Shown one piece after another: positions 1-64,000 of a stretch of 64,000 nt of DNA. The stretch is taken from contig CM120648.1 of NCBI GenBank assembly GCA_051362555.1, positions 15,868,587 to 15,932,586 on the forward strand. Direction: 5' to 3'. How positions within the stretch are numbered: the first letter of the stretch is position 1; the number at the start of each line of letters is the position of its first letter. Source of the DNA: Lingula anatina. Taxonomy: Eukaryota > Animalia > Brachiopoda. The position numbers and the translations under genes were made by a program. Below the pieces are notes generated by a model. That model was not told the origin of the DNA and ran no database searches. It saw only the letters and a list, made by a program, of their open reading frames with translations.

Positions 1-688
1 TGTTGTATGCTATTGCAGATGCCCCGATCACCCTGAGGTCACGACACAGGAGACATTTTGTTTCATCTCCAATGACCTTAAACATGACAGCCATGGGGTG
101 CAGCACTTTCAGCAACAGGCGCTGCAGACACTCCTGGAGCGTGGAATAAACGTCACACAGATTATCCACTTCAGTGATGGATGCCCCAGCCAGTACAAGG
201 GCAAAGCCAGTTTCATTGATTTGTCCTTTGCCAAAGATGACACAGGCATCCCAACAGAGAAGCACTTTTTTGGCAGCCGCCATGGCAATGGGCCATGTGA
301 CAGAGAAATTGGAGTTGTAAAGCGTTTAGCAAGACAGGCAGTGCTTCGCAGAAAGTGCATCATTGCTACAGCCCAAGACTTATACGAGTATGGTTGCAGC
401 AGTCTGACAAAACCAGCTGACAATTCACACTCTCACACCTGTCGTCAGTTCTTCTTTGTTCGAGAAGGTACAATTGTGAGAGACAGGCCAGATAGAACAG
501 GAGGCAAGGGCATCCCTGGAACTAGGAAGTTGCACTGTGTCCGGGGCCACTCTCCATTTATTGTGAGCTATAAGGAGCGATCCTGCTTCTGTGAAGCATG
601 TGTGACACTTGAAGGCGAGTGTACAAACAAGTCCTTTGTTGGAGACTGGAAAGAAGTCAGCTTGAAAGTCAACTGGAGGCAAAAATGA
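1..688 (+). CDS. 3' part of a DDE/D transposase, Sola-like (probably Sola2); 5' end lies outside the window
   Basis: The frame is open from position 2 (VVCYCRCPDHPEVTTQETFCFISNDLKHDSHGV...) to TGA at 686-688. Motifs ISxDLxHD, FSDGCPSQYK, FFGSRHGNGPCD, IPGTRKLH and SCFCEAC resemble Sola2-type transposases as I recall them. Confidence 0.7.
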   Translation, partial: VVCYCRCPDHPEVTTQETFCFISNDLKHDSHGVQHFQQQALQTLLERGINVTQIIHFSDGCPSQYKGKASFIDLSFAKDDTGIPTEKHFFGSRHGNGPCDREIGVVKRLARQAVLRRKCIIATAQDLYEYGCSSLTKPADNSHSHTCRQFFFVREGTIVRDRPDRTGGKGIPGTRKLHCVRGHSPFIVSYKERSCFCEACVTLEGECTNKSFVGDWKEVSLKVNWRQK

Positions 689-1337
689 AAAGTGCTTGTT
701 TTACAATATCCATAATGTTAAACCATGATAGCAAAACAATGTATATATTGTCATATTTATACATATAAGTATAAAATGAAAAGTTGAGTATGGTCTGTCA
801 AAATTCAGATGGATCGATCTAAGTATGGGAATCCAGTCTTAAACTTAGGTTACCCATTTTTCGTTATCAGAGTAAAAAGATTCCTTGTATTGTACACCCT
901 GGAACATTCATTAGATCAACTTTGTTCAGTGTGTGTCCCATGTAACAGAGTTACAGTAAACAAAAATATGTGCATTATTCCTCTGTGTTTGTCAATTCCA
1001 ATTTAAAAGTGTGTGAAAGTGATGTCCCTCTCATGCTTGAAGTATATGTGGTTAATAGCAAAAATAATTTTATTATTTACATGATTATAAAAAGTTTTTG
1101 TTCCCGCGTCACTATCTTTACCGTGTCAGACATATTCACAAGTTTTATCAATAATAAAATGTGGATTGAATTCTTCAAAACCAGTTTTAAAGCATTGAGA
1201 CAACACCCCCTTATGATTTAGACTAAAACTAAAACATTCCACTAGATTTTCATTAGTTTTAGTGTCAAATATACCGTATAGCTAAAAAAAAAACACGACT
1301 ATTGGTACGCGTATGATCGATAACTGATTTAATTCTC
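1..1337 (+). mobile_element. Right portion of a Sola-like DNA transposon; putative terminus ...TTAATTCTC at 1337
   Basis: Transposase ORF followed by an AT-rich tail ending in CTC, consistent with GRG...CYC termini. The left TIR is not visible, so this boundary is tentative. Confidence 0.4.
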
Positions 1338-2434
1338 GTAAGATTACCATCCGCCCCCTTCCTTATGAATAGGTATTACTTTATTAATACAATGCAACCG
1401 TCGTGTAGCCGCATGTTAGAAGACAATGTTTGATTACGCACAGCAGTAGGAGGCCGCTACCCCTTCCCAGCAAGGAGTCAACACAGCAGCGCGTAATCCG
1501 GGGTTAATTAGGGGTTATTAGCTGTCCACTTATGATCGGTATTGTTCGTCTTGATTGCAGCACACTTCCTACTCACTATTGGTTCGACCGCTTCTTCTTT
1601 AAATGCTCTCTCAAACCTTTCCTCAGTCAGCCGAGAATGGAAACACGTTTATCTGCCGATAAACTACGTCGTTGATGTATTATTCGGCATCATTCTACAG
1701 TGGGTCATAAGGCTCTATTTATCATTTTTTTCGTCTCGCATTTTACCAGATTAAGCTGACGCTCGAAAACTAAATTTAATGAATAATTTTCTCACGTGCA
1801 CCGTATCCAGCTAATTTTACGACAATAACTACCACGGCACCTCCGCCATTTGCAATTGTAGACGAACCACGTGTTTCCAACTGATAGGCCAATACAACTA
1901 TACCAGACCCATTGTACGAGAAAAGACCGTTTATATTTAATGAATTAAAAAACATTTGAGGATTGCGATTTTCTATTGATATACTATCGATGGTATCCCT
2001 GTATTAAATCATACACTGCTACCCCCTCTTTTGTAGTGTATCATGACTCGTATCACAAGATGGCCTTAGAAATGAAGTAAGACAGGCCTACACTCTGATA
2101 GTTTTTAGTCTATTATTAACCCTAATGTCGTTGCTTGTCATTCATTCTAGAACTCTCTGAGCCATCGCAAAATTATTTGACAGGACATTTAAAGGCTACT
2201 TCTTAACGGATTTTTTTTTATTTGCACTGAGTCCAAAATGTTCGAGGACGTCTCTGTCGTTATCGCCGTTTCTCAGACGCAGTCCCAGACAAAGGATCGG
2301 AAAGTTTCTAAATAAAAGAACTTATAAATGCTGCCACTAGCTATCCTTATTGTTCCTAAGTAAAGAGAGGCGATAATGATCTTTTCTTTCTTCTAGCTTA
2401 GTCTGTCGACTAAAATGAACAAGGTTAGGCCTAC

Positions 2435-3392
2435 AATGCAACCACCTATTATTACGACCATTAATGAGGTTCTTTGCTGCACTCCCTTTCTTCATGATCG
2501 CGAAACCAGTGGGGTGCTGTGTTTTAAATATATAAAAAAGGGTCTCGCGAGGTGAAGCTATAATAATGAAATAAGAAAATCCAATGAATAGGCCTATCTA
2601 ATAAACCATGAAGCACGTAGTCTAGGCCTCTTCTTTGACCGACATCACATTTTTACATTCTTTGTTTTAATAAGAGGACGAACGTGGTCTAATTTGTCTT
2701 TTGGTGGTGTGTGATTTTACTCGAAGTAGCGGAGTCAAGTAAATCGGTGATTTACCGTTGGTAAGAGTAGCGATCATCGCTCCTGCGTCCTCATAGATTA
2801 CTTTCTAATCACCCGTAATTAACGCAGTCAGGAATAAGCGCTCAAATAGGGGTTTTTGTATCAGGGAAAATTTTAGTATTAATCTTATGTTATTATGTAT
2901 CTGTATTATGTAATCATGTAACACATTTTCCCAAGGCAACCACCAATTATGACGACCATTAATGAAGTTCTCTGCTACACTCTCTCCTCATGATCACTTG
3001 CTCGATCGTGAAACCCTGGAGGTGTTGTATATATATTTGGGGTAGTTTACTATAGCATGCTACACTCTCCTCATGATCAGCTGCTCGATCGTGAAATCTG
3101 GAGTGAAACCAATGGTTTATCTAACAATGGTTTAAATAAATAAAAAGGGTGTCACGGAGTTGAAGCTGCTTAACTCATAAGAATAACGAACGAAAAAATA
3201 CGATGAACATTTAATAAACCACGAAGCACGTATGTTTTGACCGTTATCGCCTTTTTTACATAAGATGTCTCAACAAGAAGGCAGATGTAGTCCAATTTGT
3301 CTTTTGTTGGTGATTCTGCTTCAGGTGGCTGAGATTAGTTGATCGGTGATGTACCGTTGGTAAGAGTAGCAAGCATCACTCCTGCGTTCTAA
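2435..3392. repeat. Diverged tandem duplication of about 500 bp; the second unit is interrupted by the 3393-8186 element and resumes at about 8190-8300
   Basis: caaccacc..attacgaccattaatgaggttct (about 2439) matches caaccaccaattatgacgaccattaatgaagttct (about 2937). ccgttggtaagagtagc occurs at about 2755 and 3354. The continuation gattactttc..taattaacgcag..aggaata occurs at about 2796 and 8192. Confidence 0.75.
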
Positions 3393-3683
3393 CACTGCAT
3401 GAAAAAACACCTTTTATCGCCTTTCATTTATCTACAAAATGTTATCGAAAGACGATCCCTCATCTTTGATCATCTTTTCCTGACGAAAAGGTCATCTTTC
3501 ACCTTTCAATTGTAAAAGGTCATCTTTTTATCAACTTTTATCTCTCGGAAAGACCATCATTCACATTTTCATTAACTTTCAGTTTTCAAAAGTTCGACTA
3601 TCTCCTTTTACAGTGCGAAAGGTCACCTTACATTCCGTTTTTGTTAACTGGAAAGGTCACATTTTGTTTATCTTTTATTTTCT

Positions 3684-4392
3684 TGAGGTCACCTCTCCAT
3701 AATTTGCCTGGCTAAAGGATCGTCTCTAAACAGAAAAACACCCCTCCTCAACAAAAAAGGCAATAGGATCTCTCGTCACTAACTGTTATTTTCAGTAATG
3801 TCAGGATTTTTGCATTGATTGCACCAATTCAAAATAGTGTTTGAGGTCACCTCTCCATAATTTGCCTGGCTAGAGGATCGTCTCTAAACAGAAAACCACC
3901 CCTCCTTGACAAAAAGGTTATAGGATCTCTCGTCACTTACTGTGTTATTTTCAGTTATGTCAGTATTTGCACTAATGGTAGCAGGTCAAAATAGTGTTTG
4001 AGGTCACCTCTCCATAATTTGCCTGGCAAGAGGATTGTCTCTAAACAGAAAACCACCTCTCCTTGACAAAAAAGGTTATAGGATCTCTCGTCACTAACTT
4101 TGTTATTTGCAGTTATGTCGGTATTTGCACTAATTGTAGCAAGTCAAAATAGTGTTTGAGGTCACCTCCCCATAATTTGCCTGGCTAGAGGATCATTTCT
4201 AAACATAAAACCACCTCTCCTTGACAAAAAAGGTTATAGGATCTCTCGTCACTAACTTATTTGCAGTTATGTCAGTATTTACAGTGATTGTAGCAGGTAA
4301 AAAAAAATAATAATAATTACAATATATGCCAGAGGTCACCTCTCCATAGTTTGCCTGACAAGGGGATCGTTTCTAAGGAGAAAACCACTCTA
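3684..4392 (+). repeat. Tandem array of a roughly 157-bp unit (about 4.4 copies) inside the CACTG element
   Basis: gaggtcacctctccataatttgcctgg recurs at about 3685, 3844, 4000, 4158 and 4332. Confidence 0.9.
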
Positions 4393-5029
4393 CAATTCTT
4401 ATGATGTGTTTAAGGCTCCAGAGAGCAAGTTTTACCTCATGCATAGTCCCTAATAGTAAGGCCCTGGGCATGATGGAAATATTTCACTGAAGTTAGATAA
4501 GAAGTAATCAGCTATGCAGTTTGAATTTGTTTATATTGGAAATGGTAATATTATTGACAGACTGTAACTGTTTGCATATCCCTAATTCATCTTGCTTACA
4601 CTGCTGTAGTTAATCTAAATAACAGAGGAAAATTATCAACCATACATAACTGTTTTCTTATTCTCCTTGCTCAGAGCGAGTCAGTCTCTCCTTTACTATT
4701 TTAGCATGTTTAAGTCCATAAATCTGACGGAGAGGGGGTCTGAGGTAAACACAGTGAGGTTATACATGTAGGTTAACAATTTCTATTGTGGCTGCAGACT
4801 GGGAATTCATGTAACAGGAACACAGAAACGCAGTCTTCTTTTAGATGTTCATCTCTTTTCTTGTGACGACAGGCACTCCTTTTTCATCCTTGGGACACCC
4901 CATTCCTTTATAAAAGAAAAGACATACTGAATAATTGAAACATGGAAGTTAATGATTGAATTTCAAGGATTTGAAGCCATATCATGATATAGTACCAAAA
5001 CAATTCAATTGCTAAAGCTGAGCGTTACC

Positions 5030-5452
5030 ATATCTGCACATCCACGATACTGGGTAACAACATTGTGACATAAGCATTGAAATTTCAATGTGTTTTTGCT
5101 TTAAATTCATAAATTTTACGAAATGTAATATTAAACACATATAAAAATAATTCGGAAAGAGTTTACTTAACTCCAAAGAGATGGGAAAGCATGCTACGAT
5201 CCTGAACCGTAAGTTTCATTTAATAATCATGTGACCTGGTCATTATGTCATCAATGGAAATCTCCACTCTTTATGCTTAAGTCCCTGGGCCGCATCTGAA
5301 TGGGGAAATGAAACTACACGCTAGCTGTGATTTGGCTGTCGTGCATCAAAGCCCCCCCCCCCCCCCTTGTAATCCAACACATGGGAATATTTTGACACAC
5401 TTTTAAAATGATAACCCCTTGTTGTTACCCCGTATCGTGGACGTGCAGATAT
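5030..5452. mobile_element. MITE nested in the CACTG element (TA-flanked, possibly Tc1/mariner-type)
   Basis: TIRs of about 33 bp: atatctgcacatccacgatactgggtaacaaca and tgttgttaccccgtatcgtggacgtgcagatat. Confidence 0.75.
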
Positions 5453-6338
5453 ATTTCCAAAGTTCACAGTGAGTATAACCGGTCAAACGTTAGAACAGAC
5501 AATAGCCAAGCCCAATGAAACTCAGTATAATTCGATCCTTTCTCAAGAGACGGCTAAATTACCCTGCAATATGCAGTGCTTCGAGAAAGAATCCCGCTTT
5601 AATCCCAGAAGCATGCTTTGGCTATAATTTGTGTTAAGATACACTGTGCGAAAATTACTGAAATCACTATTTCACCTACCTTGTAAAACGATGACCGGCT
5701 GCCCCCTGTCTAGTGATCTATATTATTGCCTCTTTCTGTTTTAGTCTTGAATAAAACAAGAGGCAAAAGGTGCGTTCTTCTTTCCATTAATATAGCGTTA
5801 GGTCAATGCTAGAGAATCGGCGCGAAAGATATCCCATTACAGACTATCTGCGCGTGCGCACGGCCAGGCGGTTAAAAATGCGCGGGGACTGCTAGGCTGT
5901 GTAGGCCGGTCACAGAAGATTTTTTAAGCCTCCGTATTGATTATGGTCGACTTCTTTGCAAGATGGCGTTTGTTGCGGCGATAATATAACTGATGAGGAT
6001 GAAGAGAAGGTGTAAATGCATCAGGTAGGTCTAATATAACATTTGAATCAATCATATTTAAGGGAACATCCGTGTCAGGGACGACCAAGAGGGCTTTTAT
6101 GCACGGAGAACAGACCGTGCCGAAATAAGATTATCACGATCGTAAAACAATAGTTAATCAAACTTCCTGACCTTTTTATTAGAAAACTGCAAAAAGTTTA
6201 CGTCAAAGTACGGACAAGCGTACAAGTAAAGATTCTGTACATGTATTAAACTGGCCTGTATTAATCCCATTGAGTCGACCTACATTCCTTGACCTAAATT
6301 CCAGGCAGGGTTATATAATCAATGCACTGGTTCACTCG

Positions 6339-6763
6339 CAGGGTTCAAACAGCACTTTGACTGCTTGAATGTAGCCTTGTACGTGTATTCAGTCTGTTTA
6401 TGACATTTAAAGTACTTGGAATTGCTATTAGCCTTACCAAGGCCTTGTATTTCATTATTTTTGTCTTAAAAAGTACTTGAATTTGATCAGTTAGAAATTT
6501 GTTGAATGATTATTACGAATCTTGTTGTTTTTAACCTGAATGTAGACAGTAGCATGCTGGGGGAATGCCCTTTTTAACCTTTCAATTTTTTCTCATGTTT
6601 CGTCATTAGTGTATTAAAATACAAAGTTTGTGTAAAATGATGCACCTCTTTTCTATGTAAACTAAAAATGACAGTAAGGCGCGTTAAAAGAGTCATTGAA
6701 AAGGTCTTGATTTAGAGCCTCAGAAATCCTTCAATTTGCTTTTATGTTGCTGTATGAATCCTG
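6339..6763. mobile_element. MITE with CAGG termini
   Basis: cagggttcaaacagca vs tgctgtatgaatcctg (14/16 inverted match). Internal repeats of aaagtacttg.aat. No clear TSD. Confidence 0.5.
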
Positions 6764-9700
6764 AGCAGTAATCATGTTTTCATCAATGAAAACTGTTTGT
6801 ATGATGTTACACTAAAAGAATTCACTGTCTTAAAAAATCTCTTTATTTCTTTTCCAGATGCTATTAAAAGACGGGCTTTCTACATGGCTGAATAGCATAT
6901 AAAAGCAAACAAAGTGGATGGACTAAAGCAAAATAATTGGAAGAGAAGAATGGGGTATGTAATACAGGAGCTTTTCTAAGTTCTGTACAAGGCCCAATCA
7001 AGTTGCCTATCAGTGATCATGAATGCATATTTTCTTCATTACTTGTAGCTATTTCATTATTCATATTTCCCTAATTGAAAACTTTTTACATGATAATTAC
7101 ATTCAAATTATTCACTCTTTTTATTTCTTTACCAGGTGCCATTAAAAGATACTACAGATCTGAAAAGGAGGATGTTCTAAAACAAGCAAAAGGACTGGAT
7201 GAGCTTAAACAAAAAATATGGAAAAAAAGGAAGAGGTACTATTATAGGATCCTTTTTAAACCTTGTAAAATCTGTTTTAAGCCTTTTGATGGCTTTAAGT
7301 CCATAGTTTGAAAATTAAACATAATAAAAGTTGGCATTGTTTTTATCGTATTTGATTAGCATTAAAATGGACTGTTACCAAAAAACAATATTTATCATTA
7401 CATACATCCTATTTTCCAGGAGGCAAAAGGGAAAGATTTGGGCAGGCAAAGTGTTCACTTGACAGACGCTTCCAGAAAAACTACTCCCACGAGAACGAGA
7501 AGTGACGCATATATAGTAGGACTAGTGGATCTGGCTGAAAGTACATTTAGAGAACATTTCCTGGGCCTTTCTTGGATTATCAAAACAAAAAATCAAAGTT
7601 CCTTGGATTATCAAAAAACTTTCAAAAGACAAGTGCAACCTGCACAAAAATGTTATAATGGAATAAATTATAAAAGTTTACACCATGTGTTGTTCTGTTT
7701 TATCAATATATTATTAAAGCGCCGCAATAAATATAACAGTAAAATACCTAACAAAAGAAGGAAAAATATAGTCTTTTCTTAAATAAAAAGGTTTGAAAAG
7801 GCTATCTTTTGTATCTGGAAAGTTGCACAAAAGGCATCTGAAAGTTGGACTTTTTGGCAGGAAAAGGTAGAGAAAAGTGGGTCATTAATATACCTTTTAG
7901 CATACAAAAAGCTGATGAATGATGAACTTGATAATACCTTTTCTTCAAGCAAAAGATCGTCTTTTTGCAGCAAAAGGTGTATGAAAGTTCAACTTTTGTG
8001 TAGAGAAAAGGTGAATAAAAGTGGGCCATTTATATACCTTTTCACTTATACAAAAGTCATTCAAAAGATCGTCTTTTACACCTTTCCTAAAAAAACGAAA
8101 GGTCTTGGAAAGATGTGAGAAGATGAATAAAAGAAGGCCTTTTGATCACCTTTCACGATATATAAAAGCTGATTTTTCATGCAGTGTAACGGATTACTTT
8201 CCAACCCCCCATAATTAACGCAGCCAGGAATAGCATTGAAATAGGGGGTATTAAATCAGGAATTAATTTTTGTAATTATGTATCCGTAAAATAAGAATCG
8301 TAACATTATCACGTATTTTTCCTGATGGAAAATATCATAATTTATGCACACTGATCGAATTATAAAGAAAATCTCTAGATGTAAACAAAGGTCAGTCAAG
8401 TATCACTCATCCCAGGCTGCAGGGCAGATATAGAGAATTGAATGAAGCGCCAGTGATCTGGCAACCCTACAAATTTGTCATAATGATTCATGGGCAAACA
8501 ATAGAAGCATGAAATTAACACCTTTTACAGTGTGAATGACGACACCTTATGAGGCTTTTGTTTCTTCCCCTGGGTTGGTATTACAAAGTAAGTATGTTGA
8601 CGTAAGTGTGTTGACTTTTGCATGTTCAAAGGAACAATGGAAATGTCATTTCAAAACAAAGAGCCACATTTCCCTACTTAGGTGGCCAAAATATTGTCAA
8701 TGAAACGCAAAAAAGACAAAATCACCAGCTGTTACTGACTGAGTCTAACTCAAATGCAAAAAGGTACGCACAGCGACAAAGCGCTATTGTAAACAATAAC
8801 CCGACGATGAGATCAATAAGATGTATAAAATGACTATTTGTACTATAAAACTGTACCCCTGCCCCTACTTGTATATTATTACACACACAAGGCCACCCTA
8901 TACCAGAGTTACAGATTGATTTTTCATTACACAGTCTCTTGCACTGAAGAAAAATACTCATAATTAATTTGCGGCCCTAGTAGAGGGTCTTCTCTCGCTT
9001 TCTCTCAAATCAAAATAAACTAGCAAACATGAAAATTGGCAAAATGTATTAGAATGTAAAGTGTTGCGAACCCTTTAAACAAGGTGAATGGTAATATGCA
9101 CGTTTAGACAAATTTTAATTTTAATTTCAATTAAATTTAATTTTAATTAAAATTGATATTACCAAAATTAGTAAATGTCGTTTGCGTCATGTATCAATAT
9201 TTTTGCGCATAATAGTACCTACGTTATAAACATTCAGCAAAGATATTTGGAAGGCCGCTCTTTTGTTGTTTATATCAAAGGAAAACTATTTGATACCCAT
9301 CGTATCAATCATTATACCATGATAAGAGATTAGCATACTAATTTATGTCCCCAGTAATAATAACTTTAACAATAACAACAAACCTTCCTACTGTGCTTTC
9401 CGTTGCAAAAACAATTAGCCACGACTGTTTTATATATTAATAGATATTTATAATAATGACAATTTCAAAATCTTCAAAAGTACCAACAGGGACACGAACT
9501 CCCGTCCAGAAGGTTGCAGACGACTCAACGACGTTAACCGTTGTTCCACAAATTCTATTGTTCACGCATACAGATATCGACAGCTCTGTATTGCCGCGCA
9601 TGCCGAAGCTTTGCGGAAATTGCCGAAGGCTAGGAAAATTCTTCAAAATATACTTTTATTACATTTAATCAAATCAAATCTCCCACTGCCCTGAGGTATG

Positions 9701-10410
9701 GCTAAAGGCTTTCAGTTGTCATCAGACTTTGTAATTTGGGAGAAAAAAGTGAAACAGTAACTTCTGGTGATGAATAATAGGTAATAGTGCTGCAAGGTGT
9801 TGTTTTTTATCCCTGATGTACGAGTAGCTTTTTCTACAGTTTCTATAATTCTCTTAACGTATGAAAATATGCAGGTTTTCTGATAAAATAAGACTTTGAT
9901 CAAATCAAAACCAATAATACTTTTAAAGTCGAGAGTCGGGATAAATATCGGCAAGGTGGAGATATGTCCCGCCGGCGCTTCCGCAACAGCAAGACTGAAG
10001 GACGCAAGTTACAAAGCAAAACATGTTTAGTCAAGTTAAAGACTTAATTACCGGTTTAACTTCGGCGGCAGTGCTTACTGCTGTGAGCAACATGCGCTGT
10101 CCATCGTAATCCCCCTGTCATTAACACTGTCGGGGACGTGCGCATTAGCGCGTCTGATGTAGACAGCGTGTGCTATTAAAGTGACCGGGGACTTATTAGC
10201 TATAGTGTATTTCCCATGTAACGCGTCTTGGATTTGGAGGGTATAGCTGTTCAACTCTCTTGTGTGCCCTGACAAGGGCATCTGCTGTTTCCCTTTTGAT
10301 GAAATGGTGAACTGTGATGGTGTAGCTATCACATTGCAAAATTACAGCTTCCCAGATAAAGTTTGAAATTTTCGGTCAAATTCAACATTTTGTAACCACT
10401 AGCAAAGAAT

Positions 10411-10413
<3 letters not shown>

Positions 10414-10486
<73 letters not shown>
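10414..10486. repeat. (TA)n microsatellite
   Basis: Seen directly. Similar tracts at about 49585-49632, 52586-52647 and 63897-63951; (GA)n at about 46238-46269. Confidence 0.95.
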
Positions 10487-10489
<3 letters not shown>

Positions 10490-11125
10490 CCATGGAATGC
10501 TCTCTAAGCGCAGACTGACTCCTTGTGACAGGGAAAGTTGACCTTCGCCCCATATGCTAACCCCAATACTCCGACTAACCCCAACCAGTACCAATCATAT
10601 GGGACCCTGCTGTGATGTACCAGAAAGCGCCCCCCCCCCCCCCCCCTTGACAGAGAGTCCGCTTTCCATGCATTTGTACAGGTGAGACTCGACCTAGATT
10701 TTGACCCACTTAGGTCAGACTAACCCTAATTATTACAACTATATGGAGAGCGGACTTTCTGTCACACGGACACCAGACTTCCATTCCTAGGACTACCATT
10801 CCTGTCACACCGGTACCTCAGGCGATATTACCCTGCACACACTCTTCCAAGATACATTTTGCTAGTTGTCCACGGATTTTAGTTTCTTATTCAATATGTT
10901 TTGTAATAAAAATTAAAACTATAGATCACCTGTTCACCATACGAAGATTGATCAGACAAAAATTAAACGGATAATTCATGTATTAGCAAGCTACAAGTAG
11001 AACAAAGCTTGGGGTCGTATTACTTCATGCCATAGGTCAAGTAACTTCAAGTCCTATTTTTGTATCCGGAAATGTAAATAAAGGACAACCTACAAATACT
11101 GGCGTTATACGACGGTAGACTACAT

Positions 11126-11405
11126 TTAATTTCTTCCTGCTTGAATTTCCTTTTTCTTCTCTCCACGATGAAGGAATTCAAACATTCCAAAAGAACACAT
11201 GGCGAATCCCATCACACCGAACGCGATGTATATTTTGTCGTTCATACAGATGAAGTTTGTTGTGGCGTACAGTGAACCCCATGCAATATAAATGGCCGCA
11301 CGGACTGCTACAAATGCCGGCCACTTGTCGTTAGGAAATACATGTCCCACGTATGCTGAAAATATTAAAAAAAAAAATAAATAAATAATATAAGAACAGC
11401 AAAAA

Positions 11406-11436
<31 letters not shown>

Positions 11437-14251
11437 GTACTTAGACATATCAAAAATATTATGTCAAAAAGCGAGAACTTATCAGAAAGTTGAGTATATT
11501 TCGAACTGCAATCTTTTTTTTATCAGGTTTTAAACGTGTGACATTAACAGTATACATTTTCCATTGTACCAGTTGTTATTTCCACAACGAGGCTGAGAGA
11601 AGGATAGAAACCTCAGAGTTCAAACATTTGTCAACGGTTTTTGAAGTATACGACGGTAATTTATTTTTAAAATGTTGAAATTAGCAGACAAATATAATGC
11701 CTGCAGCTTAAATGCTTGCCGTTCACTATGTAACTCTAAAGAACTGTCAGTATTATATATATATAACATCCTTAATATCATAAGTGGATTGACTGCTAGG
11801 GTTAACATGTTTTTAAAGTATAATCCGTCAAAATAAAATAAAAAATAAATAAAAATAAATAAAAATAAATAAAAATAAAACAAAATAAAATAAACTGTTG
11901 ATGTTTGAAAAACCATATATTGTCGAGTGGACCGGTGTTGTCTGTAGTTTCTGAACAGTGTTTGTGAATAGGAGTTTAGACAATTTGCTTAAGGAGGAAG
12001 GCTGGCTTGTATTTCGGTTGGATTCCCTAGGCGAATATATACACGAGGCTAAATATAATTTGTAGGGCACAAATATAAGTTATATGAATGCAAAAATTGC
12101 TTGGTCTTGTCTATTGGCGCTTGTTATACTTTGTCCCTCGCAATGGAAAAAGGCAAGAATTGCAGTAAGCAAAGATGTCCCCAAAGATAGGCGAGTACTG
12201 TAACTCCTGGAACCATCAGCGTTTACTTTTAAAATATATCGGGTCATTTACCTGAAGACTGAGTCATCCACACCGAGTCCGAAAAACCCCAAGCAACCGG
12301 AATAAGAAAATAGAACTCCGTGCTCCTGTTCATCGGATCGAGGAGCAACATGCTAGTCAAGCATGCGCAGTTGCACAGAAATGCCAGGATGTACATGATG
12401 GGCCAGCCCAGGTGTTTGACCAATCTCCCAGCTGCAAGGTTACCAACCAATTGTCCTGCAACGTAGGCCAGCATTACCCACCCGTTATAGTGGATGCCGA
12501 TTTCACAGCTGACAAATGCCTGCGTGGACATAACATATATAATTAAGCATTATGTTCAATTAAGAAGATAATAAAGAAAGAGAAAAAAACCTTATATTTC
12601 CTCCCTTTTATATTCACCTTTACAACACTGCGATTCGTTTCGTTCGATGTATTTGTCTTTGGATTTCCTCTTAGATCAATAGAACTCTTTGGGTACACTT
12701 GCTAACAAAACTGCTCAGAAATCGCAACATATACCTTTGTGAACTCAGTGAAGATAAATTCCTCCTCAACTGCTGTAACCACAAAAAGGGGGATGAGAAA
12801 GATCAGTTTCTTTTTGAACAGTAGATGGCCAATAGCAAAGAAGAAGTCTTTAGATCCGTGCATGGCGTCACCGCTGGATGGGTGGATGTTCTTAACCAAG
12901 CACAACGTTATCAGAAAAGCTGTTCCGGACATTGCTAGAAAACACCCCAGGAGAATATACACTATGTACTGTTCCGGTTGCCGGATGTAGGTCCCGGATG
13001 TATCCTCCCACGGACAGAAAGCTGGTCCACATAGCTGACTTAAATTCAATGGGTTTGGAAGCCCTGTTGCGTTGAAGTAGGTCACCACAGGTTGGTTAAG
13101 TATTAGAGAAGAAACGATATTGCTCCAAACAGTCTCAAATGAGAATATGGCGTAAAACATTCCATTAAACATCCCCATGACTGTATGTCGCTGATTTTTA
13201 GTGATTTCTGCATACTGTAGGGCGAACGTGGTCACGAAAACCCCAGCAGCTATCATTGTCTGCGCATGCACTGAAACCAAATACCCAGATTATATCCACG
13301 ATTAATGCATATTAACGATTTTTGTTTGCACAACGGTGCCTTAATGTGTATGTAAATTGTGTGATCGAGGCACAAATAAATGTCTAACAGGATATACCTT
13401 AAAACACCACACGACATACGTCAGACCCACATATGACAAGAATCTAAGATTTCTTTCAATTTTAAGCACCTTTTCAGAAAGGTGTATAGTTTTATCAGTA
13501 ACCGTTACTACTATATGTGTGTTTCCAGCTTCATAGTTATTTAAATAACGGAGATAGACAAACAAATTCCATTAGAAAGTGGAAACATTAACTTAAAAAT
13601 CGGGTTTACTTTCGAATATTATGTTTCAACACTTCTGGATTAGGTATAACTTGGTTGCGAATAGAAATGAACATAATTCCTATGACATTTAAATCTCTTT
13701 GCAATGCAGTATAAAGGCCTTGCGCGCGATGCATGGCTTTTAAGAATCGGTAAATAATACCTACACACGCCTACACAGAATGCCACAGGAATGAGGATAT
13801 ACGCTTTTACATAGAAATGCACTGCTATCAACACCAACTGTCCGCTCCAACCTAGCAGGATTGAACCCTTGGCGCCTAGAAACCGTCCAATCACAGGGGC
13901 TGTTACAAATGAAAATATGGCACCTCCGTAATTCCCCATCAAAGCATAATGTCCAATCTCAGGATTCAGGATTCCTTCTAAGTTCAATAAAGCTGCTAAA
14001 GGAGAGAATCCCAGCATGTATGCCACCGACAGGACTACCAGCTGTATCAGCGGGGTTCTACTAGACGGCCTGAAGCTGGTTTTTGAGCCCAGCAACGAGG
14101 AATTGTTCTCCTCAGGTGCTGGGGTTTCGTTAGAGGAAATCGGCGACAAGAGAACCTCCATTCTTTGGCTCCCTGCAGTTGATGCATGGGTTGATTCCTC
14201 CTCTATGTCCAAGCCTTCGCAAGACAGAGTTGCCTCTACGACCAGAGACAT
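11126..14251 (-). CDS. unc93a: UNC-93-like protein A (MFS), copy 1; 4 exons, about 506 aa
   Basis: Exons 14251-13765, 13270-12735, 12519-12252 and 11355-11126. All introns GT-AG, phases 1/0/1, open frame. UNC-93 motifs LGAKGSI, VWSNIVSSL, LCGPAFCP, EFTKAFVSCEIG, WGFSDSVWMTQ and FICMNDKIYI are colinear with human UNC93A as recalled. Confidence 0.9.
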
Positions 14252-14409
14252 GTCGAATTCGATCTGAGAGGCACGTAAATATCAGGTTGACTAGCGTGTT
14301 GCTAACTGCGATTCACAAAGTTTATGCAGTGCTTTCAAACGATGTAGGTAAGCATAGTTTAATACGTATTTGAATGGGAATAGTGAAGCAAGGTTAATAC
14401 AGGTCGGTC

Positions 14410-14432
14410 TGATAAACCTTCTAATGTAAACA
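14410..14432. promoter_or_regulatory. GATA + FOX composite motif about 160 nt upstream of the copy 1 ATG; homologous motifs at 14617, 18883, 23019 and 32741
   Basis: WGATAA is followed, 15 nt from its start, by KGTAAACA in all five instances. Confidence 0.5.
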
Positions 14433-15692
14433 AGAAGGCATTGGACAAGTGGGAGATTAAATAACGTCCACCTGTTTTTGTCTCTGAATTAAGGCAATTT
14501 ATGGTATAATCAGATGTTAACTGTATAAGAATGTAGCAATTGTGTTTCTGACGGCAACAATGCTCCCCTAGTATTTACTAACACCTTAGAGTAAGTAAGG
14601 TTGAGGCGAGTCGGTCAGATAAGTCTTCCAATGTAAACAAGAACGCACTGGGCACGTGAGTGAGAAAATGACCTCCACAAGTTCCTGTATAGATGACTTC
14701 AGATATGTTTCAATATATCCAGGTGTAGCATCATGGGAAGTTACATTTTAGATACACACATTTGTTCAGAACATTATACATATGTATATTCGTAACAGAT
14801 AAACATACAGAAATATGTCAAGCTCCCAAATGGAAATTAAATGGAAATTAAGACATTTTTAAGTTTCTGTGTATCCAAATGTAGTGTCATTGCAGGTTGC
14901 GTACTACATGTAAATATTCAATTAAATACTTATATTTCCAATTTAAGGAAAAGAGTGATAGATAAGACACATCTAGGTTCAATTGTAAGTCAAATCTATA
15001 ATGTTGATTGCGATGTAAATGAGTTTTGGTATAAAAATACGTGACTTGGAAGATAGGGTTATTTCGTAGTCAGCAGATCTAGGGCAGTGATTTCTACTGA
15101 ATTGAAATATGTGACAAACATTTTAAGTCTGTTTCAGTTCACTCACTGAAACAACTTCATAAGAGCCCAAAATACCGAATTACCCAAAATATGTATTATT
15201 ATTATAGTGCACCCATGTTACTACGGACCAGATTACAAACATTCCCGACCTAAAAGTAGCCCTATGACTCAGATCAAGGTCCTCACAGTCCAGAAAAAAA
15301 AAGATTATTTGCAGTTGTCAGCATGTCTTCTGATACATTTGTGTTTTCTATCTCTTTTTTATGTAAAATATAGGTCCAAAATGTGCCATTCTCCAGACAG
15401 TATCAGTTTACAAATGTGAAACATCGCCAGTAATTTGACAAGTAGTTACAGAAGGTAAAGATTATTTAATGCTCTTGAAAGACAAACGCACCCCAAACTC
15501 GACTTTATATCTAATTGGCAAGTATTTTAACTTCAATTCATTAAATTTTGTTTCATTGTATTTTTTCGTTTTAATATATAATGTTGTATCCGGAAAACTT
15601 TTAATAAACAATTTTATTTTCTATTTTATTAAAACTTACAAATATTGCTGTAATGCCACGAAAGGCTGCTGTCAATTTCATCCTGTATGTAT

Positions 15693-18600
15693 TTACTTTC
15701 TGTTCTCTTTACGGTGAAGGAATTCAAACATTGCAAAAGAACACAAGGCAAATCCCATCACACCAAACACCACGTATATTTTGCCTTCCATACAGATGAA
15801 GTTTGTTGTGGCGTACAGTAAACCCCATGCAATATAAAGGGCCGAACGGACTGCTACAAATGCTGGCCACTTCTCGTTAGGAAACTGATGTCCCACGTAT
15901 GCTGAAAATATACGAGTACAACAATATAAAAAAGTATATGGTTAATAATCATAATTAATATTATAATAAAAACAGTTACAATAATAAAAACAATTTTTAT
16001 CAAATAAATTTAAGTCTTAAGCATTTTACGTGTATTGGAACTACTAACAATTTGTTCTCTACTACAGGTAATCTGATTAGAAAAACGAATTAACTGTCGT
16101 TAAGCGAGTCGATGATGACGTCAGGTAAGAGGTAATTCACGTGAAACGAGTCTTGGGGCGATGTATTCAGAAGGTAAATAAACCACGTGAAATGAGAGGC
16201 GCTCATTCGATGTCGATAAGCCCTGCATCACAGTGTTATTGTGCAGTACTTGTCGGATTCAGAAACGGTGCATTAAGACGGAATAAATTTACGTTTTGTC
16301 AGTGATATTATGGAGGATAAAAAATAGGCGTACTACGTGTATATGAGTACAAGAAAATAAAATGTTGAGGCAAACATGAACATGAATTTGGAATCGACAT
16401 CAAAGTTTACATGATTTTAAAACTAAATACGAATGAGAACATTGATATAAGAAAAACATGGGAAAAGCTAATGAATATAGAATAGTTCTATGTTGTATTG
16501 GACTTTCTTTACGCAGGCACAGTTACACCGACTCACTGCAATTAAAATCAAACTGTTCTGGCAGTTTGTGTGTTTGTTATTAATTGAAAGTTACAAGATA
16601 AAAATAATTTTAATGCAGTTATAAAGCAAAAATATATATAAAAAATATAAATAAAAAATATAAAACCGATCATTCACCCGAAGACTGTGCCGTCCACACC
16701 GAGTCTGAAAACCCCCAAGCAACCGGAATGAGAAAATAGAACTCTATGCCCCTGTTCAATGGATCCAGGAACAACATGCTAGTCAGGCATGCGCAGTTGC
16801 ACATGAATGCCAGGATGTAGATGATGGGCCAGCCTAGGTGTTTGACCAATCGTCCAGCTGCGAGGTTGCTTGGCAACTGACCCGCAACATAGGCCAGCAT
16901 TACCCACCCGTTATAGTGGACGCCTATCTCACAGCTGACAAATGCCTGTATGGACATAAAATATATATTTAAGCTAGATGTCCAGTTAAGAAGACAGTGC
17001 CTGTCTTTTTTCCTCCTTTTATGTTGGTATATAAGAACTGATTAATTTGATTTGAAATATGTCTAATTGAGAAGATATGAATATTAATATGAATAACTAA
17101 TTGAATTTTGTAAACTTATTTATAATTCTTAAGCCACCTCTGTGAACAGTAAATTTTTGTTACAATGTGTGCATTTAGTTGAGTAGGCTGCATACTTTGC
17201 GGCTGTGCGTCTGTAAGGGAGGCGGGGTTCAGAAAAATGATATATTTTACCGTTCACTTCGATTGACTAGGCTCTCGGTCCTTGATACTTACTCCTACCC
17301 CTCCCTCTCGGCCCATTTTCGTCCCCCTCACACACACACTGTAACTTATTCAAATATCCATTTGGTTTAAGCAAGTACCCTTATTCCCTGTGAGAGGTAT
17401 GCCCAGCCCCATCCGACCCTTATCCCTACCCGTCCTGGTATATAGAGGACAAGAAAAAGCATACCTTTGTGAACTCACTGAAGATAAACTCCTGTTCAAT
17501 TGCTATTGCTACAAAAAGAGGGATGATGAGGATCAGTCTCTTCTTAAATATCAAGCTGACGATGACGAAGAAGAAGTCTTTAGAACCGTGCATGGCGTCA
17601 CCGCTGGATGGGTGAACATTCTTAAGAAAGAACATCGTTATAAGTAAAGCTGTTCCTGGCATTGCAAGAAAACACCCCAGAAGAATATACACTATGTACT
17701 GTTCCGGCTGTCGGATGTAGGTCCCGGATGTATCTTCCCATGGACAGAAAGCTGGTCCACATAGCTGGCTTAAATTTATTGGGTTTGGAACCGCTGTTCC
17801 GTTGACAAAGTCGTCTACAGGTTGAATTAGAATCAACGATGAAACGAGGTTGCTCCAGACAGTTTCAAACGAGAACAGGGCAAAGAATATTCCGTTAAAC
17901 ATTCCCATGACGGTATTTTGCGGTTTTTTAGTGACTTCTGAGTACTGTAGGGCGAAAGTCGTTACAAAAATACCACTGGTGATCATCGCTTGCGCATGCA
18001 CTGAAATTAAGATCCCAAGCTGTAATAAATTAGGAATAAATAAATAAATAAATATATAAATATATAAATATTGAATCCCCAGTTGATGCCAGCAACTTAT
18101 AAAGATATTCGTTTTCGTCTTCAACCACTCTTCGAGTAGAATAAAACAAGAAAAATTAATTTCTGGATATGTATGTTTGCGGCCTAACGAGCATCGAATA
18201 ACGTGAAAAATGGACAATGGATGCTGTAAATACTCACATATGCCTACACAGAATGCAACTGGAATGATAATATAAGCTTTCACATAAAAGTGTACAGCTA
18301 TGAAGACCAACTGGCCGCTCCAACCGAGTAAGATTGATCCCTTGGCACCCAATAAACGCCCAATGACAGGGGCTGTTACAAAAGAAAATACGGCGCCTCC
18401 GAAATTGCCCATTAAGGCATAATATCCGACCTCAGGATTCAGAATCCCTTCTAAGTTCAATAAAGCCGCTAAGGGAGAGAATCCGAGCATGAATGCCATA
18501 GATAACACTAACAACTGTATCACCGGGGTTCGGCTGGACTGTCTGGCACCGGGTTGGGAGCGCAGCAACAAGGGCTGTGTCTCTGATGTCAAGGAACAAT

Positions 18601-18724
18601 TGCCAGACGAACCCTGGAGTAATGTTGCCTTCCTAGTGTGGTCCTCTGCAGTTGATGCTTTGGGTGATTCGTCTGCTGTTTCCGTTACTTCGCAAGACAG
18701 AATTGCCTCAACGGCGAGAGCCAT
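15693..18724 (-). CDS. unc93a: UNC-93-like protein A, copy 2; 4 exons, about 499 aa
   Basis: Exons 18724-18238, 18000-17465, 16945-16678 and 15901-15693. The first three exon lengths (487/536/268) and phases are identical to copy 1. Confidence 0.9.
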
Positions 18725-19040
18725 TTTAAAAGGTGCGGTGGTATACAGACTTTCGTGGATATTAGGTGGAGTGTCTTACGTTGAAAGCGTAAACAACCAG
18801 TTCGGTTTATCTGCACTGTAGAGACGTCTAAGTATTGCTTACCTCACACACATATATGGCAATGTATCATTGATCAATTTAAAGATAAGATTTCAATGGT
18901 AAACAAGAAAGTAAAGTCAAGGCCGTTAGAATGTAGACACCAGGCTAGATATCCTAATACGTGGGTGAAATTACGATTTCAAGTGAAAAAAAATATATTG
19001 TCACTTATATTGGGAGACTTGTATTTTCGAAGCATGTAAG

Positions 19041-19289
19041 CAGCGGCAGATTAAGGGGAGTGAGAGGGGAGTCCTAACCCCACCTTCGATTTCTGAAAAA
19101 ATTATACCATTTAGACCCAATTAGAATTTTGACTAGATGAATCATAGTTGTAAACCGTACCAAATGACACCGTTCACCATCTGAAATACCAATATCCTTT
19201 AGCGGGCCCCGAACCCTCCGCCAAAGGGAGCGAGGGTAGGCTTCGCGTGCATCCATGCCCCCCTTCAAATAATCCTGGTTTCGCCCCTG
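19041..19289. mobile_element. Degenerate GC-rich MITE upstream of copy 2
   Basis: Imperfect termini cagcggcagattaagg and cctggtttcgcccctg. The segment is absent from the homologous region upstream of copy 3. Confidence 0.45.
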
Positions 19290-19886
19290 GTAAGACTTTG
19301 TTAATTACATTGATACAGGAATGCCGTAGATTTTCCATTACGGGATATATATATAAACTCACATAAGAAATGGAGTTATCAGATGGGGTCTCCAAGGTAT
19401 TTGGAAATATCTATTAAAGCAATTTTCGAGCGGTAATTACCTAGTGGATAATGTGTCTATAAAATATTCAAAGGTATTTTTGCAGTGTACGTTTGAGTAA
19501 GCAATACACAGCACGTATTTGAATGGGAATAGCGAAGTAGGGTGAATGCAAGTCTTTTAGATAAGCCTTCCAAAGTAAAAAAAAACGCACTTGGCACGTG
19601 GGAGGTGAAATGTCTTACACCTGTTCTGAATTCAGGTATGTTCTAATATATTCAGCTGTAGCATGATTTAGATACAAGCATTTGTTATTTGTTAGGAATG
19701 AACATACAGAAAGAAGCCAAGCTCTAAATGAAAATTGAAATGTAAATTAAGACACTTTTACTTTCAACGTATCCAGATGCAGTGTCACTGCAGGTTGCAG
19801 ACTCCTCTATTCAATGAAAATTTAATATTGGACAAATATTGCTGTAATATGAAGAAAGGCTGCTGTAAAATTTAAACCGTCTGCAT

Positions 19887-22857
19887 TTACTTTTTCTTCT
19901 CTTTACGGTGAAGGAATTCAAACATTGCAAAAGAACACAACGCAAATCCCATCACACCAAACGCAATGTATATTTTGCCGTTCATACAGATGAAGTTCGT
20001 TGTGGCGTACAGTGAACCCCATACAACATAAAGGGCTGAGCGGACCCCCACGAATGCCGGCCACTTTTCGTCTGGAAACATATGCCCCACGTATGCTGAA
20101 AATATAAGTACAACAATATTGGAAAAGTATAGGTTAATAATAATAGTAAATATAGTGATACTAACATAATGATAATAACAGTTATAATAGTGATTTAGTC
20201 TAACACATATTTCGTGCATTGATACTACTAACAATTCGATCTCTACTACAGGTAATCTGATTAGAAAAATGAATTTACTGTCGTTAAACGGGTCGATGAT
20301 GACGTCAGGTAAGAGGGAAGTCATGTGAAAGGCCGAGTCAGTGGGCGGTGTATTGAAAAGGTAAATGTACCACGTGGGTATGAGAGGCGCTCATTCGAGG
20401 TCGATAAGTCCTGCAGAAGGGGCAGTACTGGCGTGCATACTAGATAAAGAGACTGTGTCTAAAGACTAAATGGATTTTCGTTTTGTCAGTGATATAATAA
20501 AGAAAAAAATAGATGTATGGCATGTGTACAAGAAAATACAAGATGAGGCAAACATGAACATGAATGAGTAATAGACATCCAACTATACAGAATTTTAACA
20601 TTGAGCATGTATGAAAACACTGATAAAAGGGAATTTTAAAAAAGCTAATGGATAAACAGTAGTTCTATGGAGTATTGGACTTTCTTTTGCAGGCAAAGAA
20701 GCATCTACTCATTGCAATTAAAACCAAACTGTTCTGGATGTTTGGATGTTTGTTTTTCTTTGAAAGTTAAAGGACAAAACATTATTTCTGTCTTTGAAAA
20801 GCAAGAATATACATTAAATCCGACCTGAAGACTGAGTCATCCACACCGAGTCCGAAAAACCCCATGCAACCGGAATCAGAAAATAGAACTCCATGCCCCT
20901 GTTCACCGGATCGAAGAGCAACATACTGGTCAAGCATGCGCAGTTGCACAGAAATGCCAGGATGTACATGATGGGCCAGCCTAGGTGTTTGACCAACCGT
21001 CCAGCTGCGAGGTTGCCTGGCAACTGTCCTGCAACAAAGGCCAGCATTGTCCAGCCATTGTACTGGACGCCGATCTCACAGCTGACAAATGCCTGTTGGA
21101 ATATAAAAATTGATTAGTACAAAATACATGTGCAATTGATAAGACAAACATATAACTGCAATGAATTAATAAAGTATTTATATATTTATTTATATTTCTT
21201 CAACCACCTCTGTGAACAGTAATTTTTCTTAAATTTTAGTGCATATAGTTGTGTAGAACGGATATTTTGTGGCTGTGTGTGTGACGGGGATGGGGCTAAC
21301 CATTCAAAAAACAAAATGATATACGTACTTGTCGATTCACGTCGTTTGAATATGATCTGGGTCCGTGATACTTCCCCCTACGCCCCCCCCCCCCACTTCG
21401 TCTATCGCTTCCACACACACGATAACTTAATTTAATATCGAGTTGGTTTAAAACTACCTTTCCCCTGTTCTCTACGTTTACATGCTGAATAAATATATGC
21501 CATGTCCCACTCTAGCCTAAACCCAGCACCCGTCCCTCCTTTATCCTAAATGTTATCTACACGGACGACCAGTAATAGCATACCTTTGTGAATTCAGTGA
21601 AGATAAACTCCTGTTCAATTGCTATTGCTATAAAAAGAGGAATGATAAGAATCAGCCTCTTCTTAAATATTAAGTTGACGATGACGAAGAAGAAGTCTTT
21701 AGAACCGTGCAAGGCGTCTCCCCTGGAAGGGTGAACGTTCTTAAGCAAGCACAAAGTTATGAGAAAAGCTGTCCCGGGCATTGCAAGAAAACACCCCAGA
21801 AGAATATACACTATGTACTGTTCCGGCTGTCGGATGTAGGTCCCGGATGTATCCTCCCACGGACAGAATGCTGGTCCACATAGCTGACTCAAGTTCATTG
21901 GGTTTGGAACCGCTGTTCCGTTGACAAAGTCGTCTACAGGTTTGTTTAGAATCAGCGATGAAACCATGTTGCTCCAAACGGTGTCAAACGAGAACAGGGC
22001 AAAGAATACTCCGTTAAACATTCCCATAACTGTATTTTGCGGTTTTTTAGTGATTTCTGAATACTGTAGGGCGAAAGTGGTCACAAAAACACCACTGGTG
22101 ATCATTGTCTGCGCATGCACTGAAATTAAGATTACGAGCTGTGATACATTTGGTCAACTATTTTAATAAGTAAATTAAAATATAATTATAAAAACAACAT
22201 TTGAAACCCCAGTTGTAGCTATATCCGTTAATAAATACCTTCGTTTGCACTTTCAACCTGCCTTAGTAATGGAAATTCAAGTGGGATTTTTTTAAGTAAA
22301 ATTCATGACTGAATATGTATATTTATGGTCAAACGCGCATAGAATAATGAACAGTGAATGCTGTACTTACATATGCCTATGCAGAATGCGACTGGAATGA
22401 TAATATAAGCTTTTACATAAAAGTGTACAGCTATGAAGACCAACTGGCCGCTCCAACCGAGTAAGATTGATCCCTTGGCACCCAATAAACGCCCAATGAC
22501 AGGGGCTGTTACAAAAGAAAACACAGCGCCTCCGTAATTCCCCATCAAGGCATAATATCCGATCTCAGGATTCAGAATCCCTTCTAAGTTCATTAAAGCA
22601 ACTAAGGGAGAGAACCCAAGCATGTATGTCATAGATAAGAATAACAGCTGAACCACCGGGGTTCGACTGGACTGCCTGGCGCCCGATTGGGAGCGCAGCA
22701 ACAAGGGCTGTGTCTCTGACGGCGCAGAGGAATTACCAGATGAACCATCCGACAATAATGCCTTCGTAGTGTGGCTCTCTCCAGTTGATGCATATGTTGA
22801 TTCTTCTTCTTTTGCCGTTACTTCGCAAGACAGAATTGCCTCTACGGCGAGAGCCAT
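19887..22857 (-). CDS. unc93a: UNC-93-like protein A, copy 3; 4 exons, about 499 aa
   Basis: Exons 22857-22371, 22119-21584, 21092-20825 and 20095-19887. Starts MALAVEAILSCEV; GT-AG introns. Confidence 0.9.
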
Positions 22858-23742
22858 TTTGAAAGGTACAGTGGTAGGCCTTGGTAGATATTCGGTGGAA
22901 GGTCTTACATTGAGAGGGTCAACCAGCGTTTGTGTAATCTGCAATGTAAAGACGGTTAGCATTGGTAACCGTACACATATAGATGGCAATATACCATCGA
23001 TCCAATAACAAGTTGGTCAGATAAGATTTCAATGGTAAACAAGCCTGTAAAATGACCTGTGTTCTCCATCCAAGGCCGTTAGAATGAGAACGCTATAGGC
23101 TAGAAGTCCTTACATGTGGGTGAAATTGCAATCTCAAGTGAAAAAAATGTCATATATATTGGTAATTTGTTTTTTTCCAAGCACGCAATACTGTGATAAA
23201 AAGCATCGCAACAGGAATATTTTAGGTTTCCAATGAAACGCACAAAATAAACGGAGTTTCCAGTCATGGGTCTTTAAGGTACTTCAAAATCTTTTTTTTT
23301 TTTTTTTTTTGCATGTGACGTGATTCATTGTATCTGCTAAATCATTTTCGACGAGTAATTGTCTATAGTTGCCTATATGATATTCTAGGATATTTTTGCA
23401 GTATACGTTTGGCGCTTGAACTTGATGGCATTTTGTTTAAAATAATAGTAAATATTGAATGTAGTATATACGAACATTATGAATAATAATATATCAAAAC
23501 GAAGCGTGCATCTACGTCAAAAAGTGCTTGTGAGAAGCATCGATGATTTTATTGATTTAAAAACTGATTTAATCAATTTAAGTGGACTTTCCTTTGATAA
23601 TATGAGTTGCTAAAATGTTATGTAACACACCCTCCATTTATTTATTTCATAAGAAATGGGTTTAATGAGCAATAATTGCCAAATACCTTAACGTGTCTCT
23701 ATCCAAATCGCTCAAATTGCTACATAAAATAAGGAAACAATT

Positions 23743-26700
23743 CTAAGTCCTTTTTATTTTTGGAATTAAAATAAAAGTCATAAATGAACACAAAGACAGT
23801 CCAACAGAACCAAATACAAGGTATATTTTAGCGTCCAAACAGAGGCTGTTAGAAAGGGCGTAAATCACAGTCGATGAAAGGTAGTTGCTGGTTCTTGCTG
23901 CTGCAAATGCTGGCCATTTTTCGTCTGGAAACGTGTGCCCTATGAAAGCTGAAAAAATTAAATTTAAATAACCACAAACGTTGGAATAAATTTGGACATC
24001 ATACATGTAATTATGCAATTAACCAAATAAAAAGGGATAAGAATAGTAAAGTAGGCGTGAAAGGACTGTTACAAGTACGCCGAAAACTGTTATTTTAAAT
24101 AAGTTTATTACTTTTCACTATGTGGAATGACATAGAAAAGGATCACCAATTGAAAAATATTGCATTTAACATTTTTACCATGTCCACCATTAAGACAGAT
24201 ACATACCCATCGTTTGGGTCAGCCACACGGCGTCCGCTACACCCCAGGCCGCAGGGACAAAGAAGTGATACTCAATAATAATATCCGCTGGATCAAGTGC
24301 CAACATACTGGCCAGGCATGCGCAGTTGATGCAAGTGGCAAACACGCACATGGCTGGCAGACCGGTGAACTTGATGAGGCGACCAATCACAGCGTTTCCT
24401 ATGCTTCTTCCGGCCGAGTAGCATATCATGGACCACCCGTTGTAATTGACACCTATTACACAGCTCACAAATGCCTGAAAATATTGAAGGACATTACTAT
24501 GTATTAATTGGTATGAGCTGTCAATTAATCATGGGTTGAAGTATTTTTTTTTTGGTACTAAGATGTACACTGCATGGATTTTGTCACAGAACCAAAGTGT
24601 TAAATCATTGCACTCAATTAAATTCCACACACTACTCTACTTTATTTAGCCTACATTAAACCACCTTTAAATGTTGAAATCTAAGGCCCGTATTCCAGAA
24701 TCTCTCTTTAGCGTTAAGGGAGACCTAAAGTCGACCTTATACAAAATTTGTATTCCAAGACCTTTCTTTATCTCACTTGAAAGGAATCACTTAACAATCA
24801 TCCTTAGCAAAGGAATCGGTCATTTCTAGAATCTGCCTTTGCTTAAAGATTTCCTTTATTTTCGGCTCAGGATTCCATAAAAGGTAAGGTTGGTCTGGAG
24901 TAACTTTAAGTCTTCCTTAAGCAGCATTCGTGTACATTGCTCTTGTGAAAATCAGCTCCATGGAGGACTATTTAAACCAACATGCCTACCTTAATTCAAA
25001 ATCATTAAATTAAACTAGAAAAGCACTCCAACAGCAAAGTCTACACCCAATTTTCATTATATAATGATTTAGTTTTTTTTATTTTTGATTATTGATCCGG
25101 ATCACCACCAAAAACCAATAATCTGTTCCTTGGCCCACTTGTGACAGTTCCTGAACATTTCATCACAATCAGCACATAACATTTTGAGTTTTTTTAATTA
25201 ATGATACTTTATTGATTATTGATCTTGATCACCACCAAAAACTAATCACTTCTAATATAAGCCATTTCTGACCTACCCTAAAAATTTCATCAAAATTGGC
25301 CTGTAACTTTTTGAGTTATGTTGATGACAAACGAACAAACAAACAGACAGTCAGACAGACAAACAAACAGGGATGAAAACAACCTCCTTGGCGGAAGTAA
25401 TACATTTGAGCGAGGATAGGCTTTTCTCTGTTGACTAGTTGCATCAGTATAGCTGCTTTTTTTTTGATATTATAAAAGGGTCTACGACTTTGGTTTTCTC
25501 ATCCTCCAAACCATTCTTTTTTCTTCTTGCCATGCATACTTGCTTTATGCACTAAATTTAGCTTATATCAAAACATCCACATGCATTTATTATGTCCATA
25601 TGCGCTATTGCATGACTGTTGATCAGTTGACCCCAATTAATTTTCAATAAATAACATTACTGAGGCGTTTTAAACGAGGAGAGTGTCACAAAAGCCTACT
25701 CTAACGAATGAGGAGCTCCTTTATGTCAGTGTCCCTTACCTAAAGGCTGACTTTTGTCAAAGTAATTCCTCATCAAAGGAGAGGCTAAAGTGTGGTCTTA
25801 GAATACCATTTCGTTAGGCCTTGCTTTACCAAGGAACACCTCATCAAAGGAAGCCTTTATAAAAGTTGACCTTAGACTTATTTTAAGGAACATCTTGGAA
25901 TACGGGCCTAAGACTTTCAAATCCTGCGTAGCACCTTGGTAAACTCGGTGGCAATAAACTCTTGCCCCAAACCAGCCGTAACCAACAAAGGAACTATCAA
26001 CACAAGCTTCTTCTTCCACAGTAGATTCAGAACACTGTTGCAAAAATCTCTGGCACCATGAAGCGCGTCTCCGGACGTGGGGTGAATATTCTTAAGAAAC
26101 AAAAGAGTGACACAGCAGGCTATGCAGATGAGTCCGATGTACGACCCCAATAGGATATACACAATGTATTGTTCAGGTTCTCTAATGTGTGTACCAGTAA
26201 CGTCCTCCCAAGGACAAAAAGATGGCCCACACAACTCGCTCAAGTCCCCAAACTCCGATGACTCCGTCCTATTATCCATTTCATCGGTTGTGAGGACCAG
26301 AGATGAAATGAGGTTAGCCCATATAAAGTTGGTAGTGAATATCGTTGAAAACAGTCCGTTGAAGAACCCCATTACGTGGTGAAGCGGTTTTTTTGTGATT
26401 TTGGCGTAGTCTACTGCCAGTGCCGTGATGTAAACGTTACTGGTTATCATACCATTGGCAAAAACTGAAAATAGTCAACCAATAAACATACTCAGTTTAT
26501 TTATTTATGTATCTATACAAATTTGGCTACAATTTTGAACGAAGGTTTATATCAATACCCACTGTTTGAGATACAAGTTAGTCTTTGAACCACCCCGTAC
26601 GTATCAAATGTACAGGTCCACAATCAAAATCTTATAAGACACCGAAGGATATTAATACAACGGGAAGGTTCAAAATAACAACAAATAACGGTTGATCTTG

Positions 26701-27911
26701 TTTTTTAGATAAAATATATTTATTTATTTTAGTTCTGGGAAAATCAATAAAATAAAGCAGTTATCGTCTAAAATAATACTGATTTCCTATTTCTTTTGAT
26801 TAAACATGTGCACTGTAAATGTTGCCATTCAGAGGGCACATTTAAATGTATTTTTAATTAAATTCCACGTTCAAGCAAGCATTTTGCTCTGAAGTTCTCT
26901 TGTAGTTCCTCTTCGTAAGGTAACTACACAGATAAACAACCTCTCGGGTCCGACATAGAGATCATACGAAGTTGTATGACGTAATGTGTTATAGTCCAAT
27001 AGTTATTAAGTAATGCGGCGGTCTCTGTGTATGACGACGAGGTTAAGAAATTAATTATACAATTAAAGGTAGTTAAAGTTTGCGTCATGGACCATACATG
27101 TAGATAAGGAATAAGGATATAAGCTATACCTGGAGAGATACACGGGAGTCAGCTGGGGAGACATGTAGAAGGAAGCAACGAAGGAGGAGATTGGAAGCGA
27201 CGGAGTACAGAGCTGATGAGTTAAGAGTTGGAGGCTTCATATCACTTAGAATATATAGTTACCTAGCGTCAACGAATAAATCATTTAACTGGTCATTATG
27301 TGGACTTGGGTTTTCTTTGCGCGACCTTACGTAAATCTGACACGAACCGTGGAGTCTTTGGATTGCGTTATCCACTAAGTCAGTCTAAAACGTAATGTCC
27401 TATTTCGAGCCCACGCTTGAATTAAGCGTTCTAAATTATATAAGTTTAGGACATACGTCATAGGTATATGTAAAAGGTTCATTACAAACCGTCATAGTGG
27501 TACAAGCTACATGAAAAAGTTGTACTTACATATTCCACTTAGGAATGCCACGGGTAACAATATGTAAGGCTGAACGTAGAAATGGGCCGCAATGAACACT
27601 ATCTGGCTCATTGATCCCAGCATCACTGATCCTTTGGCCCCGGCATAACGTGAAATCATTGGAGATGTCACTAAAGACAACGTACAGCCACCGAAATTAC
27701 ACATTAAACCGTATAGACCGATATCCGGATTCAAGATCCCTTCTAAGTTAAGTATTGAGGCCACTGGAGCGTTCGAGAGCATGAAAACCACGGCGAGTAT
27801 TATCAACTGAGAGACGGGTCCCCATTTTGAGGACTTCTTCTCGTAAGAAGCGAGTAGCAGTGACTTTTCGGAGTTTTCAGTCGAGGCTAGATAATTTCCG
27901 CGCTTCTCCAT
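23743..27911 (-). CDS. unc93a: UNC-93-like protein A, copy 4 (divergent subtype); 4 exons, about 461 aa
   Basis: Exons 27911-27530, 26464-25935, 24474-24207 and 23948-23743. Motifs LCGPSFCPWED, EFTKAFVSCVIG and WGVADAVWLTQ. Near-identical to copy 6. Confidence 0.87.
24685..25908. mobile_element. PIF/Harbinger-like non-autonomous element in intron 2 of copy 4
   Basis: TIRs GGCCCGTATTCCA and TGGAATACGGGCC with a TAA TSD (24682-24684, 25909-25911). The empty site aaatcTAAgactttc is present in paralog copy 6 at about 34089-34103. Confidence 0.92.
25012..25401 (+). mobile_element. Helentron/HINE-like insertion nested in the Harbinger element
   Basis: Starts aactagaaaagcactc. Has an internal duplicated motif ttgattattgatc...gatcaccaccaaaaa and an (ACAA/ACAG)n microsatellite, followed by the terminal hairpin acctcc-ttggc-ggaagt. 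Confidence 0.5.
26910..27490 (+). mobile_element. Insertion of about 0.55 kb in intron 1 of copy 4, solo-LTR-like
   Basis: Absent from the paralogous intron of copy 6. Contains a purine-rich tract followed by AATAAA (about 27275). Exact TG..CA ends and TSD are not resolved. Confidence 0.35.
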
Positions 27912-29119
27912 GATCAAGTCCTAGTCACAAACCAAGGGTTGATTTAAATGGAAGCGTATTAGTTAGAACAGTGTTGTATGGAGCTACCTTCCCCAGCTAT
28001 GGCCATCACTGTTAATGACGTTGCATTTTTAACTGATAATAAAAGACGCTGTCTCTATCTTGAACAAGGACTCATGTGCCCTAGGTGCGTAAACTGTTGT
28101 GGCGCATTGAATGTTTAAGTCATGTTAACAACGTGAGATGGTAGGAAATTTCCCCGCCGACTTAACTTTGGATCCAAGAGCAGCAGTGTTTAAAGATCCC
28201 AATGTAGCAAACCAAAATAGATAATACTGTAATAATAATAATAATAATAATAATTATAATAATAATAATCTCAAAATTTCTGCGATTCTTTCTCTATTAT
28301 ATATGCATGTCCTCTTATAAAATCGCAGTCTATAAAACTAAATTTGGATGTCTATGTTTACCGTCTCAAATGACATCCCTCAAAATAAGAAAATAAGGAA
28401 TAAAAACGGTTTATGGATTGTGATTTTTAAAAATGTGTTTAGATAAATATGGCTCATCTTGCAGGTAAATGTTGAAATCTCAAGAACAATATGTCCACTG
28501 TGTATAGTTCCAGTGTTAATCATGTACCTTATAGAGGTAGTGTATGTCGGTGCTGTGGAACATCACGTGGCGATAACGCCTCCTTTTTTGTCTGATCTGA
28601 ACGTGAGCCGTGCAAGGTCTCCGTGAACTTTAGGGTCATCAGTTAAAGACACAGTCAGTCATCACGCCATATTACATCTGATATCGCTCGATTTGATAAG
28701 TTTTGGTGTTGACTTAATGAGATCAGTTACTCATTAACCTGTTTACTGCCAATACGTTTTAAGGGATACATTGAGCGCTTCACATGCCATTTATGCGTGA
28801 CAGAATATTTTCTTGTGCAGTACATTAACAAATAGAATAGCATGTTGTTATATATATATGTTTATTGCATCCCTTTTTCTGAATTGTTGAATTGTTTCTG
28901 TTCTGTTGATCAGAATGCCGAAGTCTACACGTCAGCATAGGAGAGTTTAATATACCACTATTTCCTCTGTCCTAGAGTAGATTCTATAATAATAATTTAT
29001 CTGTCCAGCGATATGCAATTCAACATTTACTTGTAGTTCAAATTTACATCACGGATAGTAGGGATGATTAACACTAAATGTGTTCAATTGTATTAAAGCT
29101 TCCGATATACCTTTTTATC

Positions 29120-29154
<35 letters not shown>

Positions 29155-29210
29155 TTTGCTTAAGTCAAGTTTTTTTTTAGGTCTTTACTTTTTATTACAA
29201 AAAATATGAC

Positions 29211-30101
29211 TCATTTTTTCAGAATACTCAGTGTGAATCTTCATAGATTTCTCATGCCGATGCATTCAAATGTCATGAATGTACTTAGTGACAGCCCTAA
29301 GAAACCGAAGGTGACGTAAATTGGTATCCATGCACCTCAAGTGGGAGATTGCGTACAGCACGCCGTATGTACCGTGTAGGCCTATGCGTACTGTCACAAA
29401 GGCGGGGCATTTCTCATCAGGAAACATGTGACCTATGTAAGCGGCAAGGAAAAATACATTAGAGTACAAATATGTGAAAAGACGTTATACAAATGTCACT
29501 GAAATATTTATATTTAGTTTTATTTGTGTACAATTTGCAGATTAAATAAGTCATTTAATAAGTCTGTTTTAATTTATATATGTTGTATATCGTCTCTGGA
29601 TTTTCTGGAGATTTCACAAAAGTCGAACAACGGATTTGGAAGTGATTGCACTGCTGTTTACAGGGTTTCACGTAAAGCTCTAAATTCCCTTTTTTATTTT
29701 TTTCTTTGCAAATTTACCAGAACCGCGGGATACTACTGTGGTTGTTTAGAGATTGGTTATTACTCTCAGAGGTGTTCAAGAATGTCAGCTGAATTTATTG
29801 TAGGTCGATCTTTTGTAAAGTGCTCTGAAACCAGTACCGCAAGCAAAGTCGCCTTCAAGTAATGGGCTATCCTGTTTAGCTGTCTCCGGTATTAGCTTAA
29901 TCTTTAAAATCTGGCATTCTGTGAAACTAGTCCTTTAAAAGAAAACGTGTTTACGAACCTGCCGATTGCGTCATCCAGACAGCATCAGCCAATCCCCAGG
30001 CTCCTGGCAACAAGAAATGATACCCGTCCCACATGACATCCGGGTCAAAGGTCACCATACTTATCAGACATGCGCTGTTGGTGCATACAGCGAAGACGTA
30101 C
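29211..30101 (-). pseudogene. UNC93A-like pseudogene fragment (last exon plus part of the preceding exon), duplicate of copy 7
   Basis: 29211-29441 matches the copy 7 last exon, with small frameshifting deletions and the acceptor changed from CAG to CCG. 29959-30101 matches 38082-38224 and then stops abruptly. Confidence 0.85.
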
Positions 30102-30499
30102 TGTAGGTCGATTTTTCGTTAAGTGGTGCTGGAGTTGAAATGATCCAAGTTCCAGGTGATGCAGACCTCCATATTTCATTTAAATAAAAAAAAAAAATAT
30201 CAGAAGCGCATATCATATGGTCATAATCTTCTGGGCCTTGTGCCGAAGCCATAATTGCTCCCAAGGTCATTTTTTGTGTTTGAAGTGAAACCTAGGTTAT
30301 CCATGGTGAAGGCAGTTAGGTACTGATTGACTGGTCAGTTATTTATAACTATAAGATTCAAATGGAATAAGTCATTGAATTAAAAAATGTAGGGACAGGA
30401 TGGCAATACATTTTAAATAGAAAATAACGGCGTTTACCTCAGGCAAGTTTATTTTGGTGCATGAATTGGATAAAGAGCACATTTTAGATCATTTGAAGT

Positions 30500-30544
<45 letters not shown>

Positions 30545-31230
30545 TCACGAAAATTAATACAAGACACTTACAACACAATAAGAGACAGAAACACCTTCCA
30601 CACACCATTCACACACTGCAAACGAAGTTCTTACAAATGTTGATTAAAAAAAATCATTTGAAGTGTTAATTTCCTGACCAATCTAGTACTACAACAAAAA
30701 AAGTGGTAAAAGACCATATATGTACTTTTGAGCTATTTCTTTTTTCTCTGTGAATTTGGTGACATTTGATGGCGTCTTTTCAATTTTATGACATTTCTTT
30801 ACATCTGAAGAAGTCACAGTGAAACAGTGGATTTGAGGGGGTACCTCTTATAAAGTTTACTAAATTGGTATAAAATGTGTATATTTTCACCACTATTTTG
30901 TATCTTTTTAACTATTAATCATGTTAGACACGGTATCTGTAATAAAAGGCACTATTTTTAACAATTTACAGCTGTGAGGTGATCATTTGTAAATAAAAGT
31001 ACATGGGAATGGGGGTGGGACAACCCTGTTGACCAATGTTGTAGATCTCTGTGCTGGCGGCCGTTTTTTTATTTTCCCCAAAAAATACCTGTTCCACTTC
31101 TTGGATTTTTCTAGATTTTTAATATGATCACATGGACCACTCAAAGACTCGGAAAAAAAAAAAAAAAAAAAAACATACTAAAATTTTTTTGCTATTAGTC
31201 CCGGGTTAAACCATTTTTTCTTAGACTACC
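30102..31230. mobile_element. Composite repeat-derived block at the duplication junction, including the right end of the Tc1-like family
   Basis: 30749-31043 is highly similar to 50592-50888 and ends in the TIR gggtgggacaaccctgttgaccaatgttg-TA. The rest is unclassified, with long T and A runs. Confidence 0.6.
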
Positions 31231-31346
31231 CCGCCGCCCCTTCCCTCCCAAACACACGATAACGTAATTAAACTTAATTAAATGCCCAGTACTTTACCCC
31301 CCTGCTATCTGTGTTTTTTGTTGAAAAAATATATACCAAGTCCTAC

Positions 31347-32581
31347 CTTTGTGAACTCAGTGACGATAAACTCTTGTTCAATTGCATGGCGTCTCCACTG
31401 GATGGGTGAACGTCTTGATAAAGAACAAAGTTATGAGAAAAGCCGTTCCGGACATTGCTAGAAAACACCCCAGGAGAATATACACTATGTACTGTTCAGG
31501 TTGTCGGATGTAGGTCCCGGATGTATCCTCCCACGGACAGAAAGCTGGTCCACATAGCTGGCTTAAATTCAGTGGGTTTGGAAGCCCTGTTCCGTTGAAA
31601 TAGTTCTCTACGGGTTTGCTTAGAATCAGCGATGAAACGAGGTTGCTCCAAACGGAGTCAAACGCAAACATGGCAAAGAATACTCCGTTACACATGCCCA
31701 TGACTGTGTTTTGCGATTTTTTAGTGATTTCTGAATACTGTAGGGCGAACGTGGTCACGAAAACACTACTGGTGATCATTGTCTGCGCATGCACTGAAAT
31801 CAAGGTTTCAAGCTCTTATAAATTCCATTCCATTTCTAAAAAATGAATAATTAAAAAAGTAAATAAATAAAACACAGTTTTTGCTATCAGTTAGTAAATA
31901 CCTTCGTTTACATTTTAAACCTGTCTTCATAATTAAAATTCAAGCGGGGCATTTCAAGGAAAATTATTTTTTGGATATGTATGTTTATGACTTAACGAGC
32001 ACGGAATGAGTTGAACTCTGGACAAGGAATGCTGTAAATACTCACATATGCCTACACAAAATGCAACTGGAATGATAATATAAGCTTTCACATAAAAGTG
32101 TACAACTATGAAGACCAACTGGCCAATCCAACCGAGTAAGATTGATCCTTTGGCACCCAATAACCGTCCAATGACAGGGGCTGTCACAAAAGAAAACACG
32201 GCGCCTCCGTAATTCCCCATCAAGGCATAATGTCCGATCTCAAGATTCAGAATCCTTTCTAAATTCAACAAAGCTGTGAAGGGAGAAAACCCAAGCATGT
32301 ATGTTATAGATAAGAATAACAGCTGAACCACCGGGGTTCGACTGGGCTGCCTGGCGCCCGATTGGGAGCCCAGCAACAAGGGCTGTGCCTCTAACTTTGC
32401 TTGCGGTACTGGCTTCAGAGCACTTTATGAAAAATCGACAAGGAATTGACAAAGAAATGCCAGAGAAACCATCCGACAATAATGCCTTCGTAGTGTGGCT
32501 CTCTCCAGATGATGCATCTGTTGATTCTTCTTCTTTTGCCGTTACTTCGCAAGACAGAATTGCCTCTACGGCGAGAGCAAT
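31347..32581 (-). pseudogene. UNC93A-like pseudogene (exons 1-2 only), related to copies 1-3
   Basis: Start codon changed from ATG to ATT (32581-32579). Exon 1 is 536 nt versus 487 (net +49, frameshift). Exon 2 (31793-31347) is 447 nt versus 536. Exons 3-4 are missing. Confidence 0.88.
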
Positions 32582-33160
32582 TTTGAAAGGTACAGTGGTA
32601 GGCCTTCGTAGATATTAGATGAAATGTCTTACATTGAGAGGGTCAACCACTAGTTGTGTAATCTGCAATGTAAAGAAGGTTAGCATTGTTAACCGTACAC
32701 ACAGATGGCAATATACCGTTGATCCAATAGCAAGTTGGCCAGATAAGATTTCAATGGTAAACAAGCCTATAGTTGCCTATATGGTATTCTAGGATATTTT
32801 TGCAGTGTACGCTTGGCGCTTGAACTTGATGGCATTTTGTTTGAAATAATAGTAAATATTGAATGTAGTATATACGAACATTATGAATAATAATATATCA
32901 AAACGAAGCGTGCATCTACGTCAAAAAGAGAAGTATCGATGATTTTATTGATTTAAAAACTGATTTAATCAATTTAAGTGGACTTTCCTTTGATAATATT
33001 AGGTGTTAAAATGTTACGTAACACACCCTTAAATTTTTCTGCCTGATACGCTGACATTTATTTCCTAAGAAATGGGTTTAATGAGCAAATATTGTCAAAT
33101 GCCTTAACGTGTCTCTATCCCAATCGCTAAAATTGCTAAAAAATAAGGAAACAATATATT

Positions 33161-35739
33161 CTAAGTCCTTTTTACTTTTGGAATTAAAATAAAAGTCATA
33201 AATGAACACAAAGACAGTCCAACAGAACCAAATACAAGGTATATTTTAGCGTCCAAACAGAGGCTGTTAGAAAGGGCGTAAATCACAGTCGATGAAACGT
33301 AGTTGCTGGTTCTTGCTGTGGCAAATGCTGGCCATTTTTCGTCTGGAAACGTGTGCCCTATGAAAGCTGAAAAAATTAAATTTAAATAACCACAAACGTT
33401 GGAATAAATTTGGACATCATACATGTAATTATGCAATTAACCAAATAAAAAGGGATAAGAAGAGTAAAGTAGGCGTGAAAGGACTGTTACAAGTACGCCG
33501 AAAACTGTTATTTTAATTAAGTTAATTACTTTTCACTATGTGGAATGACATAGAAAAGGATCACCAATTGAAAAATCTTGCATTTAACATTTTTACCATG
33601 CCTACCATTAAGACAGATACATACCCATCGTTTGGGTCAGCCACACGGCGTCCGCTACACCCCAGGCCGCAGGGACAAAGAAGTGATACTCAATAATAAT
33701 ATCCGCTGGATCAAGTGCCAACATACTGGCCAGGCATGCGCAGTTGATGCAAGTGGCAAACACGTACATGGCTGGCCAACCGGTGAACTTGATGAGGCGA
33801 CCAATCACAGCGTTTCCTATGCTTCTTCCGGCCGAGTAGCATATCATGGACCACCCGTTGTAATTGACACCTATTACACAGCTCACAAATGCCTGAAAAT
33901 ATTGGAGGACATTACTATATATTAATTGGTAAGAGCTGCCAATTTATCATGAGTTGACGGACCTTTTTACTAAGATGTACACTGCATGAATTTTGTCACA
34001 GAACCAAAGCGTTAAATCGTTGCACTCAATAAAATTTCATACACTACTCTTCTTTATTTAGCCTACATTAAACCGCCTTTAAATGTTGAAATCTAAGACT
34101 TTCAAATCCTGAGTGGCACCTTGGTAAACTCGGTGGCAATAAACTCTTGCTCCACACCAACCGTAACCAACAAAGGCACTAGCAATACAAGCTTCCTCTT
34201 CCACAGTAGATTCAGAACACTGTTGCAAAAATCTTTGGCGCCATGAAGCGCGTCTCCGGACGTGGGGTGAATATTCTTAAGCAACAAAAGGGTGACACAG
34301 AAGGCTATGCTGATGAGTCCGATGTACGACCCCAGTAGGATATACACAATATATTGTTCAGGTTCTCTAATGTGTGTACCAGTGACGTCCTCCCAAGGAC
34401 AAAAAGATGGCCCACACAACTCGCTCAAGTTCCCAAACTCCGATGACTCCGTTCTATTATCCATTTCCTCGGTTGTGAGGACCAGAGATGAAATGAGATT
34501 AGCCCATATAAAGTTGGTTGTGAATATCGTTGAAAACAGCCCGTTGAAGAACCCCATTACGTGGTGAAGCGGTTCCTTTGTGATTTTGGCGTAGTCAACT
34601 GCCAGTGCCGTGATGTAAACGTTACTGGTTATCATACCATTGGCAAAAACTGAAAATAGTCCAACCAATAAACTTAGAATTTGTTTCAAAATATACATAT
34701 TTAATATGCATAAATTTACGGTAAATATGGCACAATATGATATATGCCGTCACAATAAAGAAAAATAAACCAATGCCAACTCATAATCATTAAAAGACAA
34801 GAAAATGATAAACAACAATATAGCCAAAAATATAAAGATAAATTGACCTACTATCTGCACAATTGTTCCGTACAGTGTCAGTTATCATTTTCAGTTTATT
34901 TATTTATGTATCTATACAAATTTGGCTACAATTTTGAACGAAGATTTTTAACAATACCCACTATTTAAGATACAAATTAGTCTTTGAACCATCCCGTACG
35001 TGTCAAATGTACAGGTCCACAGTCGAAATCTTATAAGACACCGACGGGTCTTAATACAACCGGAAGGTTCAAAATAACAACTCGCAAATAACAGATGATC
35101 TTGTTTTTCAGATAAAATATATTGATTTATTTCAGTTCTGGGAAAATCAATAAAATAATTTTCGTCTAAATAATATCGATTTCCTATTTCTTTTGATCAA
35201 ACAGGTGCACTGCAAATGTTGCCATTCAGAGAACACGAGTAGATTTATCTTTAAATAAATTCCACTTTCAAACTATCATTTTGCTCTGGAGTTCTTATGT
35301 GAGTCCTCCTTATCATACTATCATACTAGTCCAAGCCACAGAAACAGTTATACTTACATATACCGCATAGAAACGCCACGGGTAACAATATGTAAGGCTG
35401 AACGTAGAAATGGGCCGCAATGAATACTATCTGGCTCATTGATCCCAGCATCACTGATCTTTTGGCCCCGGCATAACGTGAAATAATTGGAGATGTCACT
35501 AAAGACAACATGCAGCCACTGAAATTACACATTAAACCGTATAGACCGATCTCCGGATTCAAGATCCCTTCTAAGTTAAGTATTGAGGCCATTGGAGCGT
35601 TCGAGAGCATGAAAACCACGGCGAGTATTATCAACTGAGAGACGGGTCCCCATTTTGAGGACTTCTTCTCGTTAGAAGCGAGTAGCAGTGACTTTTCGGA
35701 GTTTTCAGTCGAGGCTAGAGCATTTCCGAGCTTCCCCAT
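33161..35739 (-). CDS. unc93a: UNC-93-like protein A, copy 6; 4 exons, about 461 aa
   Basis: Exons 35739-35358, 34649-34120, 33892-33625 and 33366-33161. Exon lengths are identical to copy 4. Confidence 0.88.
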
Positions 35740-37362
35740 AGTCCTATAGTCACAAACCAAGGGTTGATTTAAATGGAAGCGTATTAGGTTGAACAGTGTT
35801 GTATGGAGCTACCTTCCCAAGCTATAGCCGTCCCTGTTAATGTTGTTGCATATATAACTGATAATAAAAGACGCTGTCTCTATCTTCAACAAAGACTCAT
35901 GTGCCCTACATGCCCGAAATAAATATATCTGCATTGCGTAAACCGCTGTGGCGCATTGGATGTTTAAGTAATCTGTTAACAACATGAGAAGATCCATTTA
36001 GACATGGCCTTGAGTATAAGGACCATTCCGAGGCCCCTTCGTACTAACTGTGGATCGATCTATCTCCAAGGAGATGCTCGCTAAACTGCAATCAAATTCA
36101 TTGGGGAAAATGTCTGTCATGCCTATTTAAGCTGCTAGGGGTAATTAATTATCGTTTAAAGCCTCAATAGGCTTGCCAGACATCTAAGCCACTTAAGCTG
36201 ACATCAATTTAGCGAGAAATCCCTTGTAGATGGATCGATCCTGCTTGACCGATCTAGGTAAGAGAACTCAGTCATAGACGTTGAAAGAGCATGACCCATA
36301 TGGTGGGAACTTTCCCCTCCGACTTAACTTTGGATCTAAGAGCAGCAGTGTTTAAAGACCCAATGAAGCAAACCAAAAAGGATAATAATAATAATAATGA
36401 TCTCCAAATTTCTGCGATTCTTTCTCTATTAGCTATGCATATCTGTTTATAAAATGACACTCTATAAAACTAAATTTAGATGTCTATGTTTACCGTCTCA
36501 AATGACATCCATCAGAAAAAAACTTTGCGGGAGTCCCTCAAAATAAGAAAATAAGGAATAAAAACGGTTTATGGATTGTGATTTTTTAAAATGTGTTTAG
36601 ATATGGCTCATCTTGCAGGTAAATGTTGAAATCTTAAGAACAATATGTCCACTGTGTATAGTTCCAGTGTTAATCATGTGCCTTATAGAGGTAGTGTATG
36701 TCGGTGCTGTGGAACATCACGTGGCGATAACGCCTCCTTGTTTTGTCTGATCTGAATGTGTGAACCGTGCAAGGTCTCCGTGAACTTTAGGGTCACCAGT
36801 TGAAGACACAGTCAGTCGACATCACGCCATATTACATCTGATGTCGCTGATAAGTTTTGGTGTTGACTAAATGAGATCAGTTAATCATTAACGGTTCATT
36901 TAACCTGCTTACTGCCAATACGTTTTAAGGGATACATTGAGCGCTTCACAGTCCATTTATGCGTGATAGAATATTTTCTTGTGCAGTACATTAATAAATA
37001 GAATAACATGTTGTTTTTTTATATATATCTTTATTGCATCCCTTTTTCTGAATTGTTTCTGTTCTGTTGAAGAGAATGCCGAAGTCTACACGTCAGCATG
37101 GGAGAGTTTAATATACCACTATTTCCTCTGTCCTAGAGTAGATTCTATAATAATAATTTATCTGTCCAGCGATATGCAATTCAGCACTTACTTGTAGTTC
37201 AAATTTACATCACGGATAGTAGGGATGATAAACACTAAATATGTTCAATTGTATTTAAAAGCTTCCGATATACCTTTTTATCTTATTTATCTATTCATTT
37301 ATTTATTTGCTTATGTCACGTTGTTTTTTGGGTCTTTACTTTTTATTACAAAAAAATATGAC

Positions 37363-40300
37363 TCATTTTTCAGAGTACTCTGTGTGAATCTTCACTGATT
37401 TCTCATGCCGATGTAGGAGGTCAAATGTCATGAATGTAGTCAGTGACAGTCCTAAGAAACCGAAGGTGATGTAAATCTTGGTATCCATGCACATCAAGTG
37501 GGAGAGTGCGTACAGCACGCCGTACGTACCGTATAGGCCTATGCGTACTGTCACAAAGGCGGGCCATTTCTCATCAGGAAACATATGACCTATGTAAGCT
37601 GCAAGAAAAAATACATCGGAGTACAAATATGTGAAAAGACGTTATACAAATGTCACTAAATTATTTATATTTAGTTTTATTTGTGTACAATTTGCAGATT
37701 AAATAATTCATTTAAAAAGTCTGGCTTAATTTAAACTTGTTGTATGTCATCTCTAGAAGTTCTGGGGGTTTCACAAAAGTTGAACGACGGTTTTAGAAGT
37801 GATTGCACTGCTGTTTACAGGGTTTCATATAAAGTTCTAAATTCCCTTTTTAATTTTTTCTTGCAAATTTACCTGAACCGCGGGATACTACTGTGGTTGT
37901 TTAGAGATTGGTTATTACTCTCAAATGTGTTCAAGGATGTCAGCTAAATTTATTGTAGGTCCGCAAGCAAAGTCGCCTCAAGTAATGGGCTATCCTGTTT
38001 AGCTGTCTCCGGTATTAGCTTAATCTTAAAAATCTGGCATTCTGTGAAACTAGTCCTTTAAAAGAAAGCGTGTTTACGAACCTGCCGATTGCGTCATCCA
38101 GACAGCATCAGCCAATCCCCAGGCTCCTGGCAACAAGAAATGATACCCGTCCCACATGACATCCGGGTCAAAGGTCACCATACTTATCAGACATGCGCTG
38201 TTGGTGCATACAGCGAAGACGTACATGAATGGCCACCCCGTGTACTTGACCAATCGGCCTATCACTAGGTTACCTAGACACTGGCCTAACGAGAAGCATA
38301 TGATACTCCATCCATTGAAGTTAATTCCAAGTTCACAGCTGACGAAAGCCTGTAAAATGAAATTGAATTTCAGAGAGCAATTAATAAAAAAGACAAATAA
38401 TAAGCATTAAAAAGGGAATTTAATAAAGCAGTAAATTGGAAAAAATGTTTCTAGGGAAATGTACACAATGTTAACGTAGGTTCAATTCGCATAAGAGGTT
38501 TAGTTTTATACAACAACAAAGTACAAAATGTGAAATTAAACAATTTGACACTGTTTACATTGTATCACTGCTTTTTAATTTTTCAAAATTGGCATTTTAT
38601 ATTGAAAAAAGGTGAGGTGTTAAAAATAAATGTGCATAGTCAACGGTTACACCTGAAAGGAAAAAGGGACATTTCAAAAAGAAATAAAAGAAAAATAAAA
38701 ATAAATAAAATAAATAAACAGTCAAGGGCTCCTCAGAAGTGCGGGGGTTTCTAGCGCAAGCAAAAATACCTTTGTATATTCAGTCAGTAAAAGCTCCTGT
38801 TCAACTGCTATCATACCAAACACCGGAAGTAGCAATAGCATTTTCCGGTTCCATAGCAAACGGAGAATGGCGTTGCAGAAGTCTTTGGATCCGTGAGCTG
38901 AATCTTTCGATGTTGTTTTGATATTTTGCACAAATATGAGGGTTATACCGAACGCCAAAGTAACGAGACCAAGGAAGCAGCCTAGTAGGATATATACTAT
39001 GTATTGTTCTGGTTTTGTGATGTGGGTACCAGAGGTGTCCTCCCAGGGGCAGAAAGACGCTCCGCACAACTCGCTCAGGTTACCGTAGGCTTTCGTTCCG
39101 TTCCCGTTCGACTCCGGAGTGCTTAAAACGAGCGAGGAGATCAGGTTGCCCCAGATAGAGTTGGTGACGAAGATGGAAAAACCTTTGGGAATACAAAATA
39201 AAGTAAACATTAACTTTATAGTAATGCATTTCAGCCGAAAGAGTCTAATGTTAGGCTTGGGAGTGAAATAAGTATGGATAACGAGATAAAATGTCCCAAG
39301 AAGCATAATCTAGAAATATTATCGCGATAAACATGTCCAGTGTAAGTATTAAAATAAAAACTGATGTTAATGTTTTCATTTTTATTCCAATGCCAATTTC
39401 CAGTATTACCTAACCCGTTGAACATGCCCATAACCGACTCCGGGGCCTGCCCAGTGACGTCAGCATATTGGTATGCCAATGTTGTGACGTAGACACCGTG
39501 AGTGATGAACGTCTGTGCGTGGACTGGAATGAATGACAATTATTTTAAAGGTTTTTTTTCGATGAAAAGAGAACAATCACAAATCCTGAAACTTGATGTG
39601 CATCCACAACCAGTTGATTCGTGGACTTACAGATCGGCCATATTTGGTCCGAGGATCTGTGAGTCTGCGAATTAACTTTAGTTGTGAAGTGACCTTACTG
39701 CAGCAATGGATATATCACTCAAAAGGTCTTGAACAAATTTTTAGAAAATTAAATTGTTATTAAACTTAAGCAACCAGTCCAATCCAAAATCAATTAAACT
39801 AAATCCCAAACAAAGAATATCTTACCATGTTAATTCACCTATTCATTTGCCTAAAAATATTGATATTAAAACTTTTACATTTAATTACTACACTGTGATC
39901 TTAAGTTGAAAGTATTTGTTTTCATGACCAGTGGATAGACTTTTTGTAAATATGGACTTATTTACCAGCTGTACACTTACGTATTCCCACAATAAATGAT
40001 ATTGGTATTAAAACATACGGAATCACATAGAAGTGTGCAGCGATGAATAATCCCTGGCCAAAGAATCCTAAAAGCAGCGACCCTTTAGCACCAACCAGAC
40101 GCGTTAAAATCGGCGACGTCAAGGAGGAGAGAACCGCCCCGCCAAAATTACCCATCAGCGCAAACAAACCGATTTCTGGGTTAAGTATGGCTTCCAGATT
40201 CAGCAATTAAGAGAGCGGGGAGAACCCAAGCATCATGGCGACAGCAATAATGACGTTTTGGGAGAGAGGAAACCATTTCGTGTGCTTCTCTTTGGGTTGG

Positions 40301-40365
40301 TCTTGAGACAACAAAAGTTTCCTTTCAGAGGCGTCGTAAGGGAGATGTCCGTTTTCACTTTTCAT
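37363..40365 (-). pseudogene. unc93a: UNC-93-like copy 7: 5 exons, in-frame TAA at codon 53 (recent pseudogene, null allele or sequence error)
   Basis: Exons 40365-39981, 39523-39410, 39182-38770, 38349-38082 and 37598-37363. Exon 1 reads ...MLGFSPLS*LLNLEAILNPEIG (TAA at 40209-40207). The rest of the 471-codon frame and all splice sites are intact. Confidence 0.8.
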
Positions 40366-41000
40366 CGCAGATCAACTGCCAAAGCTCGTCGTTAAATACT
40401 TTTCACAGACAAATAACTTGGACAAAGAAGATGAAGATCTTCGATCAAAAATGGTTTTCCGTGTGAAGTCCCAAGCTCATTCTTTTACAATAGATGAGTG
40501 TTGCTGCTAAATCGCCTGTTGTTTTGCCTCCAGATACCCAAGTCTAGATATAAACTGTTCTTTGCCTATGTAAACAGTTTAATCGCAGGAGATACCGTAA
40601 CACAAAGGTACATGCATACTAACTTAACTAATTCAGCATTGCTGTACCTTTAACTATCGCACCTTCTTTATGTCCATATTTACGAGCATTGCTGTAGTTA
40701 AATATTACCTATTGCACTAAGTATATAGTATATAACGTACACTTTTTGATAAGAATGAAGGGTGATTTGACCGAATGTGAGTATATGAACACGCCCACTT
40801 CTCTCTCGAAGTCTTTCTCTGTTCATTGCGGAGTGATTGCTTTGCATGTGAATTGCACTTCAGTATTGAAAAGACTATTTTCTCAAAACAGTGTCACATT
40901 TGGGACTTTCCTGTATGCGTATAATATTTTTTATCACTTAAATAAAGTTAAAACTGAAATCATAACCTATATTTGTGTTGTTAGTATCATTATCATGTTT

Positions 41001-41034
<34 letters not shown>

Positions 41035-41519
41035 TTGACATAACAAAGTCTCGACATGACAAGATCATGTCTGTGTTATTTTCACAATGCGGCACACAAC
41101 ACAAATGACGCTACTAGCAATTATAGTCTTACCAGTACACAAGGCTACAGAACTTCTAATGTTCCAAAGGAAGTTTGAACTCACATTGCATTAACACGCC
41201 GCCTAGCGGCGTTAAGTATAGTACAAAAACGCTGGTGGTTATACGAGTCCGTTGGAAACAAGAGAAGAGCGTTTCATTCAACGCGAGTCCAACCGTAGTT
41301 GGCTCGGAATGGACCCTTCTTAATACGCTCACTACATTTCAAGCAAAAACATTCTGTTGCCGGGATATCGTGGGATATCTGTTACAACTACTCGCCCCTC
41401 ATCTTTTGCTACAAAAGAGACCGTCATATACCGGTATATCGAATGAGCTTTGATATGATTACTAGCTGGTATGCCGCATAAAGCGAACCACTGCGCAGTG
41501 CTGAAACTAGAACATATTA

Positions 41520-41714
41520 CAGGCCCGTAGCCAGGGGGGTTCTGGGGGGGGGGGAGGTCGCAAGAACCACCCCTTTTGCTGGGAAAAAGTCCACTCTATG
41601 TAAAATTTGATCTAGTACATAACATTTTTTATGGGAAAAGGTCCAATTTTCAGAAAAAGACCCCCCCCCCCCCCCCCCGGGCGGCCCGTTTGGAAATTGC
41701 TGGCTACGGCCCTG
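41520..41714. mobile_element. MITE between the divergently oriented copies 7 and 8
   Basis: TIRs CAGGCCCGTAGCCAG and CTGGCTACGGCCCTG, flanked by a tatta direct repeat. Confidence 0.75.
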
Positions 41715-42041
41715 TATTACTTATTTTTCGCAAATCATTTTTTGTGTTCTTTTTCAGAAACAACAGGATCGATTAACATCGCATTATGTATGCTTATACA
41801 TGTACGAAATCGCGCGTTTAAAACCCGATAGTATCCAAAAACAATCGATCACTCCGAGTTGTTGATATTAATACCCAGCGGGTTTAAGCCAGGTCGTTCA
41901 TGCACAGGGCTAACAACGTTATCGCCATTTCTTCTGCCCTGTCCTAGTTACATAACGTTCTGCTATCTGTTCAAGTAGATACACGTGCACGACATGGTCA
42001 TTTTGACATCTATGCTGCGCTAAGCCAACAAGACAAACAAC

Positions 42042-45000
42042 ATGGAGCTCAGCCGCTCCGGGCCCGTTCCCGAAAGTATTCCCGAGGAGAAACGACTGCT
42101 CCTTGGCTCCAACAGCGCCAAGCCTCGTCGCAGCAGATGGGGTCCCGTTCGACAGCTTCTGGTGTTATCTGCTGTTTATATGCTAGGATACTCACCACTT
42201 ACAGCTTTAATGAACTTAGAAGGGATACTTAATCCCGATATAGGATTATACGCGCTGTTGGTGCATTATGGAGGGGCGCTGGTTTCGTTTTTCACTGCTC
42301 CGATCTTGGCACGGATTTTTGGCGCCAAGGGATCGGTCTTGTTGGGGTTGTTTGGCCAGGGTTTGTTCATTGCCGTCCATTTCTATGTGGAGGTGTATTT
42401 GTTGCTGCCCGTGTCTTTCCTCGTAGGCATAAGTAAGTATAGATGAACATAAGACGTCAAACGTTATATTGCGTAAAATGTCACTTGTCAAGAACGGGAT
42501 AGTATAATTGCTTATATTTAAATTTCTGTTACCCCTACCCATGAGTTTTACATAGAGACAGACATATCTGATTGCATTTTAATTGTTAATGTGGGTTTTG
42601 TGTATGCGTGTGTATTTGATAAAATATGGCAGGCAAAATACGGTCCCCAGCCTTGTTGGGATGAAGAGACTAAATTGTATCGCTATTACCCTGGCACCAA
42701 AGACCTACTGCACCCAACTAACCCCCTCCCCCCCCCCCCCCCCCCCAGTCTTCAGCACTTCTATTATGGGTCAGCATGTCCTTTGATGGCGTACATGTCA
42801 CAGATATAATGTGGCTCTCCTAGTTAAATAGTAACTGGCGAAGAACAATGACTGCTCCGTATAGTACATTAGCACTCAACCGATATAGCAGTGTCACTGT
42901 ATCGATAGATCGTTCCACTTTATACACTCAGCGTGCAGTGCAAATGATATAAAAGACCCCTTCTCTTCGTTATCGGCAATCGAGAGAACGTCTGGTTAAT
43001 ACACGTGACATAGGTGGATGTGAGATATCACGTCACCCCCACCTCCCCCACAAGAGAGACCTGTTTGATAAAACTAAAGAATTTGGGGCACTTTGCAGCA
43101 ATCAGTACATGTACGCGGAACATACTTTGCGCGTGGCACTGCCTCAACATATCAATACCCCCTCTTTACTGCTGTGCCTGGAACCTTTCATGGGAGGGGA
43201 CAACACGTGGGACGTGTGCTTGTACATGTATCCCCCCTCCTTTTAACGTCGGCGGTGTCACCATCGTCGCCTCCTTTGTTCAAGAAAATAAATAAATAAA
43301 AGACGACGAAACGTACCCAGCAATTTTGATCCCTGAACATGGCGCCTGGCACTTGGTAGTAGAATTGCTCCCGTCTGTTATTATTTTATTATTATTATAA
43401 TTATTGGCAAGGCGAATACCGGGTATTTTGGTCCTCGTGACCCCCCCTCCCCTTCCGCAACCTCATGAATCTGGATCGTTTCACATGCGTTTCAGTGTAC
43501 TTCCTAAACTGTGTGTAAGTTTGTTTTTCCTTTTTTTTGCCCTTAAATTATAACTTAATGATTAATTTCAGCGCATGCACAGATGTGGATCAGCAACGGG
43601 GTGTACGTTACAACTTTAGGCTTGGAATATTCGGAGATCACGGGTCAACCTCAGGACTCCGTTATGGGTGTCTTCCAAGGCGTTTTCTTTAGCATTTTTA
43701 CCACGTGTGGAGTCTGGAGCAATTTGGTGTCATCATTAGTTCTAATAAAACCTGTAGACAGAACAGTAAACGGATCCACGGTAGTCCCGCAAATAGGAAA
43801 TCTAAGCGATTTGTGTGGGCCTGCTTTTTGCCCGTGGGAAGATACCTCCGGGACATACATAGAGCAACCGGATCAGACTTTAGTGTATATAATACTTGGA
43901 GCGTTTCTTGGGTTTATTTTGGTTGCCTTTACGGGGTGCCTTTTGCTCCTTCGGAATATCCATGCCAACACAGGGGACGCTTTAAATGGAGCTGGTGATT
44001 TTTGTTCGGCCACGATAAAGTTGCTGTGGAGTGGACGCATGCTTCTTATGATTCCTGTCGTGGCATATATTTCTGTTGAACAGGAACTCATTCAAACAGA
44101 ATTCACCAAGGTAGGCATTTCTGAATTAATGTGTGCAACATAGAGTCTGTTTTTCAAAGACTAAAAAAGCATTTAACGGGTGCTAGTAGTTAAAATTTAA
44201 CTCTGTCATGTGGATTTAATAAACCTTAACAAATTATTTTATCATAGCAATAGAATGCAACTAAATTCAAGTTGATGTTCGAAACTTACTTGTAAAAATA
44301 TTTGATCCAGAAAAGAATGCCATTGCAATGCATTAAAAATAACACTAGTAGTTTCGTTTACCACCTTACGTGTTCGTAAAATGTATCCTGGTAGCCATTG
44401 CTTCTCACATTTCTCACAACCATAAGGCCTTCATCAGGGAATGAGAGACATACATATGTTGACCATATCCAGGTGCACTATTTTAATTTTATTACATATC
44501 TAAGTAACAACGCAGATGGTTACTTTGATTACGTATTCCAGGCGTTTGTAAGCTGTGAGATCGGCATCCAGTACAACGGCTGGTCTATGATCTGTTACGC
44601 CAGCGGTCAAATCATTGGATCCACAGTGACTGGGCGATTGTTGAAGTACACGGGTTGGCCGATAATGTACGTCTTCGCCACGGCTGCCAACGCCTCCTGC
44701 TTAGCCAGCATGTTACTGCTGGATTCTTCCTCCAAAACCATGCTGTTTTACTTTCTGGTGCCCTTTGTCTGGGGGCTGGCCGATTCCGTGTGGCTGACGC
44801 AATCTTCAGGTAAGAAAGGCCGCCATGTTACGCTTGGTGCTGTGACGTCATATTAAGTCACCTAATAGTCTTTTAATATGACGTCATATTCCCTGAAGGT
44901 AAATTTTCCTACACGACGTCCTATGGGACACCAAAGGAAACTTACAGGACTCCAGTACGATAAATTAATGCTGGGGAGTGCAGTCTTGAGTTAGATGTAT

Positions 45001-45451
45001 AGCACTGCTGTAATAGTTTATATGGGAAGTGATATTGAACTATCTTTAGTTGTATGTTGGGTCGGACAAGTAATTTTTTGGGACTCGATCTCTCTGTAAT
45101 ATTGAGCAACTCAGTAAAGTTTCGGTAATTAAGGTTATATGATGTAAAGAAAGCAGTCGTTTTAAAATAACAAACCCATTTAATGCCTGCTTCTCTGTTT
45201 TGACTTTTTTAGCATTATTATTTTTATTTTCAGCCGTTGTTGGACATTTCTTCCCAGATCAGAAATGGCCTGTTTTCGTCACCATACGCAGCGCCATCTA
45301 TGCTACAATGGCGGTCGTTTTTGCCTATTCCAACTTTGTCTGCATGGATGCTAAGATTTATATCGCATTTGGCGGTGTTTTGATAGCACTTGTATCATTC
45401 ATGTCTTTTACAATGGTTCAACGGACTAAGAACAAGATGGTAGCATATTGA
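42042..45451 (+). CDS. unc93a: UNC-93-like protein A, copy 8 (inverted orientation); 4 exons, about 471 aa
   Basis: Exons 42042-42432, 43572-44110, 44542-44809 and 45234-45451. GT-AG introns with the same phases. Motifs GVWSNLVSSL, LCGPAFCPWED and WGLADSVWLTQ. AATAAA at about 45789. Confidence 0.9.
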
Positions 45452-46231
45452 CATCTAATAGACCGTTTCATGATATTAACTATTTATTTATGTTAACTTT
45501 TTCATGCCTGCTGATTCCTACGGAATATCGTCTGGAAACAAAATTATCCAAGGACAAGTCACAAAAAGACAAAAAGGACTGTAGGTTTTACGACATACAT
45601 TCTTTTTCCTACTAATATTTAAATGATGAAAATTATTTTCATATGAAACTCATATCTGTGTTTCAACACTATCAGGGAAATAACGTGCCATCGCGTATGC
45701 ATAAATGAAACCATTCTACAGCAATGCGCCAGATGTAAAGCACCCGGCTTCCGTGAAGCCTTTGATACTGTTTACAATGTAAATGAGAAATAAATATACA
45801 CCATAAATTTCATCTCTTCTTCATTCTTATTTCTACTTAAATGTATCCATTGACACAGAAAAGTACAATTACAATGTCTCAGATCGCATAATTTGTACGC
45901 TGCTAAAAACGAAGCAAGTCTTGACCCGATTATTTGGGAATTCACCACCCGGCAATGTGACCTGTTGATAGATTTCAGTACACGACGTGGTCTATTTGTA
46001 CGTGATATAAGCAGGCCCGCTTATTTATTTAGTTATCTATCTATTTATTTATTAACGTAGAGGCTGTGGTGCGGGGGTTTAAAGGAATGAATATATATCG
46101 CTTGGCTTTCGTTTTGCTTCTAATTCACGATTTGGGGAGAAGGGTGAGGTGAACATATATAAGACTGTGGGCAAAAACATTTCGACAGATTATCTCATCT
46201 AAGAGGCTTTATAAAAAAGAAATAAAGAGAA

Positions 46232-46271
<40 letters not shown>

Positions 46272-47125
46272 AAAGATAACCAAGTACTGCCCTCGCTCGA
46301 AATCATTATGTGCAACTGCTGCAATTAACTGTCACAATCTGCGAGTGAATGCAAATAACAGTTTCAATTTTCAATATTAATGACCCATTTCTTAAAGAAA
46401 GTCGCCTACCGACAACTAAATTATAAAATAAGGAAATCGAATTTGCTCATTTTGACCAAAGGTCTTAGAAAAAAAAACGTGCGAACTTGCGGGATATGCG
46501 GCGTGAATGGAATCAGAAATAAGGACAGAGGTCCAAGTGAGGTAAAGAATTAAAGCTGGCAGAATGAATTCATAGATATTTTTTTTCTATTTGTTTTCCC
46601 TTACGTTTGTCAATTGGCAATTACTTTCGCAACAATACGAATCAACCATATGTTGGGTGCCTTTTAAATTTTCTATTTCTTCCTAGGAAGATATTCTGAC
46701 GTTTCCTATGTATTTATGAGACGTACGTAACTCAAAAATTATGTGCTTTCCAACATATTATTTATTTTATTGTTACAACTTAATGACTACATGGTGATCT
46801 TTCTCCTTGTCTTGTCATCCATTGGAAATGTATATACATGTACACTGTACAAGAACCATCTGGAATGTAGTCAATAAATAACATGAAAAAATATAACACT
46901 GTGGTATTACCTTACTCGTGTAGAGATAAAGTCAACAACTTTGTCACAAAACCGCTAACTATCAAGACAGTGGAACCTTTGGACCGTATACATAGTCCAT
47001 ATACATAAGTAAATATACAAGTGATATTTTAAGTCATAAAATGATTCAACTTCATTTACCTTTTGGCACGTCGCCAACCGGTGGTTAATAAATAACAAAA
47101 GGTTGTGTTGCGTTAATATACAAAT

Positions 47126-48800
47126 AACTATACTGCAACTGTCTAAAGCCAGTGGCGGAGGATTCCCCTGCTAAATAGGCGTGGAAATGCTCTTACAAGG
47201 TCATGTGAAGGTCATGGGTTAAATTTGACGCCATATCCTGAAAGAGCATGCATATATGTGCGAATTGGGGGGGGGGGGGTGTTAACAAAACATCACTTTT
47301 AGCCCACTTCAATATTTCTCCATGAAATAGCCAAATGACCTTGAAAATGAGGGTCAAGGTCGAATTTGACATTTGCTTTGGGGGTATTGGGTATATGTTT
47401 GGGGTAGTTTACTATACCATGTTATCACAAAAAATCAATATTTCATGGAAAAATTGACAAAGTCACTATTTATGTGAAATTATTAATATTAAAAAATCTA
47501 TTTTAAAAAATCTAATCAGTCAATTGTCAATATTATTAGCGACTGCACTGGACTGCAACTTCTTACATCATCCTTGTGGCACTGTGACATCTGGTTTACC
47601 CCCTGCCGAGTGTCAACTACTTGGAGCATATCAGGGAATATGTTGACCTTGACCTGACCTACTTTCCTTAAATTGGGTCACATGATAAAGAATCATTGTT
47701 TGAACTCAGCTATGAAAGAGTCAAAATGTTAAAAATTCTACGAGATATTGAATTTTGAAATGTGCCAAATTTTCACTTTAAAAGGCTCTGTGACCTTGAA
47801 AATTAGGTCAAGGTCAAAAACATTGGGTGGACCGGAATAACTTTTCATAGGCTATCAGTGTGATTTTTTTTCAGAATTTAAGAAAGAAATTTTTTGACGA
47901 AAAATAAGAAGAAGAACTAGACTGCAACTGGATAAAGCCAGTGGCGGAGGATTCCCCTGCAAAATAGGTGTGGAAATGCTCCTACAAGGTCATGGGTTTA
48001 ATTTGACCCCGTATTCTGAAAGAGCATGCGCGAATTGGGCGGGGGGTCAACAAAACATCACTTTTAAACCACTTCAATATTTCTCAATGAAATAGCCAAA
48101 TGACCTTGAAAATGCGGGTCAAGGTCAAATTTGACATATGAGTTGGGGGTGTTGGGTATATGTTTGGGGTAGTTTACTATAGCATGTTATCACAAAAAAT
48201 CTATATTTCATGGAGAAATTGACAAAGTCACTATTTCTGTGAAATTATTAATATTTAAAAATCTATATTAAAAAATCTAATCAGTCAATTGTCAATATTA
48301 TTAAATACTGCACTGGATAGATATCTAGGGCAACTTTTTACATCATCTTTGTGGCTATGTGACATCTGGTTTACCCCCTGCCGAATGCCAACCTTTGAAA
48401 GCATATAGTGCAATAAGTTGACCTTGACCTGACCTACTTATCCTAAAATTAAGTCACATGATACAGAATTATTGTGTCACCTTACCTTTGAAAGGATTTG
48501 TCAAAATGTTGAAAATTCTAGGAGATATTGCATTTTGAAATTTGCAAAATTTTCACTTTAAAAGGCTCTGTGACCTTGAAAATTAGGTCAAGGTAAAAAA
48601 AATTGGGTGGACCGGAATATGTTTTCATAGGCTATCAGTATGAATTTTTTTCAGAATTTTAAAAAGAATTTTTTTGACGAAAAATAATAATAAGAAGAAG
48701 AATAAGAACAGGAAAAACAATAGTAATCCCCTATGGGGAATCCTAATAAGATTAATAACAGGAAAAACAATAGTATTCCCCTATGGGGAATCCTAATAAT
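47126..48800 (+). mobile_element. Helentron/HINE-like element made of two tandem units of about 789 bp
   Basis: Units start at 47126 and 47915 (aacta.actgcaactg..taaagccagtggcggaggattcccc) and contain internal tgaccttga...tcaaggtca palindromes. An (AAT/AAG)n tract precedes a doubled 3' hairpin tcccc-tat-gggga, whose ggggaatcc is inverted to the left-end ggattcccc. Confidence 0.65.
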
Positions 48801-49579
48801 AATAATAATAAAGCTTCGTGTATAGGTCTATGGGAATAAAATATAGTTAACCAACAACAAAAAATGCGTAAGCATCTGTTCGCTTTTCCTGCTAGTAATG
48901 TGTCGTAGACATAGAATGTTGCCACTTCCTTCTTGCTCATGTTATATGTCATCAACTGATGGTTAATACATAACAAAAAGTTTAAAGATGCTATATTATA
49001 AATATACTTAATTTTTTGTGATAAGTCACCTCTATCCAAGGGCGTCCACAGGGGAGGGGGGTTAATGGGGTCACTTGCCCCTCTGGGATTTTGGCGGGCA
49101 CCTTAATTGCGGGTACCAAACCAATCATTAACTCCTGCTCCAAAGACTTTGACCCCCCCCTCCCCTGGAACATTTTCTGCTGACGCCCATGCCTATATCT
49201 TACATTTTCCTGATTATAATCCAGGCTATGCAAACGTATAAAGTCTACACTGCAAAGTTCATCTTGTTTGTTAACAATGGGATAATGGGATAATCGCTAA
49301 TATGATAATATTTGTGGCTACTTCCCTTTGTTAAAGGCAATGTAACAAGGCATCTGCACGTTTATAAGAACGCTTTTAAACGATGTGTACATAGCCAATT
49401 GCTGTATATGTACCATTAAATGATGCCAGTAGATAAAGAAGTATTTTGTTTTCTGTCTTCAAGTCAGTCTACAACTATGTAAAATACTTATCAAATATTA
49501 AGACAACATATTTTAATTACAAGGGCCCTTTTTATGAAGTCAAAGAAGCAATATAAACAATTAATTTTGGATTGGGTTC

Positions 49580-49631
<52 letters not shown>

Positions 49632-49654
<23 letters not shown>

Positions 49655-50886
49655 CATTGGTCAAAAAGGTTGTCCCACCCACATTTCCAGAGTGTGGCGG
49701 AATTGGTCAAGATTATTTGGGAATTGGTTCTCCTCTGCAATGCACATTCCAATTCATGCCACAGGTACTCAGTAGGATTAATATCAGGGCTCAAAGACGG
49801 TTGTCCCATCCTTATAGCCCTGTGTTTCTGTAACAAATCACTTGCCACACGAGAGCAAGTGCGTTGTCACAATGAATCCAGTAGCATCCCTGAAGTCACC
49901 TCTTACAAATGGAGTGAGATTTCTGTTGAGAATCTTACAGTAAAATGCTCCTGTTACGTTTTGTTCTAAAAGGAACAATGTACAAATACCATGGGCTTGG
50001 AATGTCCTCCAAATGAGGACTGATCTAATTCCTCAGGCGATATTATCCTACACACACACTTTTTAACATGCCTATGGACCCTCTTTGACCGTCGATGGGA
50101 TACAAGAAATAATTTGATTCTGCATCAAAACCGACTTCCTTTCAGTGATGGATGGCCAGGTTCAGGTGCCTGTGGGATCACTGAACGAAGCATTCTCAGC
50201 TGATATCTCAGTCCATCTTCAAGAACTGACTTTCGGGTTAACTCCAGGCTTTATCATGATTGCACACTTGCTCACACCTCTCGCCTGACAAGTGTTTGTT
50301 GAAGAAACACAATGCTCTAAGTATGGGATCACCATATTTGAGCCCTGATATTAATCTTATGATCAACTGTGACATGAATTGGAGTGTGCAAAGCAAAGGG
50401 GAACCAACCCCATAAAAACGTGGACCAACTCACCCAACTCGTTTAAGAATAATGGGACAATATCCCACAAAAAAGAATTGTTACCCATGTTGAAGGCTTG
50501 TCGCACTGTCTACAGGTGATAATTGCAGTACGCGGTAGACGCACACGCTGTTAGGCACGTGATCTTTAACGAGCTCACCCTAATGCTAATTTGTGTGAAT
50601 TTGGTGACATTTGATGGCGTCTTTTCAATTTAAAAAACACTTCTTTACGTCTGTAGAAGTCACAGTGAAATAGTGGATTTGAGGGGGTACCTCTTAAAAA
50701 CTTTACTAAATGGTATTAATTATATATATTTTCACCACTATTTTGTACTTTTTTAACCAATAATCATGTTAAATACGGTATCTGTAATAAAAAGCACTAT
50801 TTCTAACAATTTACAGCTGTGAGGTGATCATTTGTAAATAAAAGTACATGAAAATGGGGTTGGGACAACCTTTTTGGCCAGTTTTG
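49632..50886. mobile_element. Degenerate, rearranged Tc1-like element
   Basis: TIRs aacattggtcaaaaaggttgtcccaccc and gggttgggacaacctttttggccagttttg, with TA flanks. The - strand encodes SPDINPTEYLWHELE, a decayed form of the Tc1 motif SPDLNPIENLW. Confidence 0.8.
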
Positions 50887-50904
50887 TATATCAAGTATCA
50901 AACT

Positions 50905-52090
50905 TTACTGATACGGTTCAAATCTTATTGGTCTATAGCGTCGTCTGCTAGCAGACTGAAATCCGGGACCGTCGTCACTTCCGGAATGATAAGTATGGGC
51001 GATTGCGCTTCGTGACCCGTCGTCTTCACGGTTTCTAACCTTAGTGGAATGTTTTAGCGTCAGGAGTTGTTCCTTGGCATGTTTTAGCTTTTGGATCTCT
51101 AAATGAAGGTCGTAGTTGTCATCCGTCAGCTGGGCAATGGTTTTCCGCAAAACAGAATTTTCGGCCGCTGTCATCGACATTTTGTTAAACAGGTCAAGCG
51201 ATTCGTGCCGGGTCCTCTCCAGCTCAGTGGATTTATTTTCAAAACGCTTGTAAACACCGTTCCTCTCAGTGTTTAGCAGTTGAATTTCGTCACGCATTTG
51301 GTCGATTTCTTTATTGGTCTCGGCAAGTTGTGAAGAAATGGCAGTGACCTGCTCTCGTAGACGCTGGTTTTCCTCATGTATCAACCTGTAGTCGGAGTGC
51401 ACCCTGGTGTCCAGATTGTAATCACGAATCTGAGCTTCCATCTCCATCTCGAGTTCTCGGCTTCTTTCACGTGCTCGCCGGGAAATCTCTCGTTCTGCCC
51501 CGAGTGCTTGTTCTAAATCATTCTCGCGGTGCTCGCGTGCTTCGTGGACTCTCATGCTGCGTTTCAACTGTTCAATTTCGTCTTCCAGGCTTTGGATTTT
51601 AAGAGTGAGCTGATGTATACTGTTTTCTGTAATCACATGGTTTTGATAGCTCAAAATTCTTGACCGTTGAAAAAGCTCTTCCCTTTTTGCTTGTGACACT
51701 GCAAACCAAACGTTGCATTGAAAGCAAAACCTAGATTGTACGACATGGGTAAATATCTAGACAAAGACAACATCTGAATATTAACGACGCCTTACTTATA
51801 ACTCTAATTTAAAACTGTCCCAGCAAAAAATAAGAATGGTGGCAATATTCACTTGGATTGCCTCATTCCCTGAAGAAAATGTTCTTAATAGGCATCAAAA
51901 TATTGAAAGTAAATACAATTGCAATATTAGCTGTTGATTGAGGAAATCCACTTCCGATAATAATAATGATACTTTTATTGGGATATTCACCTGGCCTACG
52001 TCTGAAACCACTGTCCGGAGCATTTGACGTCATTGTTTCTTCAGACATATGACTAATTCCACCAAATTCGTCTGCACCTCCGGTCGCCAT
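50905..52090 (-). CDS. Uncharacterised two-exon coiled-coil protein, about 297 aa
   Basis: Exon 1 is 52090-51991 (MATGGADEF...RRRP, donor CAG|GTGAAT). Exon 2 is 51698-50905 (acceptor TTTGCAG). Phases match (1). The body is E/R/L/Q-rich with heptad character and no stop codon. Confidence 0.7.
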
Positions 52091-52180
52091 ATTTCACAAA
52101 ACGGACGTTGTAGAACAACCCACGCGCTATTGCACCGGCCTGCCTAAAACAAAAGTCACGGCGAATTACAGTCCAAAAGG

Positions 52181-52188
52181 CTTTTATA
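52181..52188 (-). promoter_or_regulatory. TATA box (TATAAAAG) about 90 nt upstream of the coiled-coil gene ATG
   Basis: The + strand cttttata reads TATAAAAG on the - strand. Confidence 0.5.
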
Positions 52189-52581
52189 CGGTTACATGTA
52201 TAAGTAAGTGGCGCTTTTCTTCAATAATGTACGTACCAAATGCCTGGAAGAGCGGCAAAAATAAATATTTTGTATCCTCAAATAACACACCGCTGGTATC
52301 AAAATTGGTATCAGTGATTTTCCCAACGCCTATTTGTCCTTGGCCCTATCTCAGCATGCCACCTTTGTCACGAGTAACCTGCATAGTACTGACATCTGTA
52401 TTGACTGAGTCAAGTCATCAATATACTACATAACTAATGGATCGATACACACCCTATTAGATAAAATGGTTTCTTATTAACTACTGACTGTTTTATCGTG
52501 TAATGTCCTTGGGCTATGAGCACATATGAAATATGCCGATTTTGTTGTTGACGTCATATCAGCGATTTTGAGGCAAAGTTG

Positions 52582-52678
<97 letters not shown>

Positions 52679-52969
52679 TCCTCTATCAACTGGGTTTATA
52701 CCAGAAAAATTTCCGACGGCTACTAGGGGCTGTGCTTTAGTGAAATAAAGGGGTGCCAACGGTCCCCCCTCCCTCCCTCCTCTCGTAATATACGTTCTTG
52801 TACTTCTATTTGTGTACATGTAGCTGAATCTTTCTAGCTGTCTTTCTGAGTAAATAGATAGGTCAGTTGTACTGCAGCATCGTTGGTCAAGGAAGGCTTA
52901 ACTTTGGCCTGAAAAGCTAAGTACAATATTTGGGCTAATTATTATTTTTTAACAGAACCTAGAATGCTA

Positions 52970-53385
52970 ATAGCACAGGTAAAGTGAAAAGTAACCTCTG
53001 AAAACTAGGGTGCTTCTTTACTCCCTGGTGCCAACTGCCGGGCTCTGTAGAGCTACAAGTAATAAACAGTCCCTGACCTAATTCTTTCTTCATGCAGTGC
53101 ACGCACGAAGAGATGTGAGATATAGGGGATTTTTACTGCACGCAGAAATACCGTCATTCACTGCAGTTTATTCAATCAATTTATTTATGAAAATAAAATG
53201 CTTGGGTATTCATTTCACACTAAGGCCATTATATTGGCAGAAAGTAGCCTAATGGTATTGCGTTAGAGGCTGTAATCTGCCTTAGGAAAATGTTCATGTA
53301 ACGGTGCATCCCCAACCAAACTACAGTTCCAGGTACACCTATCCAACTGGCTGAATGCAATCAGATTAAATGAATGACACACCTA
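52970..53385. repeat. Local repeat family A (direct copy about 56850-57280; inverted partial copy about 59110-59215)
   Basis: Shared aagtgaaaagta.cct, tccctgacctaattct, agaggctgtaatctg and caatcagattaaatgaatgac. The reverse complement (gtgcactgcatg...aggtcaggga) occurs at about 59170-59208. Confidence 0.7.
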
Positions 53386-55467
53386 CGGCTACGGCTTCTG
53401 GCTGCTTTCCCCCTTTTTATGTTCAACATCACTTGAAACTTAGGGAATTTGTTGACTAGAATGTAAGTCGATGTTTCCCCAACGTTTATATGTATACATA
53501 TATACGGGTACAAAACGGTTGTCCTAATTTCATATCGCAGACGAATACAAGATTTAAGGTAAGTCAGTGTTTTGATTTGAATAACTTGGGGCATTATCTT
53601 CGCTTGACTAAAATGATATTGTTACTATACATATATGTACCATCGAAGTTTTCTCTTTATTTATTTCTTTTCACTTGTTTTAAATCTTTAATGTGGCGCT
53701 ATAGGTGTGTGTAATTCCATGAAAAACAATCAATGCATTCAATACGATTTATCAAAATTGATGATTTAGCTATTTATTTTTATTGTATTTCATACGCATT
53801 GTTAGACAGGGGTCGCCGGGTATAAAGCAGTCTTGTACATGTATAAACCTGGTTAAGCTAATAAATCCAAACAAGAAGTTTGAAAATGTATTCAATATTC
53901 ATTTACATAAATTCACCACAATATTACATTTGGTGAATAATATCAACTAACTCTAAATTTTATCCGGTACAGCAAGAATACATTTTGTTCAGGGGAATAA
54001 GTACTTGAGCAGGTTATATTAGATAACCGTTAAGGGGAATCCCCTTTGTCCCAATAATCGATAACTTGTATGCAAAACTGGGTCGGCACACACTATTAAT
54101 GTATATCGAACCCAGACACAGAGAGTCCGCTTCCGTTCTATCGACATTTGGTCCCAAGGGAACGCGTGGTAGAACCCATTTAAAAATTTTAAAAATAAAG
54201 AATGTAATTCAATCAAAAATCACCCCAGGCTTCCAAACCCCATGGATAAGTTTTCCGTATTAACTGGGTTTAGGCAATTGAAAATTAACACCAGCAAACT
54301 ATTTTAACGAAAAAAAATCGGGGAAACATTATTTACGAAGAAAAAATGGGATCATCCTACCCTATAAACAACCAAATTTTGCAACCATTTTTTATGTCAC
54401 ATGAAGAGCCGCATTTTGAAACCAAACTACCCCAATGGGCGGTAACACCAAATGTCACGTAAAATTCAAAACTAGCCTATTATATTTTGAAGAATATATA
54501 TTGATAAATTAATAAACTAATCATCATGAAAAGTGACAAATCACTCACTTCCCTCGAGTACAACAAATCCAGCAAGTCTTCAATTAGTGGTAGAAGCAAC
54601 AGGCTTGCACAAAGCGGGTTATTTATGGGAAATCTGCGTTTGAAATTTGGTCACGTGTCCCATTCTCAAATAAACGTACCTAAAAGTGTAGAGCTTTTGG
54701 AAACTGAATGTAATACTGTATTTGGCAGGCATGTTCCTTGCTCAGTCTTCTCATTACTGTCATTATGTAATCGTTAACGCCTTACCTTACCTTAGGCAGT
54801 TTATAGGGGGCATGTCACTCCCCTAGAACAGAACACATCTCTAGAAATCTGTGTCTAGGCAGTAAGTTGGAAGTAGATGAAACGCGCTTCGTTTATAAAT
54901 ATATTCCATTCCGGATATTACATAAATTATATACAAGTGACCTGCATGCTGGATTGCGCCTGTTTATAGAACGGGGAAATCACCACAGTGAAAGCACATC
55001 GCGGGCAAATATAGCAAACATGCCCATTTTACCGATCCAGAAAATTAGGTTATTCTAGTTGAAACCAGGATTCTTAGATGCCTCAGAGGCTGTTTTCAGT
55101 CATTGGAAAGCATTTCATTAGGGTAAAATATCCTCCTTAAATGAGTGGCCTCCACTGATAGACAATAGACTGTACCATTAATAGACACAATCCTCTATAG
55201 GATAATATTCATTAACGTTTGTCTTTTTAAAACTCAGTAAACGTTTAAAGTGGGCCCCGTCCCCCTCATGTTTTTTTTTTTTTTTTTTTTTTTTTGGGGG
55301 GGGGAATATCTAAGGGGATATTTTGGACTGTAGTGAAAATGACATACATGTATCATGATCAGCGCAGGCTGTCACGGCAGGGGCGTCTAGATAGTCCGAA
55401 GGTTGATTAGTCCAAAAAATAGTAACATTTCCAAAGTTTTTTTTTTAATCAAGGTTTCATTGGTCCA

Positions 55468-55860
55468 AGGACAGCTTACCCCTCCTACCTCACATACAGT
55501 TTTAATTTAATACTTTTTCTTTTTAACAACCCAGTTACGATTAGCCCAGGTTGTATTTATCATCTTTTTTTTCTGAAAGGCCCCTCCCCCCCCCACACAC
55601 ACACGCACACATACACATAAAATATACAACACGGAACTAATCGACTATCAGAGAAAATGGTTATTATGTTCAATCTATCGTGCTTGCTACAGTGATGAAT
55701 TTGAAAACTCGGACCGTCCCTTAAAAAAAAACAACTGGTCCCCATTTGCTCAGATGAACATGGGGTTATATACATAGGGAAATCCTCTTGCACTTACTAG
55801 TGTCTATGGATACATGTGAATGTACAATCTTTACGTGGGTCTACGATGAACGTATTACTT
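55468..55860 (+). repeat. Local repeat family B (copies at about 60560-60900, and about 61480-61640 plus 62150-62355)
   Basis: Shared ttttaacaacccagtta.gat, ggaactaa.cgactatcagagaaaatg and aaaacaact.gtccccatttgctc.gatg. Confidence 0.7.
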
Positions 55861-56124
55861 TTTCGTCTCGAGATCGATCCTTGCTGCATGTAAAAGATAG
55901 TTCATATAACTAGCCATTGTATAGATAATAAGGGAAGGATAAAACGTTCAATATACGGTGTACATTTGCACTCGCTATAAACGATCAACTCCAAACTACA
56001 TTTATCCCATTTGCTCTGGTGTAACTCTTTTGTCATTATTTTTATTTTCAACTCCTCCATCGCAGTTTGTAGTTACCATTTTTTCTGAATGACCCCCCCC
56101 CCCCCCTCCACATACACACACTAA

Positions 56125-56702
56125 TGCCACTATTTCGCATAGACCACTTATCCCATGAATCGCCAGGAATTGACAAATTTCTGGATTCGTGAGGATTCGT
56201 GAGATTTTGCCAATTTTCTGGTCTAATTCGACACGCTCTACGATTCAGTTACGAAACAGGTGCGATAGTGTTACGAATATTTGTGGGATTCGGCTGGAAT
56301 CCCACGAATATTATCCAGAAATTCACCACGATTTTTTGGAATCGGGAGTTCGTGGCAAAAATTTTGAACAGCTCAAAATGTTTGCCACGAATTCCCGATT
56401 GATCAAGAATTGCAAAAACTGACTACGATTATATACGAATCCGTTGAGAACTTCACGAAGTAATTACGATTCAACCACGAATCTTGAAATTTGTCAATTC
56501 CTGGCGATTCGTGGGATTCGTGGTCTGTGTGAAATAGGGGCATAAGGGTTTTTGCCAAGAATTCCTGCTGGTCAAGAATTGCAAGAGCTGACTACGAATA
56601 TAAACGAATCTGTTAAGAACTTCACGAACTGGCTACGATTAAACCACGAATCCTGAAATTTGTCAATTCATGGTGATTCGTGGTCTGTGGGAAATAGGGG
56701 CA
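56125..56702. mobile_element. TAA-flanked MITE (Harbinger-like) with a duplicated right end
   Basis: Left TIR tgccactatttcgcatagaccac. Right TIR gtggtctgtgtgaaataggggca ends at 56542 followed by TAA. A second right end finishes at 56702. Many ACGAAT/ATTCGT motifs. Confidence 0.75.
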
Positions 56703-57990
56703 TTACATAAAACGGTGTTGGTATCTATAAGAATGAAATATTTTTTCTTCGGTCAACAGCTAATATTGAGTTTTTACCTCCAATATTTCAATGTCTAGCA
56801 GAACATATCAGGGAATGAGGCTATTCAGGTGAACAGAAATATAGTGATAGAACAGGTTAAGTGAAAAGTAGCCTTTGAATACCAGGGTTACGAGTCATCC
56901 CTGACCTAATTCTGTCTGCATGCAGTACACGAGGAGATAGGGAACTTTACTTCATACAAAAATAAACACAGCTACTGTCTACAGACAGTACATATGATAC
57001 ATATGATAGTTAAACTGTACCGTAATTCGCAACATGCTTTTCTTTAGTCAATTTATGTATGCATATTAAACAACTTGGGAATCCATCTCAAAGTAATACC
57101 CAATTTCGCTTATACTGCCACAAAGTCGCTCGCCTACTGGCATTGCTTCAGAGGCTGTAATCTGACTCAAGAAGTGTACACGTAATTGCACGTCCACAAC
57201 CAAACTTTTGTTCCAGGTGCATCGATCCAGATCTGCGGTGCGTCTCGCTGAATACAATCAGATTAAATGAATGACGCACCAAGCGGTTAATAACTTTCGT
57301 GAGCAAACGGAACCCATTTTACAACCGTTTTCGTTGCTATATCATTGCTGTATTTCTATGGGTTGTGTACAATGCAGTAGTATCGAAGTAGCAAAGAAGC
57401 ATTAACGCAGTAGTGGTGTGGAGCATATTTGCAGTAGAAATGCAGTATACCCTACTGCAATTCTACTTCAAAAATTACATAGGGTTGTACAGAGGAGGAG
57501 CATTAATGCAGTAGATTAGCAGCATGATAGAAGCATGTTTCAAATATGCTAATTAGCTCCCAATGCGAAGCAGATTTGAGGCATATTTGCAGTATGATTG
57601 CAGTAGTCTACTGCGCTGGAGCATCAACGTATATTCACTCTTAGTGAGATATTGGGGAATTATTGGTCAACAGTTGGCCCATGTAGGGCTACGTTTGATT
57701 GGGAAAACATTGGCAATGATTTAGTATTAAAAAGAGGTTTAGCCAAAGTGAGCACTTAGATGGAAATCAAACGTTGGACCAACATTTGCATGCTATGCCT
57801 GTGAGAGAGAGAGAGAGAGTGAGAGAAAGAGAGAGACTGTTGTTTTCATATGTTTAAGCTAGACTTTAATGTGTAGAGCTTTAACAATGCCGATGTCCAT
57901 AGGACATTGTATTTGTTGCAGTGGCTTTATAATGGGTTATAGCCCTATAGAAACTGAGTAACATCGTCATCAATATTTGACGCTCAAGTG

Positions 57991-58960
57991 CACTGAGAAT
58001 AAAATTGGAGTCATTTGTCTCTCTAGTCAGAGTCCAACACCCCTTGACCCTCATGGAAATAATTTGACTCCTACATGTATTTAAGGGTCAAATTACCCCA
58101 CTTTCAGAGTCTTTAGACTCTCTTATCAGAGTCAATCACCCCCTGACTCTCATGGAGTCAATCTGACTCTAAAATCAGAGTCAAATTACCGGGGGCCATG
58201 CAGTGCCTGGCTGACCCCTTTAACCGACTCTTTTCGCTCGCTGGACAGCAAAACGGCGTGGAGAGTACAGTTTTTATAATCCTTTGTTAGTATAAACATT
58301 ACTTTATTGGCCAGCGTTAGTTTTATGCATGAACAAGTGGTTTTATGTGTTTCTGCATGCAGAACACGTGCACTTATTACTGGCCTAGGCTTTCAGTTGC
58401 CCACACCCTGCTGACCACACCCAGGTCAGCAGGTTTTGTGTCCAGGTTGTAGGTTTGACCCCCCAATGCATGTCACTGGGGAGGTATGCTCACTCATTGG
58501 TATATATATATATATAATTATATATATTATGCTCTTTATTACTAGATTTACAAACTGTTTGTTATTGCCAATTCCACACCACATACGACCGGATGGCCTT
58601 GTGGTTAGATTGTCCGCCTTTAGATCTGGAGGACGTGGGTTCAAACCTGTCTTTGGACAGACCAGTTTCTAAAAAACGGTACCTTCTGTCTCCCTGCTTG
58701 GGACTGCTGTTTATTATTATTATTATCATATAATGTGCCAAGGAGTCACAAATTCCTTTATATGTGGTCATGGTGACTCTTTTGTAGAGATAAATCAAGG
58801 GATGAAGGGATGTGTGAATAGAGTCAATTGTGACCCTCCTGTGGGGTCTGGGATGGCGTTACTCCATCAGAGTCATCTTGACTCCAATTGGGAGTTATTT
58901 TAGGCACCACTGCTGGACTCCAAGTTTGGAGTCACTTGGACTCCGATTTTATTCTCATTG
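57991..58960. mobile_element. CACTG-terminated non-autonomous element with GAGTCA/TGACTC subterminal repeats
   Basis: TIRs cactgagaataaaattggagtc and gactccgattttattctcattg (20/22 match). Confidence 0.7.
58587..58705 (+). mobile_element. tRNA-derived SINE head nested in the CACTG element
   Basis: A box TGGCCTTGTGG and B box GGTTCAAAC at tRNA-like spacing, followed by non-tRNA sequence (aaaaacggtaccttctgtctccctgcttgg). No acceptor stem. Confidence 0.65.
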
Positions 58961-61900
58961 TATTCACAATGTGAGGCCTGGAAAAATCATGGTTAAAAAA
59001 TTATCTGTTTTACTGAAACAAAAGAGTGAAGTCACAATAACGTCTTTCATTCCATATGGTATTACCGGTAACTTGATCAGGGATACAACCTAATTAAACT
59101 GTGTTACAGAAAGCAGTTGTATTCAATTCAGTGTGCAGTAAAAACCCCATATGTCACATCTCTTTGTGCGTGCACTGCATGATATGAGGGAAGAAATAGG
59201 TCAGGGACTAATTTTCACGTGTAGCCTCTGCTATCAGTACAGTCTAAACGGTGATGATCAACAAATACACGCCTGCATGCTGGCGCAGGTAAGTGAACAA
59301 CGTTCATTTTCAAGTTACTATATCACCATCATGGTAATAACCTATACTGCAGTTGTGATTGCAACTAGAGGTGTCACATGCATGTAGACAGACATATATG
59401 TGCGACAAAAGACACAATTTTGTCAGGATGTTGATATTTATGTCTCCGATCGCGAGAGTTTACACGTACAGGGAAAGACCGAACACTGAATGTACCCCTG
59501 TACACAGCACCTCCATTTTTTGCTCGGTCTTTTTTAAATACGTTCGTTATTTAGTCATTAATGCATACCTTCGGCGGAGTGAAGAAGGGGCAGAGCCCTC
59601 CCTTAGCTCGACAATCACTAAGAGAAGATACCTCTGGAAATTTGTAACTGCACAGTGAATTGAGGATGTGAAATGCTCCTTGTTTACAAAAAGTATACCC
59701 CGCATATGGCGAATGCTAGTGCACTTCTATTTATAGAAAGGGGAATTCACAAAAATCCCCTTTCGTGTGTACCTGTACCTGTACTGTACGTGTCCATTTT
59801 ATTGATCTGGCTCAACCCGATTTCGTAGATACTACAATGGCTGTATATTTGTGATATGCAGACAGTGAAAAGCCTTCCGTTGTTAGGCTAAGTTTATCCC
59901 GACTCACATAATAAGTGTAATAGGCCTACTCTAATGTCTTATGTAGACTATTAATTTTTACAGGCATGTGCAAGTATTATATGTATTATTTACAGTCATG
60001 TGCATGTATTATACAAGATATGCCCCACTGTAAAAATTACTGAACTATTACCAAATGTACGATTGAGACTATCTTAAGTGATGTTTTGGACTCTTGAGAA
60101 GAGAACACCCATGTATAACCATCATCATCTCAGCCTGTAATACCATCTGGCTACAGTTCTTCGAAGGTTGTAGGTCAACACTTTTTCATTTTCTTGCATT
60201 TTCTTGAAAAAGTTAATTTTGGGACATTATTAGGCCATTATTTGGGATTATTTGGGGCAAATTATTATTATTATTATTATTTGAATCGGCTCCTCGTGTT
60301 ATATGTGGGTAGAGGAGAGTCACCGCTAGTACGGTCACGTGACACACAGCGTGTAATCCATGTGCGCGGGTGGCCTCCACATATTTCTTCACACTTTAAT
60401 TGTTGCCATGGTGTGGTGTTGAACTGTAACACAACACTCTGGTTCAGTCCAGGTTGTGAGGGCCTGATGACCGTTTGCTCCAACATCAGGACCATGCGCC
60501 AGATTGCACTCTCTACTCTTGGGTGACGTCGACCTGCATGGCCTATGCTAAATTAATTACCATAAACCCCACATCCATGGTCGGCTAAACCCTCATACTT
60601 CATATACAGTTTTCCTTTAACTTTTTTTAACAACCCAGTTATGATCAGTCCAAGTTGCATTTGTCATCTTTTTTTTCTGAATGCACCCCCCCACACACAC
60701 ACACACACGCACACATACATAAAGGAGAACACCTTTTGCCTACCGATACAGTCTTGGCATGAGTCCAACATACAATAAACGTACTGCGTTAATATCGAGG
60801 TCAATGCCATTAAATATACAACAAGGAACTAACCGACTATCAGAGAAAATGATTATTATGTTCAATCTATTGTGCTTGATAAAGTTGGAAAGTCGGTCCG
60901 TCGTTATTTTAAACGGTCAACGTACCAATCAAGTTATAATTAATGTAATTATAACAGTCATATTTTAACAGTCACAGTGAGGTATAATAATAATAATAAT
61001 GATAATAATGATATATTTAACTATTGTCAATGCGCCAGAAAATAGGAATTGCTCCCATTACAACATTTTATCTCACCCAACGCATCCCCTTTCAGCTGAG
61101 TAAATATCAATACTTTCACCAACCCTCTGATTTCAGTGCAGTAATGGTTTTATATTATATTAGATACTTTACCCCCCCCCAAAAAAAAATAATAATAATA
61201 ATAAATGAATAAAAATAAGTAAAACGAAAAACAAAGAGAAAAAAGAAACCCACTTTACATCTTACATGTTCACTGAGTTAAAAAAAAATTAAGATCATTC
61301 ACACGGATATTTGCCTATGGTGAATGGCCTCTTTTTAATGGCACAGTATATCAGGTGATGTCACTCATTGATGGAGCATACTTTAAATCAAGAGCGTGAG
61401 ATTTAGTGAATCAACCTAAAATAGTTTGTCATTTGATTAAACCGTCGATATCAAATGCGATGTATTCTTCCACTTACCATAAACCCCACATCCAAGGACA
61501 GCTAACCCCTATTACCGGTACTTCACATACAACGTTTAAAAAAATTATTTTTATTTTGAACAACCAAGTTATGATCAGTGCAGGTTGCAGGTAGCATTGT
61601 TTTTATGCCCCCCCCCCCCAACACACACATATGAAACGGTGTTAATAATGTATCGAAGATAGGATACAGTTTACATGTACATGTAGTTTGATTTTACAAG
61701 TGGGCGAAAGAGGTTCACATTTCGACCCAGCTCCAAACTTAAGCACTTGTCTGACTGTTGAATATTGATAATGACCGCATGCTAATGGGAAAATGTAATG
61801 TGAAAAGAAATACAAGCGTCCATCCTTAAACACTCCTATGGCACTTCAAAATAAGTTTTGGTGGATTTTATATTTAGAATTATTTTCAAACATGGCTGAT

Positions 61901-62638
61901 AAACAGGGAACATAACAGTATAAAGCACTTTATATGAAGCAATTTGTCAGCAGCCGATTTTATGCACAGTAGCATGTGCGGTTTAGCTTAGAGTCAGATA
62001 ATTTTAAACGTTCCTTTATAAAATATGGATATCCAGTGATATAAATACAACACAATATCCCATATTTTCTAAACCTTGCCAACTTACCTTCTATCCGTAC
62101 AGCAGTGTAGAAGTTTGTTCTGTGAAACACGTAGCCGGTGACTATATGCATAATCTATTGTGCTTGTTACAGAGATGCATTAGATAAGATGATCTTTTTT
62201 AAAAAACAACTTGTCCCCATTTGCTCTGATGTGCGCGGGGATATATACAAATGCTTGTCAAGGGGAATCCCCTCATTCTACATAAAGTCTATAATTACAT
62301 TACATTCTTGAGTACTGTAAGGTCTTGTACGTTTAGGGGGTCAAAGATGACGCATGTTTTTTTTTTTACCCTTAAATCTTTCACAGGAGGAACTGATCTG
62401 CCGTATCGGAATAAGTGTAAGTTGACAAAAGTTATGAATACATAAGATATTGTTGTATCAATTGATATTGAAGATTTGTCACGATTCACCTGTGTAAGTG
62501 TTGATATTTATGATGCATTTAAAGTAAGAACTAATGTCAAATATTTAACACTAAACTCAAAATAGTATCTCAAATAGTATAACTTAAATACATGGTCACA
62601 CTGGGGTTAATACAGAAAAGTTTTATTTCCATAACCAG

Positions 62639-63712
62639 TTGGTACCAGTAGCAACAAGCTACCTATACCTTGGTCTCCTTTTCACAAGATCCGGCTCGCT
62701 AGCCCCTGCACAGCAAAATTTACATGACAGAGCACAAAAGGCCTTTTTCAGTCTCAAGCGCAATCTTCCTCTAGCTAGTACCATTCCCATCTCCTTAAAA
62801 GAAAAGCTGATTTCCCCAGTTGCAACATATGGAGCAGAAATATGGGGGTTCACTCCATTTAATGATAAATCACCAATAGAAAAAATACATCTTCAGTTTT
62901 GCAAGCAGCTTCTAGGGGTACATTCTAAGTCTTGGAATTATGCTGTCCGAGGAGAACTTGGGCGCCTACCAAGCTACACAAAAATCCAAATACAAGTTAT
63001 CAAATACTGGGTCAAAATTTTACACTTAGATGATGGTGTTCTACTAAAACGGGCATACTTAGATGAACTAAAACACTTTGATCTTTTGTCATATACTAAC
63101 CTTCACAACACACGCCATAGTATGTCATGGAGTGCAGGAGTAAAGAAAATTCTTGTAGAAAATGGGTTCGGAGACGTATGGGTCAAACAGAAAGTAGACA
63201 AAAACTTCATGAAAATTTTTAGTGTTAGACTTAGAGACAGTAGTATACAACTTTGGCATAGTAGGATATCACAAGAAAATCTCAAATTGAGAAGGTATAA
63301 AACCTTCAAACTTCATTTTGAGAAAGAAAAATATCTTGATATAATACAAGATAAAGAAAAACGTCAAACCCTAACCAAATTCAGAATCAGCAGCCGCAAT
63401 TTGCACACAGAAACAGGTCGCCACGTAAAGCGTAAGCCAACACCAGTCGAAGACAGAACATGCCAAATCTGCCACTCTGGAGTTATAGAGGATGAAGAGC
63501 ACTTTTTAATTACCTGCCCTCTGTATACAGAACACAGAAAAGAACTCTTTAAAATAATACAAAGCAGCCACACGTGCTTTGCACATTTAAACAACAAAGA
63601 TAAATTCCACTTTATAATGTGCAATCCAAACGAAACAGTGATAATTTCCTTGGCCAAATTCCTTAATCTTGCTTTTAACAAAAGAAACTGTGCTACATCC
63701 TCAACTTCCTGA
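62639..63712 (+). mobile_element. 5'-truncated non-LTR retrotransposon ORF2 C-terminus (RTE-X-like)
   Basis: Motifs YLYLG (end of the RT region), YGAEIWG, AVRGELGR, FRISS...ETGR and the zinc knuckle CQIC...EDEEHFLITCP. No YADD catalytic core is present. Confidence 0.85.
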
Positions 63713-63893
63713 TGTCTATCAATTATTACTATAAATACGAATATTTAGTTCACATAGTAGAAACATTGGTGCATTTCTATACATGTATTTTGGTGCTATT
63801 TATCTATGTATTTTACTATTACATTATCATTATTATTGCTGCTATAACCTTATCTATGTACATTTTCACAAGCTCAGTCTGGTGCAGAAAGTA

Positions 63894-63953
<60 letters not shown>

Positions 63954-64000
63954 GCAGATATTACATCATTTCCCGAGAATCCACATAAACTAGCTGTCAG

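What the first reader, a model, noticed from the sequence alone, without database searches (positions are those of the whole stretch)
11126..45451. Tandem expansion of UNC-93/UNC93A-like MFS genes undergoing birth-and-death evolution
Seen: nine gene bodies in 34 kb (six intact, one with a nonsense codon, two half-pseudogenes) in at least four divergent subtypes (1-3; 4/6; 7; 8), all sharing three intron positions. Known: vertebrate UNC93A is a single, poorly characterised gene; its relatives regulate K2P channels (C. elegans UNC-93) or traffic endosomal TLRs (UNC93B1). Inference: diversified transmembrane segments with a conserved loop suggest a lineage-specific repertoire of transporters or chaperones with different substrates or clients.
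Basis: partly seen in the sequence, partly recalled or inferred. Interest (0 to 1): 0.8.

Follow-up and report, generated by a model that had tools for sequence, protein, structure and literature searches.

The report
Lamp-shell UNC-93 array with lysosome tags
A lamp shell (the brachiopod Lingula) carries a row of six intact, one stop-broken and two half copies of a gene for an UNC-93-type membrane protein; such gene rows are common in this animal, but most copies carry a short tail motif that likely sends them to lysosomes, where they likely work as small-molecule transporters.

Summary
The array is real: six intact genes, one gene with a stop at codon 53, and two halves. All seven full genes share three introns; G7 has a fourth. 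Annotated Lingula anatina proteins match three copies at 97.8-99.4%. The window genes and other Lingula paralogues form one long-stemmed clade with no non-Lingula member among 132 outgroup proteins (SH 1.0; UFBoot 75 in a smaller tree). The two halves flank the junction of one segmental duplication.

Selection is purifying (omega 0.14) with no positive-selection signal (M8 vs M7, p=0.67), so adaptively diversified helices are not supported. RNA shows only G6, at about 1-2 RPKM; G1-G3 and G8 were not detected in three runs each.

Added here: 14 family-conserved positions are replaced, and an N-terminal acidic dileucine motif occurs in 9 of 11 subtype representatives against 3 of 90 outgroups. 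This suggests re-routing from the plasma membrane to endolysosomes. Localisation and substrate are untested.

Gene expansions are routine in Lingula. The scan earlier noted a variable-exon UNC-93-type locus on another piece of this genome. Interest 0.4.

The parts
11126..14251 (-). G1, subtype A, intact, 506 aa; exons 14251-13765, 13270-12735, 12519-12252, 11355-11126; dileucine motif degenerate
   Evidence: 99.4% to XP_013390506; motif
15693..18724 (-). G2, subtype A, intact, 499 aa; exons 18724-18238, 18000-17465, 16945-16678, 15901-15693
   Evidence: 97.8% to XP_013390507
18566..18583 (-). G2 acidic dileucine motif ETQPLL (residues 48-53)
19887..22857 (-). G3, subtype A, intact, 499 aa; exons 22857-22371, 22119-21584, 21092-20825, 20095-19887; mosaic (upstream and exon 1 like the A-half, exon 2 like G2)
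   Evidence: RefSeq fragment P0184 matches exons 3-4 at 95%
22699..22716 (-). G3 acidic dileucine motif ETQPLL
23363..30101 (.). Duplicated block, copy 1 (G3 upstream, G4, spacer, G7-like 3' half); 200-column windows 86-99% identical to 32767-38224
23743..27911 (-). G4, subtype B, intact, 461 aa; exons 27911-27530, 26464-25935, 24474-24207, 23948-23743; intron 2 holds 1227 nt absent from G6
27852..27869 (-). G4 acidic dileucine motif EKSLLL
29210..30101 (-). G7-like 3' half pseudogene: last 143 nt of the penultimate exon (100% identical to G7), intron, last exon with acceptor AG changed to CG and 2-nt and 4-nt deletions; lower end approximate
30102..31346 (.). Junction filler between the two halves; contains a high-copy interspersed repeat (30749-31047, 89% to 50594-50892)
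   Evidence: very high contig depth in run X3
31347..32581 (-). G3-like 5' half pseudogene (A-half): start codon ATG changed to ATT, 49-nt insertion in exon 1, 1-nt and 88-nt deletions in exon 2, no exons 3-4
   Evidence: RefSeq P0003 (XP_013379701) ends in the same frameshifted tail
32767..38224 (.). Duplicated block, copy 2 (A-half upstream, G6, spacer, 3' part of G7)
33161..35739 (-). G6, subtype B, intact, 461 aa; exons 35739-35358, 34649-34120, 33892-33625, 33366-33161; the only copy with exon RNA reads (about 1-2 RPKM)
35680..35697 (-). G6 acidic dileucine motif EKSLLL
37363..40365 (-). G7, subtype C, five exons (40365-39981, 39523-39410, 39182-38770, 38349-38082, 37598-37363); nonsense TAA at codon 53 (40209-40207)
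39183..39409 (-). G7-only 227-nt phase-1 intron, likely gained; no similar sequence elsewhere in the window
40309..40326 (-). G7 acidic dileucine motif ERKLLL
42042..45451 (+). G8, subtype D, intact, 471 aa; exons 42042-42432, 43572-44110, 44542-44809, 45234-45451; head-to-head with G7
   Evidence: 98.1% to XP_013379715
42084..42104 (+). G8 acidic dileucine motif EEKRLLL

Best explanation
This is a tandem array of a Lingula-restricted, UNC93A-derived subfamily of predicted 12-helix MFS proteins that gains and loses copies under purifying selection, and whose products are likely sorted to endosomes or lysosomes by an N-terminal acidic dileucine motif, where they likely act as small-solute transporters. 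Shown: gene structures, pseudogene lesions, the segmental duplication whose junction made the two halves, one Lingula-only clade among the proteins retrieved, omega well below 1, the motif and its rarity in outgroups, replacement of 14 family-conserved positions. Inferred: a founder copy changed quickly (stem about 0.9-1.0 substitutions per site), acquired the motif, radiated into about ten subtypes, and still exchanges tracts between neighbours by conversion or unequal crossover. Untested: localisation, transport, substrate, and whether subtypes differ in function.
For: Gene models. Clade of 7 window + 11 Lingula RefSeq proteins, SH 1.0, stem 0.86, none of 132 other proteins inside (150 of 174 sequences kept, 24 fragments or multi-unit proteins dropped); IQ-TREE on 37 sequences: stem 0.99, UFBoot 75, sister to a bivalve clade with 100. 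dN/dS 0.22-0.25 among G1-3, 0.45 for G4/G6 with dS 0.064; M0 omega 0.14. Model pLDDT 73.6, pTM 0.77, best PDB match UNC93B1 (E 2e-11, TM 0.74) ahead of other MFS. [DE]xxxL[LI] in 6 of 7 window proteins, 9 of 11 subtype representatives, 3 of 90 outgroups in the same 35-residue stretch, 10 of 78 outgroups anywhere in the N-tail; E48, L52, L53 are the only N-tail columns listed as invariant in the clade and rare outside it. The same motif type (EDRALL) sends MFSD1 to lysosomes and LL-to-AA sends it to the surface (PMC6819133 passages); UNC93A is reported at or near the plasma membrane (PMC5671512 passages). Mosaicism: G3 groups with the A-half at 21 of 31 informative sites upstream and in exon 1 but 5 of 22 in exon 2 (p=0.002).
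Against: A six-residue motif is weak evidence: per-sequence shuffle probability 0.01-0.11 for the nine carriers, the sequences are related so the Fisher p (5e-9) overstates it, and G1, P0009 and P0183 lack the canonical form. No UNC-93 protein has a shown substrate in what I read: the fly orthologue did not transport the sugars and amino acids tested and co-localised with TASK channels (PMC7591606 passages). Expression is thin: no exon coverage on G1-G3 in X12 and X15, 0.04 depth in one G3 bin in X18, none on G8 bins from 42096 on in X15-X17, one bin at 0.27 on G7, and no splice joint reached the listing threshold; tissues are not given. Monophyly support was only 75 in the bootstrap tree. No brachiopod or phoronid relative other than Lingula was named among the hits, so 'Lingula-restricted' may mean brachiopod-wide. 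No long read spans the array; the longest laid pieces were about 0.8-1 kb.
Confidence: 0.5

Rival explanations
1. Ordinary turnover without a new role: the copies do what ancestral UNC93A does (likely accessory subunits of two-pore potassium channels at or near the surface), and the dileucine-like stretch only tunes endocytosis or is incidental.
For: C. elegans UNC-93 and fly CG4928 are linked to TASK-type channels and CG4928 showed no transport (PMC7591606 passages). Lingula has high gene-family turnover and 380 MFS_1 genes, with PCFT (16), SLC43A3 (11) and NAGT1 (11) among its most expanded families (PMC4595640 text and supplement part 6). No positive selection; low expression. Owenia also has at least five divergent UNC93A-like proteins.
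Against: Lingula keeps two less-diverged UNC93A genes outside the clade (XP_013413708, XP_013382517) that could hold the old role. The clade has lost 14 of the positions conserved in 70% or more of outgroups, including the TM1 Q-S-S signature, and subtypes with saturated dS keep the motif.
Confidence: 0.3
2. Escort proteins: the clade convergently works like UNC93B1, binding membrane clients such as Toll-like receptors and using the dileucine motif to carry them to endosomes, different subtypes serving different clients.
For: Closest solved fold is UNC93B1 in TLR3 complexes; UNC93B1 traffics TLRs to endolysosomes (PMC3576711, abstract start in listing); an endosomal sorting motif fits; the luminal cysteine loop is strongly conserved (77%).
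Against: UNC93B1 is the only UNC-93 family structure that the PDB sequence search returned, so the match is expected; it scores 35-41 bits against 230-300 for invertebrate UNC93A-like proteins. No positive selection as an immune arms race would predict. The modelled last helix runs to residue 498 of 499, leaving no long C-tail. No client was tested.
Confidence: 0.12
3. Part of the array is an assembly artefact: the block holding G4 and the block holding G6 are two haplotypes joined in tandem.
For: G4/G6 differ by dS 0.064 only and exons 3-4 are 98-99% identical; Lingula heterozygosity is 1.6%. In run X3 the contigs over G6 exon 2 show only G4 letters at the five listed diagnostic sites, while a 413-nt exon-1 contig differs from G6 at 3 places. 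No G4/G6- or G7-type protein came up in three protein searches, though those searches also missed known paralogues.
Against: G4/G6 differ at 28 of 461 residues, against 3 of 506, 11 of 499 and 9 of 471 for window-versus-RefSeq alleles. RefSeq holds both the frameshifted A-half (P0003) and G3 exons 3-4 (P0184) on one 210-kb contig, with two different exon-2 sequences. X3 contigs cover the A-half-specific end of the junction (31297, 31397). G1-3, G7 and G8 are far too divergent to be alleles.
Confidence: 0.08

Closest known systems
UNC93A / C. elegans UNC-93 / Drosophila CG4928 (Pfam PF05978, MFS clan)
   Same: Predicted 12-helix MFS fold, luminal cysteine loop, 37 conserved positions kept, phase-0 intron after helix 7 shared with distant homologues (six held proteins end just after that motif, five of them outside the clade); language-model neighbours are UNC93A clusters.
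   Different: Only 23-33% identical to the invertebrate UNC93A-like proteins aligned, including Lingula's own two; 14 conserved positions replaced; N-terminal acidic dileucine motif; very short C-tail; about ten subtypes instead of one or two genes.
UNC93B1 (TLR trafficking chaperone; PDB 7C76, 7C77)
   Same: Best structural match (TM 0.73-0.74); endolysosomal destination is inferred for both.
   Different: 15-16% identity; far lower profile score than UNC93A-like proteins; no long C-tail; TLR binding untested.
Lysosomal MFS exporters with N-terminal dileucine signals (MFSD1, MFSD8/CLN7, SLC17A5/sialin)
   Same: 12-helix MFS protein with [DE]xxxL[LI] in the cytosolic N-tail (PMC6819133 passages).
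   Different: Different MFS families; the likeness is the motif and fold only; localisation and substrate are shown for them and not for this clade.
Other Lingula gene-family expansions (chitin synthases, PCFT, SLC43A3, NAGT1; Luo et al. 2015, PMC4595640)
   Same: Lineage-specific multi-copy families, several of them MFS transporters.
   Different: UNC93 is not among the 20 most expanded families in that table and the term does not occur in the supplement text.
Variable-exon UNC-93-type locus elsewhere in this genome (scan note e1-10589174, unreviewed)
   Same: Same protein family, same animal, diversification of the N-terminal seven helices is claimed there.
   Different: Here each gene has its own last two exons; no pair of held array-clade proteins joins different N-halves to an identical tail; a sequence look-up with the G8 allele did not return that locus.

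Membership tests
UNC-93 family (PF05978) | Pfam UNC-93 score above the curated cut-off (22.9 bits) | tested here: inconclusive
   G8 allele 40.8 bits and five other clade proteins pass; the G1 and G2 alleles score 19.9 and 15.4, P0007 17.5, and P0003 and P0008 have no hit. Single exon ORFs gave no UNC-93 hit. G3, G4, G6, G7 spliced proteins could not be scanned.
UNC-93 family (PF05978) | 12-helix MFS fold closest to UNC93B1 | tested here: met
   Model of the G2 allele P0001; Foldseek ranks 7c77_B and 7c76_B first; profile search of PDB sequences returns only UNC93B1.
UNC-93 family (PF05978) | Luminal cysteines (loop 5-6 pair, after helix 7, before helix 12) | tested here: met
   C243, C248, C346, C467 kept in all subtype representatives that cover them.
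UNC93A orthologue group | TM1 L-Q-S-S-L-N signature and other positions conserved across UNC93A-like proteins | tested here: not met
   Q92, S93, S94, L99 replaced in 9 of 9 representatives; 14 positions lost and 37 kept among columns conserved in 70% or more of 132 outgroups.
UNC93A orthologue group | One-to-one orthology with vertebrate UNC93A | tested here: inconclusive
   Clade nests among invertebrate UNC93A-like proteins, sister to bivalve sequences; no vertebrate UNC93A was named among the 20 representatives looked up; Lingula has two less-diverged paralogues.
UNC93A orthologue group | Association with K2P/TASK channels | not tested
   No Lingula K2P sequence was retrieved; literature link from PMC7591606 passages.
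UNC93B1 | Sequence closer to UNC93B1 than to UNC93A-like proteins | tested here: not met
   35-41 bits to UNC93B1 vs 230-300 bits to single-domain invertebrate UNC93A-like proteins.
UNC93B1 | Binds and traffics endosomal TLRs | not tested
   No TLR sequence was held; no complex prediction was run.
Dileucine-sorted lysosomal MFS transporters (works-like comparison) | [DE]xxxL[LI] in the cytosolic N-tail, conserved among relatives | tested here: met
   6 of 7 window proteins, 9 of 11 subtype representatives, 3 of 90 outgroups. The consensus pattern is recalled; the MFSD1 example is.
Dileucine-sorted lysosomal MFS transporters (works-like comparison) | Lysosomal localisation and solute export | not testable with these tools
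   Needs cell imaging and transport assays.
Birth-and-death multigene family | Tandem duplicates of mixed age, some kept under purifying selection, some pseudogenised | tested here: met
   dS from 0.064 to saturation; omega 0.14; G7 nonsense and two decayed halves; local conversion-like tracts also present.
Adaptively diversifying receptor/transporter repertoire | Sites under positive selection | tested here: not met
   M8 vs M7 p=0.67, M8 vs M8a p=0.44 on 7 genes, 428 codons; power is limited by few sequences and saturated dS.

The most novel reading that the evidence does not exclude
A brachiopod lineage re-routed an UNC93A duplicate into the endolysosomal pathway by gaining a dileucine signal and rewriting its cavity helices, then expanded it into about ten subtypes that escort different membrane clients such as Toll-like receptors: a second, independent origin of UNC93B1-like chaperones in an invertebrate.
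Probability: 0.12. Interest if true: 0.75.

Novelty: new variant of a known kind. Interest (0 to 1): 0.4.

Why it matters
UNC93A is still an orphan: transporter or channel subunit is unresolved in the papers read. A natural series of about ten diverged, purifying-selected paralogues with a likely lysosomal signal offers a practical handle, because mutating the leucine pair should move them to the cell surface for substrate screens, as was done for MFSD1. It would also show that the UNC-93 scaffold reached the endolysosome more than once. The array as such is ordinary for Lingula, whose genome is known for fast gene-family turnover.

Tried and rejected
No whole genome was held, so copy number outside the window rests on RefSeq protein records. 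Pfam scans of single exon ORFs gave no UNC-93 hit, and phmmer of one ORF against PDB gave only a chance hit; profile searches were needed. Positive selection: tested and not found. The A-half as a plain recent copy of G3: rejected, dS 0.22 against 0.064 for G4/G6; conversion-like mosaicism explains it better. The two halves as a working chimeric gene: rejected, the start codon, frames and one acceptor are broken and half an exon is missing. A variable-exon/constant-tail layout like e1-10589174: no support in held proteins. G7 stop as fixed or polymorphic: not resolved, the difference table showed 40 of 269 rows and none at that place. The run index listed no RNA holder, which is no evidence either way. 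Searches for G4/G6/G7-type proteins found none but also missed known paralogues, so this is weak. Hydropathy counting found 7-11 peaks and was not used for topology. No complex prediction was run. Literature searches found nothing on this array: 'Lingula anatina'+'UNC-93' 0, 'UNC93'+'brachiopod' 0, 'unc-93'+'expanded'+'lophotrochozoa'+'paralogs' 0; searches listed no title on it. The library lacks most subscription papers, and figures of the Lingula genome supplement could not be seen.
Full report
Observation. The window is AT-rich animal DNA without gaps. tblastn with exon ORFs finds UNC-93-like exons only from 11.1 to 45.5 kb. Models built from coordinates give six intact genes (G1, G2, G3, G4, G6 on the minus strand, G8 on the plus strand; 461-506 aa), G7 with one in-frame TAA at codon 53, and canonical intron ends throughout. 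The seven share three introns; G7 has a fourth of 227 nt. Two halves lie between G4 and G6: a G7-like 3' half and a G3-like 5' half, each with several lesions. The four subtypes are 49-57% identical.

Source and reality of the copies. Annotated Lingula anatina proteins match G1, G2 and G8 at 99.4, 97.8 and 98.1%, so the window is another haplotype of that brachiopod. The reference also has the A-half with the same frameshifted end (P0003) and G3's last two exons (P0184), all on one 210-kb contig. Contigs of two other DNA runs (2 of 10 holders laid) touch 30 of 30 bins in each half of the array, but none is longer than about 1 kb on the stretch. G1's last exon was outside the laid stretches. 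The old copies cannot be alleles. The G4/G6 pair is probably a true duplication, but run X3 shows a G4/G6 mosaic, and no G4/G6- or G7-type protein was found in three incomplete searches, so long reads are still needed.

History of the array. Self-alignment shows 23363-30101 repeated at 32767-38224, at 86-99% per 200-column window. The two halves sit on either side of the junction, separated by 1.2 kb that includes a high-copy repeat. One duplication, or a duplication followed by one deletion, accounts for G4/G6 and both halves (inference). G4/G6 differ by dS 0.064; the A-half differs from G3 by dS 0.22. Informative sites group G3 with the A-half at 21 of 31 sites upstream and in exon 1, but with G2 at 13 of 22 sites in exon 2 (p=0.002-0.004). 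A 143-nt stretch is identical between G7 and its half copy. Neighbours therefore appear to exchange tracts.

Family. Pfam UNC-93 is passed by the G8 allele (40.8 bits) and five other clade proteins, but not by the G1 and G2 alleles. A profile of 11 Lingula proteins finds only UNC93B1 among PDB sequences and 315 clusters at E below 1e-30 among 1.84 billion representatives. The model of the G2 allele (pLDDT 73.6) matches UNC93B1 best, and the Atlas neighbours are UNC93A clusters. In a tree of 150 sequences (24 of 174 dropped as fragments or multi-unit proteins) the seven window genes and 11 Lingula records form one clade, SH 1.0, stem 0.86, with none of 132 others inside. IQ-TREE on 37 sequences, three of them added fragments, gives stem 0.99 but UFBoot only 75, with a bivalve clade as sister at 100. 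Lingula keeps two less-diverged UNC93A genes outside the clade, and Owenia has its own set of at least five. Only 20 of the representatives were looked up by name. The copies are not orthologues of separate conserved genes.

Selection. Pairwise dN/dS is 0.22-0.25 among G1-3 and 0.45 for G4/G6. My own codon models on 7 genes and 428 codons give omega 0.14, M8 vs M7 p=0.67 and M8 vs M8a p=0.44; mean omega by helix is 0.13-0.22. The luminal cysteine loop is 77% identical among nine subtype representatives against 35-57% for helices. So the conserved loop is real, but helix divergence looks like long divergence under constraint. Power is limited by few sequences and saturated dS.

What is distinctive. 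Among columns conserved in 70% or more of the 132 outgroups, the clade keeps 37 and loses 14, including the Q-S-S signature at the end of helix 1 and positions at helices 8, 11 and 12. In the otherwise variable N-tail, E48, L52 and L53 are invariant and rare outside the clade. They form an acidic dileucine motif, present in 6 of 7 window proteins and 9 of 11 subtype representatives, against 3 of 90 outgroups in the same stretch and 10 of 78 anywhere in the N-tail. G1, P0009 and P0183 lack the canonical form, the sequences are related, and single-sequence shuffle probabilities are 0.01-0.11, so this is suggestive rather than proof. The consensus pattern is recalled. In MFSD1 such a motif (EDRALL) is required for lysosomal delivery (PMC6819133, passages), whereas mammalian UNC93A is reported at or near the plasma membrane (PMC5671512, passages).

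Expression. Five of nine listed RNA runs were laid, 6-25% of each read, tissues not given. G1-G3 had no exon coverage in X12 and X15 and 0.04 depth in one bin in X18. G6 exon bins had depth 0.3-2.2 in X16 and up to 1.5 in X15, mostly on the expected strand; 4 of 4 X16 reads carry G6 letters at four diagnostic sites, while 2 of 2 X15 reads carry the G4 letter at one other site. That is roughly 0.6-1.8 RPKM; zero counts bound the others below about 0.3-0.5 RPKM. X15 reads on G4 may be the same G6 reads. G7 had one bin at 0.27 in X17, and G8 bins from 42096 on had none. No splice joint reached the listing threshold. A working repertoire is neither shown nor excluded.

Mechanism. Most likely (0.5): a founder copy changed fast, gained the sorting motif and radiated; the products are sorted to endosomes or lysosomes and move small solutes by the MFS mechanism. 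The fold, motif and evolutionary pattern are shown or predicted; localisation, transport and substrate are inferred. Rivals: retained ancestral role as K2P accessory subunits (0.3; the fly orthologue showed no transport and co-localised with TASK channels, PMC7591606, passages); UNC93B1-like escorts (0.12); partial assembly artefact (0.08).

Novelty. No paper on this array was found (searches returned 0; searches listed no relevant title), and UNC93 does not occur in the text of the Lingula genome supplement. RefSeq already annotates several copies as 'unc-93 homolog A(-like)'. The genome paper reports the highest gene-family turnover among the bilaterians compared and 380 MFS_1 genes with several expanded MFS families (PMC4595640, passages and supplement part 6 of 24). 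The expansion is therefore expected; the motif gain and signature rewrite make it a new variant of a known kind. An unreviewed scan note (e1-10589174) describes a variable-exon UNC-93-type locus on another piece of this genome; I found no such layout among the proteins held here. Final interest 0.4.

Noticed in passing
window 18001-18237 (-): G2 intron 1 is 237 nt, a multiple of three and free of stops, so exon 1, intron and exon 2 form one 449-codon ORF; 1 of 22 introns, 0.004 expected from base shuffles. Noticed after the fact; retention would insert 79 residues in helix 4, so likely chance.
   Followed up: partly
window 39183-39409 (-): G7-only intron with the same four bases across both splice junctions; likely an intron gain; no related sequence in the window.
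   Followed up: partly
window 40365-42042: G7 and G8 are head-to-head with start codons 1.7 kb apart; the gap holds high-copy repeats.
   Followed up: no
window 37349 and 37476, run X3: The only contigs laid on G7's last exon in this other sample carry the 2-nt deletion and extra base seen in the pseudogene half; G7 may be broken there by a second route, or its own contig was filtered out.
   Followed up: partly
window 34236-35787, run X3: That sample's subtype-B contigs are G4-like in exon 2 and G6-like in exon 1, a sign of exchange between copies or of a different copy number.
   Followed up: partly
RefSeq P0184 vs window 19887-21101 and 31561-31701: The reference assembly joins an A-half-like exon-2 piece to G3 exons 3-4, so G3 differs in structure between haplotypes.
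   Followed up: partly
RefSeq records P0007, P0008, P0009, P0017, P0018, P0039: Six more clade records lie on the same 210-kb reference contig but have no close match in this window, so the cluster continues outside it; others lie on three further contigs.
   Followed up: partly
proteins P0023, P0025, P0029, P0031, P0033: The annelid Owenia fusiformis has at least five divergent UNC93A-like proteins, a separate expansion; P0020 (Solemya) and P0021 (Strigamia) hold two UNC-93 units each.
   Followed up: no
window 50905-51756 (-): 283-codon stop-free frame with coiled-coil character, only weak Pfam hits below cut-off; possibly transposon-derived.
   Followed up: no
window 62588-63712 (+): 374-codon stop-free frame without Pfam hit; from recall it resembles the C-terminal part of a LINE ORF2.
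   Followed up: no
window 3683-4303 and 47123-48696: A 158-nt unit in four tandem copies and a 789-nt direct duplication at 86%.
   Followed up: no

What the first reader, a model, noticed from the sequence alone, without database searches (positions are those of the whole stretch)
39183..39409. Paralog-specific extra intron with AG|GT at both junctions and subterminal inverted repeats (introner-like gain)
Seen: only copy 7 has a 227-nt phase-1 intron splitting exon 2. Removing it gives MFNGLGFSIF, which aligns without gaps to MFNGMFYAIF and VFQGVFFSIF in the paralogs. Both junctions read AG|GT (TTAG|GTAATA; CCAAAG|GTTTT), i.e. a 4-bp direct repeat. Imperfect inverted repeats lie near the ends: ggaatacaaaataaagtaaacattaac (39188-39214) versus the reverse complement of 39366-39388, ggaataaaaatgaaaacattaac. 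Known: introner transposons create introns by co-opting TSD and TIR sequence as splice sites. Inference: a transposon-derived intron gain, with intron-less paralogs as internal controls.
Basis: partly seen in the sequence, partly recalled or inferred. Interest (0 to 1): 0.8.

Follow-up and report, generated by a model that had tools for sequence, protein, structure and literature searches.

The report
One gained intron, no transposon family
One copy of a duplicated membrane-protein gene in the brachiopod Lingula carries an extra 227-base stretch with intron ends that its sister copies lack; it is likely a spliced intron born from a one-off DNA insertion that probably also changed a conserved amino acid, and no family of close copies was found that would make it transposon-born.

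Summary
Copy 7 of a Lingula UNC-93A-like array has a 227-nt phase-1 GT..AG insert at 39183-39409. All 7 other copies lack it, as do 13 of 13 outgroup loci found independently of the site, and copy 7 is nested in the tree, so it is a gain. It is present in 3 of 3 informative DNA runs, with no intron-less allele. Splicing is inferred (exact frame restoration; 10 of 13 exon variants synonymous); four RNA runs gave no exon reads, and this haplotype has a premature stop. The 4-bp repeat is uninformative: 4 of 21 old introns match as well. The inverted repeat is real (p about 0.002-0.06) but lies 21 and 5 nt from the ends and weakens with alleles from other haplotypes. At 80% identity the insert is near single-copy, while a repeat 200 bp away shows roughly tenfold depth. 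A published survey lists 0 introner families in L. anatina. New point: the split codon is Gly where 104 of 116 homologues have Phe and none Gly. Best reading: an imprecise repair-type insertion that rewrote the codon. An extinct MITE is not excluded.

The parts
39183..39409 (-). 227-nt phase-1 GT..AG insert, found only in copy 7 (inferred spliceosomal intron); acceptor ends in AAG whereas the 21 other introns of the array end in CAG
   Evidence: present in DNA runs X2, X6, X9
39181..39410 (-). Split Gly codon 167 (first base at 39410, second and third at 39182-39181), replacing a family-wide Phe
   Evidence: Phe in 104 of 116 other sequences, Gly in 0 of 116; only deviation to an unseen residue among 46 conserved columns
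39366..39388 (.). Donor-side arm of the imperfect inverted repeat (intron nt 22-44)
39188..39214 (.). Acceptor-side arm of the inverted repeat; overlaps the U-rich tract before the acceptor; two positions (39196, 39206) differ in other haplotypes
39348..39361 (.). Second, local inverted partner of the donor-side arm (12 of 14); lies inside a 24-nt deletion (39341-39364) carried by one X2 haplotype and by X6
39410..39523 (-). Copy 7 exon 2a
38770..39182 (-). Copy 7 exon 2b; 6 of 9 listed variants synonymous
39981..40365 (-). Copy 7 exon 1, with an in-frame TAA at 40207-40209 (codon 53) in this haplotype
38082..38349 (-). Copy 7 exon 3
37363..37598 (-). Copy 7 exon 4
39599..39690 (.). Dispersed hairpin repeat inside copy 7 intron 1; serves as positive control for detecting multi-copy DNA
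   Evidence: bin depth 965/550/146/324 in X2/X6/X8/X9 with many loose ends; 24-nt arms, 83% complementary
34120..34649 (-). Uninterrupted exon 2 of copy 6 (sister lineage of copy 7, with copy 4 at 25935-26464)
43572..44110 (+). Uninterrupted exon 2 of copy 8 (also uninterrupted at the site: copy 1 12735-13270, copy 2 17465-18000, copy 3 21584-22119, and copy 5)

Best explanation
The 227-nt insert is found only in copy 7 of the Lingula UNC-93A-like array and is likely a spliced intron, probably gained once when about 229-230 nt of unrelated AT-rich DNA were patched into a T-rich Phe codon during imprecise break repair. Shown: it has GT..AG ends that restore frame and length exactly; it is absent from all other copies and outgroup loci; it is near single-copy; the codon it splits is a unique Gly. 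Inferred: the insert replaced two or three T's and left one G in each flanking exon, which made both the Gly codon and the AG|GT look of the two junctions. Only an insert that happened to bring in-frame splice sites could survive in a gene under purifying selection. On this view the 4-bp repeat is a by-product, not a target-site duplication, and the inverted repeat is A/T-tract complementarity or a worn relic of whatever DNA was captured. The event predates the split of haplotypes that now differ by 5-10%.
For: Gain: absent in 7 of 7 window paralogs; copy 7 is sister to copies 4/6 with support 99/97, so loss needs at least two events against one gain; 13 of 13 intron-bearing outgroup loci found only through a downstream motif and reaching the site run through it uninterrupted. 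Link to the codon: Phe 104 of 116, Gly 0 of 116; the only never-seen residue among 46 conserved columns of copy 7, and copies 1, 3, 6, 8 have none; a randomly placed intron would hit that codon about 1 time in 471. Function: 10 of 13 listed variants in the unduplicated exon parts are synonymous against 23.7% expected, P = 8e-5; the second X2 haplotype has 14 substitutions and 32 gap letters across the insert, while the exon 2b contig has 9 substitutions in 470 nt and no gaps. No family: depth over the insert 70-90, 44-50, 39-47 against 31-101, 41-49, 6-67 in the bins from 38678 to 39525 in X2, X6, X9, while the repeat in intron 1 reaches 965, 550, 324. No similarity to flanking exons or introns (p 0.43-0.92) or elsewhere in the window. 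Precedent: Daphnia neointrons whose insert ends extend the neighbouring exon and alter codons (PMC4202315 section 24).
Against: No spliced read was seen, and the window haplotype has a stop at codon 53 whose state in other haplotypes was not displayed. No intron-less copy 7 allele exists in the data, so the order of Gly and intron is not shown; Gly may have come first and created the AG|GT site. The inverted repeat does beat shuffles in the window haplotype. A small depth excess in the bin with the donor-side arm (X6 50 against 44; X2 90 against about 75-80 expected from contig overlap) could be one short outside match whose row was not displayed. The source DNA is unidentified, so 'repair capture' rests partly on absence.
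Confidence: 0.58

Rival explanations
1. Relic of an old, extinct MITE-like insertion that became the intron. In its most coherent form the element began at the last exon base, carried the donor in its left terminal repeat, took the acceptor from the target side, and later grew about 21 nt at its left end by slippage.
For: Inverted repeat score 27 against at most 15 in 21 other introns, p 0.0003-0.06. A 7-of-8 match links the donor junction to the acceptor-side arm, and the first 27 intron bases hold three short TGG-led units (sequence). Arms about 20% apart imply that family members could lie below the 80% threshold. Introner-like elements are reported to degenerate until indistinguishable (abstract start of PMC3609843).
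Against: No family seen. Two right-arm alleles shared by the second X2 haplotype, X6 and the most distant run X9 lower the score to 19 (p 0.10 or 0.035), the opposite of what decay from a perfect repeat predicts; left-arm rows were not displayed, so this test is one-sided. Each arm has a closer local partner and the RNA folds no better than shuffles, z = -0.94. A 3-nt target duplication would match at 1 of 3 bases. It needs the Phe-to-Gly change to come first.
Confidence: 0.24
2. Member of an active or recent introner family with a 4-bp AGGT target-site duplication.
For: AG|GT at both junctions; transposon insertion into AGGT is a described route (passages of PMC3443670); aquatic species are enriched for introners (passages of PMC9860276).
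Against: Near single-copy at 80% identity in three runs. With AGGT as the duplication the element's own ends are not inverted repeats. 4 of 21 ancient introns of the array have junction repeats of 4-5 nt and 7 more have 3 nt. No presence/absence polymorphism. 0 introner families listed for L. anatina GCF_001039355.2 (supplement file 7 of PMC12130899).
Confidence: 0.04
3. An unspliced insertion in a dead gene: copy 7 is a pseudogene and the GT..AG ends are coincidence.
For: TAA at codon 53 in this haplotype; no copy 7 protein among 428 longer or 21 near-length candidates.
Against: Exact restoration of frame and length by canonical ends; synonymous excess in exons downstream of the insert (P = 8e-5); indels inside the insert but none in the exon 2b contigs of X2 and X9; proteins of copies 3, 4 and 6 were not returned either, so absence from the protein set is not specific.
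Confidence: 0.07
4. An ancestral intron kept (or slid) in copy 7 and lost in the other copies.
For: Some outgroup loci have a phase-1 break in the same helix, 21 nt downstream (8 of the 16 loci printed).
Against: No outgroup locus has it at this codon; copy 7 is nested; 21 nt is far for sliding (own knowledge) and no Lingula copy has the downstream intron; the atypical AAG acceptor and unique Gly fit a new site.
Confidence: 0.04
5. Tandem duplication of an exon segment around AGGT.
For: AG|GT at both ends; described route (passages of PMC3443670).
Against: No similarity of the insert to exon 2a or 2b (p 0.49 and 0.92); GC 0.30 like the other introns.
Confidence: 0.03

Closest known systems
Newly gained introns of Daphnia pulex attributed to double-strand-break repair (PMC4202315; passages and section 24 read)
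   Same: AT-rich single insert of unknown source; junction repeat of 4 nt is at the low end of their 4-12 bp range; cases where insert ends extend the exon and change the protein.
   Different: Those are polymorphic and cDNA-verified; this one is present in all haplotypes seen, sits in one paralog, has no read support, and swaps one residue without changing length.
Introners (PMC9860276, PMC12130899; passages and supplement rows read)
   Same: Length within their range (family medians 30-654 nt); lower GC than exons; aquatic host; an inverted repeat near both ends.
   Different: Introners are defined as families of similar introns (5 to over 2000 copies in the 2022 paper) whose similarity reaches the splice sites; here one copy, arms 21 and 5 nt inside, no locus-specific target duplication; L. 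anatina listed with 0 families.
Intron gain at AGGT proto-splice sites by transposon insertion or tandem duplication (PMC3443670; passages read)
   Same: AG|GT on both sides, coding length unchanged.
   Different: The AGGT exists only because of a Gly codon unique to copy 7; no transposon family and no exon-like content.
UNC-93A-like membrane proteins of Lingula anatina (RefSeq names)
   Same: Copies 1, 2 and 8 match RefSeq proteins at 94-100% per exon; an outgroup locus (L008) has three introns at corresponding places.
   Different: Copy 7 has a fourth intron, Gly167 and, in this haplotype, a premature stop; no annotated protein for it was found.

Membership tests
Introner / introner-like element | Several similar introns or copies elsewhere in the genome | tested here: not met
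   Depth over the insert near flank level at 80% identity in X2, X6, X9, with a positive control 200 bp away; none in the window. Blind to copies under 80% identity; table rows were truncated.
Introner / introner-like element | Shared sequence reaching to within about 10 intronic bases of both splice sites | tested here: inconclusive
   No second copy to compare; the self inverted repeat begins 21 nt inside the donor and 5 nt inside the acceptor; criterion from PMC9860276.
Introner / introner-like element | Target-site duplication with at least one locus-specific base | tested here: inconclusive
   Repeat is 2+2 nt, all splice-consensus letters; 4 of 21 old introns have 4-5 nt. PMC9860276 calls such cases ambiguous.
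MITE (non-autonomous TIR transposon) | Terminal inverted repeats | tested here: inconclusive
   22 of 27 columns, p 0.0003-0.06; falls to p 0.035-0.10 with alleles of other haplotypes; not terminal; competing local partners.
MITE (non-autonomous TIR transposon) | High copy number and a cognate autonomous element | tested here: not met
   Copy number test as above; the autonomous partner could not be sought because no genome is held.
Spliceosomal (U2) intron | GT..AG ends, pyrimidine tract, frame restored on removal | tested here: met
Spliceosomal (U2) intron | Removed from the mRNA | tested here: inconclusive
   0 exon reads in 4 RNA runs, no expressed control laid; indirect support from synonymous excess.
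Lineage-specific intron gain | Absent from paralogs and outgroups, bearer nested in the tree | tested here: met
   7 of 7 paralogs, 13 of 13 independently found outgroup loci; tree. Gene structures of four unlinked Lingula paralogs were not available.
Repair-derived intron gain (Daphnia type) | Intron-less ancestral allele showing the pre-insertion junction | not testable with these tools
   No intron-less copy 7 allele in the runs laid; no relative's genome held.

The most novel reading that the evidence does not exclude
The insert is the last recognisable member of an extinct MITE-type introner family in brachiopods: its left terminal repeat supplied the donor and one exonic G, the event rewrote a deeply conserved Phe to Gly, and diverged sister introns are still findable in unrelated Lingula genes by a profile search. 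That would add brachiopods to the few animal groups with transposon-made introns.
Probability: 0.12. Interest if true: 0.6.

Novelty: new member of a known kind. Interest (0 to 1): 0.3.

Why it matters
As it stands it is a tidy single example: an intron gain with intron-less paralogs beside it, where the gain coincides with the only radical change at a conserved residue in the whole protein. That suggests redundant gene copies tolerate imprecise gains that an essential gene would not. It does not open the question of intron origin by itself, because the source DNA is unknown and splicing is unshown. It would matter more if a diverged family turned up, since introners are reported in few animal groups and the surveyed L. 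anatina assembly is listed with none.

Tried and rejected
No whole genome is held for this window, so a genome-wide BLASTN could not be run; DNA contigs laid at 80% were the substitute. No RNA holder was listed. Four RNA runs gave 0, 0, 0 and 2 reads, the two on the intron 1 repeat; only 6-25% of each run was read and no expressed control was laid, so this is no test. Run X8 covered 9 of 30 bins and not the insert: no test. No copy 7 protein among longer or near-length candidates. No match of the insert in phage records, in Rfam above gathering scores or in earlier findings of this scan. A degenerate arm pattern matched only the acceptor-side arm in the window. Pfam gave no hit on the four single-exon pieces tried; the UNC-93 name rests on RefSeq names and precomputed PF05978 of whole proteins. 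Synonymous sites between copy 7 and copies 3, 4, 6, 8 are saturated (pS above 0.81), so paralog distance cannot date the gain. The partial duplicate of copy 7 at 28138-30101 lacks exon 2 and gives no information. Nine listed variants in exon 4 and the duplicated half of exon 3 were dropped from the selection count because they may come from that duplicate; with them it is 16 of 22 synonymous. Outgroup loci that match the search pattern spanning the site were not counted because they are uninterrupted by construction; 13 loci remained, one of them (L033) judged by a continuous tblastn match, and several are near relatives of each other. That copy 6 intron 2 is also 227 nt is coincidence: no similarity. 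Literature searches listed no paper on this locus or on introners in Lingula; only the top 10-25 titles of each were seen.

Full report
Setting. The window holds a tandem array of UNC-93A-like genes: seven on the minus strand and one on the plus strand. Copies 1, 2 and 8 match RefSeq proteins of Lingula anatina at 94-100% per exon, so the window is from that species or a close form. The seven complete copies share three introns; an outgroup locus (L008) has breaks at corresponding places.

Observation. The insert is as described: 39183-39409, 227 nt, GC 0.30, GT..AG, phase 1. Of five frame-keeping, stop-free donor/acceptor pairs nearby, only this one keeps the protein length, and retention meets a stop. 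The junction repeat is exactly AG|GT, 2+2 nt. The inverted repeat matches at 22 of 27 columns with arms 21 nt inside the donor and 5 nt inside the acceptor. It beats dinucleotide shuffles at p = 0.0003-0.006 with BLAST-like scoring and 0.002-0.058 with lenient scoring; the other 21 introns score at most 15 against 27.

Gain or loss. All 7 other window copies are uninterrupted at the site. A maximum-likelihood tree of 20 proteins places copy 7 as sister to copies 4/6 (99/97) inside a Lingula clade whose base is unresolved. Loss would need at least two events, gain one. A metagenome scan returned 79 loci. One search pattern spans the site and biases towards uninterrupted loci, so I counted only intron-bearing loci that lack that pattern and reach the site: 13 of 13 run through it. 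The organisms are unnamed and some loci are near relatives. Eight of 16 printed loci have a phase-1 break 21 nt further on, a different site that no Lingula copy has. Gene structures of four unlinked Lingula paralogs were not available.

The split codon. The codon cut by the insert is Gly. In an alignment of 117 family members the column is Phe in 104 of the 116 others and Gly in none. Among 46 columns conserved at 75% or more, this is the only place where copy 7 has a residue seen nowhere else; copies 1, 3, 6 and 8 have no such place. The AG|GT context exists only because of this Gly. Substitution and intron are therefore very probably linked. Either the insert replaced two or three T's and left a G in each exon (one event), or two substitutions first made Gly and a proto-splice site that was then hit (three events). 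I favour the first; no intron-less allele was available to decide.

Is it spliced? Not shown. Four RNA runs gave no read on any copy 7 exon, with 6-25% of each run read and no control gene, so this is no test. This haplotype also has a TAA at codon 53; its state elsewhere was among the rows not displayed. Indirect evidence favours function until recently. Of the 40 differences displayed (287 hidden), 13 fall in unduplicated exon parts and 10 are synonymous, against 23.7% expected (P = 8e-5). The insert itself takes indels: the second X2 haplotype has 14 substitutions and 32 gap letters across it, including a 24-nt deletion shared with X6, while the exon 2b contigs of X2 and X9 have no gaps.

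Age and polymorphism. X6 spans the whole insert in one contig, X9 bridges each junction, and X2 shows two haplotypes, both with the insert, in overlapping contigs. No joint skips it. X9 differs from the window by 25 of 462 nt around exon 2b and 52 of 508 around the insert, so the gain is older than that split. Contigs drop rare variants, so a rare intron-less allele is not excluded.

Transposon tests. (a) Copies: at 80% identity the depth over the insert is 70-90 in X2, 44-50 in X6 and 39-47 in X9, close to the neighbouring bins. The bin 39632-39737 in intron 1 reaches 965, 550 and 324 with many loose ends, which shows that the method sees dispersed repeats. A small excess in bin 39314-39419 in X2 and X6 may be one short outside match; its row was not displayed. 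Copies under 80% identity would be missed. (b) Target duplication: 4 of 21 ancient introns of the array have junction repeats of 4-5 nt and 7 have 3 nt; PMC9860276 treats repeats made only of splice-consensus letters as ambiguous (passages). (c) Terminal repeats: with AGGT as the duplication the element's own ends are not inverted. Two right-arm positions (39196, 39206) carry other alleles in the second X2 haplotype, X6 and X9; with them the score falls from 27 to 19 (p 0.10 for ends shuffled, 0.035 for whole). As X9 is the most distant run, these are probably the older alleles, which is the wrong direction for decaying terminal repeats. Left-arm rows were hidden, so the test is one-sided. In the folded RNA both arms pair with local neighbours, and the fold is no better than shuffles (z = -0.94). 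(d) Literature: L. anatina GCF_001039355.2 was in the 2022 survey (supplement row; file cut when stored) and is listed with 0 introner families in the 2025 survey (supplement file 7 of PMC12130899; 12 of 14 files searched). Those pipelines need annotated introns and several copies, and copy 7 may be unannotated there.

Other sources. No similarity to the flanking exons or introns (p 0.43-0.92), to the rest of the window, to phage records or to Rfam families above threshold.

Mechanism. Most likely (0.58) a break in the T-rich codons of copy 7 exon 2 was repaired with about 229-230 nt of unrelated AT-rich DNA and loss of two or three bases. The patch carried a usable donor one base in and a U-rich tract with an AAG acceptor near its end; all 21 other introns end in CAG. 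Splicing then restored the length and left Gly for Phe, tolerated in a redundant copy. Daphnia neointrons show such exon-extending inserts (PMC4202315, section 24 read; other passages). The main rival (0.24) is a worn MITE of an extinct family. An active introner family (0.04), an unspliced insert in a dead gene (0.07), ancestral retention (0.04) and tandem duplication (0.03) are unlikely.

Papers seen. Passages only: PMC9860276, PMC12130899, PMC3443670, PMC11282704, PMC13121700 (the word intron does not occur in its main text). Supplement rows. One full section: PMC4202315. Search listings showed nothing on this locus. Repeat annotations and expression tables deposited outside the library could not be seen and bear on both copy number and expression.

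Verdict. A real, paralog-specific, fixed-looking intron gain with an unusual codon signature; not a demonstrated introner. New member of a known kind; interest 0.3.

Noticed in passing
window 39599-39690: Dispersed multi-copy hairpin repeat in copy 7 intron 1 (24-nt arms, 83% complementary; depth about tenfold over background and shared loose-end sequence in four runs); looks like part of a MITE-like family.
   Followed up: partly
window 40207-40209: In-frame TAA at codon 53 of copy 7; the rest of the frame is intact, so this may be a recent null allele.
   Followed up: partly
window 28138-32424: Chimeric copy 5: exons 1-2 resemble copy 3 (frame breaks near 31400, as in RefSeq protein P0007) and are followed by a duplicate of half of exon 3, exon 4 and the downstream spacer of copy 7 (87% over 2 kb), with frame-breaking deletions in exon 4. 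Fits unequal crossing-over that also made copies 4 and 6.
   Followed up: partly
window 29934-30076 versus 38082-38224: 143 nt of exon 3 are identical between copy 7 and its broken duplicate while exon 4 differs at many sites; possible gene conversion or assembly collapse.
   Followed up: no
window 18001-18237: Copy 2 intron 1 is 237 nt, a multiple of three and free of stops in frame, giving one 449-codon open frame over exon 1, intron 1 and exon 2; RefSeq P0004 splices it. May be chance.
   Followed up: no
L021, L025, L027-L030, L032, L059: Outgroup UNC-93A loci with a phase-1 break 21 nt downstream of the copy 7 site, absent from other outgroup loci and from Lingula.
   Followed up: partly
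window 37961-37978: Insertion polymorphism in copy 7 last intron: X6 has 48 other letters here, X9 34 extra letters.
   Followed up: no
window 30749-31047 and 50594-50892: A 300-nt element present twice at 89% identity, one copy at the junction of the chimeric copy 5.
   Followed up: no
window 2-685 (+), 62588-63709 (+), 50908-51756 (-): Long open frames outside the array. The first two look, from recall only, like a transposase piece and the C-terminal part of a LINE protein; neither hit Pfam at 0.01. The third is coiled-coil-like with weak hits only.
   Followed up: partly
window 3683-4388 and 47123-48696: Tandem repeats with units of about 158 nt and about 790 nt.
   Followed up: no
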